Origin: Desulfobacterales bacterium
GTDB lineage: Bacteria > Desulfobacterota > Desulfobacteria > Desulfobacterales > UBA5616
Reading direction: 5' to 3'
DNA: 64,000 bases
NCBI GenBank assembly: GCA_046483495.1
Contig: JAWODC010000092.1
Location: 64,001 to 128,000 of the forward strand
Shown: positions 1 through 64,000 of the stretch, piece after piece
How positions within the stretch are numbered: the first letter of the stretch is position 1
How the letters are laid out: the number at the start of each line of letters is the position of its first letter
Notes under the pieces: model-generated
Seen by the model: the letters and a program-made list of their open reading frames with translations, nothing else
Databases searched by the model: none
What the model was told of the DNA's origin: nothing
Translations under genes and position numbers: made by a program

Positions 1-544
1 CCTCTCCATGGCCGGGGAATACCCGTGTTTGCTCGGGCAGTACGAAAATTTTCTCTTCGATGGAGGTCTTTATCTGCAAAAAGGATGCCGGAGACCAGGT
101 CTTTCCGGGCCCTCCCGGAAAAATCGTGTCGCCGGATATGAGAAAAGGGGCCCGGTAAAAGCAAATGCTTCCGGGTGTGTGCCCCGGCGTGTGCAGGACG
201 TGCAGGGTGAGATTGCCGATTCTGATATCATCACCGTGCTTCAGGAGAATGTCCGGTTGAACCGGCATTTGCCCTGCATCGGAAGCATGGGCCGCAACGG
301 GGGCCTTTAAATCGGATTTCAACTGGGCAAGCGCCCCGGTATGGTCCATATGGTGATGCGTCATCAGAATAAACTTTGGAAATGTCTCCTGCAAAGCGGT
401 ATGCACTTTTTGAGGTTCTCCAGGGGCGTCAACGACAGCACTTTCCTTCGTTCCCATACAGACAATGATATAAGCATTCGTGCCATAAGGACCGAGGGAC
501 ATTCGTTTGATAAAAAAATCCTGATCTTGCGCTGCGATATCCAT
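1..544 (-). CDS. MBL-fold metallo-hydrolase (glyoxalase II/YcbL-like), 3' end runs off window
   Basis: Not in ORF track. Manual translation from ATG 544 gives MDIAAQDQDFF...THHHMDH...HTPGHTPG...SGDTIF...PGHG, the MBL metal-binding motifs. Confidence 0.9.
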   Translation of the reverse strand, partial: MDIAAQDQDFFIKRMSLGPYGTNAYIIVCMGTKESAVVDAPGEPQKVHTALQETFPKFILMTHHHMDHTGALAQLKSDLKAPVAAHASDAGQMPVQPDILLKHGDDIRIGNLTLHVLHTPGHTPGSICFYRAPFLISGDTIFPGGPGKTWSPASFLQIKTSIEEKIFVLPEQTRVFPGHGE

Positions 545-632
545 CTTTTCCTCTCGTTTAAAGAATTAAAAAAATATCTTAATTTCTCCCAATTCGAAGA
601 AAGACACCGGCTATCTGTTCAGCTGCCTGTAG

Positions 633-1541
633 TTACTTGTAAAACATGGTCTGAAACCTGCCGTCCACCATCACTACGCGGGATGGATCATCTTTTCTAA
701 ACGGCTGCTTGTAGCCTTCAATGGTGTATTCCGGATCATGTGGCAGCTTAATGGCAAAACCGGATTCGGTTGAATAGAATTGCGGTAAAATAGGGCATAT
801 GGTTTTTTCAGCAGCAGCCTTAAAGACATGATCGATGCTTGAATAACCGCTGAGTTCTTCAATTGTTTTCAGCGTCGGCGGCATCAGCAAGATTTCCCCA
901 CCGGCATGTTTTTCCAATGCTTCCGCAGGTGTAAGCCACAGGGATTCGACCAGTTCAACGGCATCATGCATGGGTTTTTGGTGTTCCGGCATTCGGGCGA
1001 TGAAAAAACGGGTATCGAATCGTTTGCTTTCGATTTCCGGTGTAATCCAGCGGGCATATGGCCGCAAGAGATGGAATGTAAAGAAAATCGACAGTTTCCG
1101 GGCGATATCCTGCAGTGTCAGTTCGCCGCCATGCAGTTTTTTCCGATAGTCTGTTAAATACGCCTCGATCTCCGGATTTCCTGCCGGTCCAACGCTGTTT
1201 TCAGCAAAGTCGGCCAGTAAAACGCCGGCTTCTTCAAATGTTTCCCGCACCGCAGCAAAAAACAGCCCAATGGCTTTTTCTTTATTCGTTTCCGATTCGG
1301 CAAGCAGTCCGAAGGCGTCCTCCGCGGTAAGACCCTTCATCAGCGTCAACAGGACCGGATTGCAATCCGCCGGATCCAGGGCACCCCCGGGAAAGACAAA
1401 TGCACCGCCCATAAACCGCTGTTTTTTGTGGCGGCGCATCAGGAAAAGTTCAAATGGCTGTTTTTTGTTTTCTTTGAGGAGGATAACGGTTGCGGCATCC
1501 CTGGGTTCGACGGCACTGGATGGGGTGAATTTGTTTTCCAT
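633..1541 (-). CDS. NUDIX hydrolase (Nudt19-like)
   Basis: PRDAATVILL, FPGG, AAVRETFEEAG Nudix box, WITP...RFDTRFF. Confidence 0.85.
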   Translation of the reverse strand: MENKFTPSSAVEPRDAATVILLKENKKQPFELFLMRRHKKQRFMGGAFVFPGGALDPADCNPVLLTLMKGLTAEDAFGLLAESETNKEKAIGLFFAAVRETFEEAGVLLADFAENSVGPAGNPEIEAYLTDYRKKLHGGELTLQDIARKLSIFFTFHLLRPYARWITPEIESKRFDTRFFIARMPEHQKPMHDAVELVESLWLTPAEALEKHAGGEILLMPPTLKTIEELSGYSSIDHVFKAAAEKTICPILPQFYSTESGFAIKLPHDPEYTIEGYKQPFRKDDPSRVVMVDGRFQTMFYK

Positions 1542-1545
1542 AGGA

Positions 1546-1707
1546 TTATTCGTCTTTTTCTTGAGCTTCCTTTACGGCCTGGGCTACCGTTTCAAAAATG
1601 CTTTTGAACGCTTCGGGAAAGCCTGTCGGCGAAACTCTTCCGGTTTCAATGAATTTAACGACAATTTCCTTTGTCGTCCTGAGTATTTGTTCATCTGTTG
1701 ACTTCAT
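1546..1707 (-). CDS. 53-aa small protein resembling the N-terminal domain of Ros/MucR
   Basis: ATG 1707 preceded by AGAGGA; TKEIVVKFIETGRVSP..FPE.F..I pattern; ends 4 nt before the NUDIX start. Confidence 0.7.
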   Translation of the reverse strand: MKSTDEQILRTTKEIVVKFIETGRVSPTGFPEAFKSIFETVAQAVKEAQEKDE

Positions 1708-1942
1708 ACGTCCTCTTGGCTGAAAGTCTCCACAGTTCAACTCCGATTTGGAGTCCATGATGCCGGGTTCAATGGCCCTTTTCGGCGCCTTCAGGCGGTG
1801 CCGTCCAATGGGCTGAACCGAGGCGCCTTTGAATATGGATGCCGAAAATTCAATATAAAACAGATCTGATGTATTGTGTCAAGCCATGGCATTGCATCGG
1901 GAATGCTGAAGAGGAAAAAACCAACAAGTTGGCATCATAAAT

Positions 1943-1979
1943 AGAGAACGCCCCCGGCAATATTCCGGAAGCGTTCTCT
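1943..1979 (-). terminator. Hairpin, probable terminator of the OmpA gene
   Basis: AGAGAACGC...GCGTTCTCT inverted repeat with inner CCGG pair, just past the stop codon. Confidence 0.6.
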
Positions 1980-2004
1980 TTAGATTCGGGCCGGGTTGTG
2001 CAAA

Positions 2005-3255
2005 TTATTCAACCGGCACTTCGGTAATCGGTGTCAATTCGACCCGGCGGTTTTTCTGACGGCCTGCTTCTGTGTCATTGGGGGCGGTGGGTTTTTCCTC
2101 GCCGTACCCAACGGTGATCAAACGATCCCCTGCAATTCCCTTTTCGAGCAGATAATCCTTGACCGATTGGGCGCGTCTTTTTGAAAGCATCTGGTTGTAT
2201 TCCGCCGGACCGATGCTGTCGGTGTGCCCTCTTATTTCGAGTGCCATATCCTCTTGGCGGGTAAGGATGTCGTAAACATTGTCGAGCTCATCGGAGGCTT
2301 CGGGTCTCAGGGACGCTTTATCGAAGTCGAATAGAACCGTGGCATCGATCACCCAGCATCCGCACTCGTCAACCGTGGCGCCTTCCGGGGTTCCGGGGCA
2401 TTTATCCAGGTTGTCCGGTACGCCGTCGCCGTCACTGTCGATCGGGCAGCCGTCTTCATCCACCGCGACTCCTTCCGGTGTATTCGGGCATTGATCCTGG
2501 TCGTCGGGTACGCCGTCGCCGTCACTGTCAAGCGGGCAGCCGTCTTCATCCACCGCGACTCCCACCGGCGTATTCGGGCATTGATCCCTTGCATCGATAA
2601 CACCGTCGCCGTCACTATCCACCGGGGGTGGAGGCGCAGGCGCCGGTTCGGGTTCGGGAAGGATTTCCTCTTCCGTTTCACCGCCGAAAACCAGGGTGCC
2701 GCCAAAGGCCCAGGACCAATGGATGTCTTTGCCCTCGTCGCCCACATCGCCGAGACCATCCACGCCCATCATGTAACGGGCATCCGCCCTTATGGCGAAA
2801 CGCGGAAGTATGAAAAAATTGAACCCAAGGCCGACATTACCCAGGGCTTGGGTTTCACTGCTGCCTTTGTCCGGATTAAAGGACAGGGCGCCGAGGCCTG
2901 CGGCGATATAGGGAACGAACATGTTGTCCGGCGCCAAATGAACGAGAAGATCCAATTCATACCGGTAGACGTCGATATCACCGAGCCCCACATCGCTTTC
3001 CGGCTGCATATAGGAAAACAGTCCCTCCAATGTAAAGCTCTCGGTGATGTTGTAGCCGATACCCAGGGAAAACATATCCGGGAATTCCTCTTTATCCACC
3101 TCGAGGTCCGGATCCGTGGGATCGGGTTCGAAATTGAAGCTTCCGACCATGGGGGATATGCTCCATGCCCCTGGAATGATTTCGGCCGAACCACTGCCGC
3201 CCAGGGTGAACACAATCATCAGTACCCCTAATCCGATCACGAAAAGATGTTTCAT
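2005..3255 (-). CDS. OmpA/OprF-family outer membrane protein with thrombospondin type-3 repeats
   Basis: Signal peptide, beta-barrel region, Pro linker, three DSDGDGVxDxxDxCP repeats, C-terminal OmpA domain (GHTD, LSKRRA, NRRVE). Confidence 0.92.
   Translation of the reverse strand: MKHLFVIGLGVLMIVFTLGGSGSAEIIPGAWSISPMVGSFNFEPDPTDPDLEVDKEEFPDMFSLGIGYNITESFTLEGLFSYMQPESDVGLGDIDVYRYELDLLVHLAPDNMFVPYIAAGLGALSFNPDKGSSETQALGNVGLGFNFFILPRFAIRADARYMMGVDGLGDVGDEGKDIHWSWAFGGTLVFGGETEEEILPEPEPAPAPPPPVDSDGDGVIDARDQCPNTPVGVAVDEDGCPLDSDGDGVPDDQDQCPNTPEGVAVDEDGCPIDSDGDGVPDNLDKCPGTPEGATVDECGCWVIDATVLFDFDKASLRPEASDELDNVYDILTRQEDMALEIRGHTDSIGPAEYNQMLSKRRAQSVKDYLLEKGIAGDRLITVGYGEEKPTAPNDTEAGRQKNRRVELTPITEVPVE
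2431..2610. repeat. 90-bp intragenic tandem repeat (two near-identical units, plus a diverged third next to it)
   Basis: 2431-2520 and 2521-2610 share GGGCAGCCGTCTTCATCCACCGCGACTCC and TATTCGGGCATTGATCC. Confidence 0.9.
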
Positions 3256-3555
3256 ATTTTTCCTCCTTTCTCCATAATTAAATGTGTTACCATTCTCGTA
3301 CAGGAGACCTGCCTGGCATTCGAATCGGCTGCATGAAACCCGTTAAAGAGCGGTAACCGGCAGGCTGCCGGATTTATTTGTTTTCCTTCTGCGGCATACG
3401 CCCGCCATGCGGCAAGACAATCATACACTGTATAATCTTTCGTATTTATAAATAAAATACATGTATTCAAGTATTTGTCCCGTCAGAACCGAGTAAGCGT
3501 CAAGCCTGTCTGAAACGAAAATGAGTCAATTGTAAATGGATGAATCGTAAATCAG

Positions 3556-3700
3556 CCTCGATCCAATAACGGCCAATGCACACCATTGCTGCGTCGGTCG
3601 GAAAATATGAATCCTCAAAAGACTCGGCATATTCCTGCAGTTACAATGAAATTTTCATCGCCTTGAACGGAAGCGAATTTTTCTGTTTCCGTATGGACAT
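3556..3700 (+). repeat. Degenerate copy of the ~144-bp hairpin element family
   Basis: CTGCGTC-16nt-TCCTCA-16nt-CCTGCAG-19nt-GCCTTG motif order; ends resemble the 8297 copy. Confidence 0.65.
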
Positions 3701-3788
3701 AAATAAGGAATATCTGCACAGTCTGTTTGACAGAACGTATTGAATCATTTATTAAGAATACCACTTGTTACGTAAAGATTGAAAAGAA

Positions 3789-4190
3789 ATGGATCAGATG
3801 AATCAGATAAAAAACAATATCATATCCCCTGATCGGATTGCAAGCAATATCCTGGAAATTATTCAATATCAATACAAAACCGTCAGAGATATACACATTA
3901 CTATACGGCAGCCGGAATATACATCGGTCTGCCCCATGACGGGACTTCCGGACATGGGATGCATCACAATCGAGTACTGTCCGTCCGAATGGATTGTCGA
4001 GTTGAAGTCACTCAAGTATTATTTGCTGCAATACCGGAATGTGGGCATTTTCTATGAACATGCGGTAAATAAAATTCTGGAGGATCTCGTATCGGTTCTC
4101 AAACCGAAATGGCTGAAGGTCATCGGTGATTTTACCGCGCGTGGCGGAATAACGACTACCGTAAGGGCGGAATACAAGGAGAGACAATGA
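3789..4190 (+). CDS. queF: NADPH-dependent 7-cyano-7-deazaguanine reductase (preQ1 synthase), unimodular
   Basis: EYTSVCPMTGLPD catalytic Cys, ELKSLKYY QueF motif, ARGGI. Confidence 0.93.
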   Translation: MDQMNQIKNNIISPDRIASNILEIIQYQYKTVRDIHITIRQPEYTSVCPMTGLPDMGCITIEYCPSEWIVELKSLKYYLLQYRNVGIFYEHAVNKILEDLVSVLKPKWLKVIGDFTARGGITTTVRAEYKERQ

Positions 4191-5143
4191 CCTCAAAGAA
4201 TCGTAACCAAGACATTTTTCATATTATTATCCGCTGTTTCGTTTTTTTTATGGTTCCCATGCTGTTCGGGTGCGCATCGATGTCATCCCTCGTGGATACG
4301 ACGAAAAAAGTCGATATCCCGTTGATATCCTCCGGAAATGCTTACAAGAAGAAAATCGGCATACTCGCTCCGCAGTCGAATTCGAGCGATAGAGGTATGG
4401 AAACGGCCCGGCTTCTTCATGCCCGGGTAACGGAGCTTTTGTCAAAAAACGAGGGTGTTCTCATGATCGCTTATGATGACCCCGAGGCGCCGCCCTTTTT
4501 AGCTGCCCCGCCCCGCTCATCGGCCCTGAATGCCGTCGACAGTCTCATTTTGGCGGAGAAAAGCCGTCGAGAGGGATTCCTTGCCTGTGTCGGCGTAGCC
4601 GTTAAAGATGTCTCCGTTTTGGAGAAGAAAAGTGGATTCGCCTGGTTCAAAAATACCAAAGAAACGGCGCGGATCCGCATGACAGTGGATGTTTACGGAT
4701 CACGGACCGGGGCTAAAATCATGTGTGACGATTTTATCCGGGAAGTTGACCTTGAACCCGGTGAAAGGCAGAAGGTGGAAGAAGATGACTATGCAACGAT
4801 CGACAACGTCCGGGATGCCGTATCGGATGCCGGTAAAGATATCGCAAAAGCAATCGAGAAGGTGCTGAAAGATGAACCCTGGAGAGGGTTCGTCGTTGCC
4901 GTGGAAGACGGAAAGGCCGTTATTTCATCCGGATCGGAAGTCGGCATAAGCGTCGGCGATGTATTCGAGGTGCAGGATGTTTACGGCACGATTCAGGGTC
5001 CGGACGGAAACCGGTATCGCATTCCCGGCACCGCGGTCGATGAAATTGAGATTGTATCGGTTTCGGCCGGTGAATCCAGAGGAATATCGGTTCTGGAAAA
5101 ACAAATCGATGTGGGAAACACCATCCAGGTACGCCGCAACTAG
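4187..5143 (+). CDS. Lipoprotein of unknown function (C-terminus FlgT-like)
   Basis: Lipobox LFGC; overlaps queF stop (ATGA); C-terminal GSEVGISVGDVFEV. Confidence 0.7.
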   Translation: MTSKNRNQDIFHIIIRCFVFFMVPMLFGCASMSSLVDTTKKVDIPLISSGNAYKKKIGILAPQSNSSDRGMETARLLHARVTELLSKNEGVLMIAYDDPEAPPFLAAPPRSSALNAVDSLILAEKSRREGFLACVGVAVKDVSVLEKKSGFAWFKNTKETARIRMTVDVYGSRTGAKIMCDDFIREVDLEPGERQKVEEDDYATIDNVRDAVSDAGKDIAKAIEKVLKDEPWRGFVVAVEDGKAVISSGSEVGISVGDVFEVQDVYGTIQGPDGNRYRIPGTAVDEIEIVSVSAGESRGISVLEKQIDVGNTIQVRRN

Positions 5144-5169
5144 TGGCGGTCCATCCGGAAACGGCCGGT

Positions 5170-6168
5170 TCACTCATTCGAAGCGATACGAAACACATTG
5201 ACAGGTTTTTCCACCCCTTTGACATTCACCGGTGCAAGTGGATGATACAAAATGTTTTCATGAAGCTTTTCACAGGTGCGTTCACATATCAGGATCTCTC
5301 CGGCATTCGCCATGCTTTCCAGCCGTGAAGCGATATTGACGGCCAACCCGATGGAGGTGAATTCTTTTTTCCTCAACGAGCCGAGGATACCTGAATACAC
5401 GCATCCCGTACTGATGCCGATACCGATTCCGAGTTCCAAGCCGCTGGTTTCTTTGAGTCGATCATCGATTTCGGCTGCTTTTTCCTGCATGTTCAGAGCC
5501 GCCTGAACAGCCCTGTCCGCGTCATCTTCACCGGCAAAGGGGGAGCCGAACAGGACCATTATGGCGTCGCCGATATGTTTGTCGATGGTGCCGTTGAATT
5601 GATGGGCGATTTCCCCCATCGGGGTGAAATAGTGATTGTTGAGGAAAAAGGCGACCGCCTCGGGAGATGCTCTTCGACATAAGCCGGTAAAATTGCGAAT
5701 GTCTGAAAAGAGAACGGTGACTTCGGTCTGGGTCGGATTCAGAAGGCCGGAAGAATGTTCGAGTTGACTGTATACCGGCTCCGAGATGAATTGTCTGAGA
5801 TATTTACGAACCGTGATTTCATGTATTTTTAATTTTAACTCTCGGTTGTCGAAGGGTTTGGTCAGAAACCCGTCAATTCCCTGATTTGCTGCTGCAACAG
5901 CGGCGTCCAGTGTGGCATAGCCGGTTAGAATGATGCGTGTAACGGACGGATTTATCTCACCTATGCGGAGCAGTGTTTCGAGGCCGTCGATACCGGGCAT
6001 TTTGAAATCTGAAATGACGGTTGAAATCTTGGAAATATACTGCTTAATCATCGACACCCCTTCTTCGCCGTTTTTCGCCGAGAATTTTTCGTAAGGTTCG
6101 CGTTTCAACGCGCGCAGGATGGAGCGCCTTATGCCTTCATCATCATCGATTATTAGGATTCCCTGCAT
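5170..6168 (-). CDS. Receiver-domain class III adenylate/guanylate cyclase
   Basis: Start MQGILIIDDD; REC (ISDFKMP); cyclase motifs FSDIRNFT, DKHIGDAIM, VNIASRLE. Confidence 0.9.
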   Translation of the reverse strand: MQGILIIDDDEGIRRSILRALKREPYEKFSAKNGEEGVSMIKQYISKISTVISDFKMPGIDGLETLLRIGEINPSVTRIILTGYATLDAAVAAANQGIDGFLTKPFDNRELKLKIHEITVRKYLRQFISEPVYSQLEHSSGLLNPTQTEVTVLFSDIRNFTGLCRRASPEAVAFFLNNHYFTPMGEIAHQFNGTIDKHIGDAIMVLFGSPFAGEDDADRAVQAALNMQEKAAEIDDRLKETSGLELGIGIGISTGCVYSGILGSLRKKEFTSIGLAVNIASRLESMANAGEILICERTCEKLHENILYHPLAPVNVKGVEKPVNVFRIASNE

Positions 6169-6466
6169 GTGATCCTGCCGATAGTGTAACCTGAAATCAT
6201 TTCCGTTCCGAATACCGAAAATCTTGAAAAACATACCCAATAAAACGCCTTTATTAATATATATAATTACATATGTCAAGAACTGGATGGATCGGCTCGT
6301 TTCTTCTGAAAACGGAGAAACCGGACTGCCGATAACAAAATGATGAGCCCCCCATGGAATTATGGGGACGCCGTCGAAGTTTCCTTGAAGCTTATGCAGC
6401 ATCCTATCTTGACTCTTTTCAATCAAATCAGTAAGTATGATCAGACGATAAACAAGGAGAACCCCT

Positions 6467-6799
6467 ATGTTCGGTATTGGAATGCCGGAACTCATTTTAA
6501 TATTGGCTATTGCACTTATCATTTTCGGCCCGAAGAAACTTCCCGATCTGGCGAAGTCCCTTGGGAGGGCCATGAATGAATTCAGAAGAGCCACCTACGA
6601 AATCAAGGATTCGCTCGACCTCGACAGTGAGATAAAGGAGGCAAGGAAAAATATCGACACGATCAAAACCGACATCACTTCTTCCCCGACGAACCAAGGT
6701 GCACCTGAGATGAACCGCAAGGAATCCGAAAAGAACGACCCTTCCCCCTCTGCCGATTCGACTGCCGCTGATGAAAGGGATTCCAAAACAAATGGATGA
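6467..6799 (+). CDS. tatA: Twin-arginine translocase TatA/TatB-family subunit
   Basis: MFGIGMPELILILAIALIIFGPKKLP; RBS AAGGAG. Confidence 0.88.
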   Translation: MFGIGMPELILILAIALIIFGPKKLPDLAKSLGRAMNEFRRATYEIKDSLDLDSEIKEARKNIDTIKTDITSSPTNQGAPEMNRKESEKNDPSPSADSTAADERDSKTNG

Positions 6800-7538
6800 A
6801 GATGAGAAGATCACGTTTACGGAACATCTGGAGGAATTAAGAAAACGGTTGATCATATCTTTTATCGCCGTTGGGGTTGGATTCGCCGTATCATATGGAT
6901 TCAAGGAGGACATTTTCAAGATGCTCACCCGACCCCTCATTGCTGTTATGGGAGAGGGTGACAAGCTTATCTTTACCGGTCTTCCCGAAGCATTTTTTAC
7001 CTATTTGAAAGTGGCGCTCCTTTCGGGCCTTATGCTGGCGGCTCCTGTGGTGATTTACCAGTTTTGGATGTTTGTCGCTCCGGGTTTGTATAAGAACGAG
7101 CGGCGTATTTTATTGCCGATTGTCCTGCTGTCCTCCATTTTTTTTATCGGCGGATCGCTGTTCGGGTACTTTATCGTGTTTCCCTTCGGGTTTAAATTCC
7201 TGCTGGGGTTTGCATCCGAAACCATTCGTCCGCTCCCTTCCATGCGTGAATATCTTGGATTTTCAGCCAAGTTGCTGCTTGCATTCGGGGTGGTTTTCGA
7301 ACTGCCCCTGGTCCTGACGTTTTTGGCTCGCTTGGGAGTGGTCACGGTGGATACGTTAAAGAAGAACCGAAAATATGCCGTTCTGCTGTTTTTCATCGGC
7401 TCTGCAATTCTTACGCCGCCGGATGTAGTCACCCAGGTGATGATGTCCCTACCCCTGATGGTGCTTTATGAAATCAGCATTATCGGTGCAAAGTTTTTTG
7501 GAAAGAAACCAACCGATGAAGAGAAGGTCTCGAAATGA
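6792..7538 (+). CDS. tatC: Twin-arginine translocase TatC
   Basis: EHLEELRKRL, FVAPGLY, FELP, TPPDVVTQ, LYEISI. Confidence 0.96.
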   Translation: MDEDEKITFTEHLEELRKRLIISFIAVGVGFAVSYGFKEDIFKMLTRPLIAVMGEGDKLIFTGLPEAFFTYLKVALLSGLMLAAPVVIYQFWMFVAPGLYKNERRILLPIVLLSSIFFIGGSLFGYFIVFPFGFKFLLGFASETIRPLPSMREYLGFSAKLLLAFGVVFELPLVLTFLARLGVVTVDTLKKNRKYAVLLFFIGSAILTPPDVVTQVMMSLPLMVLYEISIIGAKFFGKKPTDEEKVSK

Positions 7539-7835
7539 ATTCAAGCATGAAATCGGGTTCGGGCGGTGCTTGTTTCGGTATGTGTTTCACACGGAACCAT
7601 CGGATCCCGATTGAGTCGATACAGTCGAACCGTGTGTTCTGAGTTGACAGGAACGGCTCCGGACTGATAAAAATCAGTTTAACTTTCTTTCGGTGTTTGT
7701 GGCGAGGTGGTAAGGGCGTTCACCGGCCATGATCCTATCCGCTCTGCCGTCGAAATGAAAGCCGAGAGATGAATGGGCTATTTGACAAGCAATGACGTCG
7801 ATCCATACACAACACGTGGAGAAAGGGGGCGTAGT

Positions 7836-8294
7836 ATGATTCGAAAGTGGGTTATGCTGGTGGTTGTCGCCGGCTTTTTTGCCGCGACGGCAATTTTTGC
7901 AGGAACTTCGGTGCCGGATGTCGTGGAAATGAAAAACCCGGCGTATGAGAAGCACACCCGGGGAATTGCGTCGTTTACCCATAAAAAACATACCGAAACG
8001 TATGGGATCGGCTGCGGGGAGTGTCACCATGACGATAGCGGAGAGCCCCTAACCGATCTGGAGTATGGGGATGAAGTCAAAAACTGCATTGAATGCCACA
8101 GCATCCCCGGTCAACCGCCCAGGGGCAAGGATGCCCCCAAGCTGACCGAGGCACAGAAGCTCGAATACCATGCCGAGGCCATTCACGAAAATTGCAGGGA
8201 CTGCCACAGAAAATATAACAAGGAAAAGGGCTTGAAAAGAAAAGACCCGGGATATGCTCCCACCACTTGCAGTCAATGCCATCCCAAAGAATAG
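7836..8294 (+). CDS. Periplasmic tetrahaem cytochrome c3 (class III)
   Basis: Signal peptide, FTHKKH, four CxxCH motifs (CGECH, CIECH, CRDCH, CSQCH). Confidence 0.93.
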   Translation: MIRKWVMLVVVAGFFAATAIFAGTSVPDVVEMKNPAYEKHTRGIASFTHKKHTETYGIGCGECHHDDSGEPLTDLEYGDEVKNCIECHSIPGQPPRGKDAPKLTEAQKLEYHAEAIHENCRDCHRKYNKEKGLKRKDPGYAPTTCSQCHPKE

Positions 8295-8296
8295 TT

Positions 8297-8440
8297 AGTG
8301 TTCATCCAGAAATAGGCAGTTTCGCGTGAGTTCAAGGCGGGCGCAAGATCGAAACCGCAGGAATCGTGTGCTATTTTGAGGATTTCGATTTTGCGTCCAA
8401 CGCAGAAATCGCGTGAAAGGGCCATTTATGGATGGACACT
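8297..8440 (-). repeat. 144-bp palindromic element (MITE/REPIN-like), copy A
   Basis: Imperfect terminal inverted repeats AGTGTTCATCC...GGATGGACACT; nearly identical to 16369-16511. Confidence 0.92.
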
Positions 8441-8478
8441 GTTAGATAAAACAGGTGAACCGGCATCGGGCAGCGTTT

Positions 8479-9318
8479 TCAGTTTTCCCTGATGCCGGTC
8501 ATTTTGAATCCGACCGCCGCCCATCCTTTTTCATCTTCCAGGAAAATTCTTTCAAACCGTTCCGGCCTGTAAACCGATACAATATCCGCCATTTCTTTAC
8601 ATTTGATGCCTGAAAAGACCAAAAAAGACCCGGGCCATGAAATAGCCGGCAACAGAGGAGCCAGCTGAATAATGCCGGTGAACCGAAGATTGGCGGCAAT
8701 CAGGCAAAAGCGGGTGTCCAGACATTCAGCGGTTTTTTCTCGAACATCGAGGGCGCCGGTTAAATGATTCAGCTCGATGTTATGTCGAGCCTCGGCTACG
8801 GCGTTCGGATCGATGTCGATGCCCAACCCGTTGCAGCCCGTCAGTTTAGCAGCTGCAAGAATCAGAATGCCGGAGCCGGTTCCGACATCCAGGCAGGTGG
8901 GGTACTGAAAGGATGTCCTCAATGCGCATGCGATACGGTCGATGGCCCTGACCGCCAGGCGGGTCGAGGGATGCCGTCCGGTGCCGAAAGCGGCGCCGGT
9001 CATCAGGTTGATAACGACTTCACCGTTGTTCAGCACATAGGTTCTTTCAGGCGGTTTGACGATCACGCGTTTCGACATGCGGACCGGTTTGAGAATCGAC
9101 GGTTCGATAAACGTGCAGCCGTATTCATTCGTATAGGAAAGGGTCTCCTTTTTAACCAATTCATGGATGATTCTTCTGGACTGCTTCCGTGTGATCGAAA
9201 ATCGGCAATGGATTCGGTGTTCCAGGGCGTGGGGCGTAATTTTGCGGTTGGACGATGAAAACATTTCAAGGATTCCGGATTCAAACCCACCGGAATCTTC
9301 ATAGTGCCGATAATTCAT
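8479..9318 (-). CDS. PrmA-like SAM-dependent protein methyltransferase with atypical N-terminus
   Basis: GAAFGTGRHPST, LDVGTGSGIL, GIDID, AANL, FSGI. Confidence 0.85.
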   Translation of the reverse strand: MNYRHYEDSGGFESGILEMFSSSNRKITPHALEHRIHCRFSITRKQSRRIIHELVKKETLSYTNEYGCTFIEPSILKPVRMSKRVIVKPPERTYVLNNGEVVINLMTGAAFGTGRHPSTRLAVRAIDRIACALRTSFQYPTCLDVGTGSGILILAAAKLTGCNGLGIDIDPNAVAEARHNIELNHLTGALDVREKTAECLDTRFCLIAANLRFTGIIQLAPLLPAISWPGSFLVFSGIKCKEMADIVSVYRPERFERIFLEDEKGWAAVGFKMTGIREN

Positions 9319-10726
9319 GGGAGGACTTTTTCTTTTTCATAAAAGAAAGGGCATTCGAAACCAGGGAGGATGCCCAAGCGGGCAGGCCCAGAGTGTGAAT
9401 ATGGGTGTATGCGGCAAGGACGTTTTTTATGCATACACCGTCTCTACCGTACAAAAAACCGGCGCCTCGTTGCATGTGAAAAACCAGTTGATCCTCTGTC
9501 CCGAACCATTTCAGGACATTGGAATAATGAAATTCATGTCCCTTAAATACCGTTCCCACTTCCAGGAACGGATTCGGTTTGTCCACGCAGGCAACCGTAT
9601 AGCCCAGTCCCTGAGGCTTTTCGGAAATGCCGAAAACGGCAGGCAGAACGCCGGCCATGGGATACGTCGAATCGTTTATCACAAGCGATTCTCCAAGATA
9701 CATAAGTCCACCGCACTCGGCGTAAACGGGAAGTCCGTTTTTCACCATTGCCTTAAGCCGGCGTTTAAAAGCCGTGCCCGCTGAAAGCTTTTGGGCATGG
9801 GTTTCCGGAAAACCGCCCCCGATGTAAAGTCCATCCACGTCAGGCAGGTTGTCGTCGCTCAGAGGACTGATGAAAATGACAGAAGCGCCTGCTGTTTTCA
9901 GGGCGTCGATATTTTCCGGGTAATAAAACTGAAATGCCGCGTCTTTGAAAATGCCGATGCAGGGCCGCGCTTTTTCGACTTGCAGCGATGGTTCGGCGGT
10001 GCAGCCGGAAATGGCTGCTGTGTGCGGCGGCCGTGCCGAATGCCGTCCGGCGATGTCGACAACAGCGTCCAAATCGATGTGCTGTTCGGCAATCAAGGCT
10101 GTCTTCTCGACAGCTTCTTTCGCCCATTCATGCTCAGGCGTCGGGACCAGCCCCATGTGCCGTTCGGGAAAAATTTTATCCGGAATTTTCGGAACGGCGC
10201 CGATAACGGGAATGCCGCAGTGATGGTTGATTGTCTGGGTCAATATCCGTTCGTGTCGTGATCCGGCAACTCGGTTCAATACAATGCCGCCAAAGGCCAC
10301 GTTCGGGTCGAAGTGCATGAGCCCCAATATCATGGCTGCCATGGTTCGGGTGGTTTTCGTGCAATCAACCGCCAGAATCACCGGGGCTTGCAGCAGCTTG
10401 GCCAATTCAGCGGTGCTGGTTTTGCCGTGCAGGTCGATGCCGTCGAAAAGTCCCCGGTTTCCTTCAATGACGGCGATATCGCCGGGAGACGTGCGGGAAG
10501 AAAAAGACCTCAGAATTAGATCTTGCGATAGGATGAAGGTGTCCAGATTGAAGCACGGCCGACCGGCGGCGTATGCCAGCCAGCCTGCATCAATATAATC
10601 CGGTCCTTTTTTAAACGGAACGATTGAGAAATGTTTCTTTTTCAGGGCCGCGATCAATCCGATCGAAAGGATGGTTTTTCCTGACCCGCCGCCAAGAGCG
10701 GAAACAATGAATCTTCCGTATGTCAT
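9299..10726 (-). CDS. dsrN: Cobyrinate a,c-diamide synthase homolog (sirohaem amidase)
   Basis: GGSGKT, FKKGPDYID, EGNRGLFDG, PERHMGL, YAECGG, GHEFHYS; lies directly after dsrD. Confidence 0.9.
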   Translation of the reverse strand: MTYGRFIVSALGGGSGKTILSIGLIAALKKKHFSIVPFKKGPDYIDAGWLAYAAGRPCFNLDTFILSQDLILRSFSSRTSPGDIAVIEGNRGLFDGIDLHGKTSTAELAKLLQAPVILAVDCTKTTRTMAAMILGLMHFDPNVAFGGIVLNRVAGSRHERILTQTINHHCGIPVIGAVPKIPDKIFPERHMGLVPTPEHEWAKEAVEKTALIAEQHIDLDAVVDIAGRHSARPPHTAAISGCTAEPSLQVEKARPCIGIFKDAAFQFYYPENIDALKTAGASVIFISPLSDDNLPDVDGLYIGGGFPETHAQKLSAGTAFKRRLKAMVKNGLPVYAECGGLMYLGESLVINDSTYPMAGVLPAVFGISEKPQGLGYTVACVDKPNPFLEVGTVFKGHEFHYSNVLKWFGTEDQLVFHMQRGAGFLYGRDGVCIKNVLAAYTHIHTLGLPAWASSLVSNALSFMKKKKSSHELSAL

Positions 10727-10786
10727 ACGCGTCTCGGCATGCGTCGGCAATATTCGGGTGAAGCTGAACCGGCCCTGCGGCGTTGA

Positions 10787-11029
10787 TTACTTCTCTTCGT
10801 GTTCGGCTGCAGCTTGTTTGCCTTTTCCGGAAAGACCGTACATGGAGGTGCTGCCGCTTGACCAATATTCGAGCACACCGTCCTGCACCAGTTGATTGAC
10901 TACTTTTTTGGCGTCCCTGGGTTTGGTTTCCAGGATTTTTGCCAGATCATTGAAATAAAATTTTGATTTCGTTTTAAGCTTCTTTGTCAGTTCGGTAACG
11001 ATTTTTTCTTTCGCCTCTTCGTATTCCAT
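10787..11029 (-). CDS. dsrD: Dissimilatory sulfite reductase protein D
   Basis: KSKFYFNDL, LEYWSSGSTSMYGL; downstream of dsrB. Confidence 0.97.
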   Translation of the reverse strand: MEYEEAKEKIVTELTKKLKTKSKFYFNDLAKILETKPRDAKKVVNQLVQDGVLEYWSSGSTSMYGLSGKGKQAAAEHEEK

Positions 11030-11052
11030 ATTGCGCCCCTTTTTTTATAGAT

Positions 11053-11079
11053 GCCGGTGGACGCGGTGCGTCCACCGGC
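11053..11079. other. Perfect 12-bp GC-rich hairpin between dsrB and dsrD
   Basis: GCCGGTGGACGC-GGT-GCGTCCACCGGC. Confidence 0.8.
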
Positions 11080-11097
11080 TTGTGCAAAAAAATTAAA

Positions 11098-12243
11098 TTA
11101 GAATTTGAATTGGGATGTTTGGCGCCAGGTATAGTATGCCGGATCACGGAAATCGTCGATCAGGTGGTGCGTAAAATCCAGTTCGCATGTTTGGAAGAAT
11201 CTTTCCCATCCGATTCTTTCCGCCCAATCCCCCAGCCTCTCGTATTTCCTGCCGTCGGCGGCATAGGCGTCTACGATCCGCTTGATGGTATCGGTCATGG
11301 TCGGCCAGCGCGGCATCTCATTTGGAATAAACGCCACGACAACCTTTGAGAATTTGGGGGTAGTGATTCGGTTGGATACTTTTCCGCCAACCATCAGAAC
11401 GATGCCGTCGCCTTCCCTGTCCGAAAGCGGCATCGAGGGGCACATGGTGTAGCAGTTTCCGCAGAACATGCATCGGTCATTATTGACTGCCACGCTCTTT
11501 ACCTCTTTATCACCAACCTTCACCTTGGCCGGTTTAATGGCGGCGGTGGGGCAGGCGGCAATGGCCAGCGGAATTTCACACATTTTGTCCAGGTATTCAT
11601 GGTCCAGCATGGGCGGCTTCCGGTGATACCCCAGAATAGCGATGTCGGAGCAATGAACCGCGCCGCACATGTTCAGACAGCAGGCCATGGATACGCGAAC
11701 GGGTGCCGGCATTCTGTGGTTTTTGAAATCATCGAACAGTACGTCCAATGTCGCTTTTACCGTACCCGAGGCGTCTGTTGCCGGGGTGTGGCAGTGAATC
11801 CAGCCCTGGGTGTGCACGATGTTGCTTATTCCGGCACCGGTTCCACCGATCGGAAATTTGAAGCTGCCCCCGTCGAATTTTCGGCTTTCCAGATCTTTGA
11901 CCAACGGATCCAACTTCTCCTTACTGTCCACCATAAACTCGATATTGTTACGGGTGGTGAAGCGCATGTGGCCGCCGCAGTGCTTTTCGGCGATTTCGCA
12001 GATCTCACGGATCATGGTGGTGCTCATGATGCGGGCGCCGCCGCAGCGAACCGTATACACTTCATCACCGGTTTCGGAAACATGAACCAGAACGCCGGGC
12101 TTTAGAATTTCATGGTACAGCCATTTACCCTTGTTTTTGGCGATGACCGGAGGGTAAAACGCGTCGTATTTTTTCGGGCCGATATCGGTGATCCGGTTTT
12201 CCATGGGTTTGTCCGGATTGTAACCTGAAGAAATAAATGCCAT
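11098..12243 (-). CDS. dsrB: Dissimilatory sulfite reductase beta subunit
   Basis: [10 protein letters not shown] start, [32 protein letters not shown]. Confidence 0.99.
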
Positions 12244-12256
12244 GATTATCCCCCTC

Positions 12257-13573
12257 CTATCTCTGATGGTGTTTTCTATATTCGTTGATGTCGCGTTCCC
12301 AGCCGCCTTCGACTTCGTCTTCCTTCCAGAAGATGTACGGATTGTGACGGGGTTCCTGCACCATTTGCGGCACCGGATCCACACCCATCATCTCGAGCAG
12401 CTTCTGCAGACCCTGGCGTTTCATCAGTTCGCCGAGACGTTCACGGTTTTTGCCTTCTTCCATCCACCAATCCCAGATGGGTTCGATGACATTTTCCTTG
12501 ATTTCCGTATAGGGCTCTTCGACTTTTATGAACGGGACGATCAATGATCCCATCTGGGCACCGTCCAGAATCGGGGCCTTGGCGCCGGCGAAAATGGAGA
12601 CGCCGCGGTCATTTCCAATTCTCAGGGCCCTGGGCATGACGTTGATGCAGTGCATGCAGCGTGTGCATTCCTTGTTGTCGATGACGAGTTTTCCGTTTTC
12701 CATCGCCATGCATTGGGTGGGGCATAAGGCGATGACTTCTTTCTGAATATCGAAGGGACCCCAGTCGCGGCCTGAATGGGCGCCGGCATTGGGAGGCAAT
12801 TCGCCGCCGATATAGGCCTGAACCGCTTCCTGGTCAATCCGGATTTCATCTCTCCAGGTGCCGATGAAGGACAAGTCGGCGCGGGCGATGGATGCTACGC
12901 AGCAGTTGGGGCAGCCGTCGAACTTGAATTTGAACTTGTAGGGGAAGGCCGGCCGGTGAAGCTCGTCCTGGTACTCCTGGGTCAGGTCATAGCAGATCGC
13001 CTGGGTGTCGTAGCAGGAAAATTCACAGCGTGAATCGCCGATGCAGTCCGCGGGGGTTCTGAGGTTCGAACCCGATCCGCCAAGGTCCTGCCCCAAATTG
13101 TGCGTCAGTTCGAAGAAGACTTCCTCCAGTTGCGGCGTTGTCGTTCCAAGAAAAATGATATCGCCTGTCGATCCATGCATATTGGTGATGCCGCTTCCTC
13201 TCAAGTCCCACAAATCACAAATCTTTTTTAAGTATTCAGACGTATAATATTTACCGCCGGGTTGTGCCACACGCATGGTATGAAAGTGGGCGACACCCGG
13301 GAATTGCTGGGGCTGGTCGCAGTAGCGGCCGATAACGCCGCCGCCATAACCGAACACGCCGACGATGCCGCCGTGCTTCCAGTGGGTGGTGCCGTCGGAG
13401 TAAGACAATTCGAGAATGCCCAAGAGATCTTCCACGACATCTGCGGGAATTTGAAATTCAATGCCTTCTTCATTCTTCGCCCTTTTTTCCGCCTGTTGTT
13501 TCAGGTCTGAAACAAAACTCGGCCATGGCCCAGACTCGAGCTGGTCCAACAAAGGGGTTTTATGCTTTGCCAT
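12257..13573 (-). CDS. dsrA: Dissimilatory sulfite reductase alpha subunit
   Basis: [57 protein letters not shown]. Confidence 0.99.
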
Positions 13574-13576
13574 ATT

Positions 13577-13648
13577 TTACCTCCATATTCGTTTGTTTTG
13601 CTGTTTCTCCGTTAGTTCGCACAACTCAAAATCTACAAGTGGTAACAT
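13577..13648 (-). other. Candidate 23-aa leader ORF upstream of dsrA (MLPLVDFELCELTEKQQNKRIWR)
   Basis: GAGAGGAGGTGA directly before the ATG; stop ends 3 nt before the dsrA ATG. Confidence 0.35.
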
Positions 13649-13740
13649 TCACCTCCTCTCACCGTATTTTAATTAGATAATTTTAAATATTAAAATGGAG
13701 CCTTTTCAAAGCTTGAAGACATTAAACACACAAAAAAAAG

Positions 13741-13769
13741 AATATAAAATGATTATTATATCTTGTCAA
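13741..13769 (-). promoter_or_regulatory. Sigma-70 promoter of the dsrAB operon
   Basis: TTGACA-17nt-TATATT on the minus strand in AT-rich DNA. Confidence 0.7.
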
Positions 13770-13848
13770 TAAAAAACCAGGCATTCATGCATCGAACCGG
13801 CAGGAACGAACGGCAAATTTCGACACGTGCGCCGGAAAACGTGCTGCT

Positions 13849-14400
13849 TTATTTTTGCAGCAATGTCCGGTTCTTCTGCGGCGGATTCAGAGCAAGTTCT
13901 TTAAATCCCAATTCCCTGCATACGGCAATGGTCGTGCTGAAATTCTCACGGCTGACGTGGCCTTTCGGCTCTGCAATGAACAGTGTGCCGCCGGGTTTCA
14001 ATGCATCGGCAATCTGTCTGAAAAAATGCACCCGGTCGGGAACTTCATGCACCATGTGAATGGCGGCCACCAAATCGACCGTCCCATATACATCTTCCAA
14101 ACCCATGTGGCCCTGTTTTGCGACCCTCAAGTCCATTCGGCTTAAAAGCCCGGCCTTTCGAGCTCTTTTTCGTAATGTGGAAATCATCTTATCCTGAACA
14201 TCGACAGCTATGATTTTTCCCAAAGGCCCCGTCATGCGGGCCAGGGGAAGGGTAAAAAATCCCATCCCGCATCCCGGCTCAAGAATCAGCATGCCTTTTT
14301 CGACAAAAGGTCCCAGCAGCTTATCCGGATGCTCGAACAATTTTCTTAAAGGGTTCAACAGAACATATCCCATCCAGAAGGGGCAGACAAACGGTTGCAT
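13849..14400 (-). CDS. Class I SAM-dependent methyltransferase
   Basis: LEPGCGMGFF, AVDVQ, HEVPD, LKPGG. Confidence 0.88.
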   Translation of the reverse strand: MQPFVCPFWMGYVLLNPLRKLFEHPDKLLGPFVEKGMLILEPGCGMGFFTLPLARMTGPLGKIIAVDVQDKMISTLRKRARKAGLLSRMDLRVAKQGHMGLEDVYGTVDLVAAIHMVHEVPDRVHFFRQIADALKPGGTLFIAEPKGHVSRENFSTTIAVCRELGFKELALNPPQKNRTLLQK

Positions 14401-14726
14401 AAAGCGGCTCCTCTAAAGCGCAAAGGCATATCCATTCCTGTGTGTGTTCATGTTACTACAACAGGCTTTGATTTTTTACAAGCAGTCGTATTGATATGTT
14501 AATTTAGCTTTTAATATTTGACTTTGCGGCCGCCTTTTGTCATAAAACCTTACATTTTAAAGAATTGATTTCGATACCCCGAAATCCGATTCGAGAGCCG
14601 TGCACGGATGCGAAAACCCTCCCCAATGCCGGGGATTTTAAAGCCGTGTGCCGTTTTTCCCGGGCGACGTTTTTCATACGCTGCTGCATTCATCGCCCCC
14701 ACAGATCCTAAATCCAGGGAGGTCCT

Positions 14727-15497
14727 ATGCAACATAAAATTTTTGACGGTTTCGATGCGGCCGTGGCCGACATCGAAGACGGTGCATCCATTGTAGTAGA
14801 GTGCTGGGGGACCACAGCGCTTTCCCAGAATCTCATTGCGGCCATCAAACGAAAAGGGGTAAAAGACCTGACATTGATCACGCATAATTTCATTCCAATG
14901 GTCTTTTTTTCCGAGGATGAAGTGGTGAATCTAACCCATCTCCTTCCTCAGCTGAAGAAAATCATTACGCCGGTAGTGGGCCTGCAGCATCTTGGCGCCG
15001 GTGCTTTTGTAAAGGAATACGTGGATAAGGGGCTGGAAGTGGAACTGACCAGTCATGGAACACTGGCGTCCCGGCTGTATGCCGGCGCTGCGGGACTCGG
15101 CGGGATCTACAACCCGGTGGGCGTTGGAACGATTCTGGAAGAGGGCAAGGAAAAACGGGTAATCGATGGGAAAGAATATATTCTGGAGATGCCCATAAGG
15201 CCGGATTATGCATTTGTTCGGGCACACAAGGCGGACACCTATGGAAACCTCGTTTATTGGGGTGTTTACCGGGCCGACCAGCCGGTGATGGCAATGGCCG
15301 CGAAAAAAACAATCGCCGAAGTGGATGAAATCGTCGAAATCGGTGAAATCGATCCGGAGCATGTCGTCACGCCGAGTATTTTCGTGGACCGCATCGTGAA
15401 AATTCCCGAAGGGGGGTTGGGGAGCAATACCCGGGCAAAAGCGTTGATCGGCAAGTTGACTGAAAATGAGATGGTGCGGCAGTTGCTCTTCAGATGA
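14727..15497 (+). CDS. Class I CoA-transferase-fold protein, alpha subunit (atypical)
   Basis: GTLASRLYAGAAG, GVGT, KADTYGNL, IDPEHVVTPSIFVD; ECWG replaces GGFG. Confidence 0.85.
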   Translation: MQHKIFDGFDAAVADIEDGASIVVECWGTTALSQNLIAAIKRKGVKDLTLITHNFIPMVFFSEDEVVNLTHLLPQLKKIITPVVGLQHLGAGAFVKEYVDKGLEVELTSHGTLASRLYAGAAGLGGIYNPVGVGTILEEGKEKRVIDGKEYILEMPIRPDYAFVRAHKADTYGNLVYWGVYRADQPVMAMAAKKTIAEVDEIVEIGEIDPEHVVTPSIFVDRIVKIPEGGLGSNTRAKALIGKLTENEMVRQLLFR

Positions 15498-15539
15498 TGG
15501 TCCTGCCGGCAAAGCAAAATGGAATGGAGGTCAAGGAAG

Positions 15540-16208
15540 ATGAAAGAAAAACTTGACAGGGAAGTTATTGCCATGAGAGCGGCCAAAGAGTTGAAGACGG
15601 GGGATTGCGTCAATCTCGGCATCGGTATTCCCAACCTGTGCGCACATTATATTCCGGAGGGTGTTCTCTTTCAAACCCAGAACGGCGCTCTGGGGTACGG
15701 CGCCTTGATACGGGAAGATGAAATCGATCGGGTGGATCACCACTATGTGGATGCCGGCGGCAAATATTGGCGTCCGGCACCGGGCATGGCGCTGTTCGAC
15801 CTGGTGACGTCCTTTGCCATGATCCGGAGCGGTCGTTTGACGACGATTTTAGGGGGGCTTCAGGTGTCGGAATCCGGTGATCTGGCGAACTGGAATACCG
15901 GCGGCGGTTCATTGGGCGGCACTATCGGCGGAGGCATGGACCTTGCCGTGGGAGCAAAAAAGGTGATTGTGGCCCTCGAACATGTCGACAAAGACGGCAG
16001 ACCGAAAATCGTAAAAAAATGCAGCTATCCATTGACGGCTAAAAACTGCGTCGATACGATCGTCACCGATGCAGCGGTTATCGAAGTCGGAAAAGAGGGA
16101 TTGGTTCTCAGGGAAACGGCCCCGGGTTGGACCGCCGAAGACGTGCAGGCCATCACCGAACCCGAACTGATCATTGCGGAGGATGTAAAGGAGATGGACC
16201 TGGAATAA
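15540..16208 (+). CDS. Class I CoA-transferase-fold protein, beta subunit (catalytic Glu replaced by Gln)
   Basis: VNLGIGIP, TQNG (usually SENG), LGGLQVSESGDLANW, GGGMDL. Confidence 0.87.
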   Translation: MKEKLDREVIAMRAAKELKTGDCVNLGIGIPNLCAHYIPEGVLFQTQNGALGYGALIREDEIDRVDHHYVDAGGKYWRPAPGMALFDLVTSFAMIRSGRLTTILGGLQVSESGDLANWNTGGGSLGGTIGGGMDLAVGAKKVIVALEHVDKDGRPKIVKKCSYPLTAKNCVDTIVTDAAVIEVGKEGLVLRETAPGWTAEDVQAITEPELIIAEDVKEMDLE

Positions 16209-16368
16209 TGGAGAGGGTTTTTCGAATGCCGCGATTCACCGGATCGATTCACCGGATAAAGACACCGGTAGACGAACCCCCTTTATTCCATTCCGGATTC
16301 ACCTTTAAAAACAATGACCGGGCAGGCTTGCGTTTGGTTGCAGGCACCTGCCCGATGATCTTCAATTT

Positions 16369-16511
16369 GTGTTCATCCAGAAATAGGCAATTTCGCGTGA
16401 GTTCAAGGCGGGCGCAAGATCGAAACCGCAGGAATCGTGTGCTATTTTGAGGATTTCGATTTTGCGTCCAACGCAGAAATCGCGTGAAAGGGCCATTTAT
16501 GGTTGGGGCAC
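16369..16511 (-). repeat. 143-bp palindromic element, copy B
   Basis: Near-identical to 8298-8439 apart from a few substitutions; sits between convergent genes. Confidence 0.92.
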
Positions 16512-16514
16512 CAA

Positions 16515-17441
16515 TTAACGTTCTTCTCTGGGCACGTAAGCACCGGCCGACATCGGCAGATCGGGAAGGGGGCTCAAAATTTTGTCGATGTTCTGTGCGA
16601 TTTCATCGATGGTAAACATGCCGCCGTCTTTCTCGACCCCTTCGGAAACGGCCATTTTAAACTCGCTGATCTTGTTTCCCTTGATGCCGCCGTGGCTGGC
16701 CATTACGCGTCCGGTTAAATCTTTGGCCAATTCCGACGCCAGGTAAACGGCCAACCGGGCCGTAGGAAGCACCGAACTGACCTCTTCCAATTTTTCACCT
16801 TCTTTGGCGCGATTTTCGGCTCCCGGAATCGTGGCTACCAGCCGTGTGAATCCGCTGGGGCTGACGCAGTTCACCCGGATGCCGTATCGTGCCAGTTCCA
16901 TCGCGGCTATTTTGGTGATGCCGTATATCGCCAGCTTTGCAGCACCATAATTGCTTTGCCCGAAATTGCCGCATAATCCGGACACGGATGTCGTGTTGAT
17001 AATGACGCCGCCGGTTCCCTGGGTCCGCATAATCCGGGCTCCGGCCCGGGTGCACAGGTAGGTTCCTTTGGCGTGAACGCGCATCACGATATCCCAGTCC
17101 GCTTCCTGCATATTCAAAAGGGTTCTGTCACGCAGGATGCCGGCATTGTTGATCAGGATATCCAGCTTGCCGAATTTTGACAGTGCCGTCCACATCAAGG
17201 TATCCACACCGTCAAGGACGCTGATGTCGGAAAAATCTGCTACGGCAGCACCGCCTGCCTCCTTGATTTCGTTTGCCACCACACTGGCGACGCTGGCGTC
17301 GGAACCTTTGCCGTCAGCGGTTCCACCCAAGTCGTTGACCACCACCTTGGCGCCCTCCTCGGCCAGCAGCATGGCCTCGGCCCTGCCGACGCCCCTGCCG
17401 GCGCCGGTGACGACTGCCACTTTTCCATCAAATAATCCCAT
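16515..17441 (-). CDS. Short-chain dehydrogenase/reductase (3-hydroxyacyl-CoA dehydrogenase-like)
   Basis: TGAGRGVG, VVVNDLG, NNAGILRD, YGAAK. Confidence 0.92.
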   Translation of the reverse strand: MGLFDGKVAVVTGAGRGVGRAEAMLLAEEGAKVVVNDLGGTADGKGSDASVASVVANEIKEAGGAAVADFSDISVLDGVDTLMWTALSKFGKLDILINNAGILRDRTLLNMQEADWDIVMRVHAKGTYLCTRAGARIMRTQGTGGVIINTTSVSGLCGNFGQSNYGAAKLAIYGITKIAAMELARYGIRVNCVSPSGFTRLVATIPGAENRAKEGEKLEEVSSVLPTARLAVYLASELAKDLTGRVMASHGGIKGNKISEFKMAVSEGVEKDGGMFTIDEIAQNIDKILSPLPDLPMSAGAYVPREER

Positions 17442-17792
17442 TATGTGCTCCTTTCGCATTGATGTGATTGGTGAATAGGTGCCCATTCCGAAACGGCTGA
17501 TTCGCTCCATTTTAACGTTGAACGGAAAATATCGATCCTCGGAATACCTAACGTATTCCTGCGGTAAATATTCCCTTTCACTTGAACTGAATCGAATTTT
17601 TTCATTTCCGGATGGACACCGAATCAATTATATGTTTTGGAAGTGAAACTGCACGGCGAGGATAACAACAGCCGTTTTGTAAAATTCGGTTTAGGAGAAC
17701 GTTTTTCTTTGATCGTTTGTACAAAATCAGGGAAAAAGAGTCAAGCATGTCCAGTCCAAAAATAATATAAAGGTGATTTATTTTCCAGGGAG

Positions 17793-19484
17793 GTGGCGCA
17801 GATGATATGCTCAAGGGGCAAATACCGGACGCTGCTGTTTATGCTTTTGGCCGCATTGTGTTTTTCTACTGTTGGTGAGGCTTCTTCGACCACTGCAAAA
17901 AATGTAATCGTTCTGATCGCGGACGGCTGCAGCGCTGAACAGTTCACATTAGCCAGATGGATAAAAAAGGAGGCGCTTTCATTGGACAGGGTCCTGGTCG
18001 GTGCCGTAAAAACCCACATCGCGGATTCCGTGGTGGCCGATTCCGCGCCCGCCGCAACCGCCTATGCAACCGGTGTCAGGACCTTTGACAAGTGCATCGG
18101 CGTAGGACCGGATTGCCTGTCCGGCTCGGATTCGACATCCGGTTCAGCGGTTTGCCGGCCGATGGCTACGGTTCTCGAAGGGGCGAAGCTGCTGGGAAAG
18201 GCGACGGGTATCGTCGTCACCAGCCGGATTTCCCATGCCACGCCCGCGGCCTTTGCCGCACATGTTCCGCATCGGGGCCGGGAAGAGGACATTGCCGAGC
18301 AGATCGTCTATCAGAATATCGATGTGGTGTTCGGCGGTGGTTCAGAGTACCTTCTGCCGATGAATGCGGGCGGCAAACGGAACGATGGAGAAAATCTGAT
18401 GAACGTTTTGAAAAAAAGAGGCGTTCGCATCGTCGGCACCGCACAAGAAATGGCTGACGTACACTCCGGCAGCGTATACGGCTTATTTTCAAAGGGTCAT
18501 ATGCCGGCTGAAATCGATCGGCAAAACACGGCTCCCGGCGTGCCGTCATTGCCTTCCATGACAAGAAAGGCACTCGAGATTCTGTCACAGGACCCGGACG
18601 GGTTTTTTCTCATGGTGGAAGGCAGTCAGATCGATTGGGCATGCCATGCCAACGATCCGGCCCACATGATCGGAGACGTGCTGGCTTTTGAAGAAGCCGC
18701 ATCCGTATGTCTGAAATTTGCCGAAGAAAACGGCCGAACGCTGGTGCTGGCCCTTTCCGATCACAACACCGGCGGTTTTTCCATCGGCAATTATCGTACG
18801 AGTTTTTCATATTCCCAAATAACAACGGAACAGCTGCTGGACCCGTTAACGAAAATGGGGGCATCGGCTTTCATGCTGTGGAAAAGAATAGAGCAGAAAC
18901 GAACACCGGAACAGGTTGTCTCTGTGGTGAAAAACGGATGGGGCATGACGATTCGGCCGGAGGATGGTGCGGCGGTTTTGGCCAGGGCAGACCGATACAG
19001 GGCCTATGGAACACCCCATTATGCGCTCGGCGAGATCTTATGCCCTGAATACACCTGTATCGGATGGTCCACCCACGGGCATACGGGCGGCGATGTCCCG
19101 TTGTACGCCTATGGGCCGAAAAGCCCGGCCGGCGTTTTGGATGCCCCGGACGTGGGGCGCCTTTGCGCACAGGCAATGGGGTTCGATCTTGAACGAACGA
19201 CCCGGCGCCTTTATGCGGACGTTCAGGAGGTCCTTCCGCATGCCGGAGTTATGCTGGACCGCAAAAAACCGGCCAACCCGGTGCTTCGGGTGCAGGTCGG
19301 CCATGTGCGGTATCGATTTTTCCTGAACAAGAATCGGATGGTCACCCCGGATTCAGTGATAACACTCGAGGCACCGGTGATCTACATGGCCGAGTCCCGC
19401 CGGGCCTATTTACCGATGCAGGCGCTCGGCCTGATGGAACCCGGGTTGTTGCCGCTTCCGGACATTGAAGCAAATTCATCCTGA
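17793..19484 (+). CDS. Alkaline phosphatase (PhoA family)
   Basis: Signal peptide, IADG, ADSAPAATA active Ser, HATPA, EGSQIDWACH, SDH, HGHTGGDV. Confidence 0.92.
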   Translation: MAQMICSRGKYRTLLFMLLAALCFSTVGEASSTTAKNVIVLIADGCSAEQFTLARWIKKEALSLDRVLVGAVKTHIADSVVADSAPAATAYATGVRTFDKCIGVGPDCLSGSDSTSGSAVCRPMATVLEGAKLLGKATGIVVTSRISHATPAAFAAHVPHRGREEDIAEQIVYQNIDVVFGGGSEYLLPMNAGGKRNDGENLMNVLKKRGVRIVGTAQEMADVHSGSVYGLFSKGHMPAEIDRQNTAPGVPSLPSMTRKALEILSQDPDGFFLMVEGSQIDWACHANDPAHMIGDVLAFEEAASVCLKFAEENGRTLVLALSDHNTGGFSIGNYRTSFSYSQITTEQLLDPLTKMGASAFMLWKRIEQKRTPEQVVSVVKNGWGMTIRPEDGAAVLARADRYRAYGTPHYALGEILCPEYTCIGWSTHGHTGGDVPLYAYGPKSPAGVLDAPDVGRLCAQAMGFDLERTTRRLYADVQEVLPHAGVMLDRKKPANPVLRVQVGHVRYRFFLNKNRMVTPDSVITLEAPVIYMAESRRAYLPMQALGLMEPGLLPLPDIEANSS

Positions 19485-19551
19485 TCTAAAAAAGGATATC
19501 GTTCTATTCATAATGCTTACCCGAAATCGATTGCTTGGGAGAAGCTGTAAA

Positions 19552-19850
19552 ATGTCGAACGGCACTCTTCCGGGATTTACGGATTGTCTGCTGCGGATGA
19601 ACGGATTGGATCGCTACGGATTTCCCAAATAGTTGTTTTTGCCGGGAATGAAATTCAATGACGTTCAAAAATGGTGGGCCGAAGGAAACCGTTTGACGGC
19701 CCACGGCGGTCTGGATGTGAGCCTTTTCGAGGATCGGTTCGGAAAGACTTGCCGGCTGAGTGCCGGAAACGGTGTGCCGGTCGTCCAAGACGGCACGGTG
19801 AAGGCGGTTTTGAACGATTTCCCGGGCATGACGGTGTTGTGTTGCATGAT
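19552..19850 (+). pseudogene. Gene remnant with in-frame TAG, possibly M23-peptidase-like
   Basis: MSNGTLPGFTDCLLRMNGLDRYGFPK*LFLPGMKF...KWW...HGGLD...PVVQDGTVKAV; TAG at 19630-19632; frame runs into the convergent DUF1566 gene. Confidence 0.5.
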
Positions 19851-19854
19851 GATT

Positions 19855-20769
19855 TCAGGCATCTTTGACCATCCAGACGTAAAATTCCGGCTTTTTTTTA
19901 AACCCGACACCGACAGCGCCGTCTTCAGGATAGAGGACCCAGGCATATGCCGGATCGATCATGCTGGAGGTGGAAGACCAATAACCGTCCCGAACATGGT
20001 AAAAGGGATGGTTGGCCGAAAGTGCCGGGGTATGAAACCTCATATCGCAAAGGCTTTCCAGTTCGCGTATATTGGGCAGGCGCCATGGGGGGCTTTCGTC
20101 CGCGGCCGTCCGGTTTGCCTGTTCAACGGTGGAAAAGGCCGAATCCCAGGAAACCGGGGCGCCGGTCGCATCCGCCCGTTTTTGCCATACCAGATGACCT
20201 TGCCGATCCAGAATAGTCGTACCGCTTGCGATGAATCTCGAGTTTTCTATCGACCGTGGTCGGCTGCCCCGCACGGGCCAGACCATGTACGATCCGTGTT
20301 TCATGCCCTTGAACACTCTTCCTCCGCCCAAATGGACATACCAGGCCTGGTCGGGCAGGCGGGCACAGGATGTGCCGGTCCAGTAATAGCCGTTGAATAC
20401 ATTCGTGAAGGGGTGAGGTTCGGGAAGTGCGGGATTGACAGTGTCGTGGCTGATCAGTGAGAAAAGATCGGATCGCGTGGGAAGACGCCATCGGCGGGCG
20501 CTGTCTCGGAGCGTCCGGTTCATCTCCTCGACATATTCCGCGGCTTCATGCCAGGTGAGGGGTACATCGGTAAGAGCGGCGTTTTGCGTCCATTCCAAAC
20601 CGGTCAGACGGTCCAGAACAGAATCCTTCATTCCTGCGGTAAACCGGGGAACGGGCCACCCGATCCCGGCATTCACATCTGCGTCCTGGCCGGTTCCCTG
20701 ACAGTCCACCGGCGTCCCATCAGAACGGAAGCACCGGGTCTGATCGGTTTTCATGACGAAACTGTGCAT
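19855..20769 (-). CDS. DUF1566 (Lcl C-terminal) tandem-domain protein
   Basis: CQGTGQDA, DRLTGLEW, WRLP twice, YWT/YWSS motifs. Confidence 0.88.
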   Translation of the reverse strand: MHSFVMKTDQTRCFRSDGTPVDCQGTGQDADVNAGIGWPVPRFTAGMKDSVLDRLTGLEWTQNAALTDVPLTWHEAAEYVEEMNRTLRDSARRWRLPTRSDLFSLISHDTVNPALPEPHPFTNVFNGYYWTGTSCARLPDQAWYVHLGGGRVFKGMKHGSYMVWPVRGSRPRSIENSRFIASGTTILDRQGHLVWQKRADATGAPVSWDSAFSTVEQANRTAADESPPWRLPNIRELESLCDMRFHTPALSANHPFYHVRDGYWSSTSSMIDPAYAWVLYPEDGAVGVGFKKKPEFYVWMVKDA

Positions 20770-20919
20770 AGCAAAATCCTGAAGAGTCTAACCTGAAATT
20801 ATAAATAAAAAGATATACTATTTTACGCAAGCGAAAAAAAATGTTACAAGCCGGTGAAACGTTCTGAGAAAGACGATATGCCACCCATCGACATCTTCCG
20901 ATCACCAAGAGAACGACAC

Positions 20920-22446
20920 ATGAAATCGCCGAAAACACCACGAGATTTTCCCATTGCCTACTTAAAAGATGCCTCGGCGTGGATTTCATTCGCGCACGAT
21001 TTAAATCATCTCCTCGAACTGATCCTTGAAACCGGTACGAAAATCATGAACGCCCGGGCAAGTTCACTGCTCCTGCTGGACCGAAAAACGAATAAACTTC
21101 ATTTCAGAGTGGCGACCGGCGAAAAAAAGGAGGCGGTCAAACATTTTGCAGTGAAGTTGGGGCAGGGAATAGCGGGTCAGGTCGCCCAGACCGGAATTCC
21201 CCTGTTGATTTCAGATGCCTCCGAAGATTCACGGTGGTATGGACATATCAGCGAAAAAATCGGGTTCGTCACCCGCTCGATTATTTGCGCGCCGCTGAAA
21301 GTCGAAGATACGATCATCGGCGCCATTGAATTTATCAACAAAGACGGCGGGGGCCCATTTAGAAAAAACGATCTCGATCTCTTGTGCGTGTTCGCCGATC
21401 TGGCCGCCCTTGCGATTGTCAATGCACGAAAATTTCAGCAGGTGGAACGTGAGAACAGACGGCTGCAACAAGTGCTCGATACCACCCACACCATTATCGG
21501 TGAAAGCAGAGCGATCAAACAGGTGATATCCGATGCCTTGAAGGTGGCACAATCGAATGCCGTTACGATGATCATGGGGGAGAGCGGAACGGGAAAAGAA
21601 CTTCTGGCGCGTCTGATTCATTATTCCAGCCCAAGGAGACAGCGCTCGATGGTTGCGTTGAATTGTGCCGCCCTTCAGGAAACCCTGTTGGAGGACGAAT
21701 TGTTCGGACACGAAAAAGGCGCCTTTACGGATGCCGCCGCCAAAAAGATCGGCAAGTTCGAACTGGCTGATGAGAGCACAATTTTTTTCGATGAAATCGG
21801 TGAGATGAGTCCATCCATGCAGGCAAAACTGCTTCGGGTTTTGCAGGACGGCGTATTCTATCGGGTGGGCGGTAATTTGCCCATTTCGGTAAACGTTCGC
21901 ATTTTATCTGCGACAAATAAAAATATTCGAAAAGAGATTGCCGAAGGTCGATTCCGGGAAGATTTATATTACCGCCTCAATGTCGTGTCCCTTTCCATAC
22001 CCCCGTTGAGAGAGCGCAAAGAGGACATCCCATTGCTGGCAAAGCATTTCGCCGATATGTTTATGAGAGAACGTGCCGGTAAAGAGGCCGTCATCTCCAC
22101 GGCGGCAATGGAAAAAATGATGCACTATGATTGGCCCGGCAACATCAGGGAAATGAAAAACATAATCGAGCGGGCCGTCGTCATGGGAAGCGGGACGACC
22201 ATAAGACCGGAGGATTTGACCATGCCGGGGAAAAAAATCCGCACGCTTCATGCAATGCCTTCCGGAAAAACCTTGCGGGAAGCTGTAGATACTTTCAAGA
22301 AAAACTACATTGCCTCGCAGCTGCATGCGGCAAACGGCAATCAGAAACAGGCCGCCCGGACGCTTGGGATCCAACGCACCTATCTCTCCCGCCTCATCGC
22401 TCAGTATCGACTCAAGGAAGAAAATCCGTCCCGGAATAGCAATTAA
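20920..22446 (+). CDS. GAF-domain sigma-54-dependent Fis-family activator (NifA-like architecture)
   Basis: GAF; GESGTGKE, ELFGHEKGAFTDA, FFDEIGE, FREDLYYRL, WPGNIRE; C-terminal HTH. Confidence 0.95.
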   Translation: MKSPKTPRDFPIAYLKDASAWISFAHDLNHLLELILETGTKIMNARASSLLLLDRKTNKLHFRVATGEKKEAVKHFAVKLGQGIAGQVAQTGIPLLISDASEDSRWYGHISEKIGFVTRSIICAPLKVEDTIIGAIEFINKDGGGPFRKNDLDLLCVFADLAALAIVNARKFQQVERENRRLQQVLDTTHTIIGESRAIKQVISDALKVAQSNAVTMIMGESGTGKELLARLIHYSSPRRQRSMVALNCAALQETLLEDELFGHEKGAFTDAAAKKIGKFELADESTIFFDEIGEMSPSMQAKLLRVLQDGVFYRVGGNLPISVNVRILSATNKNIRKEIAEGRFREDLYYRLNVVSLSIPPLRERKEDIPLLAKHFADMFMRERAGKEAVISTAAMEKMMHYDWPGNIREMKNIIERAVVMGSGTTIRPEDLTMPGKKIRTLHAMPSGKTLREAVDTFKKNYIASQLHAANGNQKQAARTLGIQRTYLSRLIAQYRLKEENPSRNSN

Positions 22447-22537
22447 CAAGGAATGCCGGCAAAAGCCGATAAGCGTTATTTTTTATTTTATCGGCATGCC
22501 TTGACCGAGAGGCGGGCAATCTGTTTTTGTGCACCAC

Positions 22538-22662
22538 TGTATGATTTTGTATAACTTACGGTTACAAAAGGATACATGTGTATTCACCTCCAAATATGTT
22601 TCATTCAGCGTTCGAGTGCGCTGTCCTGGCCTTTCATATGCTTGCCGATACACAAAGTTACA
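22538..22662. promoter_or_regulatory. Candidate upstream activator sequences
   Basis: Pseudo-palindrome TGTATGATTTTGTATAAC-TTACG-GTTACAAAAGGATACA (22538-22576) and GATACACAAAGTTACA (22647-22662), 130-250 bp upstream of the sigma-54 promoter. Confidence 0.45.
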
Positions 22663-22789
22663 GAGTTTTTTTTGTGGCGCAACCCACCGTATTATAAATA
22701 AAAGTATGTTCAATGAACCTTTATGGTCGAAATTGGAGCCGGAAAAAATTTCTCATGCCGCAAAGCGTGCCCCGGTCATAATGTTTATT

Positions 22790-22805
22790 TGGCATCATAA
22801 TTGCT
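22790..22805 (+). promoter_or_regulatory. Sigma-54 (-24/-12) promoter
   Basis: TGGCATCATAATTGCT = GG-N10-GC with TGGCA/TTGC consensus. Confidence 0.8.
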
Positions 22806-22816
22806 TATAAAATCAC

Positions 22817-23160
22817 CGTAAGTGAATAACATCGTTAAACCACTAAACACAGATAATCGAAGGGGGGTGATAATGAACGCATAAATGTGGGGAAGAAAGG
22901 GAAAAGTGATTTGATGGATTCACAGAACGAAAACTCACAGGAGGTTTATTCTACGGCTTTATCGAATCAGAGGGGAAAAGTTAAAACGTGCCGGCGGGAA
23001 ATCGGAATGCCCAGCAGGGTTCTCATCAACGGCCGTGAAGAAGGCGTTCTGCCGGGGACGAGCGGTCGTCGATACCGGCATACCTGATCCGAATCTGAAT
23101 GATATTTTCCCGTTCGGAAACCAAAAATACCGCTTTGGTGCAAACCAAAGCGGTATTTTT
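22817..23160 (+). ncRNA. Candidate sigma-54-dependent small RNA (~340 nt)
   Basis: Bounded by a sigma-54 promoter and a strong terminator; purine-rich; no convincing protein ORF. Confidence 0.5.
23123..23160 (+). terminator. Rho-independent terminator (bidirectional form)
   Basis: AAAAATACCGCTTTGGT-GCAA-ACCAAAGCGGTATTTTT perfect stem. Confidence 0.88.
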
Positions 23161-23179
23161 CATTGACAAACTCCGCTGA

Positions 23180-23213
23180 AATTAAAATACCGGCATAATT
23201 AAAATACCGGCAT
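23180..23213. repeat. Exact 17-bp tandem duplication
   Basis: AATTAAAATACCGGCAT x2. Confidence 0.9.
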
Positions 23214-23225
23214 TTCGTATGGTGA

Positions 23226-23243
23226 ATAAATGAATTCCCCTAT
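23226..23243. promoter_or_regulatory. 18-bp box (weak copy) upstream of USP
   Basis: ATAAATGAATTCCCCTAT, ~90 bp before the ATG. Confidence 0.45.
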
Positions 23244-23333
23244 GGCAATTTGGCTTCGTCACGACTATAGATGTTAGAAAACCCACCCGAGCCGAGATGC
23301 GGCGCAACTTGGGAAATAAACGAGGAGACCGAT

Positions 23334-23777
23334 ATGTTTGGCAAAATTTTATTTCCAGTGGACCTTTCTGAGAATATGTATAAAATTCAGCCCGTCGTTA
23401 TTGAAATGGCGGACAAATTCAATTCGGAGATTCACTGCGTGTACTGCTTGCATGTCGCCATGTACTACTCGCATATCGGTCTCTCCGTGGCCTATGTGGC
23501 GGATTTTGAAAATCAGGCACGTGCAGAAGTCGAAAAAAAGCTGAAAAAATTCACGGCCGAAAACTTCCAAGGCCGCCGAATTCATTCCAAGATCCTGTCC
23601 GGGCGGCCCGGAGATGAAATCGTTCGTTATATTCATTCGGAAAATATGGACCTGGTTGTCATGGGACACAGCAGCACGGGTATTGAAAGGGCTTTATTGG
23701 GCAGTGTGGCGGCCCATGTCGTCAAGTATTCACCCGTACCGGTAATGGTCATCAGCCCTGGAGTACTGAAGGATTGA
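23334..23777 (+). CDS. Universal stress protein
   Basis: MFGKILFPVDLS, DLVVMGH, LLGSVAAHVVKYSPVPVMV; RBS GAGGAG. Confidence 0.95.
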   Translation: MFGKILFPVDLSENMYKIQPVVIEMADKFNSEIHCVYCLHVAMYYSHIGLSVAYVADFENQARAEVEKKLKKFTAENFQGRRIHSKILSGRPGDEIVRYIHSENMDLVVMGHSSTGIERALLGSVAAHVVKYSPVPVMVISPGVLKD

Positions 23778-23802
23778 CAATCGAACCGCACACTGCTGTT
23801 CG

Positions 23803-26800
23803 TCATATCCCCATCTCGATCGGCATGGGAACGGAGCAGGTCACCGGGAATTCTTTCATTTGGCCCGGCCCGATGACATATTCCTGTTCATTGTGGCTGA
23901 TTTTGATCGGCGGCTGATCACTGGGCAGGACGTATATTCTCAGGGTCTCTGAATCAACATCGATTTCCAATGTGTGACCCCTGTAACGAAGATGCATATG
24001 GAAAAATTCAAGCTCTTCGGGCAGACAGGGGTTGAACCGAAGCACCCTGTCCCTCACTTCGAGTCCCGTGTATCCCCGGGTGACCATGTCCACGGTTCCG
24101 GCCATGGCGCCGAGATGAATGCCTTCTTTCGTAGTGCCGCCCTGTATGTCTTCGATATCACTTTTCAGCGCCTCGCAGAAATGGCTCCAGGAGCCGGCCC
24201 GCGTGGCCCGGGCAAGAACCCACGAATGCACCACCCGGCTCAGGGTGGATCCATGGGAGGTGCGCTTTAAATAGTACGATATTGTTTTTGGAATCCATTC
24301 AGGGTCGAAGGTATACCCCAATCGGTCGAAAAGCCTATCGAGTTCCTCGGCGGACAACAGATAAAAGAGCATCAGGGTATCGGCCTGCTTGGACAACTTA
24401 TAGCGGTTGGGCGTATCCCCCTCCGCCTCGAGAATGCGGTCGAGACGGTGGATGTCGCCGTATTTTGCCCTGTATTTCGGCCAGTCGAATTCTTCCAGTT
24501 TGTCGAATCCCTCGAATTGGGCGAGGACGTTGTCTTCGATAAACACAACCTTCATTTTCCTGCTGACGGCATCCCATCGCCGCATTTCAGCCGAATTCAA
24601 ATTCAGCTTGGAGCAAAGTTGAAGCCGCCGCTCCAATGGAATGATGTCCAGCATCCAGAGCGCTCGACTGAGGACCCAAACGGTCATGACATTGGTGTAC
24701 GTATTGTTGTTCAAACCCGGCTCATCGGAATCGGGGTAAGCATCGTGATATTCATCCGGCCCCATGACGTTTTTCATTTCATACCGGTTCGAGGCCTTAT
24801 CGTAGGACGTTAGACTTGCCAGAAAACGGGCGATTTCAAGCAGCATTTCCGCACCGTAAAACGACATGAATTCGATATCATCGGTTACTTGATAATAAAG
24901 CCAGAGATTGTAGGCGATAGCGATGTTGACATGCCGCTGCAAATGAGAATTGTCCGGGAGCCACCGGCCGGACTTCGGGTTGTAATGCACCACCTGTGTT
25001 TCTTCACGACCGTTGCTTCCGCTCTGCCAGGGGTACATGGCCCCTTCATGGCCGGCGTTTTTCGCCGCCTGCCGGGCGGCGTCAAGTCGGTAGTAGCGGT
25101 ACATCAAGAGAGAACGGGTGATTTCCGGAAGCCTGAAATTCAAAAACGGGAAGATAAACAGCTCGTCCCAAAAAATATGGCCCCTATAGGCTTCGCCGTG
25201 CCAGCCTCTGGCTGGGACGCCGACGTCGATATCGATGGTGTGAAGGGAAACCGTCTGCAGAATATGAAAGATGTATAAATGGGTGATCAACCCGATGCGA
25301 TTGTCCCCGTCGCGGTTCTCGAACCTGAACTGGACATTGAATCGGCGCCATAGGTGCCACCACGCCCGAATGTGTGTCATGAGCAGATCATGAAACGATC
25401 CGGCTCTCTTCACGGCCGATCGGGCCTCGAGGCCGCATTCGGAGATGGCGTAATCCCGTGACGTATAGAGGGAGACGATTTTTTCCACCGTCAGGGTATC
25501 GCCCGTATGCAGCGATACCCGGGCGGTCTGCTCGATATAGCCTTCCCGAATCTCGTGCTGCCACTGTAATTGTATGGGTTCCAAATTATTGAAAACCCGG
25601 GTTCTGGCGGCAAGTGCCACACGAATATCGGATTGTGAGGTGCGGACTTTGAGGTACAGCGTTTCCGGATTTACGGCAAACGCTTCCATGGGACGGAGAT
25701 GCCGGCTGTTCAGGTCTTTGTAGCGCTCCACTCCCGCGTTGGTCACCGTGCCGTCCAACGCGCTGCGGATATCCACCTCCCCGGACCAGTTTACCGCCAT
25801 CAGGTTGATTTCCTCGGCAGCCATGTGGGCGTTTTCCATGTGGACGAATCGCCTGCAAAACAAAATCGATTCCCGGCCCTGCTTATCACGGAAACGAACC
25901 TCTCGATGCAAAATACCGCTTTTGATGTCCAGTTCCTGCCGGTACATAAGAATATCGACGTGCTTCAGTTCGACCCATCGGCCGCCGTCGATTCGAAATT
26001 GAACCGGAAGCCAGTTCGGCATGTTGACAAGGTCCTCGTTTACTATGATACGGCCCGCCACTTCAGTGCCCAGCCGGTTATAACCTCCTGCAAGATACAT
26101 CCCCGGGTAATGGATGTCGTCGGCATGCGATTCCGCAGCGGCCCCCCGTGTTGCAAAGTAGCCGTTGCCCAGTGTGCAGAGCGCTTCACGGAGACCCTCT
26201 TCGGTCGGTATAAAACCCGTGTAGGTGAGCCACCATTGGTGACGGGTTTCACGTGCGGTGCCGGTCAGAAATTGCAAAAACTGCCGGACCTCCTCCGTAC
26301 TGTCAACGGCGAAATGCGCATAGGTGGGTCGGGAGTGCTTGTCACGGACGATAACGCCAAGGCCGCCGATACGCCCCAACTCTCTGAAAGCGTCTTCATC
26401 CGTCGTGTCATCTCCGATATATATGGGGAGAACATCCGGCCGGTCCAGCTGCAGTTTTTCCAGCAGCCACAGCAGCGCCTTGCCCTTGTGCCAATCTATG
26501 GCGGGTTTTAATTCGAAAACCTTTTTTCCGGTTGATTTGCGGAATTCTTCAAATTCCTCCAGGACCTCATCCAGTCCGGCTTCGATTTTAGGCACATCAT
26601 CATCGGCTGCCTGCCGAAAATGTACAGCTATGGAAAATTTTTTGTGCTCAACCACCGCGCCGTGGATCGGTTCGAGTTTCTTTTTCAATGCCTGTGCGAC
26701 CCGCTCGAGGGCCGGGATAAATTCGGTCCCCTTTTCGTGCCGGATTTGCTGATATCCGGGTGCTGCGATATCGAATCCGTGGCTCCCGCCGTAGAGCAGC

Positions 26801-27093
26801 GGGTCAAGACCAACCAGCGATTTCACATCTTCGAGATCCCTCCCGCTCAAAATGGAAACCGTGCAGTACGTTGCGAGATCCTTCAATGTTTCCCGCATGG
26901 ATTCCGACATCACGGCGAGCTCGGGCCGTTCGACGATGGGGGTCAGGGTGCCGTCATAATCCAGAAAAACGGCAAATTTTTTATTATCGGAGATTTCCTT
27001 TATGTCCTCGGACCTCACCAGAGCCGAGGATAGACTCCCCGTATTGGACTGGGAATCGGTAATCGCTGGTATCGGGATAATGTCTGCTTCCAT
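23803..27093 (-). CDS. Trehalose-6-phosphate phosphatase (HAD) fused to a GH65 glycoside phosphorylase (OtsB1-like)
   Basis: [27 protein letters not shown]65 [34 protein letters not shown]. Confidence 0.93.
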
Positions 27094-27162
27094 GGTACAT
27101 CCTCTGCTGTCGCCTATAGGTTCGGTGCCGTCGCGGTGTTGAATTACATGTCACCATTTAAA

Positions 27163-27969
27163 TTACCGGCAAAAAGGGGCGTTTTTCACTTCGGGCAGTT
27201 TTTCCGGTGTAAAATAAGCATTGGAAATGTCGTCCTTCACTTCGGAGCGCTTTGCCACCCACTCGGTGCTGGTTTTTTCAAAGTGATCGAACATCTCCAT
27301 GGTAAAGCTGATCACATTTCCATCCGGATCCATTTTGGCATCGGAAAAGACCAGGGTCTTCCACAGATCCCCGCCTATATCATAATAATAGCGTTTAACC
27401 GGCATAAAATTGTCGGCAGATACAAACGTTATGATTTTAGAGTAATAAGCGCTTGAACGAGGTATGGATTTCAGAACCACGATATCCTCTTTTTTCTCAT
27501 CGTGATCGGGCATCAGTTCGTGGTCGGCCCAAGGGTCGATAAAACCGATGTCTGTGTAAGTGAAATCGGTTCCGAGAAAGGGTTCATATGTGAAAATATT
27601 GTTTATTCTTCGAATTCGATTAAGTGACGGCGCATAGACCCACGTGTTGATCGCACGTTGTTTCAGCGGTTCTCTGATTAATATCGTAAATCCGTAAAGG
27701 GGTTCGGGTTCTCTGATCATTATCAGAATTTTCTTTTCATCATCGATGGTTTTGCGTATTTCGCACGCCTCCCATTCCATGGTCGTGTCATTTTGGAATT
27801 TGATGTTGACGTGGATATCACGAACCATGGTCTCTTCCGGTTCCAGCAGTTCCTTTATTTCGGTCAACACCTTTTCAGCCGTTATGGATTGGGCCTGGGA
27901 TAACGGCAATGCCGCAATAAGCGTGATGCAGAAAACGATTACATGAGTCGTGAACATCTTTTTTGCCAT
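27163..27969 (-). CDS. Outer-membrane lipoprotein-sorting (LolA-like/DUF1329) protein
   Basis: Signal peptide; WVYAPSLNRIRRI, FLGTDFTYTD, YYDIGGDLWKT. Confidence 0.8.
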   Translation of the reverse strand: MAKKMFTTHVIVFCITLIAALPLSQAQSITAEKVLTEIKELLEPEETMVRDIHVNIKFQNDTTMEWEACEIRKTIDDEKKILIMIREPEPLYGFTILIREPLKQRAINTWVYAPSLNRIRRINNIFTYEPFLGTDFTYTDIGFIDPWADHELMPDHDEKKEDIVVLKSIPRSSAYYSKIITFVSADNFMPVKRYYYDIGGDLWKTLVFSDAKMDPDGNVISFTMEMFDHFEKTSTEWVAKRSEVKDDISNAYFTPEKLPEVKNAPFCR

Positions 27970-28209
27970 TCTTCACCGCCTTTCCATTGTTTCCGGTTAT
28001 AGGTCACCTTCCGGGTTCATGCCGGGCGCATTTCGGACCGTTCGCCGGTGGAGCACAAATTCGCCGAAAAGACTCCAGAACCGCAACGCCGGGCAAGAAC
28101 GCAACGTTAAGCATCTTCATTATCGAATTCCGATTGTACCATTCCTGCCGATTTCGTGAAGTAGGTAGATAATGTATTTTACAAAGGACGGCATGTAAAG
28201 GAGCGACAG

Positions 28210-28641
28210 TCAGCAGACAGGATGATGCGGATTTTCCAGCGGGGGCTTGCCCGCCTTTAAGCGCATCCAGTTGACCATATTGAGAACACGCGGACGGCAA
28301 AGGATGCGCCGAATCAGGCGGCGTTTGCCGGGGATGTTTGATAACGAGATCCCGACGGCCATTGTAAGCAGCCCCTGTCCGGGCAGAACGAGCATCGCTA
28401 TGCCGGCGATCACGAGAATAATGCCCAATCCGTTTTTAAAAAATAAGTACGGCCACAGAATAGGTGCGGAAAGATTGTAGGTTTTTTCGCCTTCCCCCGT
28501 CAAGTAACCTCGTGGAAGCCAAATGACCAGGAGCGGACCGATCATCACCATGGCAAAAAATAGAACGAGCGAGGCCAGCGCCGCCCATCCCAGAATATTT
28601 TCATGTGTTTCCAGCCAGGTCCACATCATTTCCGCCATCAT
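28210..28641 (-). CDS. PGPGW-family transmembrane protein
   Basis: KNGLGIILVIAGIAMLVLPGQGLL motif. Confidence 0.8.
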   Translation of the reverse strand: MMAEMMWTWLETHENILGWAALASLVLFFAMVMIGPLLVIWLPRGYLTGEGEKTYNLSAPILWPYLFFKNGLGIILVIAGIAMLVLPGQGLLTMAVGISLSNIPGKRRLIRRILCRPRVLNMVNWMRLKAGKPPLENPHHPVC

Positions 28642-29316
28642 TTAAATGTGAATGAGCCGGTATTTAACGGCTATTTTGATCAGATCGGACGTCGATTGGA
28701 CATCCATTTTTTCCATGATATTGTATTTATGGGTTTCAACGGTTTTGGGGCTGATATAGAGGCGTTCCCCTATTTGACCGGGCGTCAGTCCATCGGCCAG
28801 AAGAAGGAAAATCTCCTTTTCGCGCTTGCTGAGGTTTTCAATCCGCCGCCGAACGTTATTGGAAATTTTCTGTTCTTCCTCATTTTCCAGAAAGGTGAGG
28901 TGGGACTGGAGAATTTGACGCACGGCGTTGCTGTAAAAAACGGCTCCGGATTGAATAGTATTAACGGCAAGCAAAACTTCTTCCAATGGTTCATCTTTTA
29001 AAATACAGCCGGAAATGCCCATCCCGAAGAGGGTAATGATTTCCTCCGGGTTGGCCGTCATGGTGAACACCAGAATTCTGGTTCCTTCATTATCCTTTCG
29101 AATCCGCTTCACCACTTCGATGCCGCTCAGATTCGGCATCGCGATGTCCAGAATGATAAGGTCGGGATTCAAGGCGTCGACTTGTTCCAGGGTTTGCGTT
29201 CCATCCTGCGCCAGCCCGACAATTTCCACATCAGGTGCCGCTTTCAGGATTTTGGTCAGGCCCTCCAGGACGACCTGATGGTCGTCGGCGATTAATATTT
29301 TCGTGTTGCCGGCCAT
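28642..29316 (-). CDS. NarL/FixJ-family response regulator
   Basis: ILIADDH, LDIAMP, LSKREKEI, ISPKTVETHKYNIMEK. Confidence 0.95.
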   Translation of the reverse strand: MAGNTKILIADDHQVVLEGLTKILKAAPDVEIVGLAQDGTQTLEQVDALNPDLIILDIAMPNLSGIEVVKRIRKDNEGTRILVFTMTANPEEIITLFGMGISGCILKDEPLEEVLLAVNTIQSGAVFYSNAVRQILQSHLTFLENEEEQKISNNVRRRIENLSKREKEIFLLLADGLTPGQIGERLYISPKTVETHKYNIMEKMDVQSTSDLIKIAVKYRLIHI

Positions 29317-29365
29317 TGTATTTCCTTTAACCGTGTTGAAATATTTGTCGGAATCCTTGCCGATC

Positions 29366-30253
29366 TCAGGTTGTTTCCAGCGCCTCGAACCCTGAAACAA
29401 TGTCTAAAAGTTCACCGGTAATCGCCATTTGCCGGCGACGGTGGTATTCCATACTTAAATCGTCGAGCTCTTCCTGAATATTTTTTTCCGCCTGCTGCAT
29501 GGATTGAAGGCGACTTTGATTTTCACTGGCCATCGATTCGGCAAATGCCTTGTAAATGGCTGTAAACAGATGCTGCTTGATCAGGGATGAAAACATGGCG
29601 GTCGTATCCATCGTAATCATGGGTAGACATCGACTCGGCCATTCTTTTTTCTTCAATTCTTCCACCCACTGCTGATCGATGGGAAGCAGCCGTTCAGCAT
29701 GCGGCAAAAAGCCGGTTTTCTCCGGTTTTATGCTGTAATAAAGCCAGATCCGGCGTGGTGACCAGCGCCTTTCCCACTCGTCGATAACCGAGAGAATATC
29801 CTGGACATGAGAGGTGATGCCCGCCACGGACCCCGGGACCCGGATATAAGCGTCAACCGGGTGACCCACGCGTTCCAATTTGCGTTTCATGCGGGCTCCG
29901 ACGGCGATAAACCGCATGTTCCCCGTTTCGGGCGGGAGAGATTGCCGCAGATGCTTCAGCGTATGGTTGAGAACGACATCATTGAGCTGTCCGGCCATGC
30001 CCTGGTCGGAACCGAACACAACGGCACCGACGTGACCGTCCCGTGTTTTTCGGTCTTCTGCAAGAGGCGGCAAAGGATGCGACACCACCACCTGCATCGC
30101 CATGTCGATCGTGCGGGAAAACGCTCGAAGTGAGAGCACGGCTTTCTCGTATTGCTTGATTCTCACAGATGCCATCGCTTTCATGGTTTTAACCACCGAT
30201 TCCAAATCCGTGACACTGTCGATTTTTCGTTTTAATGCTTCAATGGTCTGCAT
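29366..30253 (-). CDS. atpG: N-ATPase gamma subunit
   Basis: VKTMKAMA, GSDQG, ASENQSRL, RQMAITGELLDI. Confidence 0.95.
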   Translation of the reverse strand: MQTIEALKRKIDSVTDLESVVKTMKAMASVRIKQYEKAVLSLRAFSRTIDMAMQVVVSHPLPPLAEDRKTRDGHVGAVVFGSDQGMAGQLNDVVLNHTLKHLRQSLPPETGNMRFIAVGARMKRKLERVGHPVDAYIRVPGSVAGITSHVQDILSVIDEWERRWSPRRIWLYYSIKPEKTGFLPHAERLLPIDQQWVEELKKKEWPSRCLPMITMDTTAMFSSLIKQHLFTAIYKAFAESMASENQSRLQSMQQAEKNIQEELDDLSMEYHRRRQMAITGELLDIVSGFEALETT

Positions 30254-30256
30254 ATG

Positions 30257-31780
30257 TTAATCCATGTGCAAGGCACGCTGCGCCGCCTTTATTAATGCCT
30301 CGATTTCCGCATCGCCGATTTTTTCACCGGATTCGATTTTCCGGCATACCTCCGGAAGCGTATCCGATACCTCCCTACTGATCTTCTCGATGGCTGCGGG
30401 CACCTCATTAAGGTTGAATGCGTCGAATATCCCTTCGTTCAGGGAAACGAGAGCGGCAATTTGTTCACATACGGGCATAGGGTGGTACTGGGGCTGTTTA
30501 AACGCTTCTCGTATTCTTCGTCCCCTCACCAGCGTTGAGCGGGTTTCTTCGTCCATCTGCGTGCCGAATCGGGCGAAAGTTTCCAACTCTTCGAATTGGG
30601 AATAGGCCAGGCGCAGGTCTCCCGATACCGTTCGAAATGCCGGCAGCTGGGTCTTCCCCCCCACCCTGCTGACCGAGCGTCCCACATCCACAGCCGGCAG
30701 AATTCCCTTCCTGAAGAGATCGGGAGACAGGTAAATCTGTCCATCCGTAATTGAAATCAGGTTGGTCGGAATGTATGCGGATATGTTCTGCGCCTCGGTT
30801 TCGACAATCGGCAGGGTGGAAAGGGATCCTCCTCCGCCCTCCTTTTTCAGGTGCGTTGAACGCTCCAAGAGCCGCGAATGAATGTAGAATATGTCGCCGG
30901 GAAATGCCTCTCTTCCGGGCGGCCTTCGCAAAAGAAGAGCGATTTCCCTGTAGGCCCTTGCATGCCGGGTAAGGTCATCAAGCACCACTAAAACATCCAT
31001 TCCCCGGTCCATGAAAAATTCTCCCACTGCCATGGCGGCGTATGGGGTGATATATTGCAGGCCCGGTGGATCTTCCTCGGTTGAAACTACGGCGACACTG
31101 TATTTCATGGATTCGTAACGGCGCAGATCATCGATTAATTTTGCAACGGCGGACGCCCTTTTGCCGATGCCGCAGTAGATGCAGACCATATCCCCCTCGT
31201 TCTGGTTGATAATGATGTCGAGGGCTATCGCTGTTTTGCCGGTTTGACGGTCGCCGATAATGAGCTGCCGTTGTCCCCGGCCGATGGGAATCAGGGCATC
31301 GATGATTTTAATTCCCGTCTGTAGCGGAACCGTTACCGGCAATCGGTCCATCATGGAGGGTGCAGGCTTTTCCAGGGGATAGCGGCGGTCGCTTTTGATC
31401 GGCATCCCATCGTCAAGGGTTTCCCCCATGCCATTGACTATTCGGCCCAAAAGGGATTCGCCGACAGGTATCGTGAGGATTTCACCGGTCAAATAGACTT
31501 CATTGCCTGCTGCCAGGTGTTTGTTGTCATCTAACAGAACGATTCCGGTTTCCGTTTCTCTCAGGTCGAAGGCGATTCCGTATGCTGCACCCGGCAATCG
31601 AATCATCTCCTGGTTTCGTACGCCGGAAAGTCCCGTTGCCCGTATAATGCCCGGCCCGATATAGGTGATCGTGCCGACGTTTTGGACGGTGAGCTCCGGT
31701 GGCAGGGATTTTCCGGCGTTTTCGATGACCTCGGCGGCGCCGTCAAGTGATCTTTTTAGAATACTGGTGTTTTCGTTCAT
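30257..31780 (-). CDS. atpA: N-ATPase alpha subunit
   Basis: GDRQTGKT, RRPPGREAFPGD, PTNLISITDGQ. Confidence 0.97.
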   Translation of the reverse strand: MNENTSILKRSLDGAAEVIENAGKSLPPELTVQNVGTITYIGPGIIRATGLSGVRNQEMIRLPGAAYGIAFDLRETETGIVLLDDNKHLAAGNEVYLTGEILTIPVGESLLGRIVNGMGETLDDGMPIKSDRRYPLEKPAPSMMDRLPVTVPLQTGIKIIDALIPIGRGQRQLIIGDRQTGKTAIALDIIINQNEGDMVCIYCGIGKRASAVAKLIDDLRRYESMKYSVAVVSTEEDPPGLQYITPYAAMAVGEFFMDRGMDVLVVLDDLTRHARAYREIALLLRRPPGREAFPGDIFYIHSRLLERSTHLKKEGGGGSLSTLPIVETEAQNISAYIPTNLISITDGQIYLSPDLFRKGILPAVDVGRSVSRVGGKTQLPAFRTVSGDLRLAYSQFEELETFARFGTQMDEETRSTLVRGRRIREAFKQPQYHPMPVCEQIAALVSLNEGIFDAFNLNEVPAAIEKISREVSDTLPEVCRKIESGEKIGDAEIEALIKAAQRALHMD

Positions 31781-32592
31781 TCGGAATTTTGTCCCGGTTC
31801 CGCGTTTCGATAATCGATCTCACCGGAAATGCGTGATGCATTTTCGATCAGCTCCAACATTTTCTGCTCGATATCCCGGTAGGCGTCTTCCATATTCCAC
31901 GATATGCGTTTATTGTCGATATGCAAACGGATACCGGCAATCAATTCGGGATCCCTTCGATAATCAACCGGAAGATCGGGTGCGATTTCTTCGTGAAGCG
32001 CATCGGTTATCTTCTTTTTTTCATCACCGGACACGTCAAAAGCACTGTAAACGACAGCCGGTCCGGCCCCGTTGTTTCCACTTTTGCGAAGCCGATTTTT
32101 CTCCTCGATCGCCAGTTCTTTGATTTTCTGAACAAATATGTTTACCATTCGGCGCTCGAGATCTTCCTGCGCCAATTCGCGCATCAGGCGTTCGGAGAGA
32201 GCGAGAACCTGTCGAACGGAAACCCGCCGCAGGTCGTTCATGAAGGCCTTTTTGTCCCGCTCGATTGATCGGCGCCATGCGTTCTGACGCGCGTCCCGAT
32301 CACGTTTTGCGGCATGAAGAAGCTCCTCTTTGCGCCGGGCTGCATCTTCCTCCGCTCTTTTGAGAATTCCGGCCCGCTGCTGTTCGATTTCTTCTTGACG
32401 CCTGCGGAAACTTTCCGCCTCTTGCCGGCTTTCTTCTTTCTGCTCATCGGCTGCTTTGAGCCGGTCCTTGATGCGCTGTTCGCGTTCGTTCATGGCACGA
32501 ATAATGCGGTCGTAAAGGAAGTGTTTCAACAGGGCGACCAGAATTAAAAAATTCAGCACTTGTGCCAATACGGTAAACCAGTCCGTCAGCAT
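31777..32592 (-). CDS. atpF: N-ATPase b subunit (extended, delta-like C-terminus)
   Basis: MLTDWFTVLAQVLNFLILVALL, coiled coil, PELIAGI...SW. Confidence 0.92.
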   Translation of the reverse strand: MLTDWFTVLAQVLNFLILVALLKHFLYDRIIRAMNEREQRIKDRLKAADEQKEESRQEAESFRRRQEEIEQQRAGILKRAEEDAARRKEELLHAAKRDRDARQNAWRRSIERDKKAFMNDLRRVSVRQVLALSERLMRELAQEDLERRMVNIFVQKIKELAIEEKNRLRKSGNNGAGPAVVYSAFDVSGDEKKKITDALHEEIAPDLPVDYRRDPELIAGIRLHIDNKRISWNMEDAYRDIEQKMLELIENASRISGEIDYRNAEPGQNSE

Positions 32593-32596
32593 GCCG

Positions 32597-32875
32597 CTAT
32601 CCTCCTGCCCGGGAGACCACGTAATCCCAGAACGGATTTGCAAACAGCAGGATCATTGAAACGACGAAACAGTAAATGGCGGTGGATTCGATCATGGCAA
32701 GTCCGACGAACAAAATGCGGGTGATGCTGTTCGTTTCATCCGGCTGCTGAGCCATGGATGCAAGCGCCTGGGCGACGGCCCGGCCCTCCCCCAGCGCGGG
32801 GCCGATGGCTCCTATGCCGATCGTTATTCCGGCGGTAAAAATCGATACCATGCCGATAAATGAAATGCTTTCCAT
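32597..32875 (-). CDS. atpE: N-ATPase c subunit
   Basis: GPALGEG, QQPD, IESTAIY (Na+-binding-type motif). Confidence 0.96.
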   Translation of the reverse strand: MESISFIGMVSIFTAGITIGIGAIGPALGEGRAVAQALASMAQQPDETNSITRILFVGLAMIESTAIYCFVVSMILLFANPFWDYVVSRAGG

Positions 32876-33591
32876 CAGCGATCTCCTTTCTGTTCTTCGA
32901 AATTTTCATGGTGGACCCTCGTCCCCGATGCGATGTAGACCATAGCCAAAATCGCGAAAATATATGCCTGTATGACCCCGGTGATCAGTCCGAGAAGCTG
33001 CATCAAGACGGGAAACACCAACGGAGAAATCGCCAGAAGGATGGCGGCTATTTTCGTTCCGCTCATGATGTTTCCAAATAAGCGCACGGCTAAAGCGAGT
33101 GTCCGTGACAATTCTCCCATGATGTTGAAGGGCAGCATAAAAACGGTGGGTCGAATGTATTGTTTCAGATAGTCGATAAAACCCCTGCTCTTTACCCCGT
33201 AGATCGGAACGGCCAGAAACACGCAGACGGCCAGTGCCCCTGTGGTGGAAAGAGAAGCGGTCGTGGGGACAAACCCGGGGATAACGGTCAGCAGGTTGGA
33301 TATCAGGATGAAAAGGAACAGCGTGGCGATAAAACCCATGTATTTGTCCGGATCATCCTGGCTCGTTTCCCGAATTTCGTTTCTGATGGCGCTTACCAGC
33401 GCTTCGAGCAGATTCTGCAGGGGCGGTATGTCGACGCCCGAGGACAAACGTCGCGTCACGAGCCATGAAACGCCGACCAAAAACGCCATGACGATCCAGG
33501 CATACACGATCGTTGCGTTGATAACGACAAACCCCTTTTGCCAGAATATGATCTGGTCGGGACTGATTTGCTTCAACCCCATGAGTTCCAT
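32875..33591 (-). CDS. atpB: N-ATPase a subunit
   Basis: SRTLALAVRLFGN, IQAYIFAILA. Confidence 0.96.
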   Translation of the reverse strand: MELMGLKQISPDQIIFWQKGFVVINATIVYAWIVMAFLVGVSWLVTRRLSSGVDIPPLQNLLEALVSAIRNEIRETSQDDPDKYMGFIATLFLFILISNLLTVIPGFVPTTASLSTTGALAVCVFLAVPIYGVKSRGFIDYLKQYIRPTVFMLPFNIMGELSRTLALAVRLFGNIMSGTKIAAILLAISPLVFPVLMQLLGLITGVIQAYIFAILAMVYIASGTRVHHENFEEQKGDR

Positions 33592-33620
33592 AACCGTTTC
33601 TCCCGATTCGTCGATTCGGT

Positions 33621-33905
33621 TTAGGGCGGATTATCCGGTGCCGATTTCCCGGTTTTCGAAACCATCTTTATCATCAGTATTCTCGCCGAAAAGAAACCGG
33701 CGAGTATCCAGAACAGCCGGTTTATTCGACCGTCGAAAATCACGTACACGGCCGCCAGAAATACCGCCAGCCTGAAAAAGAAGCTGGAAATGGAAAAAAA
33801 AACCGCTCGTTTGCTGCCGACCATGCGGCACACGGTCCAATACAGGCCGCCATAGTAAAACAGGCCGATACAAATTCCCCATGTGAATACCAGCAGTTCA
33901 GTCAT
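33621..33905 (-). CDS. atpR: N-ATPase AtpR subunit
   Basis: GLFYYGGLYWTV, SFFFRL, GFFSAR; position before atpB. Confidence 0.85.
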   Translation of the reverse strand: MTELLVFTWGICIGLFYYGGLYWTVCRMVGSKRAVFFSISSFFFRLAVFLAAVYVIFDGRINRLFWILAGFFSARILMIKMVSKTGKSAPDNPP

Positions 33906-35130
33906 TTTCCGTTTTGTATCCGGATTTTTCGATTGTGAATTGAACGCCGAACGGACTGATGAGGCATGTTCCGACGGCAACAAAAACCATTGCGTTGAAC
34001 AGTGCCGATGGTACGGCCCAATTCCCCATGCTAAGGCCGGTCTGCATGATGACCATGGTGATTTCCGCCCTGGGAACCATGCTGATGCCGATGAGCGCCG
34101 CACTGACCGAGCCATACATGAAATAAACGGGAAAGCCGTTTGCCGCGAATTTTCCGATTACCGCCGCTGCCAACAATACACCGCCCAATTTCAATCCGGA
34201 GACCATCGTTGCCGGATCTATATCGAGTCCTACGCCGAGGAGAAAAAACGGACTGAAGAATTCATATATGGGAATGAAGGAGGACTCCATCTTAATGCAA
34301 TCCGGATCACGGCTGAATAACAGACCCGCAAAGAATGCCCCGATAGCCAGGGACAGTCCTAAAAGAGCGGCCAGGGCGGCAATTACGAATCCAAAGGAAA
34401 TCACGATGATCATCGCATCCGGCGGCGGTTCATCAAGGTTTTTGAAATAGTTCATCATGCGCTCTTCGACGAAGTGGGCGAAAAGAAAACAAAGAGCGGC
34501 AAATCCAATGAATTTTAAACAGACGACCGCAAGCTGAATAGGGATAAGACGGACAAGGGAGGCGTTTTCGCCGGCATGCAGCACAGGGGCGACTGAAAAC
34601 AGCAGGGCCATGATGAAAATCGCCGAGATGTCATCCATTTCCGCAACATCGATCAACAGTTTTCCATCCGTGGAGTCAAGGATGTTCATTTCTTCCCAAA
34701 TTTTGACGGAAACTCCCACACTCGTGGCCGTAAAAGCTGCTGTGATGAACAGGCTCGGTATGAGGTGGATGCCCAAGGCGTAATATGCGGTGATAAAACC
34801 GACTGCACCGCTGATGACCATATTCGCCGACCAAACCACGCTTGCCCGTCGGACTTGGGCAAGAAGGCTTTTGAGATTACTTTCCAGACCGACCCTGAAC
34901 AGGATCGTGATCAGCCCGAGTTCGCCGAAAAACGAAAATATGTCAAAGGCTTCTTCCGGTATAGGGCCTTCTGTTCCGTTTGCCCAGCGAATGAAAATGC
35001 CGGTGGCAAGGAATCCGACGAGGGCCGGTATCCTGATGCGGGTCAGGATGGATTTGACGAACATAATCCAGATCAGAATTCCGCCAAGTGCGATAATAAC
35101 CTGCACGATGTGGTGATTCGAATCAGTCAC
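33898..35130 (-). CDS. Cation:proton antiporter (CPA2/Kef-type)
   Basis: Polytopic; LFRVGLES, TATSVGV, AEMDDI, GAFFAGL, IGKF, MVPRAE. Confidence 0.9.
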   Translation of the reverse strand: MTDSNHHIVQVIIALGGILIWIMFVKSILTRIRIPALVGFLATGIFIRWANGTEGPIPEEAFDIFSFFGELGLITILFRVGLESNLKSLLAQVRRASVVWSANMVISGAVGFITAYYALGIHLIPSLFITAAFTATSVGVSVKIWEEMNILDSTDGKLLIDVAEMDDISAIFIMALLFSVAPVLHAGENASLVRLIPIQLAVVCLKFIGFAALCFLFAHFVEERMMNYFKNLDEPPPDAMIIVISFGFVIAALAALLGLSLAIGAFFAGLLFSRDPDCIKMESSFIPIYEFFSPFFLLGVGLDIDPATMVSGLKLGGVLLAAAVIGKFAANGFPVYFMYGSVSAALIGISMVPRAEITMVIMQTGLSMGNWAVPSALFNAMVFVAVGTCLISPFGVQFTIEKSGYKTEND

Positions 35131-35410
35131 TTTTTCCTTCCCGCTGGACCCAAAACCAGGCGTTTAAACACCCGAGCAGTAAACCGACGACAAGCCCCGT
35201 TAGTGTCCACGAATACCGCGACGGCCATGTTTTGTCGATCCATACGCCCAGAGCGATCCCTAAAAGAGTGGGAACGGCCACCGACCATCCCACCAGGCCG
35301 AACATTCCCAGGCTGAACCAGATATTTCGGTCGCTTTCTTTTTTGGCGCGGATCTTGCGCCGTTCCTTTTTCCCAATCTCCTCGGGAAATTTCTTGTTTG
35401 AGCGGTTCAT
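35123..35410 (-). CDS. atpQ: N-ATPase AtpQ (AtpZ/AtpI-like) protein
   Basis: LGMFGLVGWSVAVPTLLG...WID...GCLNAW. Confidence 0.88.
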   Translation of the reverse strand: MNRSNKKFPEEIGKKERRKIRAKKESDRNIWFSLGMFGLVGWSVAVPTLLGIALGVWIDKTWPSRYSWTLTGLVVGLLLGCLNAWFWVQREGKSD

Positions 35411-35416
35411 AAATGT

Positions 35417-37203
<1,787 letters not shown>

Positions 37204-39612
37204 TTAGCCGCTCTTTCGCTTCTTGCGTTCCGCTTTTGCTACATGGTTGATTACATCGATGACACTGTCGGGGTTAAGGGAAATGGAATCGATACCCTCT
37301 TCGACCAAAAATTCTGCGAACTCCGGATGATCGCTGGGCGCCTGGCCGCAGATGCCCACCTTTCGTTTCTTTTTGTGGGCGGTTTTTATCAGCCGTGCGA
37401 TTTCACGCTTCACCGCCTCATTCTGTTCATCAAACAGGTGGGCCAGTTCGGATGAATCCCGGTCAACACCTAAAACCAACTGCGTCAGATCGTTCGAACC
37501 GATCGAAAACCCATCGAACAGGTCGCTGAACCGGTCGGCTAAAATGATATTTGAAGGGATTTCACTCATCATATACACTTCCAGACCGTTCTTTCCCCGT
37601 TTCAGGCCGTTTTCCGCAAGCACCTCGAGAACGCGTTCAGCCTCATCGATCGTTCTGCAGAATGGAATCATAATTAAGGTATTGGTAAGCCCTATTGCTT
37701 CCCGGACCCGGCGAATGGCTTTGCATTCGAGGGAAAATCCGCCGCGATAGCGATCGCTGTAATAGCGGGAAGCACCGCGAAACCCGATCATGGGGTTGCT
37801 CTCTTGCGGTTCGAATGCTTTTCCACCGATGAGGTTGGCATATTCATTGGTTTTGAAGTCGCTCATGCGGACGATAACCGGCTCGGGATGTTGGGAGGCG
37901 GCGATGCGTGCAATGCCCTGGGCCAGAAGATCGATGAAGTACTCTGATTTGTCATCGAATCCGCTCGTCAGTTCATCGATTTTCCGTTTATCATCGCCGG
38001 ACTTCAAATCGTGATAATGGATCAGGGCCATCGGGTGGATTTGAATGATATTGTTGATGATGAATTCCATGCGGGCGAGTCCGATGCCTTTGGCCGGCAG
38101 GGACCACCAGCTGAAAGCGGCTGCCGGGCTGGCGATATTCATCATGATGCGTGTTCGGGTTTCCGGCAGATCTTCCAGTTTGATTTCCTTTTCCTCGAAA
38201 TCGAGGATTCCTTTGTAAATGTAGCCCTCATCTCCCTGGGCACAGCTTAACGTGATTTTATCGCCGTTCGCAATCTTCTCCGTTGCATTTCCGCAACCCA
38301 CCACCGCGGGTATGCCCAACTCCCGGCTGACAATAGCCGCATGACACGTTCGGCCGCCGTGGTCCGTGATGATGCCGATGGATTTTTTCATAATGGGGAC
38401 CCAATCCGGATCCGTCATCTCCGTGACAAGAATGGCCCCCTCTTTAAACCGGCTGATGTGATCGGCGCTTTTGATCAGGCACGCTTCCCCCGCGGCTATG
38501 GCATTGCCGATGCTCAGGCCTTTGACGATCACGGTGCCCGATTCCTTCAGAGAATAGGTGTTTAGAACGCCGGCTTTCTTCCGGGACTGAACCGTTTCAG
38601 GCCGGGCCTGGACAATATACAGCTTGCCGGATTCGCCGTCCCCCGCCCACTCGATATCCATCGGTTTGCCGTAATGCTCTTCGATTTTGACGGCCCATCG
38701 GGCCAGGGTCAGCATGTCCTTTTCATTCAATACAAATGCCCGGCGCTCTTTTTTTGGCGTATCGATATTCTTGGTCGCTTTACTGCCGCCTTTTGCATAA
38801 ATCAGCTTTTTTTCTTTTTCCCCAAGGTTTTTATGGATAATCGGGACCAGCTTTTCATTGGTGAGCAGCGGCTTGAAAACGGTATATTCATCCGGATTGA
38901 CCGTCCCCTGAACGACATTTTCTCCGAGCCCCCAGGCGGCATTGATCACCACGACATCGGGGAAACCGGTTTCCGTGTCCAGGGTAAACATCACGCCGGA
39001 TCCCCATAAATCGGACCGAACCATTTTTTGAACGCCGACGGAGAGAGCGATCTCCTTGGTGTCGAAACCTTTTTCTATTCGATAGCTGATCGCCCGGTCC
39101 GTAAAGAGGGATGCATAGCATTTCCGGCAGGCGTCCAGGAGCTCTTTGTCACCCGTCACATTCAGAAACGTTTCCTGCTGACCGGCAAAACTGGCTTCCG
39201 GAAGGTCTTCGGCCGTAGCGCTGCTGCGCACGGCTACATCTACGTCTTTTTTATTATACTGATCGCAAAGGTCATGATAGGCGGACGTGATTTCAGATGC
39301 GATATCCTCCGGCCACTCGGCGCGATTGAACAGTTTGCGGACCTCACGGCCCGTACTTTCCAGGGATTTACGCTTTTCGCGGTAATCGGCAAGCAAATCG
39401 TCAATTTTCTGCTTTATGCCGTTTTCTTCGATAAACCGCTGATAGGCGTCGGCTGTGGTGGCGAATCCGTCCGGCACGAGAATATTTTCTTCCTTCAGCG
39501 ATTGAATCATTTCTCCTAACGACGCATTTTTCCCCCCCACCCGGGGTGTAGCATTTGCATCGATTTCCTCCAGCCGGAGAACGTATGTGCTTTCAGTCAT
39601 GTTTTTCTCCAT
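37204..39612 (-). CDS. ppsA: Phosphoenolpyruvate synthase
   Basis: VGGKNASLGE, AVRSSATAEDLP, QARPETV, GGRTCHAAIVSRE, SIGSNDLTQ, ICGQAPSD. Confidence 0.96.
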   Translation of the reverse strand: MEKNMTESTYVLRLEEIDANATPRVGGKNASLGEMIQSLKEENILVPDGFATTADAYQRFIEENGIKQKIDDLLADYREKRKSLESTGREVRKLFNRAEWPEDIASEITSAYHDLCDQYNKKDVDVAVRSSATAEDLPEASFAGQQETFLNVTGDKELLDACRKCYASLFTDRAISYRIEKGFDTKEIALSVGVQKMVRSDLWGSGVMFTLDTETGFPDVVVINAAWGLGENVVQGTVNPDEYTVFKPLLTNEKLVPIIHKNLGEKEKKLIYAKGGSKATKNIDTPKKERRAFVLNEKDMLTLARWAVKIEEHYGKPMDIEWAGDGESGKLYIVQARPETVQSRKKAGVLNTYSLKESGTVIVKGLSIGNAIAAGEACLIKSADHISRFKEGAILVTEMTDPDWVPIMKKSIGIITDHGGRTCHAAIVSRELGIPAVVGCGNATEKIANGDKITLSCAQGDEGYIYKGILDFEEKEIKLEDLPETRTRIMMNIASPAAAFSWWSLPAKGIGLARMEFIINNIIQIHPMALIHYHDLKSGDDKRKIDELTSGFDDKSEYFIDLLAQGIARIAASQHPEPVIVRMSDFKTNEYANLIGGKAFEPQESNPMIGFRGASRYYSDRYRGGFSLECKAIRRVREAIGLTNTLIMIPFCRTIDEAERVLEVLAENGLKRGKNGLEVYMMSEIPSNIILADRFSDLFDGFSIGSNDLTQLVLGVDRDSSELAHLFDEQNEAVKREIARLIKTAHKKKRKVGICGQAPSDHPEFAEFLVEEGIDSISLNPDSVIDVINHVAKAERKKRKSG

Positions 39613-39680
39613 TTTTTTAAAAGGATAATTCCGTTTGCCGCGGATTCTGTTCCCATCGAGGCTTCCGGTTCTTCACCGGT

Positions 39681-41018
39681 TTATCGTTGTTTATTTTCGG
39701 AATCCGATGTCCGGGGTTCGGCATCGGTGGGGTATCGCAACCACTCGAACGTGCGGGGATCGAGTTTATCCACATGCGGCTGATAAATGGGAGGCTCGTA
39801 AACATCCACAACATCGAGTGCATTGTTCACCGCTGTAACCCCCTTGGTTCGTGAGGCGATATCATCGGCCTGCATTTTTTCAACATAGGTCTGAACTTTG
39901 CCGGTGAGTTCGGCAATGCCGTTTTCCACATCGACGGTAATATCGAAAAGATCGATGCGGGGATCTCTCAGGAAGGCGTCTCTGAGACGCTGTTCTATCT
40001 CATTATCGTTTTGCCCGGCTTGCGGGTTGACCCGGATCGTGTTTTTCACGAACAGAACGCCGGCCGTGTGTGCTGCATTCTGCTGAGCTGCGCGTTTTGC
40101 TTTTAAATGATCGACTTCCCCGTCGAGAGTGACAAATCCTTCCGTGACGGTCACTCCGATATCGAATGGAGACACCCTGGGATCCTGGGCAAGTGCGGTT
40201 CGAAGGGCATTCGTTATTTCCGTATCCGTTCTTTTAGTGATTTTTTTTTCCTTGAGATCGGGATCGCCCACCCGCGGACGAACGAAAAGACCGGAGTGAT
40301 CGACGGAATGGACACCGAGAACATAGGCATTCAGAACGGCTTGTTCCTTTTCCGCTAAACTGCCGACAATTCCGGTCAATGCAACATCGCCGTCCGTGAC
40401 ATCGACGGCGATATCGGCGGCATCCACATATACATCATACTGAAGGCGTTTTTCGATGTCGGCGGCAAGTTCCGCGTCCGGTCGATTCCGGTCATAAGCT
40501 ACGGTGATGCGGTTTTCCATGCCGGCCACCCCGTTCACCCCCTTTGCGATACTTTCGATCAGAAGTTTATCCTTATAGGAAGGGGCCGTTCCCTGCAGCG
40601 TAACGGTATGATGATCGACCGTTACGGTGAGTTCGGCTTCGTCGATGGCCGGATCGGCAGTTAAAGCGGCGAGAACATCCGCTTTGATTTCATGATCCTC
40701 TCGAAGTGCTGTTGGAACCACCTCGATTAAGTTGATGACGGACGTGACCCCGCGAACGGTCTTTGCGATATCGGCCGATCGTTCCCTTGCAAGCATGTCG
40801 CTCACGGTACCGGTAAGCGTCACGACACCATCCGTTACGTCAGCCTGGACGGCCCGCTCCGGAATATGCCGGTCTTCGTTGAACTCATCCGCCACGGCAT
40901 CGGCTATAGCCGTGTCTTCCGAATTCAATTCCACCGCCCGTATCGATGAATTGGAGAGAAATACGCACGTTGACACTATGAAAACCATCATCATGCAGCT
41001 GATATGCACCGATTTCAT
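39681..41018 (-). CDS. Secreted protein with ~5 BON domains (OsmY-like)
   Basis: RBS AAGGAG before ATG 41018; signal peptide; repeated D..I...V.L.G.V....GV..V.N units. Confidence 0.88.
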   Translation of the reverse strand: MKSVHISCMMMVFIVSTCVFLSNSSIRAVELNSEDTAIADAVADEFNEDRHIPERAVQADVTDGVVTLTGTVSDMLARERSADIAKTVRGVTSVINLIEVVPTALREDHEIKADVLAALTADPAIDEAELTVTVDHHTVTLQGTAPSYKDKLLIESIAKGVNGVAGMENRITVAYDRNRPDAELAADIEKRLQYDVYVDAADIAVDVTDGDVALTGIVGSLAEKEQAVLNAYVLGVHSVDHSGLFVRPRVGDPDLKEKKITKRTDTEITNALRTALAQDPRVSPFDIGVTVTEGFVTLDGEVDHLKAKRAAQQNAAHTAGVLFVKNTIRVNPQAGQNDNEIEQRLRDAFLRDPRIDLFDITVDVENGIAELTGKVQTYVEKMQADDIASRTKGVTAVNNALDVVDVYEPPIYQPHVDKLDPRTFEWLRYPTDAEPRTSDSENKQR

Positions 41019-41314
41019 AATTCTCCTTTTTTTTGGAAATGAATTCAACTTTCGGCTTTCATGTCGAAGGGCAGAGCGGTTCAGGCCGTTCGCAGGCGTT
41101 CGATCAGCGTGAGCCGATTAATCCCTGTTGCCGGAGCGCCTGAATATGCCGCATGCAAAAAAGCGAATGATAATGATTCTCTAAATGGGTGCATTTTTGC
41201 CCTGCGCTGCGGATAGAGGGCCTTTTCGGCGCGTTTATGCGCGCCCAAACGGGGTTAATGAACGTCGAAAGTCGACAAATAAATATAATTTATCCTGATT
41301 AGACAGCCGGTTGA

Positions 41315-41332
41315 ATACGGTGAATCCTGTAT
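41315..41332. promoter_or_regulatory. 18-bp box (strong copy)
   Basis: ATACGGTGAATCCTGTAT between divergent BON and PRT genes. Confidence 0.65.
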
Positions 41333-41391
41333 TTGTCCGACAATGATCATCCACGGATACGACATGGATAGGGTTTCCCAAACGGGAAGAA

Positions 41392-41409
41392 ATACGGGTT
41401 ATTCGGTAT
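41392..41409. promoter_or_regulatory. 18-bp box (reverse orientation)
   Basis: ATACGGGTTATTCGGTAT, ~75 bp before the PRT ATG. Confidence 0.55.
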
Positions 41410-41483
41410 TTATTTATCCTCTCCATTCATCATATGATCTGAAAACGCCGGATATACCGAAAATCAACGCCGGAGGTGAAAGA

Positions 41484-42224
41484 ATGGGAAACGTCCACGA
41501 AATCGAAAAATATCATAATGTAGTCCGTATATTCGCCGATCGGGTGCATGCGGGAAAGCTCCTGGGAGAAATGTTGCAGCCGGTGTATGGCGCCGAAGAC
41601 CTGGTCATGGCCATACCCGCCGGGGGAGTGCCGGTAGGAATGACGGTTGCCCGGATGTTGGGGTGCCCGTTTGACATGGTCATTGTCCGCAAGTTGAAAA
41701 TTCCGGGGAACCCCGAAGCCGGTTTCGGCGCCATGACCACTCAGGGCACCCTTTTTCTGAATGAAGCCCTTTTGCAGCAGCTTGATTTGAGACCTGATCA
41801 AATAGGCCGGGAGGCGGAACGGGTAAAGGCGGAACTTGAGGAGCGGGATAGAAGACTCAGGGGGGGCAGGGCGTTTCCCGACATAAAAGGCAAACGAGTA
41901 ATTATCGTTGATGACGGCCTTGCTTCCGGTTATACCATGTTGGCTGCGGTGTACCTGATTAAGAAAAGCATGGCCAGCGAAGTTGTCGTGGCTGTCCCTA
42001 CCGCACCGCTCACAACCATTGAATCGATAGAATCCGGTGTCGATCGGATTTACTGTGTCAATATACGGGAGGTCGGCCATTTCGCCGTTGCGGATGCGTA
42101 TCGGAACTGGCGCGATTTGACGGAAAACGAGATACTCCACATGCTGTCCGTGCAGCAGAAACCGCGAAGTAGCCACCGATCCGCGGCTGAAGAATATAAA
42201 CGGACGGATACGTCTCCACCATAG
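41484..42224 (+). CDS. Phosphoribosyltransferase (Rv0571c/Rv2030c-like type)
   Basis: FADRVHAG..L, IPAGGVPV, VRKL.IPGNPEAGFGA, IIVDDGLASG PRPP loop. Confidence 0.92.
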   Translation: MGNVHEIEKYHNVVRIFADRVHAGKLLGEMLQPVYGAEDLVMAIPAGGVPVGMTVARMLGCPFDMVIVRKLKIPGNPEAGFGAMTTQGTLFLNEALLQQLDLRPDQIGREAERVKAELEERDRRLRGGRAFPDIKGKRVIIVDDGLASGYTMLAAVYLIKKSMASEVVVAVPTAPLTTIESIESGVDRIYCVNIREVGHFAVADAYRNWRDLTENEILHMLSVQQKPRSSHRSAAEEYKRTDTSPP

Positions 42225-42271
42225 TCGCAAACCTCTAAAATCACCATTCTGCAAGAGAGGAGAGGTACAAG

Positions 42272-43039
42272 GTGTTGCGCAGTTTGAAAGAATTATACAA
42301 CTATGTTCTGTCCGCTGAAGACGGAGATATCGGAAGGTGCAAGGATTTTCTGTTTGATGACCGCTTCTGGACGATTCGGTACATGGTTGCGGACACCGCC
42401 AAATGGCTTCCGGGGAAAAAAGTGCTGATATCCCCTATTTCCCTTGCCTCTCCTGACTGGCGAAGCCGGCGATTGCCGGTCAAATTAACCAAGGACCGTA
42501 TCAAGGGGGCGCCGGAGCTGGATGAAGATGCACCCGTGAGTCGACAGCACGAAATTCGATGGACGAAATACTATGGATGGCCTTTTTACTGGCAGGGTCC
42601 GGGGGCTTGGGGGTATGTCGATTACCCGTATTCCATGTACGTGCAGCGGCAGGTCCAGGAAAATGTGCAACACCGAGAAGAAGAAACGGAAAAACACGAG
42701 CGGGATCAGCACCTGCGGTCGGCCAGGGAGGTCACCGGGTATCATATTCAGGCCGTGGACACCGACATCGGCCATGTGGAGGATTTTATACTGGATGATG
42801 AGACATGGACCATCCGATATATGGTGGTTGATACACGCAATTTTCTTCCCGGCCGCAACGTGTTGATCACGCCGGATTGGATAGAATCCGTGGATTGGGC
42901 CTTGAGCGAAGTCAGTGTCGATGTTCCCGCTGAAGCCGTTAAAAACAGTCCGCCCTACGATCCCAAAATTCCTGTCAATCGCGAATATGAAGTCCGGCTG
43001 TATGATTATTACGGCCGGCCTGTCTACTGGCGGGAGTAG
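42272..43039 (+). CDS. Tandem PRC-barrel domain protein
   Basis: DGDIG..DFLFDDRFWTIRYMV, repeated twice; LYDYYGRP. Confidence 0.9.
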   Translation: MLRSLKELYNYVLSAEDGDIGRCKDFLFDDRFWTIRYMVADTAKWLPGKKVLISPISLASPDWRSRRLPVKLTKDRIKGAPELDEDAPVSRQHEIRWTKYYGWPFYWQGPGAWGYVDYPYSMYVQRQVQENVQHREEETEKHERDQHLRSAREVTGYHIQAVDTDIGHVEDFILDDETWTIRYMVVDTRNFLPGRNVLITPDWIESVDWALSEVSVDVPAEAVKNSPPYDPKIPVNREYEVRLYDYYGRPVYWRE

Positions 43040-43212
43040 GCATGGGTCAGGGTCGGTGCTGCCGTTTCAACCGCCAGTGCCGATGGGGTTGTTCGGCTTT
43101 GATTCGCTTCACTATCGTTTCGGTAAGATCTCGAAACGGAATAGGCGACCAAGGCCATGGCCAAAATAAAAAGAAGGCCCAGTAAAAGATATAACAGCTT
43201 CCTTTTTGTCAT
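43024..43212 (-). CDS. Small membrane/secreted protein, 62 aa
   Basis: RBS AAGGGGG; basic N-terminus plus hydrophobic helix. Confidence 0.45.
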   Translation of the reverse strand: MTKRKLLYLLLGLLFILAMALVAYSVSRSYRNDSEANQSRTTPSALAVETAAPTLTHAYSRQ

Positions 43213-43315
43213 AAAACCCCCTTAAACCGCCCTTCCTACGGGCTTTTTATTAACGTTTATAAAAAACGGTTACGCTGAATGGTCCCCTGACATGACGTCA
43301 AGGCCATTGATCGGC

Positions 43316-43341
43316 CCGATCCGCCTTTTACGGCGGATCGG
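43316..43341. terminator. Hairpin downstream of degP
   Basis: CCGATCCGCC-TTTTAC-GGCGGATCGG. Confidence 0.65.
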
Positions 43342-43357
43342 ACTTCGCGGAAAACGC

Positions 43358-44803
43358 TTATTGGATTTGCAGCGTACGATATTGGGTGTTCCCGTCCCGA
43401 TTCACCAGAAGCAGAATATGTTCTCCGGATTCGAGCTTTTTTACTTTTTCGAGTAGATCATCGACACTCCGAACAGGATCCTGCTCGGCCTCCACGATAA
43501 CGTCCCCGACCCTCAGGCCGGCCTCTGCCGCAGGTGATCCGGGGACCACCTGCAAAACGGCGACCCCCGAGGATACGGGCAAATTGAATCTTGCGGCAAG
43601 TTCCGGAGTGACATCCTGCACCCCCATTCCCAGTCGGGGTGTTTCTCGATCCTTTTGGGTTCGACCGGCTCTTTCGGTTTCCGTCTCGAGTTCGCCGACT
43701 TCCACGGTGACCTGCCGGGACGTGCCGTCTCTGATCATTTCGACCTCGACTCTTTTGCCGACTTCGGTGTTGGCGACGACTTTCGGCAGGTCAGCCATTT
43801 CCTCGATTTCCGTACCGGCAAATGACTTGATCACATCGCCACGTCGGATTCCGGCTTTATCCGCCGGTCCACCCTCCGTAACATCGGAAACCAATGCCCC
43901 CTTACCTGCTTCCAAGTTCAGCTTTTGCCGGATTTCGGGGGTGATTTCTTGAATCAGCACCCCGAGCCATCCCCTGACGACTTTACCCTTTTTTAGCTGG
44001 GGAAGAATACTTTTGGCCGTATCGATGGGGACGGCGAATCCTATGCCGATATTTCCGCCGGATCTGGAAAAAATGGCGGTATTGATGCCGATGACCTCAC
44101 CATCGATATTCAAAAGTGGACCGCCGCTGTTCCCCGGATTGATAGAGGCATCTGTTTGGATGAAATCTTCATACGCACTGGTGCCGATTCGCCGATATTT
44201 CGCGCTCACAATTCCTGCAGTAACCGTATTGCCGAGTCCGAACGGACTTCCGATAGCCACAACCCAATCTCCCACTTCCACTTTTTCCGAATTTCCCAAT
44301 GGCACTTCCGGCAACTTTTCCTCTGCGTTTATCCGGATAAGCGCCAGGTCGGTCAATTCGTCCATTCCCACGATTTCGGCGTCGAAATTGCGGCCGTCGG
44401 AAAGCGTTACCTCGATTTCCGTTGTTTTTCTCACCACGTGGGAATTGGTGATAATCAGCCCTTCAGAATCGATGATAAAACCGCTTCCAAGGCTTCTTTG
44501 TTTGAACTCGCGAGGCATTTGATCTCCAAAAAACCTTTCGAAGAACTCGTTGAACGGATCACCCGGCCCGAAGGGGCTTTCCGGGATATTTTGAGAAGCG
44601 ACGACCTTGACGGCACTGATGTTCACGACGGACTCACCGACCTCCTTTACAAGACTGGAAAAACTGCCGGGATCAGGGCGGACCTGAGCGACAGCAGCGG
44701 TAATGACAACAGGATCTCCTGTCCCCATGGGAATGGCACTGACCGTCATACAAAGGATAAATGCAATGCCGAATGTCAACAGCGGTGTTAATTTATGTTT
44801 CAT
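43358..44803 (-). CDS. degP: Periplasmic serine protease Do (DegP/DegQ)
   Basis: GSGFII, TNSHV, TDLAL, QTDASINPGNSGGPL, two PDZ domains. Confidence 0.94.
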   Translation of the reverse strand: MKHKLTPLLTFGIAFILCMTVSAIPMGTGDPVVITAAVAQVRPDPGSFSSLVKEVGESVVNISAVKVVASQNIPESPFGPGDPFNEFFERFFGDQMPREFKQRSLGSGFIIDSEGLIITNSHVVRKTTEIEVTLSDGRNFDAEIVGMDELTDLALIRINAEEKLPEVPLGNSEKVEVGDWVVAIGSPFGLGNTVTAGIVSAKYRRIGTSAYEDFIQTDASINPGNSGGPLLNIDGEVIGINTAIFSRSGGNIGIGFAVPIDTAKSILPQLKKGKVVRGWLGVLIQEITPEIRQKLNLEAGKGALVSDVTEGGPADKAGIRRGDVIKSFAGTEIEEMADLPKVVANTEVGKRVEVEMIRDGTSRQVTVEVGELETETERAGRTQKDRETPRLGMGVQDVTPELAARFNLPVSSGVAVLQVVPGSPAAEAGLRVGDVIVEAEQDPVRSVDDLLEKVKKLESGEHILLLVNRDGNTQYRTLQIQ

Positions 44804-44890
44804 GATGCTTCCTCCTAACCGGGCGTAATCGGATATAATACGGTATTTCTATAATATTCATAATAAAATCATTTTTTTTCTGTAATGAAC

Positions 44891-44908
44891 ATCGGGTAAA
44901 TCCCGTAT
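44891..44908. promoter_or_regulatory. 18-bp box (strong copy) upstream of degP
   Basis: ATCGGGTAAATCCCGTAT, ~88 bp from the ATG. Confidence 0.6.
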
Positions 44909-45360
44909 TCGACTGAGGTTCATGAAGCATTTATGGTTCTGCACGACCGATCGGGCCGAATAAAAACCGGGTTCCCGATTGAGATATTTCCTAGTGAGGC
45001 CCTCGTTTAAACAGGATGCGAGTAGACAGTGTGGATTCATGCGGTATGAATTACGCTATATGTTGTATTTTATGAACCGGATGCCGATGAAGATGCTTTG
45101 AGAAATAAATCAGTAAATATCCATTTATTCCTGATGTTCAATTTGCCGGATCAATGGTATGTTAATCAAAACATTGAAAACAAGGTATAAAACTGTTGCT
45201 TTTTTCCGTGAATTCAAATGCGTTTTACCGTTCATGGAATGCAGCATATGAGTGCAGGAAAATCAATCGGCAAAAAGTGCATATGAAAACCGCAGTCAAC
45301 GGGAAGACAAATCCCGTATGCGGCGTGTGGAAAGAAACGGAAAAAAACACGGAACCCATC

Positions 45361-46029
45361 ATGAAAAACAAGCATCGGGTAATGATAGCGGAAGATCACG
45401 ATATCGTGCGCCAGGCGCTGCGGTATATGATCACCAACCGATTTAAGGAAGTGGATGTGGTGGCGGAGGCGAAAGACGGCCTGGAAGCTATCAAGTTTAT
45501 CCGGAAATATCATCCGGATATTCTGGTCCTCGATATCAGCATGCCGAAACTTGACGGTTTCTCCGTTATCGATGCGATTCGGCATTTCAGTGAAAACATA
45601 AAAATAATCATTCTGACCATCCATAAAAATGAAGAATATATTCGCACGGCCTTTAAATACGGCATAAATGCGTATTGCCTGAAATCCTCCTCATTCGATG
45701 AACTGGCAATGGCTATACGGATGACGTTGTCCGGGAAACGCTTCATTACACCGGAGATTTCCAAAAATGTATTGAACGGATACTTGGAAAATGCCGACGA
45801 CATCGAAAAGGTAAAAGAGAAGACCATATGGGACAATATTTCACAGCGCGAACGGGAAGTGCTGAAATTGGTCGGAGAAGGGTATAAAAACAGAGAAATC
45901 GCAGATTACCTGTGCATCAGTTTAAAAACGGTTGAAAAGCACAGATCGAACATCATGAAAAAGCTGAATATGCACACCTCCAGCGCTCTGGCAGCTTATG
46001 CCGCAAAAAAGAACCTGGTTACGTTTTAG
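45361..46029 (+). CDS. NarL/FixJ-family response regulator
   Basis: MIAEDH, LDISMP, ISQREREV, ISLKTVEKHRSNIMKKL. Confidence 0.95.
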   Translation: MKNKHRVMIAEDHDIVRQALRYMITNRFKEVDVVAEAKDGLEAIKFIRKYHPDILVLDISMPKLDGFSVIDAIRHFSENIKIIILTIHKNEEYIRTAFKYGINAYCLKSSSFDELAMAIRMTLSGKRFITPEISKNVLNGYLENADDIEKVKEKTIWDNISQREREVLKLVGEGYKNREIADYLCISLKTVEKHRSNIMKKLNMHTSSALAAYAAKKNLVTF

Positions 46030-46599
46030 AACCTGGTTACGGTTTTAATTGTTGGCGTTCACAAACCCCCGAAAGCGAATTTTAAATCGAAAAAACGAAC
46101 AATTCGAACAAAAGGAAGCGCTTACACGGGCGATGTGTATAGATATTACTTGCATTTTCAACAATTTTCTGCGATATATTATAAGTATAAAAACGTTAGA
46201 CTCACCAACGTAATCCAATACTGCAGCACCTGAAATAATTATTGAAATTCACCGTTTCGATTTGGGTTGTATTTAAACCCTGATACCCGTTTCGCAATTT
46301 TATGATGAATTCAGCCCGGTGAGGCTCCCATGTGAATCCCGGATGCGAACATGAGGAATTGGGAACCGGCCGATCTTAAAAAAAGGCTGATTCGGGCGTT
46401 CATCGAGCGTCTGTTCTCGAAGCGCTTTTAAGTTTCCTTTCGCACTGCGGCTGTACGGATACTTGCACGGCAAGGCGGAAAGATGAAAAAATCGGATTTC
46501 GAATGCTTCGTGGAAAACCAATGCCCGAGGCTACGGCCACTGCATCGGCCATAAAAAATTCCTTGGTTTTTTTAGAGGAAATAACCGAGGATTATTCAA

Positions 46600-47325
46600 A
46601 TGGGAAATAAACACAAAGCGGACGTCGGAAATGCCGGGTTGAATGCCGCCAAGCAAAAAAAAACGAGGGTGTTTTTGGTCGACGATCATCGTGTCGTGGT
46701 GGAAGGCATTCGCAACTACCTTGCCGATAAAGGGGACTTCGAGGTAATCGGCTATTCCATTGACGGCAGGGATGCTGTCAGACAGGTCAGGGCGCTGAAG
46801 CCCGACATAGTTATCATGGATGTGTTCATGCCGAATTTCAACGGCGTCGAAGCTGCTTATGAAATCACCAAGTCCGGACTGCCGACAAAAATCGTCGCTT
46901 ACACCATGTCTTCCGATAAGGAGCATGTCCTTTCGTTTTTCCGGGCGGGCATTTCCGGATATGTTCTTAAGGAGGATGCCCTCGAAGATTTACTGCGGGC
47001 CCTGGAGGCGGTCAAGAGCGGCGGCACCTATTATTCAAGGATTGTCGACAAGCATATACGAACCCGCATGCAAAGTCTCGAACGGGGGGATGCAGCCGGT
47101 GTTACCGCGCCCGAGGACGGCATCGGACGCTTGAGTTTTCGGGAGAAGGAAATCCTGCCGATGCTGGCCGACGGAAAAAACAGCAGAGAAATCGCCGAAG
47201 TTTTGCACATCAGCCCCAAAACGGTCGAATCCCACAAGTACAATATTATGGAAAAGCTCGGTGTTTCCACAGTTGCCGCTTTAACAAAGATAGCCATTAA
47301 GGAAAAGCTGATCAAAATTGAATAA
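46600..47325 (+). CDS. NarL/FixJ-family response regulator
   Basis: LVDDH, MDVFMP, LSFREKEI, ISPKTVESHKYNIMEKL. Confidence 0.95.
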   Translation: MGNKHKADVGNAGLNAAKQKKTRVFLVDDHRVVVEGIRNYLADKGDFEVIGYSIDGRDAVRQVRALKPDIVIMDVFMPNFNGVEAAYEITKSGLPTKIVAYTMSSDKEHVLSFFRAGISGYVLKEDALEDLLRALEAVKSGGTYYSRIVDKHIRTRMQSLERGDAAGVTAPEDGIGRLSFREKEILPMLADGKNSREIAEVLHISPKTVESHKYNIMEKLGVSTVAALTKIAIKEKLIKIE

Positions 47326-47405
47326 AATTCCTGCCCGATCTACTGCATTTTACCGACCGAGATGCCTTTTGCGCAGGCCTGATTGCATTTATGTGTTGAT
47401 GATCC

Positions 47406-48170
47406 ATGCATAGACATCTTCCCCTCAGGGTAATGACGTATAACATCCACAGCTGCATCAATATACGGCGGAAAAGCGATATCAATGCCATTGCGGATAT
47501 AATTTCACCGCGATCCCCCGATGTGGTGGCGCTTCAGGAGGTGGATGTTCGAAAGAAGAGGACCGGTCGAATCGATCAGGTCGGCATAATCGCCGAACGC
47601 CTCGGAATGACGCCTGAATTCTATCCTCTGGTCCGGAAGGGAAACGAAGCATACGGATTAGGAATTTTGAGCCGCTTGCCGGTCGAAGTCATTAAATGCG
47701 GTCGCCTGCCTGCGAGGAATCCACAGGGAGGTTCGGAACCCCGGGGGGCGATGTGGATTCGAATTGAAGCGCCCGGCGGGATGGTGAATTTTGTCAACAC
47801 CCATTTAGGGTTGACGCCCAAAGATCGATTTCTTCAAATTCGGGCACTGTTTGGAAAAGAATGGGGCCTGGGCATTCCTGAGAATCAACCCGTGATTTTC
47901 TGCGGTGATTTCAATGCCGGCGTTCGGTCAGCGGTGTACCGAAAAATTACTTCATGCCTGTTGGACGTTCAGAAGCAGGCAAAACAATCCGGGTATCCGA
48001 AGGCAACTTTCTTTTCCATGTACCCGATGGTCCGCATCGATCATATTTTCATTTCCAAGCATCTGCATCCGGTCTTCGTGGAAGTGCCTTCCGCTCTCAA
48101 AGCCAGGACAGCTTCCGATCACCTGCCGGTTTTCGCAGAACTGACGTTTGCAAAAAAAGTTCACCTCTAG
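47406..48170 (+). CDS. Endonuclease/exonuclease/phosphatase family protein
   Basis: MTYNIH, ALQEVD, NTHLG, GDFN, IDHIF, SDHLP. Confidence 0.93.
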   Translation: MHRHLPLRVMTYNIHSCINIRRKSDINAIADIISPRSPDVVALQEVDVRKKRTGRIDQVGIIAERLGMTPEFYPLVRKGNEAYGLGILSRLPVEVIKCGRLPARNPQGGSEPRGAMWIRIEAPGGMVNFVNTHLGLTPKDRFLQIRALFGKEWGLGIPENQPVIFCGDFNAGVRSAVYRKITSCLLDVQKQAKQSGYPKATFFSMYPMVRIDHIFISKHLHPVFVEVPSALKARTASDHLPVFAELTFAKKVHL

Positions 48171-48216
48171 CAGATTAATTCACCCGTGCATACCGGTCCA
48201 ACTGCAAACGATAGGG

Positions 48217-48522
48217 TTAATCACCGATTTTTCTGAAAATTTCCTCGACCTCATCCTGCCCTTTTTTGTAGAAACCGTCCTCGTCGGGCGCCAATGCCTT
48301 TAAGAGCGTCAGAAATTCACCTACATGTTCTTTTTCTTCATTGGCGATGTCGACAAGCACGGCCTTGGCCTTCTTATTGTCCGTTGCTTGGGCCAGCTGC
48401 ATGTAAAGCTGAATGGCTTCAAATTCCGCCGCTATACTGAAGCGAATGGCTCGAATCAGTTCCTGATCCGTTACCTTGCGGTCCAGGTTATTTCCGGCAA
48501 ACGGTTGGGCAAATTCAGGCAT
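48217..48522 (-). CDS. Short ferritin-like (rubrerythrin/EncFtn-like) protein
   Basis: RBS GGAGGA; AEFEAIQLY, DIANEEKEHVGEF di-iron motifs. Confidence 0.88.
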   Translation of the reverse strand: MPEFAQPFAGNNLDRKVTDQELIRAIRFSIAAEFEAIQLYMQLAQATDNKKAKAVLVDIANEEKEHVGEFLTLLKALAPDEDGFYKKGQDEVEEIFRKIGD

Positions 48523-48628
48523 GTACTCCTCCAATCCGAAAACGAGTTTCAACAAAATTGACTTCCTCGGAGCGGGTTCGTAACCGGTGCTCTTTGGCCA
48601 TTTATAAAGGCGGAATCGATGGTTTTCC

Positions 48629-48646
48629 ATAGGGTTCATCCTGTAT
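48629..48646. promoter_or_regulatory. 18-bp box (strong copy) upstream of the ferritin-like gene
   Basis: ATAGGGTTCATCCTGTAT. Confidence 0.65.
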
Positions 48647-48759
48647 TTGCTTCCGGCGGGGTATTCAAAGCTTCTCCACCATGCTGCTGATCACGGTTAA
48701 GCGTTCAAAATGCCGCCAAAAGCGGAAAAGCCCCCGTTACCATGAGGTCGGCAGAGGGA

Positions 48760-48777
48760 ATAGGGGATTTTTGGTAT
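48760..48777. promoter_or_regulatory. 18-bp box (weak copy) upstream of the Mth938-like gene
   Basis: ATAGGGGATTTTTGGTAT, ~92 bp before the ATG. Confidence 0.45.
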
Positions 48778-48868
48778 TTATGATGCCCTGATAGTCATGT
48801 AAATTTTTGAAGTCGAATCATTCTGTTTTTGGGCATGAAAGCCTGAAATTGCCTTGCCGGGAGGAGAT

Positions 48869-49210
48869 ATGATCGAAGATTATACACAGGGACGGATTCG
48901 AATCGATGGAAAGAGCTATGATGAGGATATCAAAATCATTGAAAAGAAGGTAAAACCCCACTGGTGGCGGAGAGAGGGGCACCGGCTGGAGAAGGCGGAT
49001 ATCGGTGATGTTTTCAAGGCCCGTCCGGATATTCTTGTTGTCGGAACCGGCTATGCACAGCAAATGAAAGTTTCCGAAGATGTTCTATCGCATGCCCGGG
49101 ATAACGGCATGCGTGTGATTTCCGAGTCCACGCCCTCTGCAGTGAAGACCTTTAATCGCATTTTGGCGGAGGGGGGGGAGGTGGCGGGAGTGTTCCACCT
49201 AACCTGCTAG
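48869..49210 (+). CDS. Mth938-like (DUF498) protein
   Basis: PDILVVGTG, TPSAVKTFN, C-terminal FHLTC. Confidence 0.88.
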   Translation: MIEDYTQGRIRIDGKSYDEDIKIIEKKVKPHWWRREGHRLEKADIGDVFKARPDILVVGTGYAQQMKVSEDVLSHARDNGMRVISESTPSAVKTFNRILAEGGEVAGVFHLTC

Positions 49211-49352
49211 TGGCCGTCCGGAAGGGGCATCTTTTGATCCGGAGCGGCGTTTTCGCCTTTTTGAAGTCCTCAAAATAGCAGACTATTCCTGCGGCTTCAA
49301 AAAGAGCTCATGCCTTGCTCCGGACCAAAAGCCACCCCTTCCGGACGGCCAC
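49210..49352 (+). repeat. 143-bp hairpin element, divergent family member
   Basis: 18-bp terminal inverted repeat GTGGCCGTCCGGAAGGGG/CCCCTTCCGGACGGCCAC; core TCCTCAAAATAGCAGACTATTCCTGCGG. Confidence 0.88.
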
Positions 49353-49366
49353 CGGACGATTTAATT

Positions 49367-49410
49367 CGGAAGGGGCATCTTTTGATCCGGAGCGGCGTTT
49401 TCGCCTTTTT
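49367..49410 (+). repeat. 44-bp direct duplicate of the element's left arm (49219-49262)
   Basis: CGGAAGGGGCATCTTTTGATCCGGAGCGGCGTTTTCGCCTTTTT repeated. Confidence 0.9.
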
Positions 49411-49424
49411 TCCGGGGACACCGC

Positions 49425-50111
49425 TTATCCTTCTGAACTCTCGCGGGTCATTCGATCTCTTAACCAGCGCAAGAGAAGAACCGCAACAATGAGCAGGCCG
49501 AAAAAGGCGCCGATATTCTTTAAGCCGGGGTTTTTTATGGCGGTGACGAGCCGGTCTGCCAGAATCATGGCGGCCGTGATTCCCGGTGCAAGGCCGATAA
49601 GGGTGCCCAAAAAGAAACTTTTAAAATCCAGCCTCATTGCGCCCGCGATGACATTGACAATGCTGTAGGGTGCAACCGGAAGGTTTCGAATGGCTGCGAC
49701 GGTAAGGATGCCCTGGTTTGCCGACAAACGTCGAAGTTTCTCGATTCGATCGCCGGTCATCCGTTGAACGGTTTTATTTCCCAGGAGAATGCCCACCCAA
49801 TACGTGGCGACGGCGTTTAGCAGACTGCCCGCCATGGCGATAACTCCGCCTAAAATCGGTTCGAATACCAGAGCGGTGACACCGATTAGAAACGTGATCG
49901 GTATTACGACAAATCCACCGATAACATATGCGGCCAACGCGATAAGCGGCAAAAAAGGATTTCCGCTGATTTTGCGGGCCCAATAATTCATATTTTCGAC
50001 GCTGATCCATTCCGAAAGTGCGGTCAACTGCCAGGCAGCCGCAAGTGCGATCAAAACAGCGAGTGCGGCGGCTCCCAGCCATAGCGATTTCTTGTCTTGT
50101 TTTTTGGGCAT
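49425..50111 (-). CDS. TVP38/TMEM64 (VTT/DedA-like) membrane protein
   Basis: IRNLPVAPYSIVN, FFLGTLIGLAPG. Confidence 0.88.
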   Translation of the reverse strand: MPKKQDKKSLWLGAAALAVLIALAAAWQLTALSEWISVENMNYWARKISGNPFLPLIALAAYVIGGFVVIPITFLIGVTALVFEPILGGVIAMAGSLLNAVATYWVGILLGNKTVQRMTGDRIEKLRRLSANQGILTVAAIRNLPVAPYSIVNVIAGAMRLDFKSFFLGTLIGLAPGITAAMILADRLVTAIKNPGLKNIGAFFGLLIVAVLLLRWLRDRMTRESSEG

Positions 50112-50268
50112 CGAGGATTACATTTCCACATTGATCAACATGGTTTCCAAAGGCGGTTTGAACCTCTATCGAGGCCCGACAGCGAATGGACCGGATTATG
50201 TTACATATCGGCGGTATATATGTTCATCGACATGTTTTTAAGTCGGTTCGGGACCGGGAAAAAGCCCT

Positions 50269-51876
50269 TCAGGAAAGCTTCGCACCGATGAGCTTCGTTA
50301 TCTGAGCGTTTTTTAATGCATATGCTTCCGAGAGGATACGATGCAGGGTATCATCCTCTGAAAATCGGGTGTCGATGCTGATATTGTGATCCGGGTCCTG
50401 TTCGGAAACCGGATCGAAATGCGCCATGATATCGTCGAAGTGCATCAGCCGGGCATCGGAATCACCGTTTGGACCGGTTTCGCGTTTCTTCAAGCGATCT
50501 AAAAGCGTCATTCGATTTGCAGAACAATGAACAAAGATCAGGTTGGCATCCAAATCCAACGCAAGCCTTCGGGCGGCATCCCGCCACCGTATCTTGGAAA
50601 AAGTGGCATCGAGAATGGCGGATGCGCCCGATTTAAGTCGCTCCTGGGCCAGGGCGAACAAATGCGTATAGATGTGATCGCGCATGGACTCCCGGTAAAT
50701 ACCGGTGCCGTAAGGAACGGACCGCTTCTCGGATACCGGCATCTCTTGCTTCCGAACGAGGTCGGACCGGAAAACGGGAAAAAGAAGGGAGTCGCCGGTG
50801 CAGCGGGCCATGGTGGATTTGCCCGAAGCGGGCGGTCCGAAAAATACCCATAATGTGGGACGCCCGAACAGAAGGCAATAGTGGAAAGCCTGATCAAAAT
50901 ATCGATGGATCTCGCTAAGCAAGAATCGCCTGCGGTTTTCCGAAGCTCCCCGCAACGAAAGGCAGCAGACCTTTACTCTTACAAGGGCACGGTAGGCGCA
51001 ATAGTAGTCGATCAGGGCATAGAGCATTCGGTCATCCGCATGTGCCGCATAGGTCTTCAAAATCTCCCGCCCGAGTTCGGCGTGCCCGAGGTGATCGAGT
51101 TCCATATAAAGAAATGCGAGGTCCAGTACGGTATCCCCGTAGCGGAACCGATCGTTGAACTCGATGCAGTCGATGATCTGAAGACCCCCGTAAAAATAAA
51201 TATGCTCCGGCCTCAAATCCCCATGCCCGTCCCGAATTCTGCCGGTTTGGATTCTGAGATCGAACAGCGATTCATAATCGTTCAGAAAATTTCGGCTGAT
51301 CTGACATATAAATTGCCATTGTTCCCGCTCCATGTAGTCATCGACAAACGGTTCGATTTCATCGATGTTTTCTTCCAGATTATACGAGAGTGTTTCTTTT
51401 TTGCCGAATCCATCGATTTCACGGCTTCTGTCCGCGTTCTGATAAAAGCGGGACAAGCGCTGTCCGATAAAGCGGCACTTTTCACCAATGTCCGGATCAT
51501 CCGATTCCAACATGTGCTTCAGACAGCATTCATCGGGAAGCCTGCGCATTTTTACGGCATATTCCACGGGCGTTTTAGAGGGGGTCAGCGAATACTGCCC
51601 GGGGCTGATCTCATAAATGGGCACCACTTCCATATAGATGCCATGGCTGAGGCGCTGATTGAGAATGATTTCCCGGCTGCAGAAATAATGCCGGTCCGTC
51701 AGCCGGGTAAAATCCAAAAAATCGAAACGCACCGGCTTCTTGAGCTTGTAGACCCATTTTTCCGTTAAGAACACCACCGAAATATGCGTCTCGATTTGCT
51801 TTATGCTTGATTCCCCATCGGGATAAAAACCCGGTTCGGCCATGGCATTGCATATGTGTTCAAATCGCCGCGCCAT
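50269..51876 (-). CDS. Aminoglycoside-phosphotransferase-like kinase fused to AAA_33 P-loop domain (Rv2004c-like)
   Basis: ETHIS, YKLKKPV, RDGHGDLR, IDCIEFNDRFR, GPPASGKST, ILDATF, SDA. Confidence 0.92.
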   Translation of the reverse strand: MARRFEHICNAMAEPGFYPDGESSIKQIETHISVVFLTEKWVYKLKKPVRFDFLDFTRLTDRHYFCSREIILNQRLSHGIYMEVVPIYEISPGQYSLTPSKTPVEYAVKMRRLPDECCLKHMLESDDPDIGEKCRFIGQRLSRFYQNADRSREIDGFGKKETLSYNLEENIDEIEPFVDDYMEREQWQFICQISRNFLNDYESLFDLRIQTGRIRDGHGDLRPEHIYFYGGLQIIDCIEFNDRFRYGDTVLDLAFLYMELDHLGHAELGREILKTYAAHADDRMLYALIDYYCAYRALVRVKVCCLSLRGASENRRRFLLSEIHRYFDQAFHYCLLFGRPTLWVFFGPPASGKSTMARCTGDSLLFPVFRSDLVRKQEMPVSEKRSVPYGTGIYRESMRDHIYTHLFALAQERLKSGASAILDATFSKIRWRDAARRLALDLDANLIFVHCSANRMTLLDRLKKRETGPNGDSDARLMHFDDIMAHFDPVSEQDPDHNISIDTRFSEDDTLHRILSEAYALKNAQITKLIGAKLS

Positions 51877-52052
51877 ATCTTTTGTTCCAAAAATATAAAG
51901 TATTGCGCCTGAGGCGGCATTGCTGAAAAATTCATATTATTATACCATTTTCAACGTGAAGATTGAAAGAAATTTCCTGCCCGGCGGAAGCCAGGTTCAT
52001 AGCGTTCGAAAAGCCGACGGCAGATGTCACCTACCACGATGCCGACAAAAAA

Positions 52053-52070
52053 ATACATTTCATCCTTTAT
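52053..52070. promoter_or_regulatory. 18-bp box between divergent APH-AAA and VKOR genes
   Basis: ATACATTTCATCCTTTAT (14/18 to the 48629 copy), ~90 bp before the VKOR ATG. Confidence 0.5.
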
Positions 52071-52160
52071 TCAACCAGCATTTCATACATGTAAAATTGA
52101 TTACAGAGCATGTGAACCGGTGTAACGGTGAAAATATAAACGAGAGGAGGCCGTCGATTC

Positions 52161-53159
52161 ATGTGGATAGTCGTGTTTTTCGGTTTGCTGATCGCCGTTT
52201 TTTCTGCGCTTGAGCGGCACGTTCAATGGATTGCCGCCTTTTGTGCGTTTTTTGGTGAAGGTTGTCTCAGAACCGAGAAATTCACCTTATTTAAAATCCC
52301 CATTTCGTGGTGGGGAATCGGGTATTATTGTGCGCTCGGTGTTTTATTGTACTTTTACCAGCCGCTGGTATTCTGGTTTGTCATGATAGGAGCCGGTTTC
52401 GAATTGAGTTTCTTGTGGATTATGGTGGCTATTCGTGCATTCTGTATATTTTGCCTGTTTAATGCGCTTGCTGTTTTCGTGTTGGTGTGGATGGTCTACA
52501 CCCCGGATAAAATCCTGACGGGCGCCGTTGTGGCGCTGCTCTTTTTCATTGTCTCCAAGTTTCTCATTTCATCGGAAAACAAGCCGGAAGCACCCGGAAG
52601 TTCAGGTGACGTCACGAAGGCGAATGCCGGTGACGAACCCACGTTGGGTTCACCTGCCGCCGGTGTAACGGTCGTTGAATTTTCCGATCCCTTTTGCCCG
52701 GCGTGCCGCAAAATGCATCAGGTCGCCAAAAAAATCAGGGCATACTACGGTAATAAAATCCATTGGATTTTTCGGGATTTTCCACTTGAGATACATGAGG
52801 GAGCCCACCTGGCTTCTCAGGCCTCTCACTGCGCCGGAGAGCAGGATGATGCTAAATTTTGGCAATACCAGGACTTCTTGTATGAAACCGACATTGTCTC
52901 CGGTCTTCCCGATTTGTACCGAGGTGCTGAAAGACTCGGTTTGAAGCCGTCACGATTTAAAAAATGCCTGAAAAGCGGGCGATATCGTCATCACGTGGAC
53001 AGAAACATCGAGTCTGGAAAAAAAACGGGAATTTCTGCAGTTCCCGCCTATGTCATCAATGGAGAAATATTTCAAGGCTTTTTCTCATTCGAGGAATTCA
53101 GAAAAAAAGTTGATGACGCATTGAATGCTTCCAACCCAAACCCCGGCACACCGGGGTGA
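52161..53159 (+). CDS. VKOR-like membrane domain fused to DsbA-type thioredoxin
   Basis: C-x6-C loop, FCIFC CxxC in membrane part; EFSDPFCPAC, RDFPL, SAVP cis-Pro. Confidence 0.87.
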   Translation: MWIVVFFGLLIAVFSALERHVQWIAAFCAFFGEGCLRTEKFTLFKIPISWWGIGYYCALGVLLYFYQPLVFWFVMIGAGFELSFLWIMVAIRAFCIFCLFNALAVFVLVWMVYTPDKILTGAVVALLFFIVSKFLISSENKPEAPGSSGDVTKANAGDEPTLGSPAAGVTVVEFSDPFCPACRKMHQVAKKIRAYYGNKIHWIFRDFPLEIHEGAHLASQASHCAGEQDDAKFWQYQDFLYETDIVSGLPDLYRGAERLGLKPSRFKKCLKSGRYRHHVDRNIESGKKTGISAVPAYVINGEIFQGFFSFEEFRKKVDDALNASNPNPGTPG

Positions 53160-53167
53160 TAAAGCGG

Positions 53168-53623
53168 TCATATATTCCGCCGTCTCATTCGTTTGCGGAG
53201 GTCCTCCATGTCCCTTTCGAATCTTTGGTTTGCGTTTGGAAAGCGCATGGCCGCTGCGGGATGATAGGTCTGAATATATTCAATTGATTCGAATCGAGGG
53301 GTTTCCCAGGCCACCCGGCCCATCAGAACAATGATCTCCGGCTTTATTTCCCGTATTTCGTCGATTAGACAGGGCATCCACTGCGCAATTTCTTTCGGTG
53401 TGGGTTTTCGGTTGCCGGGGGTGGGGGCTTTGACGACGCTGGTAATGTAAAGCTTATTCCGATCGATTCCCTTTTTGTGAAGGATTTTGTCAAGATATGC
53501 ACCGGCTCGTCCAACGAACGGTCGATTTTGACGGATCTCCTCTTTTCCGGGATTCTGGCCTATCATCATAACCCTGGCCTTATTCGGCCCTTCTGAAAAT
53601 GGTCTCTTTTTTGGAGTCATCAT
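53168..53623 (-). CDS. Uracil-DNA glycosylase, family-4-like, minimal form
   Basis: GQNPG.EE, RPFVGRAG, NRKP, TYHPAA; start overlaps the upstream stop (ATGA). Confidence 0.87.
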   Translation of the reverse strand: MMTPKKRPFSEGPNKARVMMIGQNPGKEEIRQNRPFVGRAGAYLDKILHKKGIDRNKLYITSVVKAPTPGNRKPTPKEIAQWMPCLIDEIREIKPEIIVLMGRVAWETPRFESIEYIQTYHPAAAMRFPNANQRFERDMEDLRKRMRRRNI

Positions 53624-54363
53624 GAAGGCAGGCCGAAGGGGAGGGCTATAATACCCAAAAAATTCTGAATAAAATGCATCACGATCGGTGCTGTCAGACT
53701 TCTTCTCCATAGATACACCACGCCGAAAATGAGGCCCAGAACGCCGACCCCCAGCATTCCTCCGGTTCTTTGATACCCGTGTCCGACTGCAAAAATCGCA
53801 GATGAGATGAAAAGGGCGATGATCGGGCTGTTTGAAAACGAAGCGAACCGTTTGATGAGATATCCGCGAAAAATAACTTCCTCTGAAACGGCGACGACGA
53901 TCAGAAACACGACGGCAAGGCCGATTTGGAAGGTCCCCGACGGAACCAGGAAAGTCGGGGCGGTTTGTGGAACCGAAAGTCCTCCAGCACGAAGAGCCGC
54001 TTCGACAGCAGCCATGATCAACATGATCGGAATAAAAAGTACGACTCCAAGAGCAGCTTCACGCCAAATGTTTTTAAAGGTGAAGCCGATGGACAAGAAA
54101 GGCTCGCCGTTGCGCCATATAAAGAAGAGGACAAGGCTCAACAGCGGAAGATCACTTAGTATCACAGACCCCGCAACCACCGGAAAAGTAAGGTTTTCCG
54201 GATCGAAAATCAAACCCGAAAAGATCATCGATGGCAAGATAAGGGAAAGAAAAACGGCTGTTTCTACGGCCCCTATTTTTTTTGGAACGGGGTGTCCGCT
54301 GTTCAGGAAACGTTCCGCGTTATGCATTAAAGGAAAAGCATTTCGGTCCATGATTCGATTCAC
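53620..54363 (-). CDS. CPBP/Abi-family intramembrane metalloprotease
   Basis: EEVIFRGY, FAVGH, HFIQN. Confidence 0.92.
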   Translation of the reverse strand: MNRIMDRNAFPLMHNAERFLNSGHPVPKKIGAVETAVFLSLILPSMIFSGLIFDPENLTFPVVAGSVILSDLPLLSLVLFFIWRNGEPFLSIGFTFKNIWREAALGVVLFIPIMLIMAAVEAALRAGGLSVPQTAPTFLVPSGTFQIGLAVVFLIVVAVSEEVIFRGYLIKRFASFSNSPIIALFISSAIFAVGHGYQRTGGMLGVGVLGLIFGVVYLWRRSLTAPIVMHFIQNFLGIIALPFGLPS

Positions 54364-54777
54364 GCTCCACTTCTTTTCACATCTCGTTCATCCCTCAAAA
54401 TCGGCTGATTCGGGAAGTTGTACAATTGCTGGTTCGCTGAAACCGACGCTAAAAACGTCTGACATGCAAGGACCGGGATTCTGATTTTTGTAATGCAGGC
54501 TGCCGCGCCGGTAAATGAGGTCAATCACTTATATGCATCTCGATCGGCCCGTATCCGGCGACGGCTAAGCTTTCAGATATCGTTTGCGAAGCGTGTGGTG
54601 TTACGATGCCGATCTGAAAGTACAAGGGCTGGTTACAAGCGATACGTGCTTTCCCCCATTGCCTCGAAAAGAAACGGTTTGTAGAGTTTGTGCCGGCACT
54701 ATTTAGAAATATCCGGATGGATAGCGGCCGAAAATCAGCTGCTCGACCGGCCTACCCGTTTACATGGAATTGCGAAC

Positions 54778-55137
54778 ATGAGACGAACCTTATTATGTGC
54801 GGCGGCATTCATGAGCTTTTGTATTTTGTCCGAGCCGAACGCCGATTATAAAAAGCTGCGCAGACTCGATCACTATTTCGAGGTCGAGAATTATGAGCGG
54901 CAAGGAAACGGCTTTATCATCGAGGTTTCGAATAAGAGCAAACAGGGCTTTGCCGATTTCACCGTAATTTTCAATGGCTACAATGTCAACCGCGTCCATA
55001 TTTACCGACGCGAAACCATTGTCGACTTCATGGAGGGAAAAAGCGAACGAACCTTCTTCCTGCCGGGATATGATAAGCGGGTGTTCAGGATAGAAATCGA
55101 AGTCTATGATAAAAGTCCGGTACCGAAAGGCTATTGA
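54778..55137 (+). CDS. Hypothetical secreted protein
   Basis: Signal-peptide-like start MRRTLLCAAAF; fills the intergenic gap. Confidence 0.55.
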   Translation: MRRTLLCAAAFMSFCILSEPNADYKKLRRLDHYFEVENYERQGNGFIIEVSNKSKQGFADFTVIFNGYNVNRVHIYRRETIVDFMEGKSERTFFLPGYDKRVFRIEIEVYDKSPVPKGY

Positions 55138-55180
55138 AAACGGATTGATGCGATCAAAAACGGATAATCATTTCATTAAA

Positions 55181-55198
55181 GTACAGGGAAACCCCCAT
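55181..55198. promoter_or_regulatory. 18-bp box (reverse orientation) upstream of dodecin
   Basis: GTACAGGGAAACCCCCAT (reverse complement ATGGGGGTTTCCCTGTAC). Confidence 0.55.
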
Positions 55199-55255
55199 TT
55201 TTAATGAGTTCGAACCATTTATGGTGGAATAAACACACAACAAGGAGGTGCGGCT

Positions 55256-55468
55256 ATGAGTGACAGCGTATACAAGGTGATAACGCTGGTAGGGTCCAGC
55301 TCGGAAAGCTGGGAAAAGGCGGCGGCAAAAGCGGTTGAGGTTGCCGCCGGTTCCCTGCGCGATTTGAGAATCGCGGAAGTCGAAGAATTCGATTTGCAGA
55401 TCGAAAACGGCAAAATTCTCAGTTACCGCGTAAAAGTAAGGGTCTCCTTCAAATATCAGAAAGAGTAA
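55256..55468 (+). CDS. Dodecin-family flavin-binding protein
   Basis: VYKVITLVGSSSESWEKAA...YRVKVRVSFKY; RBS AAGGAGGT. Confidence 0.93.
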   Translation: MSDSVYKVITLVGSSSESWEKAAAKAVEVAAGSLRDLRIAEVEEFDLQIENGKILSYRVKVRVSFKYQKE

Positions 55469-55482
55469 ACTTTCCAAGCCGA

Positions 55483-55511
55483 GGGGTAGCATCTCGGTCG
55501 AATGCTACCCC
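55483..55511. terminator. Hairpin between convergent dodecin and YbhB genes
   Basis: GGGGTAGCAT-9nt-ATGCTACCCC. Confidence 0.65.
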
Positions 55512-55957
55512 CTTTCATAGCGGCCCATCAATTCTGTTTTTTCGATGATGTGGCCGGACATGGCATTTTCCAGTTGCGCTTTGGTCGATTTTTCGGGCAG
55601 GTCCAAATCATCATCGAGGGCGAACAGTTTAAAAAAATACCGGTGCTCCCGGTCAGGCGGACAGGGGCCGAAATAACCCGGTTGCCCGTTTGTCCCGAGC
55701 CCTGCGGCTCCTTTGGGTTCTTCTCCTTCTGGGATGGCGCGTGTAGCCGCCGGTATATTGAAAACAACCCAGTGGTCCCACATTCCATCCTCTTTTAAAT
55801 TCTTTGGGACATCGGGATCTTCCATGATCAGAGCGAGACTTTTCGCCGCTGCCGGAACATCTTCCACGCTTAAAGGCGGACTGATATTTTCACCGTCACA
55901 GGTGTATTTGGATGGAATTTTCCCGTCATGTTCAAACGCCGAACTGGTGAGTTTCAT
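55505..55957 (-). CDS. YbhB/YbcL (PEBP/Raf-kinase-inhibitor-like) protein
   Basis: YTCDGENISP, EDPD, WDHWVVFNIP, YFGPCPP, HRYFF. Confidence 0.94.
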   Translation of the reverse strand: MKLTSSAFEHDGKIPSKYTCDGENISPPLSVEDVPAAAKSLALIMEDPDVPKNLKEDGMWDHWVVFNIPAATRAIPEGEEPKGAAGLGTNGQPGYFGPCPPDREHRYFFKLFALDDDLDLPEKSTKAQLENAMSGHIIEKTELMGRYERG

Positions 55958-56099
55958 GGCATTCTCCTCTTCCTGGTGTTTGCAGCAAGCCATTCACTAT
56001 ACCGGAGTGTGATTATGGCTTACAGTAATTGAAAATTAAAATCAATGCGGCTGTTTACTTGAACAGGAATTTTCATAACATTGGGTTCGCCCAAAAAAA

Positions 56100-56117
56100 A
56101 TAGGGTTAATCCTGTAT
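56100..56117. promoter_or_regulatory. 18-bp box (strong copy) between divergent ybhB and polX
   Basis: ATAGGGTTAATCCTGTAT. Confidence 0.65.
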
Positions 56118-56246
56118 ATTATCGCAACAAACGTTATGGATAATAGGATAATGAATTATCGTTTTGACCCATTCATTTTTTCAGAAGATAGAAGTAATGT
56201 AACCGTATAAAAATGGGTCGGCGAAGATAGAAAGGACCTGTAACCC

Positions 56247-57968
56247 ATGCCTGTTCAGAACAAAGATGTCGCGGATATGTTAAAAAAGATGGGGGACCTG
56301 CTGGATATCAAAGGGGATAATCCATTTCGGGTGCGTGCATACCGGAACGCCGCCAGGATGATTTCAAGCCTGCCGCAGGATCTATCCGAGATGGTCGAAC
56401 AGGGCGCCGATCTGACCCGTCTCAGCGGCATTGGAAAAGACCTTGCCGTTAAAATCACAGAGATCCTCGCAACGGGAAAACTGCCGCAGCTCGAAAAGCT
56501 GGAAAAATCGATGCGGCCGGAGCTCCTTGAACTGTTAAAGATCAATACCCTGGGACCGAAGCGGATCAAGGCTCTTTACCGCGAACTGGGCATTGCCGAT
56601 TTGGCGGATCTCGAACGCGCGGCACGGGAAGAAAAAATCAGGGAGATTAACGGATTCGGTGAAAAGACGGAGAAAACCATTCTGAAGGTTTTGCAGGCGG
56701 CACCCGGACCGCAGCCGCTCACGAAGTTTATCGACGCAGAACAGCGGGCCCGCCCCCTGTGCAGGCATTTAAGCGCCGCCCGCGGCGTAAAGGACATCGT
56801 GATTGCCGGCAGCTTTCGCCGCCGCAAAGAGACGGTCGGCGATTTGGATATCCTGGTCACCTGCGAGGATGGGACCGAGGTAATGTCCCGGTTCAAGGGC
56901 TATGAAGATGTTCAAACCGTTCTTGCCTGGGGAAAAACAAAATCATCGGTGGTTCTTCGGTGCGGACTCCAGGTGGATTTGCGGGTTGTTCCCGAGGTGG
57001 TTTACGGTGCGGCACTCCATTATTTTACCGGATCGAAAGCCCACAATATCGCCGTACGCACAAAGGCTGTCAAAAAAAGATTGAAGATCAACGAGTACGG
57101 CGTTTTCAGGGGAAACGAACGTGTCGCCGGCCGTACCGAAGAGGAGGTCTACGCCGCCGTAGGCTTGCCATATATCGAACCCGAACTGAGAGAAGATCAG
57201 GGGGAAATTCAAGCTGCTGGAAAAAGCCGATTGCCCCGACTGGTGACATTGGCGGATATGAAAGGCGATTTGCACGCGCATACGAACCGAACGGACGGCC
57301 GTGCAACACTTGAAGAAATGGCATCGGCGGCCGCAGCCCTGGGATACAATTATCTCGCCGTTACAGAGCATTCGAAGCGCGTTTCCGTTGCTGGAGGACT
57401 CGATGAAAAAGAGCTTGCCCGGCAGATGGATGAAATCGACCGACTCAATGAAAAGCTTTCCCGAATCCGCCTGCTCAAAAGCATCGAGGTGGATATTCTG
57501 AAAAACGGAGATCTGGATTTACCTGACGACATTTTAAAGCAACTCGATCTGACGGTTTGCTCGGCCCATTACTACCGGAATCTGTCCCGGGAAAAGCAAA
57601 CCGATCGCATTATACGTGCCATGGATAACCCTTGCTTCAATATTCTGGCCCATCCGACCGGGCGCATTATCAACGAACGCAGTCCATTGGAACTGGACAT
57701 GGAGAAAATCCTGATAGCGGCAAAGCAGAGGAACTGCATCCTTGAAATCAATGCCCATCCGGACCGACTGGATTTGACCGACCGCTATTGCCGTGCGGCC
57801 AAGGAAATGGGCGTCAAAATGGCGATCGCAACGGATGCGCATTGCGAGGAGGATTTGAATCTCATGAGATACGGCGTTTACCAGGCTCGAAGGGGCTGGC
57901 TCGAGGCCGGAGATGTCGTTAATACGCGTAGTCTGGAAGACTTGATGTGCGTGATACGAAGAATTTAG
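56247..57968 (+). CDS. polX: DNA polymerase X with PHP domain
   Basis: NPFRVRAY, AGSFRR, GDLDIL, VDLR, YFTGSKAHN; PHP DLHAHT, TEHS, TDAH. Confidence 0.96.
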   Translation: MPVQNKDVADMLKKMGDLLDIKGDNPFRVRAYRNAARMISSLPQDLSEMVEQGADLTRLSGIGKDLAVKITEILATGKLPQLEKLEKSMRPELLELLKINTLGPKRIKALYRELGIADLADLERAAREEKIREINGFGEKTEKTILKVLQAAPGPQPLTKFIDAEQRARPLCRHLSAARGVKDIVIAGSFRRRKETVGDLDILVTCEDGTEVMSRFKGYEDVQTVLAWGKTKSSVVLRCGLQVDLRVVPEVVYGAALHYFTGSKAHNIAVRTKAVKKRLKINEYGVFRGNERVAGRTEEEVYAAVGLPYIEPELREDQGEIQAAGKSRLPRLVTLADMKGDLHAHTNRTDGRATLEEMASAAAALGYNYLAVTEHSKRVSVAGGLDEKELARQMDEIDRLNEKLSRIRLLKSIEVDILKNGDLDLPDDILKQLDLTVCSAHYYRNLSREKQTDRIIRAMDNPCFNILAHPTGRIINERSPLELDMEKILIAAKQRNCILEINAHPDRLDLTDRYCRAAKEMGVKMAIATDAHCEEDLNLMRYGVYQARRGWLEAGDVVNTRSLEDLMCVIRRI

Positions 57969-58176
57969 AATGTATCTGATCCCCGGCGGATGCGAATCGT
58001 TTTGCAATTCGATCGGATTTTGGTTAAACTGGAATTTCAAATGTCAGGGTTCATGTCTACGCGATTTGGGCCATCCGCCGGCATCGACTGATCCGCCGGA
58101 AAGGCCAGAACCGCAGCGCCGGGCAAGGCCGCGACCAGCTTGGAGAAACGATCTGTCAAGCCAAGGAGACGAAGAA

Positions 58177-59301
58177 ATGGAAGAAAAAAGCAATCCAATG
58201 GAACTGGAAAACATATCCGATATTCAGATAGTCATGGATCTGGTTTCTGACTTGATCTGCATTATCGATAAAGACGGCTGCTTTACTTTTCTCAATATGG
58301 CCTGGGAAGAAACGGTGGGCTATGCAGTACACACCTTAAAAGGTAAACCGTATCTTGATTTCGTCCATCCGGAGGACCGTGAAAAAACGGAGACGGAATT
58401 TAAGAAGCACTTGACGGGGTATCCCACACCGACGTTCGAAAGCCGGTTTAAATGCAGTGACGGCACCTTTACGGTTCTTGAAGTACGAATGTTATCGCCT
58501 GATCAAAACCGCATTTTGGCCGTTGCAAGGGATATGACAAAAGAGAAGAAGAATGAAGAAGCCATCCGATACAACGAAACCCGGTTCAGGACTTTATTTG
58601 AAAATGCCTTGAACCCGATATTCGAGATTGATGGGGATGGGAGGTTTCTCAACGCCAATACGGCCGCCCTCGATTTTTTGGAGTGCAGTCGCGGTGAAAT
58701 CTTTTCTAAACGGTTGTCTGATTTTTCGACGCAAAAAGATTCGGGTCGGGCGCTTAAACCCGGTGCATCTCTGGAGACCGGCATTTTTGAAGAAGATTAT
58801 GTCGTTAACGGGAACCTCAAAACACTGATTCTGCGCATGGCCCCATTGGACGTTGAAGACGTGAAAACGTTTTGCGCCATTGGATATGATGTCACAGCAT
58901 TCAGAAAAGAGGCCGAAGAAATCCGCGAAGAAGCCGCACCCGCCAAGATCCGTGTCCTGTTGGCCGATGATCATCCGGTTATGCGGGATGGGTTGTCCCA
59001 ACTGCTTTCTTTGCAGCCGGATATCGAGGTTGTCGGTGAAGCATCGGATGGGAAAGAAGCGGTGGAGAAAACCCGTGAAATGTCACCGGATGTCGTATTA
59101 ATGGATGTCAACATGCCCAACATGAACGGCGTTGAAGCGACACGATTGATTCATTCGGAATATCCCGATATTCGAATCATCGGGTTGTCCATGTTCGGGG
59201 TTGACTCAAAAGCCTCGGAAATGATTTATGCAGGCGCATCCGCCTATCGGTCTAAAAGCGGCAATACCGATTTGCTCGTCGCATCGATTCGCGGAACCTG
59301 A
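58177..59301 (+). CDS. PAS-PAS-receiver protein (no kinase or output domain)
   Basis: RBS AAGGAG; FVHPED PAS, second PAS, LLADDH...LMDVNMP receiver at the C-terminus. Confidence 0.85.
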   Translation: MEEKSNPMELENISDIQIVMDLVSDLICIIDKDGCFTFLNMAWEETVGYAVHTLKGKPYLDFVHPEDREKTETEFKKHLTGYPTPTFESRFKCSDGTFTVLEVRMLSPDQNRILAVARDMTKEKKNEEAIRYNETRFRTLFENALNPIFEIDGDGRFLNANTAALDFLECSRGEIFSKRLSDFSTQKDSGRALKPGASLETGIFEEDYVVNGNLKTLILRMAPLDVEDVKTFCAIGYDVTAFRKEAEEIREEAAPAKIRVLLADDHPVMRDGLSQLLSLQPDIEVVGEASDGKEAVEKTREMSPDVVLMDVNMPNMNGVEATRLIHSEYPDIRIIGLSMFGVDSKASEMIYAGASAYRSKSGNTDLLVASIRGT

Positions 59302-59372
59302 TGCGGCATGCCGATTTCAGGAGGCGTTAAGAGCGGATCTGCTTGCAGATTACGAGTAGAAAGGATCGAAAA

Positions 59373-60473
59373 ATGGCAAAAGACCCGGTATGCGGCATGG
59401 AAGTCGATGAACGGCGGAGCCATTCGCATAAAGCGGTTTACATGGGAAAAACATACTATTTCTGCTCGAATGACTGCAAGGCGACGTTTCAGCGCAATCC
59501 CGAAAAACACATCAAAGCCTCCCGATCACCCGTTACGGCCAAGCGAAAAGTCGTGGTGGTCGGAACAGGAGAAGTGGGAGCCACCTTATGCTTCGCCCTG
59601 CTGATAAGCGGTCTCGCCTCGGATATCGTTCTCATTGACAAAGACTTCGAGAGAGCCGAAGGCCATGCGATGGATTTGAATCATGGTCTTTCATTCGTGC
59701 AGCCCACCCGTATTTTCGCCGGTAATTATCCGGACTGCAGGGACGCTGATGTCGTCATCGTAACCGCGGGTGCCGCGCAGAAGAAAGGGGAAACACGCCT
59801 GGACCTCGTTCGAAAGAATACGGAAATTTTCAGAGACATCATACCTAAGACAACCGAATACGATCCAGGAATTATTCTGATCGTTTCCAATCCGGTGGAC
59901 ATTCTGACCTATGCAGCCTATAAATTTTCCGGATATCCCATGAACCGTGTCATCGGGTCCGGAACCACCCTGGACACCGCCCGCTTTCGATTTTTACTGA
60001 GCCGTCACTGCCGAGTCGATCCGCGAAACGTCCACGCGTACATCATCGGGGAGCATGGGGACAGCGAAGTCCCGGTGTGGAGCCAGGTGAACATCGCCGG
60101 AGTGCCGTTGAGGGATTACTGCCCTGTGTGCAGCCGTAATTGTGGCCCGGAGGAGCAGAACGAAATCTTTCAACAGGTCAAGCATTCGGCCTATGAAATC
60201 ATCAATCGCAAAGGGTACACCAATTTTGCCATAGCGCTTGCCCTCGTCCGCATTCTGAACAGCATACTTCGCGATGAAAACAGCGTCCTGACCGTCTCAA
60301 GCCTGATTGACAATTACTACGGTGTAAAAGATGTCTGCCTCAGCATTCCATGCATTTTGAATGTCAACGGCGTCTTTCAACACATTTATATCAACCTGAA
60401 TGAGGCGGAGCGCAGCTTGTTTCGGGATTCCGCCGATACGCTGAAATCAATTATCAAAGAACTCCGTTTATAA
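59373..60473 (+). CDS. ldh: L-lactate dehydrogenase with N-terminal YHS/TRASH domain
   Basis: KDPVCGM...YYFCSNDC; GTGEVG, GAAQKKGETRLDL, SNPVD, LDTARFR, GEHGDS. Confidence 0.92.
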   Translation: MAKDPVCGMEVDERRSHSHKAVYMGKTYYFCSNDCKATFQRNPEKHIKASRSPVTAKRKVVVVGTGEVGATLCFALLISGLASDIVLIDKDFERAEGHAMDLNHGLSFVQPTRIFAGNYPDCRDADVVIVTAGAAQKKGETRLDLVRKNTEIFRDIIPKTTEYDPGIILIVSNPVDILTYAAYKFSGYPMNRVIGSGTTLDTARFRFLLSRHCRVDPRNVHAYIIGEHGDSEVPVWSQVNIAGVPLRDYCPVCSRNCGPEEQNEIFQQVKHSAYEIINRKGYTNFAIALALVRILNSILRDENSVLTVSSLIDNYYGVKDVCLSIPCILNVNGVFQHIYINLNEAERSLFRDSADTLKSIIKELRL

Positions 60474-60529
60474 TTTCCGGCTGGTGAGCGGGCTGAAAAG
60501 CATTCATTACCTGCAACAAGGAGAAAAAA

Positions 60530-61576
60530 ATGCTTAACATCATAAAAGAATATTTAGGGGATGAAACGGATTCCCTGTTGACCTATGCGGCAAAATTTCC
60601 AAAAGAGCAGCTGCATCTGCCGGGCCCGGACTTTGTGGATCGCGTTTTTTACCATTCAGACCGTTCGATCAACGTGATGAAAAACCTCCAGCGTATTTTT
60701 CAGACCGGCAGGCTGGGGGGAACGGGATACCTGTCTGTTTTGCCGGTCGATCAGGGCGTTGAACACTCTGCAGGCGCATCTTTCGCTCCGAATGCGATCT
60801 ATTTCGATCCTGAAAACATCGTCAAGCTGGCGGTGGAAGGCGGATGCAATGCCGTTGCGTCAACACTCGGAGTGCTGGGAATGGTTTCCCGCAAGTATGC
60901 CCACAAGATTCCATTTATCATGAAAATAAATCACAACGAATTGTTGACGTATCCCAATACATACGACCAGATATGCTTTGGAAGCGTCGATCAGGCGTTC
61001 GACATGGGGGCGGCCGCCGTCGGCGCCACCATTTATTTTGGATCTGTGGAAAGCGACAGGCAGATCATGGAAGTCAGCGAATCATTTCGGTATGCGCACG
61101 CACGGGGCTTGGCAACCGTTTTATGGTGCTATACAAGAAATGCCGAATTCAACCGGGATAAGGATTACCATGTCTCCGCCGATTTAACCGGCCAGGCCAA
61201 TCATCTCGGCGTTACCCTTCAAGCCGATATCATAAAGCAAAAACTGCCGAAGAATACGGGGGGGTTCAAAGCCCTCGAATTCGGCAAATACGACGAGCGA
61301 ATGTATACGGAATTATCGTCGGACCACCCGATCGACTTGACCCGTTACCAGGTGATCAACAACTATGTGGGGCGGGCCGGGTTGATCAACAGCGGCGGTG
61401 CGTCAGGGAAAGACGATTTCAAAGACGCCGTTAGAACCGCCGTCATCAACAAGCGCGCGGGTGGAATGGGACTGATCACGGGCAGAAAGGCATTTCAGCG
61501 GCCCATGAAAGAGGGCATCGAACTGCTTCACCTGATTCAGGACGTTTATTTGGAAAAGCGTATCGAAGTCGCATAG
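60530..61576 (+). CDS. fbaB: Class I fructose-bisphosphate aldolase (DhnA type)
   Basis: [39 protein letters not shown]. Confidence 0.95.
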
Positions 61577-61582
61577 CCTCCA

Positions 61583-61728
61583 TACAAGCTATCTCAAAAT
61601 AATCTTTTGCCCCAATATCTTCGTTGGAACCGCATGTTACGTCCTCAACATACATGAGTATGCCTGCGGCTTAACATGCGGTTTTGCCTTGATCTTGAAC
61701 CAAAATATTTATTTTGAGGCAGCTTGTA
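61583..61728 (+). repeat. 146-bp hairpin element, divergent family member
   Basis: Terminal inverted repeat TACAAGCTATCTCAAAATAA/TTATTTTGAGGCAGCTTGTA; core TCCTCAACATACATGAGTATGCCTGCGG. Confidence 0.85.
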
Positions 61729-61745
61729 GGCACTTATCTGCGCAT

Positions 61746-63317
61746 CTAACCTGCCCGATAGAGGTTTTCAATGTACATGGAAGCGGTTTCGTCCCAGGAA
61801 AATCGTTTTTCGGCCGCCCGGCTACACAAGTGATCCCATCGATCCGGGGCGTCTTTCTTCATCATCAGGGCATCACGGATGGCGATGACAAAATGATCCA
61901 CCTGTTCGCACAGGGTGGCCCCGGTAAAGGCGAATCCATCGATACCGGGCTCTATCGTATCCTTCAATCCCCCCACGTGGTGAACGAGACACGGTTGACC
62001 GTCCCGCATGGCCAGCATCTGGCTGATCCCGCAGGGTTCGAACGAACTGGGCATCAGAAAGAGATCGCCGTTTGCATACAAGAGATCTGCACACGTGCCG
62101 GAAAACCCGTTTAGAAAGATGAATCGTTCAAACCGGGCGCTCATATCGGAGAAAAATCGCTCATATTCGGGGTCTCCTGTTCCTAAAAGGATATACAAAC
62201 CGTTGTGCGATTCCAAAAGGCGCAGAATTTCCAGAAATCCGGTGTTTCCGGTCGAGCCGCGGGATTTCATCAGGAGCATTTTTTGGTCCGTTAGGCGGCT
62301 GACACTGGTGGCCAGAATGAAGGGGCGTTCTGTCCGCATGCATTCGGAAAGCCTGGCGAATGCCAAAAAGTGGGAAGTCGCCGTTGTCTGTTTTCCCTCG
62401 GTCCAATTCAGAACGGCAGACTTGAATACGCCGATCATATCGTGAAAATCGAGCTTCGGGGGGCGCCGGCTTCCCGGATACGGACAACCGTTCAGAATGC
62501 CGAAAAGCCGGTTGTTGTGCTTTGCGAGTCTGAGATCCGTCTCCAGGCATTCGCCACCGGAAAATACATCGGGTTTGCGGCACGGTGCCAGGAGTTCCTC
62601 GGCATAAGAGGGAGAAACGGTGTGAACGGCTTCGGCAAACCGGATGCCCGCAGCCATCGGATTTACGCAATTCGTCCAGGTGGGATCGGAAATTTCCATG
62701 GGGTTGTAAACCATTTCCGGCCACCAGGCATTCAATGATGATTCATCCCCTGCCATTGGACGGGTCCCCTGAAGGGCGAGATTGTGAATGGTAAAGACGG
62801 TACGGATGGTTTTCAGCGAGGAAAAATCGGTGTGGAAACGGCGCAGTATGAGGAAAAAAGCACAGTGCCAGTCGTGCAGATGGATGCAGTCCGGACATTC
62901 GATCCGGCCTTTTACGATGGCGGCTGCCAGTGCCGTGCAGAACAATGAGAACCGGTCGGCATCCGTGGCGAAAGGGCGGTCTGAAGGGTCATTCATGTAG
63001 ATCCGATATTTCCCCGCCGCCGGTGCCGCAAACAGCGGATGATCGAAAACCAGGTGCAGGACGGGGTCCTCCGGGATACGGGCGTTCACTCGGTGGATAT
63101 CCGCCTTTTGGCTCAAACCCCGAAAATGAAAATCAACCGAGCCGATATATTCGGCGGGATTTTCAAGGTGAATAAAACCATATGAAGGGATAACCGTGGT
63201 CAGCCGGCATGACTGTTTCGCCAGGGCAGGTCCGATTTCACCGATGACATCGGCCAGTCCTCCGGCCTTTGCATACCGCAGCGCATTGTTTTCCGCGGCC
63301 GCCATCAGAATGTTCAT
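61746..63317 (-). CDS. glgA: Glycogen synthase (GT5)
   Basis: KAGGLADV, HLHDWH, FTIHNLA.QG, TVSPSYA, MPSSFEPCGISQM, VGGLKDT. Confidence 0.92.
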   Translation of the reverse strand: MNILMAAAENNALRYAKAGGLADVIGEIGPALAKQSCRLTTVIPSYGFIHLENPAEYIGSVDFHFRGLSQKADIHRVNARIPEDPVLHLVFDHPLFAAPAAGKYRIYMNDPSDRPFATDADRFSLFCTALAAAIVKGRIECPDCIHLHDWHCAFFLILRRFHTDFSSLKTIRTVFTIHNLALQGTRPMAGDESSLNAWWPEMVYNPMEISDPTWTNCVNPMAAGIRFAEAVHTVSPSYAEELLAPCRKPDVFSGGECLETDLRLAKHNNRLFGILNGCPYPGSRRPPKLDFHDMIGVFKSAVLNWTEGKQTTATSHFLAFARLSECMRTERPFILATSVSRLTDQKMLLMKSRGSTGNTGFLEILRLLESHNGLYILLGTGDPEYERFFSDMSARFERFIFLNGFSGTCADLLYANGDLFLMPSSFEPCGISQMLAMRDGQPCLVHHVGGLKDTIEPGIDGFAFTGATLCEQVDHFVIAIRDALMMKKDAPDRWDHLCSRAAEKRFSWDETASMYIENLYRAG

Positions 63318-63385
63318 TGCCGTCTCCGTTTCAAAGGTGAATGCGTTTGAATTGTCACTTATATAACAAGATACAATGCATTGAA

Positions 63386-63403
63386 ATACATTCATTGCCC
63401 CAT
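63386..63403. promoter_or_regulatory. 18-bp box (weak copy) between divergent glucosyltransferases
   Basis: ATACATTCATTGCCCCAT, ~70-75 bp from both start codons. Confidence 0.4.
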
Positions 63404-63477
63404 TTCCATTGTGCTTACCTCATGTTAGACATGATCTTCATAGCCCGTCTCGAACGAAAGATCCGAAGGAGGAGCCG

Positions 63478-64000
63478 ATGAAAATCGCCATGCTGACCAG
63501 GGAATATCCCCCTCATATCTATGGCGGCGCCGGCGTTCATGTGGACAATCTGACCCGTGAACTGAGCAGACTCGACAACAGGGCTCACGAGTTTCATGTA
63601 TGGTGTTTTGGTGAACAGGACGGCGTTGAAAAAAACATTCGCATTCGAGGAATTCAACAGCAGCCCCAAATGGGGAACGGCATCTATAATCATCCGGTTA
63701 TCGTGGATGCCCTGACCCGTAACACGGTAATGGCGGATACGGTGCAGCAGGCCGATCTCGTCCATTGTCATACGTGGTACACCCATTTTGCCGGCTGCCT
63801 GCTGAAAGAACTTTTAAGTGTGCCCCTGGTGATAACCACCCACTCGCTGGAACCTCACCGGCCGTGGAAGGAAGAGCAGCTGAAGAGAGGGTATTCGGCC
63901 GCATCCTGGCTGGAGAAAACCGCCTATGAAAACGCGGACGGCGTCATTGCCGTATCCGCAGCGATGAAACAAGACGTTCAGGCGCTTTACCATGTTCCGG
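63478..64000 (+). CDS. GT4 glycogen-synthase-like glucosyltransferase (actinobacterial GlgA/GlgM type), partial
   Basis: Not in ORF track. Manual translation MKIAMLTREYPPHIYGGAGVHV...HCHTWY...TTHSLEPHRPWKEEQL; RBS AGGAGG. Confidence 0.9.
   Translation, partial: MKIAMLTREYPPHIYGGAGVHVDNLTRELSRLDNRAHEFHVWCFGEQDGVEKNIRIRGIQQQPQMGNGIYNHPVIVDALTRNTVMADTVQQADLVHCHTWYTHFAGCLLKELLSVPLVITTHSLEPHRPWKEEQLKRGYSAASWLEKTAYENADGVIAVSAAMKQDVQALYHVP

Follow-up and report, generated by a model that had tools for sequence, protein, structure and literature searches.

The window analysed here, a 64-kb stretch of a Desulfobacterales contig, contains a set of short repeated elements among its open reading frames (Table 1). 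An upstream ORF ending at 8294 has its stop codon within the left flank of the 8298 copy, a convergent ORF ending at 16515 has its stop codon within the right flank of the 16369 copy, and the copy at 17479 overlaps the 5' end of a mechanical ORF (16515..17627). The five copies reported in a first-pass annotation of this DNA were all found again with a covariance model trained on 59 diverse members of the family, which also added a sixth. As that annotation had stated, the copies it placed at 8297 and 16369 are near-identical (98% identity over 141 nt) and the one it placed at 3556 is degenerate, with decayed tips and the lowest covariance-model score in the window. Next to the F5 copy at 49210 lies a second, internally deleted one, in which a right tip CCGGGGACAC is joined to 44 nt of left arm that match 49219-49262 exactly.

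Table 1. Elements in the 64-kb window, with covariance-model hits, tips and flanking sequence
Element	Positions	Strand	Covariance-model hit	Tips	Flanks and remarks
Degenerate F1 copy	3554..3700	+	3553-3703(+), 39.6 bits	decayed GTGCCCATCC-type	TAAATC / (T)AAATA, resembling a worn 6-bp duplication (read by eye); ends set by eye
F2 copy, 142 nt	8298..8439	-	8295-8441(-), 120.9 bits	GTGTTCATCC...GGATGGACAC (+ strand)	TAGTTA / TGTTAG, imperfect
F2 copy, 143 nt	16369..16511	-	16366-16512(-), 110.2 bits		CAATTT / CAATTA, 5/6 matching
Sixth copy, F1	17479..17619	+	17477-17622(+), 93.5 bits		missed in the first pass
F5 copy, 143 nt	49210..49352	+	49208-49355(+), 111.4 bits	GTGGCCGTCC...GGACGGCCAC	no duplication visible; arms best paired
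Second F5 copy, internally deleted	49363..49422	+			right tip read by eye
F4 copy, 142 nt	61585..61726	+	61583-61729(+), 114.6 bits	CAAGCTATCTCAAAA...TTTTGAGGCAGCTTG	TA duplication at 61583-61584 and 61727-61728

Copy number, gene context and a covarying hairpin

A search for further copies elsewhere in the genome found approximately 150-190 in total, belonging to five or more subfamilies (71, 37, 15, 12 and 9 copies, plus 49 singletons): nhmmer at E<=1e-5 gave 193 non-overlapping hits, 150 of them full length, and the covariance model gave 149. The elements are 141-146 nt long and non-coding, the hairpin spans their entire length, and they occur singly, scattered over many contigs and not in arrays. 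Subfamily F2 appears young, with a mean divergence of 5% from its consensus. The genome contains 63 matches to the core pattern CTCAAMATA-N5-8-TATKCCTGCG and none to the reversed control, and when the pattern was relaxed none of its 74 matches in the genome stood alone outside an element. Although four of the five copies first described in the window do lie between convergent genes, this is not a rule of the genome; by crude, purpose-made ORF calls, the 193 hits comprise 37 in convergent, 85 in tandem and 46 in divergent regions; of the others, 17 fall within called genes and 8 at the edges of contigs.

The fixed words noted in the first pass (C..CGT, TCCTCA, CCTGCRG and GCCTTG) are conserved columns of a five-way alignment and, taken as words, do show the two-fold symmetry proposed for them. 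Read along one strand, the sequence runs CTGCG, CCTCAA, apical hairpin, CTGCG, CCTTGA, and in the fold each CTGCG-type word opposes a CCTYRA-type word; F1, F3, F4 and F5 have a looser outer CTGCG word (CKKCG). Together with the central hairpin these words lie in an inner body of about 90 nt, in which a two-turn helix is bounded on both sides by a mismatched CTGCG/CCTYRA motif and closed by a conserved apical hairpin cap. Each motif carries a conserved C.T mismatch, and the two motifs are related by a two-fold axis. The idea that structure is selected while arm sequence is free is supported by compensatory changes that preserve the hairpin: 34 of 40 pairs have changed on both sides, and 91.8% of cells are paired as compared with 70.7% in shuffles, none of 500 of which reached the observed values. 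Slid controls pair at most 47.7% of cells, and helix 1 of the model, which corresponds to the terminal inverted repeats, has 86% of its cells paired. Inspection by eye found no IHF-like site or promoter conserved in the body between classes.

Tips, target duplications and a candidate driver

The consensus ends of the subfamilies are terminal inverted repeats, of the form GTG...CAC, CAAG...CTTG and similar. The length of the target-site duplication varies by class, being 2, 5 or 6 bp, with the 6-bp form reading TANNTA. TA is present on both sides of 10 of 12 F3 and 9 of 10 F4 copies (19/22 together), and exact 6-bp duplications such as TAAGTA, TAACTA, TATCTA and TAGTTC flank 6/47 F1 and 7/31 F2 copies (13/78), with several further F1 and F2 copies off by one base when read by eye; F5 has none in six. 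Among GTGYCC-tipped copies in G041, a complete Desulfosarcina chromosome, three of the ten read have an exact 6-bp duplication (TAGTTA, TATTTA and TGGCTA).

G041 also carries an insertion sequence with the same kind of end. We found 19 hits in which the frame is 465 aa long and another in which it is 464 aa, three copies being 99.9% identical over 1702-1706 bp, and the ends read GTGTCCATCCACGAAAAT and, inward from the other side, GTGTCCGTCCATAAATTG. The encoded protein matches DUF772 and DDE_Tnp_1 and scores 433.4 bits against NF033593, the model of the ISNCY family, for which the curated cut-off is 325. Exact 6-bp duplications surround all four copies read (TAATTA, TAACTA and TAACTC, and TAACTA in G045). 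The tips GTGTCCATCCA of the short elements share 11 identical nucleotides with this insertion sequence, the right end of which, read inward, matches the F2 left tip at 16 of 18 positions (counted by eye), and the 6-bp TANNTA duplication is common to the GTGYCCATCC-tipped elements and the insertion sequence (ends GTGTCCATCC). Elements make up 131 of the 150 candidates scored in G041 and 133 of the 150 scored in G045. ISDol1 is a subfamily of ISNCY, and the ISDol1 group of ISfinder makes 6-7-bp duplications. The similarity between the insertion sequence and the short elements, which have no transposase gene, is restricted to about 18 nt at the tips, and the body is therefore not derived from the ISNCY insertion sequence. 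We likewise rejected homology between the body and the ends of either ISNCY or IS1182 insertion sequences, as only tips align. We note that an 11-nt TCCTCAAAATA word is present in the IS1182 right end, probably by chance.

In the assembly that contains the window we found no ISNCY transposase, either by tblastn or with NF033593 (0 hits). Tip pairs lying 250-6000 bp apart and the DNA beside 21 half-copies have nothing in common that would mark an autonomous copy in this genome, and a self-megablast of the genome returned no multi-copy insertion sequence, the repeated segments encoding ordinary proteins. NF033593 exceeds its cut-off in only 3 of 12 relatives that have the core pattern, and also does so in four genomes that do not. 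Other candidates were rejected: the sole DDE_Tnp_1 gene of the genome lacks MITE-like tips, IS630/Tc1 transposases (Pfam DDE_3) are absent from the genome and present in 2 of the 12 core-carrying relatives only, and an IS630 of G045 has unrelated ends. We found no driver for the elements with TA or 5-bp duplications.

Because they have terminal inverted repeats and target duplications, and because the tips and 6-bp duplication match those of an ISNCY insertion sequence, the elements are a MITE family and not an attC- or REPIN-type substrate. Their many dispersed copies and short non-coding length are as expected of MITEs. In G041 and G045 the GTGYCCATCC class has ends in common with an autonomous insertion sequence; no such insertion sequence was found within this genome, nor one for the TA and 5-bp classes. 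The one same-genus genome available for comparison is only about 72% identical and offers no clean empty site, and no contig joint in public runs, in which the copies are covered by contigs only, skips an element; with no empty/filled polymorphism seen, we therefore infer movement from the duplications only.

Proposed mobilisation and alternative readings

We propose, with a probability that we put at roughly 80%, that these are gene-less MITEs of about 143 bp, modular in tips and body, that rely in trans on DDE transposases of the IS5-like clan (DUF772 plus DDE_Tnp_1) for their movement. Two tip modules of about 25-30 nt each would be the terminal inverted repeats recognised by the transposase and would determine the length of the target duplication, and the inner body would fold back on itself between them. 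For the GTGYCCATCC tip class (the copies at 3554, 8298, 16369 and 17479, and probably that at 49210) the candidate driver is the ISNCY-family insertion sequence, which would make a 6-bp staggered cut at TANNTA targets; for the class to which the 61585 copy belongs the target would be TA. The same body would ride different transposases following reassortment of bodies and tips, and surviving insertions would lie mostly directly behind stop codons. The body may have been retained since copies spread well only when their body is intact and folds; it might, for instance, bring two close tips together or bind a dimeric factor.

Bodies are 84-93% identical between four tip classes in which the ends are 39-62% identical, whereas F1, F2 and L153 have similar ends (78-80%) and dissimilar bodies (65-74%), and classes with similar bodies differ in duplication length. 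As judged by these identities, bodies and tips have been reassorted between classes, which is why the arms gave the appearance of being variable around fixed motifs. Of 151 genomes sampled throughout the phylum, 25 contain the family, and in several genomes of the Desulfobacterales its copies number in the hundreds; a plasmid collection had no match to the elements. The same centre is found in MITE-like elements of other phyla.

The first-pass annotation had suggested that the elements are folded single-stranded substrates of a dimeric HUH transposase (RAYT or IS200 type) or of a tyrosine recombinase, like REPINs or attC sites. The covarying hairpin, the two-fold arrangement of mismatched words, the two Y1_Tnp proteins of about 335 aa encoded in the genome and the lack of a DDE driver in the assembly would all suit such a role, but we consider it very improbable. 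It is contradicted by terminal inverted repeats, by 2- and 6-bp duplications that vary between copies and yet match across each, which IS200/IS605 and integron enzymes are not known to make, and by the fit of tips and duplication length to a DDE insertion sequence of the ISNCY family. Nor are the two Y1 genes flanked by elements, as a cognate RAYT would be: the 4 kb inspected to each side contain none, and the nearest lie at distances of about 4.4 kb and 9.6 kb; Y1_Tnp is present in 39 of 41 relatives whether or not the element is, and the scattering of single copies over many contigs also argues against it. The other first-pass suggestion was a protein-binding 3'-UTR RNA; the broader reading that the elements act primarily as RNA, through a 3'-UTR hairpin that binds protein or that stabilises, processes or terminates transcripts, with mobility secondary, is in part consistent with what we see. 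Stop codons directly adjoin many copies: the 6-bp flank includes a gene stop in 31 of 106 elements, as compared with 57 of 1475 intergenic TANNTA sites, and 32 of 104 facing gene 3' ends are within 6 bp of an element as compared with 3 of 103 gene 5' ends. Metatranscriptome contigs span the whole of the copy at 3554-3700 and enter the copy at 16369 from the gene upstream, although these contigs carry neither strand nor 3' ends and could reflect DNA carry-over. The helix between the word pairs, at about two turns, would be of the size bound by dimeric double-strand RNases. Orientation, however, is unbiased genome-wide. An exploratory count of stop-abutting copies had the CTGCG-first strand in gene sense in 25 cases and in the opposite sense in 7 (p=0.002), but this fades to 31:18 in a larger set (p=0.085), and in tandem intergenic regions 36 copies have the same and 49 the opposite orientation. 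Moreover, 46 of the 193 copies lie in divergent regions, wobble counts (G.T 55 and A.C 81 of 2347 cells) favour neither strand clearly, and there is no match to a described Rfam family: none in the window at gathering score, and at a permissive threshold, around two copies, chance-level matches only (E up to 10). We regard a primary role as RNA as improbable.

It is possible, and we offer this tentatively, that the body is a functional module captured repeatedly between tips of ISNCY, IS1182-like and CTAG-targeting insertion sequences, switching drivers across several phyla, and that a dimeric factor reads it as an extruded DNA hairpin or as RNA. Such repeated capture would come about because any short element that carries the body would transpose, or be tolerated, more readily. 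Alternatively, the body might have no function, being shared through youth and spread between genomes, with the symmetry of its words an inherited accident of one ancestor. Identical 26-nt cores in different families of the order fit recent spread, and within subfamilies in this genome divergence is flat, the core being no more conserved than the arms in per-site profiles, on which ground constraint on the core after insertion was rejected. We nevertheless find a functionless body rather doubtful: the stems between the words are very different across subfamilies and yet paired, which needs time and selection; the mismatches have been retained and not repaired to perfect pairing; and at 13 loci read in other phyla the four-word layout recurs in elements that have other tips and flanks of 4 bp.

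The elements are a very abundant gene-less transposon of sulfate-reducing bacteria with tips of a known kind, and the unusual part of the family is its strictly conserved, oddly symmetric middle. For most bacterial MITEs no driver is known; here one large family is tied, for one tip class, to the poorly studied ISNCY family with its 6-bp TANNTA target. The presence of one symmetric hairpin body across different tips and duplication lengths suggests that non-autonomous elements exchange modules and that the body is in some way required. Should it bind a factor or shape transcripts behind stops, the expression of many genes in sulfate reducers would be affected. We note that sulfate reducers are environmentally important. 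Repeats of this kind also break assemblies and create false ORF ends, and a model of the family therefore aids annotation.

Relation to known repeat families

Neither Rfam nor the literature searched (sulfate reducers, Desulfo- genera, MITEs and ISDol1) yielded a description of this family. It is most readily compared with the Correia elements of Neisseria (CREE/NEMIS), which make a TA duplication and which it resembles in being gene-less, of about 100-200 bp, present in more than 100 copies, bounded by terminal inverted repeats, folded into a long hairpin, divided into subtypes that differ at their ends, and often transcribed together with adjacent genes. The likeness drawn is one of description; here the tips match an identified insertion sequence family, the duplications are of 2, 5 or 6 bp by class, and no IHF consensus is conserved in the centre (by eye). 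A review gives Correia elements an IHF site and transcripts cut by RNase III, and it also covers ERIC and RNase E (PMC10969869). REPINs and their RAYTs are similar in that abundant intergenic hairpin repeats keep their structure by compensatory change, but the present elements have target duplications and insertion sequence-like inverted-repeat tips, and no flanking single-copy RAYT was found. Integron attC sites, too, are imperfect palindromes of similar length with few conserved mismatched positions in variable stems; in contrast, the elements described here form no cassette arrays, have duplications, and do not end in attC core sites. Among enterobacteria, ERIC/IRU and other palindromic MITEs measure about 130-150 bp, form imperfect palindromes whose centre is strongly conserved, and occupy transcribed intergenic DNA behind genes. 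The present family shares each of these features and differs in host phylum and in sequence, and for one of its classes the driver insertion sequence can be named.

Copies, fold and conserved words

The five stretches named in the first-pass annotation are genuine and mutually related, as judged by re-reading and a five-way alignment. A profile built from them gave 193 non-overlapping matches (E ≤ 1e-5; 150 full length, 43 partial) in the genome carrying the window (4.19 Mb, 94 contigs), and a covariance model built from 59 diverse family members recognized 149 elements among 150 candidates scored, placing the genome-wide count between 149 and 193 copies. In the window, the covariance model returned all five copies and a sixth (Table). 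Clustering of the genome's copies gave five subfamilies (71, 37, 15, 12 and 9 copies) and 49 singletons; only subfamily F3 has no copy in the window, and F2 copies diverge on average by 5% from their own consensus. Rfam held no match to the elements at curated or permissive thresholds, and we found no description of the family in the literature within reach, which did not extend to ISfinder or subscription journals; a term search for "ISNCY" and "Desulfo" gave nothing in a 2024 review of prokaryotic MITEs (PMC10969869).

Table. Coordinates of the elements and of neighbouring or related features
Feature	Location	Remark
Element copy	window 3554	F1
Element copy (sixth)	window 17479 (covariance model, 17477-17622)	F1
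Element copy	window 8298	F2
Element copy	window 16369	F2
Element copy	window 49210	F5
Element copy	window 61585	F4
Second copy, internally deleted	window 49363-49422 (49353-49422 with the 10-nt gap)	10 nt beyond F5 copy
Mechanical ORF	window 16515-17627 (-)	370 aa; 5' end passes through sixth copy
Three tandem 90-nt repeats	window 2356-2625	66-78% identical; within ORF 2005..3255, minus strand
Element with core insertion	L205, G041:C1:5340845-5341076	Desulfosarcina chromosome
Element with core insertion	L206, 449000-449220	same 26-nt insertion as L205
Weak hairpin	L219:2038-2162	last 125 nt at right end of G041 insertion sequence
Y1 (HUH) gene	G000:C18:10539-11543 (-)	window genome
Y1 (HUH) gene	G000:C94:36651-37649 (+)	window genome

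In a 59-sequence alignment, RNAalifold returned a single long hairpin of 40 pairs, and the covariation looked for in the proposed fold is there, with changes on both sides in 34 of the 40. Paired cells made up 91.8%, versus 70.7% in 500 shuffles, none of which reached the observed value, and sliding the partners left at most 47.7% of cells paired. Stems were not a criterion in choosing the rows; all 59 were picked by the core pattern and 46 also for the outer words, which partly builds in the conservation of the word columns. Along one strand the words run CTGCG, CCTCAA, apical hairpin, CTGCG, CCTTGA, and folding therefore brings each CTGCG-type word opposite a CCTYRA-type word, the two facing pairs running in opposite orientations. 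The inner words pair almost regularly, the exceptions being a single conserved T.C mismatch and a small bulge, and on our reading the outer pairing could be drawn similarly with wobble pairs. Wobble cells (G.T 55 and A.C 81 of 2347) favour neither strand. Within subfamilies the core is no better kept than the arms, which implies that any selection would act on which copies spread and not after insertion.

Some copies carry inserts of their own. The insertion shared by L205 and L206 separates TATGC from CCTGCGG within the conserved core and resembles a tiny nested insert. At five loci in other genomes (L033, L129, L130, L138 and L155) the inner left stem is interrupted by a recurring insert of some 25-30 nt, the elements being normal in other respects; this insert contains TGGCACGCAGTGAAGC, a word that resembles a sigma-54 -24/-12 box.

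Target duplications and exchange of modules

The elements are transposon-like. Inverted-repeat tips are present in all subfamilies, and where both ends could be placed, TA stands on both flanks in 10/12 F3 and 9/10 F4 copies. In F1 and F2 a TANNTA-type hexamer recurs on the two flanks (TAAGTA, TAACTA, TATCTA and TAGTTC among others); left and right agree exactly in 6/47 F1 and 7/31 F2 copies, with several further rows one base off by eye. Since the middle two bases vary between sites yet agree left and right at each site, the hexamers are target duplications lying outside the element. The complete Desulfosarcina chromosome (G041) has the same tip class with exact TAGTTA, TATTTA and TGGCTA duplications. 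Six F5 copies showed no flanking duplication; five of the genome's six share the right flank NGGACGATTT, and F5 may thus be mobile as part of a longer composite unit.

We compared four tip classes, GTGCCTGAACG (6-bp duplications), GAGACCTTTG (5-bp duplications such as GTTGC, AGGTC, ATTAT and TCTTC), GTGTCCATCC and GGAGGCTGTCC. Their bodies are 84-93% identical and their ends 39-62%, whereas F1, F2 and a foreign copy have ends that are 78-80% alike and bodies only 65-74%, opposite patterns that show tips and bodies to be separate, recombined modules. The variable stems and fixed motifs of the first-pass annotation are explained by such reassortment. The part worth following, in our view, is the conserved and symmetric body, together with its movement between classes of tips.

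Genomic context and spread

By the crude ORF-based gene calls made here, the 193 matches are tandem (85), divergent (46), convergent (37), inside calls (17) or at contig edges (8). The first three counts are close to what intergenic length alone would give (53% tandem, 32% divergent, 15% convergent), leaving only a mild excess at the proposed location between convergent genes. The impression itself is explained by adjacency to stop codons, which occur within the 6-bp flank of 31/106 copies with exact ends, often as TA plus the element's first G, versus 57/1475 intergenic TANNTA sites; gene 3' ends are no more than 6 bp from the element in 32/104 cases and 5' ends in 3/103. Overall, the elements show no bias of orientation relative to transcription (36:49). 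Stop-abutting copies have a 25:7 bias (p=0.002) that becomes 31:18 (p=0.085) when a larger but less exact set is used, and we take it as a lead only. Metatranscriptome contigs take in one copy and run into another, strand and level not being readable from contigs. The elements generate false ORF extensions and TA/G stop codons; the real start of ORF 16515-17627, given its 5' end, is probably further downstream. The tandem repeats in ORF 2005..3255 suggest that its protein is probably repetitive.

Of 40 relatives within the order, 12 carry the core pattern (reversed controls, 0). Public genomes contain it in at least 120 stretches, most of them from Desulfobacterales and other Thermodesulfobacteriota; by our estimate some 70 matches to the bare pattern would arise by chance in that collection, so single matches elsewhere prove little. 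At 13 loci in Acidobacteriota, Gammaproteobacteria, Bacteroidota and others, however, the core is central in palindromic elements with CCCGC- or AACCC-type tips, flanked by CTAG, TTAG or TTAA at the four loci whose flanks were read; on overall inspection, many of the 13 also have CTACTGCG at left and CCTCGC at right. In an even sample of 151 genomes across the phylum, the covariance model found elements in 25 (20/111 genera).

A probable driver insertion sequence for one tip class

The first-pass annotation proposed a folded single-stranded substrate of a recombinase or HUH transposase. The window genome does encode two proteins of ~335 aa in which an N-terminal Y1 (HUH) domain is followed by a long C-terminal extension, but neither gene lies beside elements. 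Similar frames of about 330-350 aa occur in many relatives, and Y1_Tnp in 39/41, a count that takes in the short IS200-type frames, which are some 130-180 aa long. An IS630-type DDE_3 driver is absent from the window genome, in which we found no multi-copy insertion sequence, no NF033593 transposase (though F2 is so close to its consensus) and only unrelated DNA beside half-copies; no transposase in the assembly has ends matching the elements.

The Desulfosarcina chromosome is rich in elements (131 among 150 candidates scored) and has 19 DDE_Tnp_1 matches with a 465-aa frame and one of 464 aa. Three copies of its insertion sequence are 99.9% identical across about 1.7 kb, starting GTGTCCATCCACGAAAAT and, read inward from the other end, GTGTCCGTCCATAAATTG. 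Exact 6-bp duplications (TAATTA, TAACTA, TAACTC, TAACTA) flank the three copies read here and the one read in another genome, G045; the tips and the unusual duplication are those of F1 and F2, similarity to the elements ending after about 18 nt. At its right end, the L219 hairpin holds an inner degenerate tip copy (element model, 15.7 bits, E 0.46) and may be a clue to the origin of hairpin mini-elements from a single insertion-sequence end. An IS1182-family insertion sequence in the genome G042 (351 bits, TA flanks) has tips TAGGAGCCTGTCGGAC alike by eye at about 11/14 positions to the element class TAGGAGGCTGTCCGAG, of which two elements were read. NF033593 exceeds its cut-off in 7/41 relatives, three of them among the 12 with the core pattern, and the association of ISNCY transposase and element across draft genomes is loose.

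Because duplications and tips match this insertion sequence, we replace the single-stranded reading and infer that the elements are a MITE family driven by DDE transposases, the driver being named for one of the tip classes. The Desulfosarcina transposase has DUF772 and DDE_Tnp_1 domains and matches the NCBIfam model NF033593, "ISNCY family transposase", at 433 bits (cut-off 325), and it matches IS5 and IS1182 models more weakly; ISDol1 is a subfamily of ISNCY, and in ISfinder the ISDol1 group makes 6-7-bp duplications.

Follow-up and report, generated by a model that had tools for sequence, protein, structure and literature searches.

Our analysis shows that the stress, storage and repair genes at positions 23226-64000 (here, the island) of a 64,000-nucleotide stretch of Desulfobacterales DNA (here, the window) share a 20-bp promoter box, about 150 sites of which are found across the genome. 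The box defines a real regulon, which works like DosR of Mycobacterium tuberculosis or RpoS of Escherichia coli. By position weight matrix (PWM), the island holds 10 sites scoring at least 15 vs 1.47 expected (6.8-fold; Poisson p 3e-6), and an extra box at 23225, on its left edge, lies beyond these 10. Contigs C57, C77, C88, and C70 equal the island in box density. In our judgment, the island is fairly likely to be a hot spot of a general-stress/persistence regulon that spans the genome and has at least five such spots. A preliminary description had proposed a co-regulated island; the shared cis-element stands, whereas its restriction to the island does not. The host, described as a sulfate reducer, indeed bears dsrAB, with dsrA exceeding its curated cut-off at window positions 12281-13549.

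In gene sense, the box reads AATACAGGATTnACCCTATT, followed 21 nt on by TAnnnT. It has imperfect dyad symmetry and, in relatives, approaches the palindrome AATACAGT-N4-ACTGTATT. An 18-mer, ATAGGGTTAATCCTGTAT, occurs four times in the window at three or fewer mismatches vs 0.00 in 100 shuffles; because this pattern was drawn from the same window sites, the weight rests on the genome-wide tests. There, the PWM, trained on the host's own genome, finds 97 sites scoring at least 16 vs 9 in a Markov-shuffled genome, and the 18-mer at the same mismatch limit finds 45 vs 2 for a backwards-read control, so that the promoter box first noticed in the island does exist. Although 90.6% of the genome was called coding, 58 of the 97 sites are intergenic, and box orientation predicts the side on which the target gene lies. 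The exact box is weakly enriched in relatives (genus-mate, 9 vs 3; family-level relatives G003 and G005, 13 vs 2-3). An apparent enrichment in relative G018 came from an unrelated repeat.

A TAnnnT element lies 20-22 nt downstream of 26 of the 64 sites scoring at least 18, vs 1 of 48 scoring 13-14. As the box edge is 21 nt upstream of TAnnnT, the box takes the place of the -35 region, and no conserved -35 hexamer was found in box-bearing promoters. Taking TAnnnT as the -10 element, the box is centred near -43.5, where a class II activator would sit. A directional box at a fixed distance from a conserved downstream element might also be part of a promoter recognised by an alternative sigma factor, for instance an ECF-type -35. 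However, a conserved 20-bp dyad, perfectly palindromic in the genus-mate, is typical of a dimeric regulator, the TAnnnT downstream is the sigma-70 -10 pattern, and some sites score on both strands; we regard a sigma factor element as very improbable.

Every gene family named in the preliminary description was recovered within the island by Pfam (43 ORFs plus small ORFs) and NCBIfam, confirming the contiguous array of stress, storage and repair genes. Gene calls were crude longest-ORF calls, several of which had the wrong strand. At the left edge, the box AATAAATGAATTCCCCTATG (23225-23244, +; 54-column PWM score 24.6; TATAGA 21 nt downstream) is the predicted driver of a universal stress protein (USP) gene (23271-23777, +; Pfam Usp, E 2e-25), whose real start is probably later than that of the longest ORF. 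A minus-strand run of 17 genes follows. It is opened by a 5xBON (OsmY-like) protein (39681-41048, -; five Pfam BON stretches) and continues with PEP synthase PpsA (37204-39612, -; NF005057 and TIGR01418 over cut-off) and an N-ATPase operon (29366-37176, -; Pfam; TIGR03305 beta subunit, 800 bits vs a 752 cut-off). The operon encodes beta, epsilon, AtpQ, a CPA2 antiporter (inserted at 33898-35130), AtpR, a, c, b/delta, alpha and gamma. Right behind it lies NarL-type regulator 1 (NarL1; 28642-29400, -), and the last gene encodes a 1,096-aa fusion of trehalose-phosphatase with GH65 N, m and C domains (23803-27093, -; Pfam; TIGR00685 over cut-off), an OtsB1-like architecture.

Only one box, the strong one upstream of BON (41314-41333, -; score 33.3; TAAATT 21 nt downstream), serves this run. 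The PWM scan of the window found no own box for the N-ATPase or the island's GH65 fusion; both may rely on read-through from box 41314 in a putative operon. A terminator scan was at chance level (29 vs 22.2 +/- 5.0). A near-palindromic second box, 77 bp away (41391-41410; 17.3 on the minus and 14.9 on the plus strand), may serve BON (-), the plus-strand genes for a PRT-domain protein (41343-42224; Pfam) and a PRC-barrel protein (42272-43039; Pfam), or both sides.

Further along, a box predicted to drive the DegP/HtrA protease gene (43358-44803, -; trypsin and two PDZ domains in Pfam) lies at 44890-44909 (-; score 29.0), divergent from NarL-type regulator 2 (NarL2; 45196-46029, +; start probably at 45367). 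Regulator 3 (NarL3; 46600-47325, +) and an endonuclease/exonuclease/phosphatase (EEP) family protein (47406-48170, +; Pfam) follow. An encapsulin-type ferritin-like protein of the EncFtn/EncB family (48217-48639, -; Pfam; NF058679 over cut-off) has a predicted driver at 48628-48647 (-; score 31.3; TATAAA 21 nt downstream); as this box runs into the start of the longest ORF, the true start is downstream. Weaker boxes stand ahead of a DUF498 gene (48854-49210; box 48759-48778, +, score 16.6) and of the PolX operon (56247-61576, +; Pfam; box 56154-56173, +, score 16.3). The latter comprises PolX (56247-57968, +; Pfam, and NCBIfam over cut-off), a PAS-PAS-REC signalling protein, YHS-L-lactate dehydrogenase and class I fructose-bisphosphate aldolase, the last two over NCBIfam cut-offs. 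The best box of the window (56099-56118, -; score 36.2) is the predicted driver of a PEBP/YbhB family gene (55505-55993, -; Pfam; TIGR00481 over cut-off). Boxes at 54514-54533 (-; score 25.2) and 54641-54660 (+; score 16.9; TAGAGT) are predicted to drive, respectively, the genes for a CAAX protease and a uracil-DNA glycosylase (UDG) family protein (together 53168-54363, -; Pfam) and orf149 (54688-55137) with dodecin (55256-55468, +; Pfam E 1e-23). A DsbA-like thioredoxin lipoprotein is encoded at 52161-53159 (+; Pfam).

Two architectures fit their original labels in part. The 535-aa Rv2004c-like kinase (50269-51876, -), which shares 49425-51876 (-) with a VTT/DedA membrane protein (Pfam), had been called APH-AAA: Pfam finds its AAA_33 domain, whereas the APH half gives a weak Pfam match (E 0.018), PF01636 being present in many homologs according to precomputed annotation. 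Of the supposed glycogen synthases, both the GT5 protein (61746-63395, -; Pfam) and a GT4 glycosyltransferase (63409 to the window end, +; box 63385-63404, +, score 20.2) are present, but GT5, at 243 bits, does not reach the 328-bit NCBIfam cut-off for glgA. In the PWM scan of the window, boxes were absent or weak at NarL2, NarL3-EEP, GlgA (GT5), and the Rv2004c-like gene, near which a weak box lies at 52052 (score 11.8 to 12.5).

All three regulators carry REC and GerE domains, in agreement with their original assignment to the NarL family. NarL1 and NarL3 (subgroup B) are 41% identical, and NarL2 forms subgroup A with its paralogs C77:32057 (58% identical) and C88:12065 (46-50%). The protein that reads the box is probably a response regulator of the NarL type, and sequence context makes subgroup A the likely regulator and candidate activator. 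Each of the three subgroup A genes diverges from a strong box at a distance of 173-296 bp. In relatives, a box lies within 350 bp upstream of 7 of 17 loci that best match NarL2, vs none of 16 other NarL-type loci (Fisher p 0.0046), and the genus-mate has its perfect palindrome upstream of a NarL2-type regulator. Among the candidates, the NarL type is thus the best, as had been suggested.

A box near subgroup A genes could instead mark them as regulated rather than as binders. The box would then be real and read by another protein (a subgroup B NarL, a non-NarL dimeric regulator or a repressor), with the subgroup A genes as mere regulon members. Indeed, a box adjoining a regulator gene is no proof of binding, and it points away from the subgroup A gene in all three cases; the island also has subgroup B genes, with NarL1 inside the box-headed run from BON to the N-ATPase, and an operator for a repressor might just as well cover the -35 region. 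On the other hand, the 16 box-free loci include the three best subgroup B orthologs, no second family of DNA-binding regulators recurs beside boxes (104 plus 51 ORFs scanned), a 20-bp dyad near -42.5 matches the LuxR/lux-box arrangement, and the absent -35 hexamer fits activation. We consider another binder unlikely.

In favour of control by subgroup A, a PAS/GAF-HisKA_3 kinase adjoins 9 of 15 orthologous regulator loci, and the best match of the relatives' kinase here is a REC-HisKA_3 kinase on C77 (E 2e-49; next, 4e-26). Speaking against it, no kinase gene adjoins any of the three subgroup A members of the host genome. No RpoS exceeded the curated NCBIfam cut-off in the host genome.

Targets were classified by running Pfam on 104 ORFs that follow a box elsewhere in the genome, and from maps of C77 and C88. 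Boxes precede genes for catalase, rubrerythrin, HSP20, OtsA-GlgE-TreS-GlgB, glycolysis, the pyruvate dehydrogenase complex (PDH), OsmC and FtsH. One box is followed by HSP20, 3xBON, dodecin and a second T6PP/GH65 fusion, adjoining a subgroup A regulator. Only 2 of 19 USP genes have a box, vs 38 of 1,000 random genes. Family-level relatives show some conservation: in G003, boxes precede OFOR, Ni-SOD and USP genes, and in G005 one precedes a gene that encodes only a REC domain and diverges from the regulator gene, as on C77.

Several of these targets would suit a regulon by which a strict anaerobe defends itself specifically against oxygen or oxidative stress, instead of general stress or dormancy. 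The catalase box (score 31.3) is given as the best of the genome; OsmC, a DsbA-like protein, the ferritin-like protein and an operon of rubrerythrin, ferredoxin and NAD(P) oxidoreductase are among the targets, as are PolX, UDG, EEP, NDH-2 and the oxygen-tolerant PDH; and Ni-SOD has its box in G003. Desulfovibrio uses polyglucose for oxygen reduction. However, osmotic, ion, envelope and storage targets (OtsA-GlgE-TreS-GlgB, BON/OsmY-like, HSP20, P-type ATPase, CNNM/CorC, Mla, LpxC, FtsH, and the N-ATPase run) have no obvious link to oxygen, and we find so narrow a role possible but doubtful.

Starting from what is observed (the box and its geometry, the targets, and the link to subgroup A genes), we infer how binding, activation and the inducing signal may be connected in a general-stress regulon. 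Some 100 to 150 promoters carry the dyad box in place of a -35 region, its promoter-proximal edge 21 nt upstream of the TAnnnT -10 element. A phosphorylated NarL/LuxR-type dimer would bind the box and, acting as a class II activator, recruit sigma-70 RNA polymerase, with the signal entering through soluble PAS/GAF-HisKA_3 kinases. The matching host kinase core (C77:12976-14142) bears a receiver domain, which, together with the island's PAS-PAS-REC protein, suggests a phosphorelay. The predicted response comprises solutes and storage sugar (OtsA, T6P-phosphatase/GH65, GlgE, TreS, GlgB, GT5, GT4), glycolysis and fermentation (GAPDH, PGK, iPGM, FBA, PfkB, LDH, PpsA), oxygen-tolerant pyruvate oxidation (PDH) with NDH-2, peroxide and iron defence (catalase, rubrerythrin, ferritin-like protein, OsmC), envelope and protein quality control (BON, DegP, FtsH, HSP20), DNA repair (PolX, UDG, EEP) and ion homeostasis.

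RpoS of E. coli and SigB of Bacillus subtilis control general stress regulons spread over many promoters, and share with the present one trehalose synthesis, OsmY/BON, OsmC, catalase, Dps/ferritin-like, glycogen and small heat-shock genes. They are alternative sigma factors, whereas here an activator box is proposed upstream of sigma-70-type -10 elements. LuxR offers another parallel: its GerE-type HTH dimer activates in class II fashion from the lux box, which, like the present box, is a 20-bp inverted repeat containing TACAGG, overlaps the -35 region and has its centre some 42.5 bp upstream of the start site. Control of LuxR goes through an autoinducer-binding domain; the candidate regulator here has a phospho-receiver domain instead.

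Within sulfate reducers, the Desulfovibrio vulgaris DVU3303-3305 "three-component" general stress system is likewise a response-regulator-controlled stress module with UspA-domain targets (PMC3333781). Its regulator stands apart from the five LytR/NarL-type regulators of that species and has few targets; the available portion of PMC3333781 describes neither a comparable box nor a NarL-type general stress regulon in D. vulgaris.

A comparable DosR-like, motif-linked island was described earlier as the low-oxygen-activated (lxa) locus of Burkholderia cenocepacia: 50 stress, storage and metabolic genes with one motif at 17 intergenic points and co-regulated loci elsewhere, whose authors remarked on gene-family overlap with the DosR regulon (PMC3721108, in part). 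The two islands are alike in this layout and in their incomplete synteny in relatives. However, the lxa motif is of the FNR/Anr type (TGA-N6-TCA) with CRP/Anr-like candidate regulators, neither of which applies here; lxa belongs to an aerobe, responds to low oxygen and is backed by expression and deletion data, whereas the present regulon is predicted from the sequence of a strict anaerobe.

The M. tuberculosis DevR/DosR dormancy regulon comprises about 48 genes (PMC3177182; members compared as given in the available parts of PMC3177182 and PMC3721108). Both systems have a NarL-family (REC and GerE) response regulator paired, here by presumption, with soluble HisKA_3 sensor kinases, a 20-bp dyad-type operator close to the -35 region, and regulator genes among the targets. 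Seven gene families are common: USP, alpha-crystallin/HSP20, PfkB, cation P-type ATPase, OtsB-type T6P phosphatase (GH65-fused here), the Rv2004c-like kinase and PRT proteins. A GAF-HisKA_3 kinase lies beside the regulator in one relative, and Dev boxes 33-34 nt from the transcription start (PMC3177182, in part) resemble the -34 edge deduced here. These likenesses could mean true homology with DosR-DosS/T, whether orthologous or acquired by horizontal transfer, in which regulator, box and targets were passed on as a set; we hold this to be hardly credible. The present box is unrelated and lacks the half-site G4G5G6A7C8T9 (GGGACT), and DevR needs at least two tandem boxes (PMC3177182, in part), whereas boxes here are mostly single, two occurring at only about seven promoter regions. 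DevR (3c3w) ranks 6th, 14th and 8th in the PDB for the three regulators, behind NarL, VraR and DesR, and none reaches an NCBIfam equivalog. Seventeen of the 19 USP genes lack the box and thus lie outside the regulon, which is about three times larger than that of DosR and adds catalase, rubrerythrin, trehalose/GlgE synthesis, glycolysis, PDH and DNA repair. None of the seven relatives examined keeps the gene order around the Rv2004c-like gene, an outcome named beforehand as one that would refute the proposal as regards synteny. As the host is a strict anaerobe, hypoxia is excluded as its cue. Thus, the likeness to DosR first noted in the island holds for gene families and fails for orthology: the design resembles that of the tuberculosis dormancy regulon, to which it is not related by descent.

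Every gene family that the preliminary description had placed between positions 23226 and 64000 of the window (the island) was found there when 43 long ORFs and the small ORFs were searched against Pfam and NCBIfam. The island opens with a universal stress protein (USP) gene (23271–23777, plus strand; Pfam) and a gene for a 1,096-aa trehalose-phosphatase–GH65 fusion (23803–27093, minus strand; Pfam/NCBIfam). The operon at 29366–37176 (minus strand) contains AtpR and AtpQ (Pfam AtpR and ATPase_gene1), and its beta subunit is of the alternate type (NCBIfam TIGR03305, 800 bits against a cut-off of 752); judged by these features, it is an N-ATPase (alternate F1F0 ATPase) operon. Between its AtpQ and AtpR genes, a gene for a CPA2-type cation/proton antiporter (33898–35130, minus strand) is inserted. 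Because the longest AtpR ORF (33621–34115) overlaps the 3' end of this antiporter gene, AtpR probably starts near 33900.

Pfam matches also identify a protein with five BON domains, a PRT protein, a PRC-barrel protein, DegP, an EEP nuclease, a DUF498 protein, a VTT/DedA protein, a DsbA-like protein, UDG, a CAAX protease, dodecin (55256–55468, plus strand), a PAS-PAS-REC protein, and GT5 and GT4 glycosyltransferases, and Pfam/NCBIfam matches identify PpsA, PEBP, PolX, YHS-L-LDH, and class I FBA. The encapsulin-type ferritin-like protein (48217–48639, minus strand; Pfam) exceeds the EncB encapsulin-cargo cut-off (NF058679), but the window showed no gene for an encapsulin shell. The 535-aa AAA_33 protein resembling Rv2004c (50269–51876, minus strand; Pfam) has an N-terminal half with a weak APH match (Pfam E value, 0.018), and its homologs carry an APH-family kinase annotation. 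The intergenic region 49211–49424 contains a direct repeat of about 60 bp (TCCGGAAGGGGCATCTTTTGATCCGGAGCGGCGTTTTCGCCTTTTT is present in two copies), and part of it recurs in inverted orientation between the copies. The dsrA gene at window positions 12281–13549 scores over its curated cut-off (TIGR02064), and the label “sulfate reducer” is therefore justified; dsrB and dsrA lie together at 11098–13573 (minus strand), 10 kb upstream of the island.

The genes of the island are linked by a shared promoter sequence. A recurring intergenic sequence, ATAGGGTTAATCCTGTAT, occurs four times in the window with at most three mismatches (0.00 in shuffled sequence) and 23 times in the 4.19-Mb genome, where about three occurrences are estimated by chance. 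A seed matrix built on this box found 97 sites scoring at least 16 in the genome against nine in a Markov-shuffled genome, and 48 against none at a score of at least 20. Of the 97 sites, 58 are intergenic, in a genome of which 90.6% counts as coding by a crude ORF caller. An independent control on the genome gave 45 pattern matches against two with the pattern read backwards. Iterating the matrix at a loose threshold drifted to AT-rich noise, and the seed matrix was used instead, followed by a 54-column matrix trained on oriented sites. An apparent box enrichment in one relative (24 versus 4) was traced to an unrelated repeat containing ATACAGGATTTACAGGAT, which is dispersed in about 20 copies over many contigs of that genome, often as inverted pairs 30 to 80 bp apart.

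Box orientation predicts the side of the target: where only one neighboring gene is close, it is the gene on the predicted side. Aligned in gene sense, the consensus is AATACAGGATTnACCCTATT, followed by 21 unconserved bases and then TAnnnT. The TAnnnT element, at a distance of 20 to 22 nt, is present at 26 of the 64 sites scoring at least 18 and at 1 of the 48 sites scoring 13 to 14. Dyad symmetry is seen in the conserved outer pairs of the box (AATA...TATT) and its inner G...C pairs, and certain sites match the matrix in either orientation; in a genome of the same genus, the ortholog of the candidate regulator (subgroup A, described below) has the perfect palindrome AATACAGTAAACACTGTATT 77 bp upstream of it. 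By its sequence, the box fits the 18- to 20-bp dyad-symmetric type of operator bound by LuxR/FixJ/NarL-type regulators. If TAnnnT is taken as a putative -10 hexamer, the box would span about -53 to -34, with its center at -43.5, and would stand in place of a -35 element, of which no conserved example is present. This position would be that of a class II activator, from which we infer activation. Outside the island, a palindromic box-like site, AATACTTGAATACATGTATT (score, 16.7; window positions 3456–3475), is found upstream of a 416-aa ORF (2005–3255, minus strand).

In the island, the 54-column matrix found 10 sites scoring at least 15 where 1.47 were expected (6.8-fold; Poisson P = 3e-6), and an additional box before USP, at 23225 (score, 24.6), lies on the island boundary. 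Boxes precede BON (41314; 33.3), DegP (44890; 29.0), the ferritin-like gene (48628; 31.3), CAAX-UDG (54514; 25.2), PEBP (56099; 36.2), and GT4 (63385; 20.2), and sites of lower score precede DUF498 (48759; 16.6), orf149-dodecin (54641; 16.9), and the PolX operon (56154; 16.3). A second, near-palindromic site lies at 41391. The same scan gave no convincing box for GlgA, for the regulator gene at 45196–46029, or for the regulator gene at 46600–47325 with EEP, and a weak site at 52052 (score, about 12) is the only one for DsbA and the Rv2004c-like gene. Likewise, the 16 genes behind BON on the minus strand, including the N-ATPase and GH65 fusion genes, have no convincing box of their own, and their putative coregulation depends on read-through along this BON-headed run. 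No gap in the run exceeds 69 bp; scans of 23000–42000 for terminator and promoter consensus sequences performed no better than chance (29 versus 22.2 and 21 versus 17.0 in shuffles, respectively). The proposal of a coregulated island is supported in part: its genes are linked by the box, but the linkage is not confined to the island: the genome contains 151 sites scoring at least 15, and four other contigs are as dense (C57, 11 sites; C70, 15; C77, 9; C88, 5). This cis element defines a large regulon, with the island as a hot spot.

The wider target set was surveyed by Pfam searches of 104 ORFs behind boxes and by full maps of contigs C77 and C88. Targets in carbon and energy metabolism include an OtsA-GlgE-TreS/Mak-GlgB cluster 10 kb beyond the window, GAPDH, a DUF2267/BON-GalU-acylphosphatase-PGK-iPGM cluster, PfkB, D-2-hydroxyacid dehydrogenase, PFOR, OFOR, the full PDH complex, and NDH-2. 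Catalase, whose box (C88:20661) is the best in the genome, a rubrerythrin operon, HAD-OsmC, two copies of HSP20, FtsH, and NAPRTase are also targets, as are CBS, gly-zipper/OmpA, and PRC-barrel proteins, a P-type ATPase, MlaEFD, CNNM/CorC, LpxC, RND efflux, and a REC-only protein with an M50/CBS protease. On C88, a box is followed by HSP20, a 3xBON gene, dodecin, and a second trehalose-phosphatase–GH65 fusion, divergent from a NarL-type gene. The boxes at C88:13048 and C88:18164, one before this HSP20-BON-dodecin-GH65 series and the other before a dienelactone-hydrolase-like gene, have 60-bp flanks that are almost the same, which indicates a duplicated promoter. The box-rich contig C77 also carries a desulfoferrodoxin, a second GT5 starch-synthase-like gene, and a GT4 gene (6418–6813 and 21943–29412); a 761-aa protein among these regions has no Pfam match. 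In content, the target set is that of a general stress or stationary-phase response, and from it one would predict that the cell turns to trehalose and polyglucose metabolism, to pyruvate oxidation that tolerates oxygen, and to DNA repair.

The three island regulators (NarL1, 28642–29400, minus strand; NarL2, 45196–46029, plus strand; NarL3, 46600–47325, plus strand) were confirmed as NarL family members, since all three combine Pfam Response_reg (REC) and GerE domains. Among the 10 GerE-domain proteins of the genome, subgroup A, the candidate box-binding activators, comprises NarL2 and its paralogs at C77:32057 (58% identical) and C88:12065 (46 to 50%), and subgroup B comprises NarL1 and NarL3, which share 41% identity. 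Each of the three subgroup A genes diverges from a gene driven by a strong box, and this box lies 173 to 296 bp upstream. Subgroup A orthologs with 44 to 60% identity are common in 40 relatives of the same order. We fetched 17 of these loci and compared them with 16 loci of subgroup B or other NarL-type genes; a box-like site lies within 350 bp upstream of 7 of the former and none of the latter (Fisher P = 0.0046). In one relative (G003), OFOR, Ni-SOD, and USP have strong boxes upstream; in another (G005), the gene divergent from the regulator encodes a REC-only protein and is preceded by a box, the same arrangement as on C77. The regulon is thus probably run by a NarL-type two-component system.

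Orthologous regulator loci in relatives have an adjacent PAS- or GAF-HisKA_3 kinase gene in 9 of 15 cases, and none adjoins the three subgroup A genes of this genome. The best match here to the kinase of the relatives is a REC-HisKA_3-HATPase protein on C77 (E value, 2e-49; the next match, 4e-26), whose gene is preceded by a REC-only gene. Together with the island PAS-PAS-REC protein, this arrangement suggests that sensing input would pass through a phosphorelay. The PAS-PAS-REC protein (57970–59301, plus strand) has no output domain and a receiver most like those of the NarL family; it may be the detached sensor half of an ancestral PAS-HisKA_3 kinase system. In another relative (G029:C15:9407–12195), a subgroup B regulator lies next to one of subgroup A, each with its own PAS-HisKA_3 kinase, a pair that mirrors the island NarL2-NarL3 pair, whose kinases have been lost.

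Contigs from four RNA libraries labeled salt lake (X2, X4, X5, and X7) match many island genes with no differences, covering parts of PRC, DegP, NarL2, NarL3, EEP, the ferritin-like gene, the AAA_33 gene, orf149, dodecin-PEBP, PolX, and PAS-REC. The organism, or a strain nearly identical to it, was therefore present in the sampled salt lakes. RNA libraries may contain DNA, so these contigs are a record of presence alone: their depth gives no ranking of genes, and nothing follows from the parts left uncovered. Two contig ends, at 48587 and 56046, lie close to the starts predicted for the ferritin-like gene (48594) and PEBP (56065); they are at most a weak hint and were not counted as evidence.

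Sulfate reducers outlive episodes of oxygen, salt, and starvation in sediments, mats, and salt lakes. Now that a 20-bp box has been defined, a candidate regulator named, and about 100 promoters listed, the stress control of these organisms becomes testable. A broader reading, which we offer tentatively and would not yet favor, is that a PAS/GAF-HisKA_3 kinase and one NarL-type subgroup form the master general stress switch of a whole order of sulfate-reducing Desulfobacterota, in the role that RpoS, SigB, and EcfG have elsewhere. In the present lineage, the regulator would have been triplicated, the kinase input rewired into a phosphorelay of the REC-HisKA_3 kinase and the PAS-PAS-REC protein, and the regulon enlarged to more than 100 promoters, with gene families of mycobacterial dormancy recruited independently. 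If true, this reading would suggest that bacterial quiescence draws on a common toolkit assembled by convergence.

Compared with known systems, the regulon differs from an RpoS-type general stress response, because no RpoS sigma factor in the genome exceeds the curated cut-off (best TIGR02394 match, 282 bits versus 378.7). The accessible portion of the Desulfovibrio vulgaris response-regulator map describes a different, small stress module and no NarL-type general stress regulon (PMC3333781). A literature search for DosR-like or NarL-type stress regulons in sulfate reducers returned reviews in which the terms stand separately or unrelated papers, and no description of a global stress regulator of Desulfobacterales-type organisms was found; the preliminary description, which knew of no such system in this group, agrees with this outcome.

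The closest comparison is with DosR/DevR of mycobacteria. As far as the excerpted account goes (PMC3177182), the DevR regulon comprises about 48 genes, among them those for USPs (Rv1996; Rv2005c, in an operon with Rv2004c; and Rv2623), Rv2006/otsB, Rv0571c, and ctpF; each half of the palindromic, 20-bp Dev box carries a GGGACT motif that DevR contacts, DevR promoters need at least two boxes, and proximal boxes lie 33 to 34 nt from the start point. Alpha-crystallin, phosphofructokinase, and a cation ATPase are named as further members in the excerpt of another account (PMC3721108). The two regulons have in common their design, seven gene families, and a REC-GerE response regulator of the NarL family, and to this extent the DosR-like reading stands. 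Orthology does not, for several reasons. (i) In a phmmer search of the PDB, DevR (3c3w) ranks 6th, 14th, and 8th for the three island regulators, the best matches being NarL (1a04) and VraR (5hev); none of the island regulators reaches an NCBIfam equivalog cut-off. (ii) The box consensus, AATACAGGATTnACCCTATT, lacks the GGGACT half-site reported in that DevR excerpt (PMC3177182). (iii) A single box is the rule for most promoters; among the 97 sites scoring at least 16, about seven regions have two sites no more than about 250 bp apart, a count that weak secondary sites could escape. (iv) Most USP genes lie outside the regulon, a box scoring at least 13 being upstream of 2 of 19 USP genes and 38 of 1,000 random genes. 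(v) Conserved synteny around the Rv2004c-like gene, whose absence the preliminary description had named as a refuting outcome, is lacking in all seven relatives examined. Upstream of its orthologs in 11 relatives, no box scoring at least 12 was found except for one weak site, and a scan of genome contigs with the Rv2004c-like protein gave seven pattern matches, none confirmed. By these tests, an orthologous DosR system is very unlikely; the box regulon resembles DosR in the way it works and falls outside the DosR system.

A further comparison is provided by the Burkholderia lxa locus, described in the excerpt available as 50 genes with one motif at 17 intergenic points and FNR/Anr-type control (PMC3721108). 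The gene sets of DosR, lxa, and the box regulon overlap, and their three regulators are unrelated (FNR-type in one case, NarL-type with a different box in each of the other two), suggesting convergent assembly of a quiescence toolkit. Motif-linked stress regulons under a two-component regulator were already known; what is new is the version found here.
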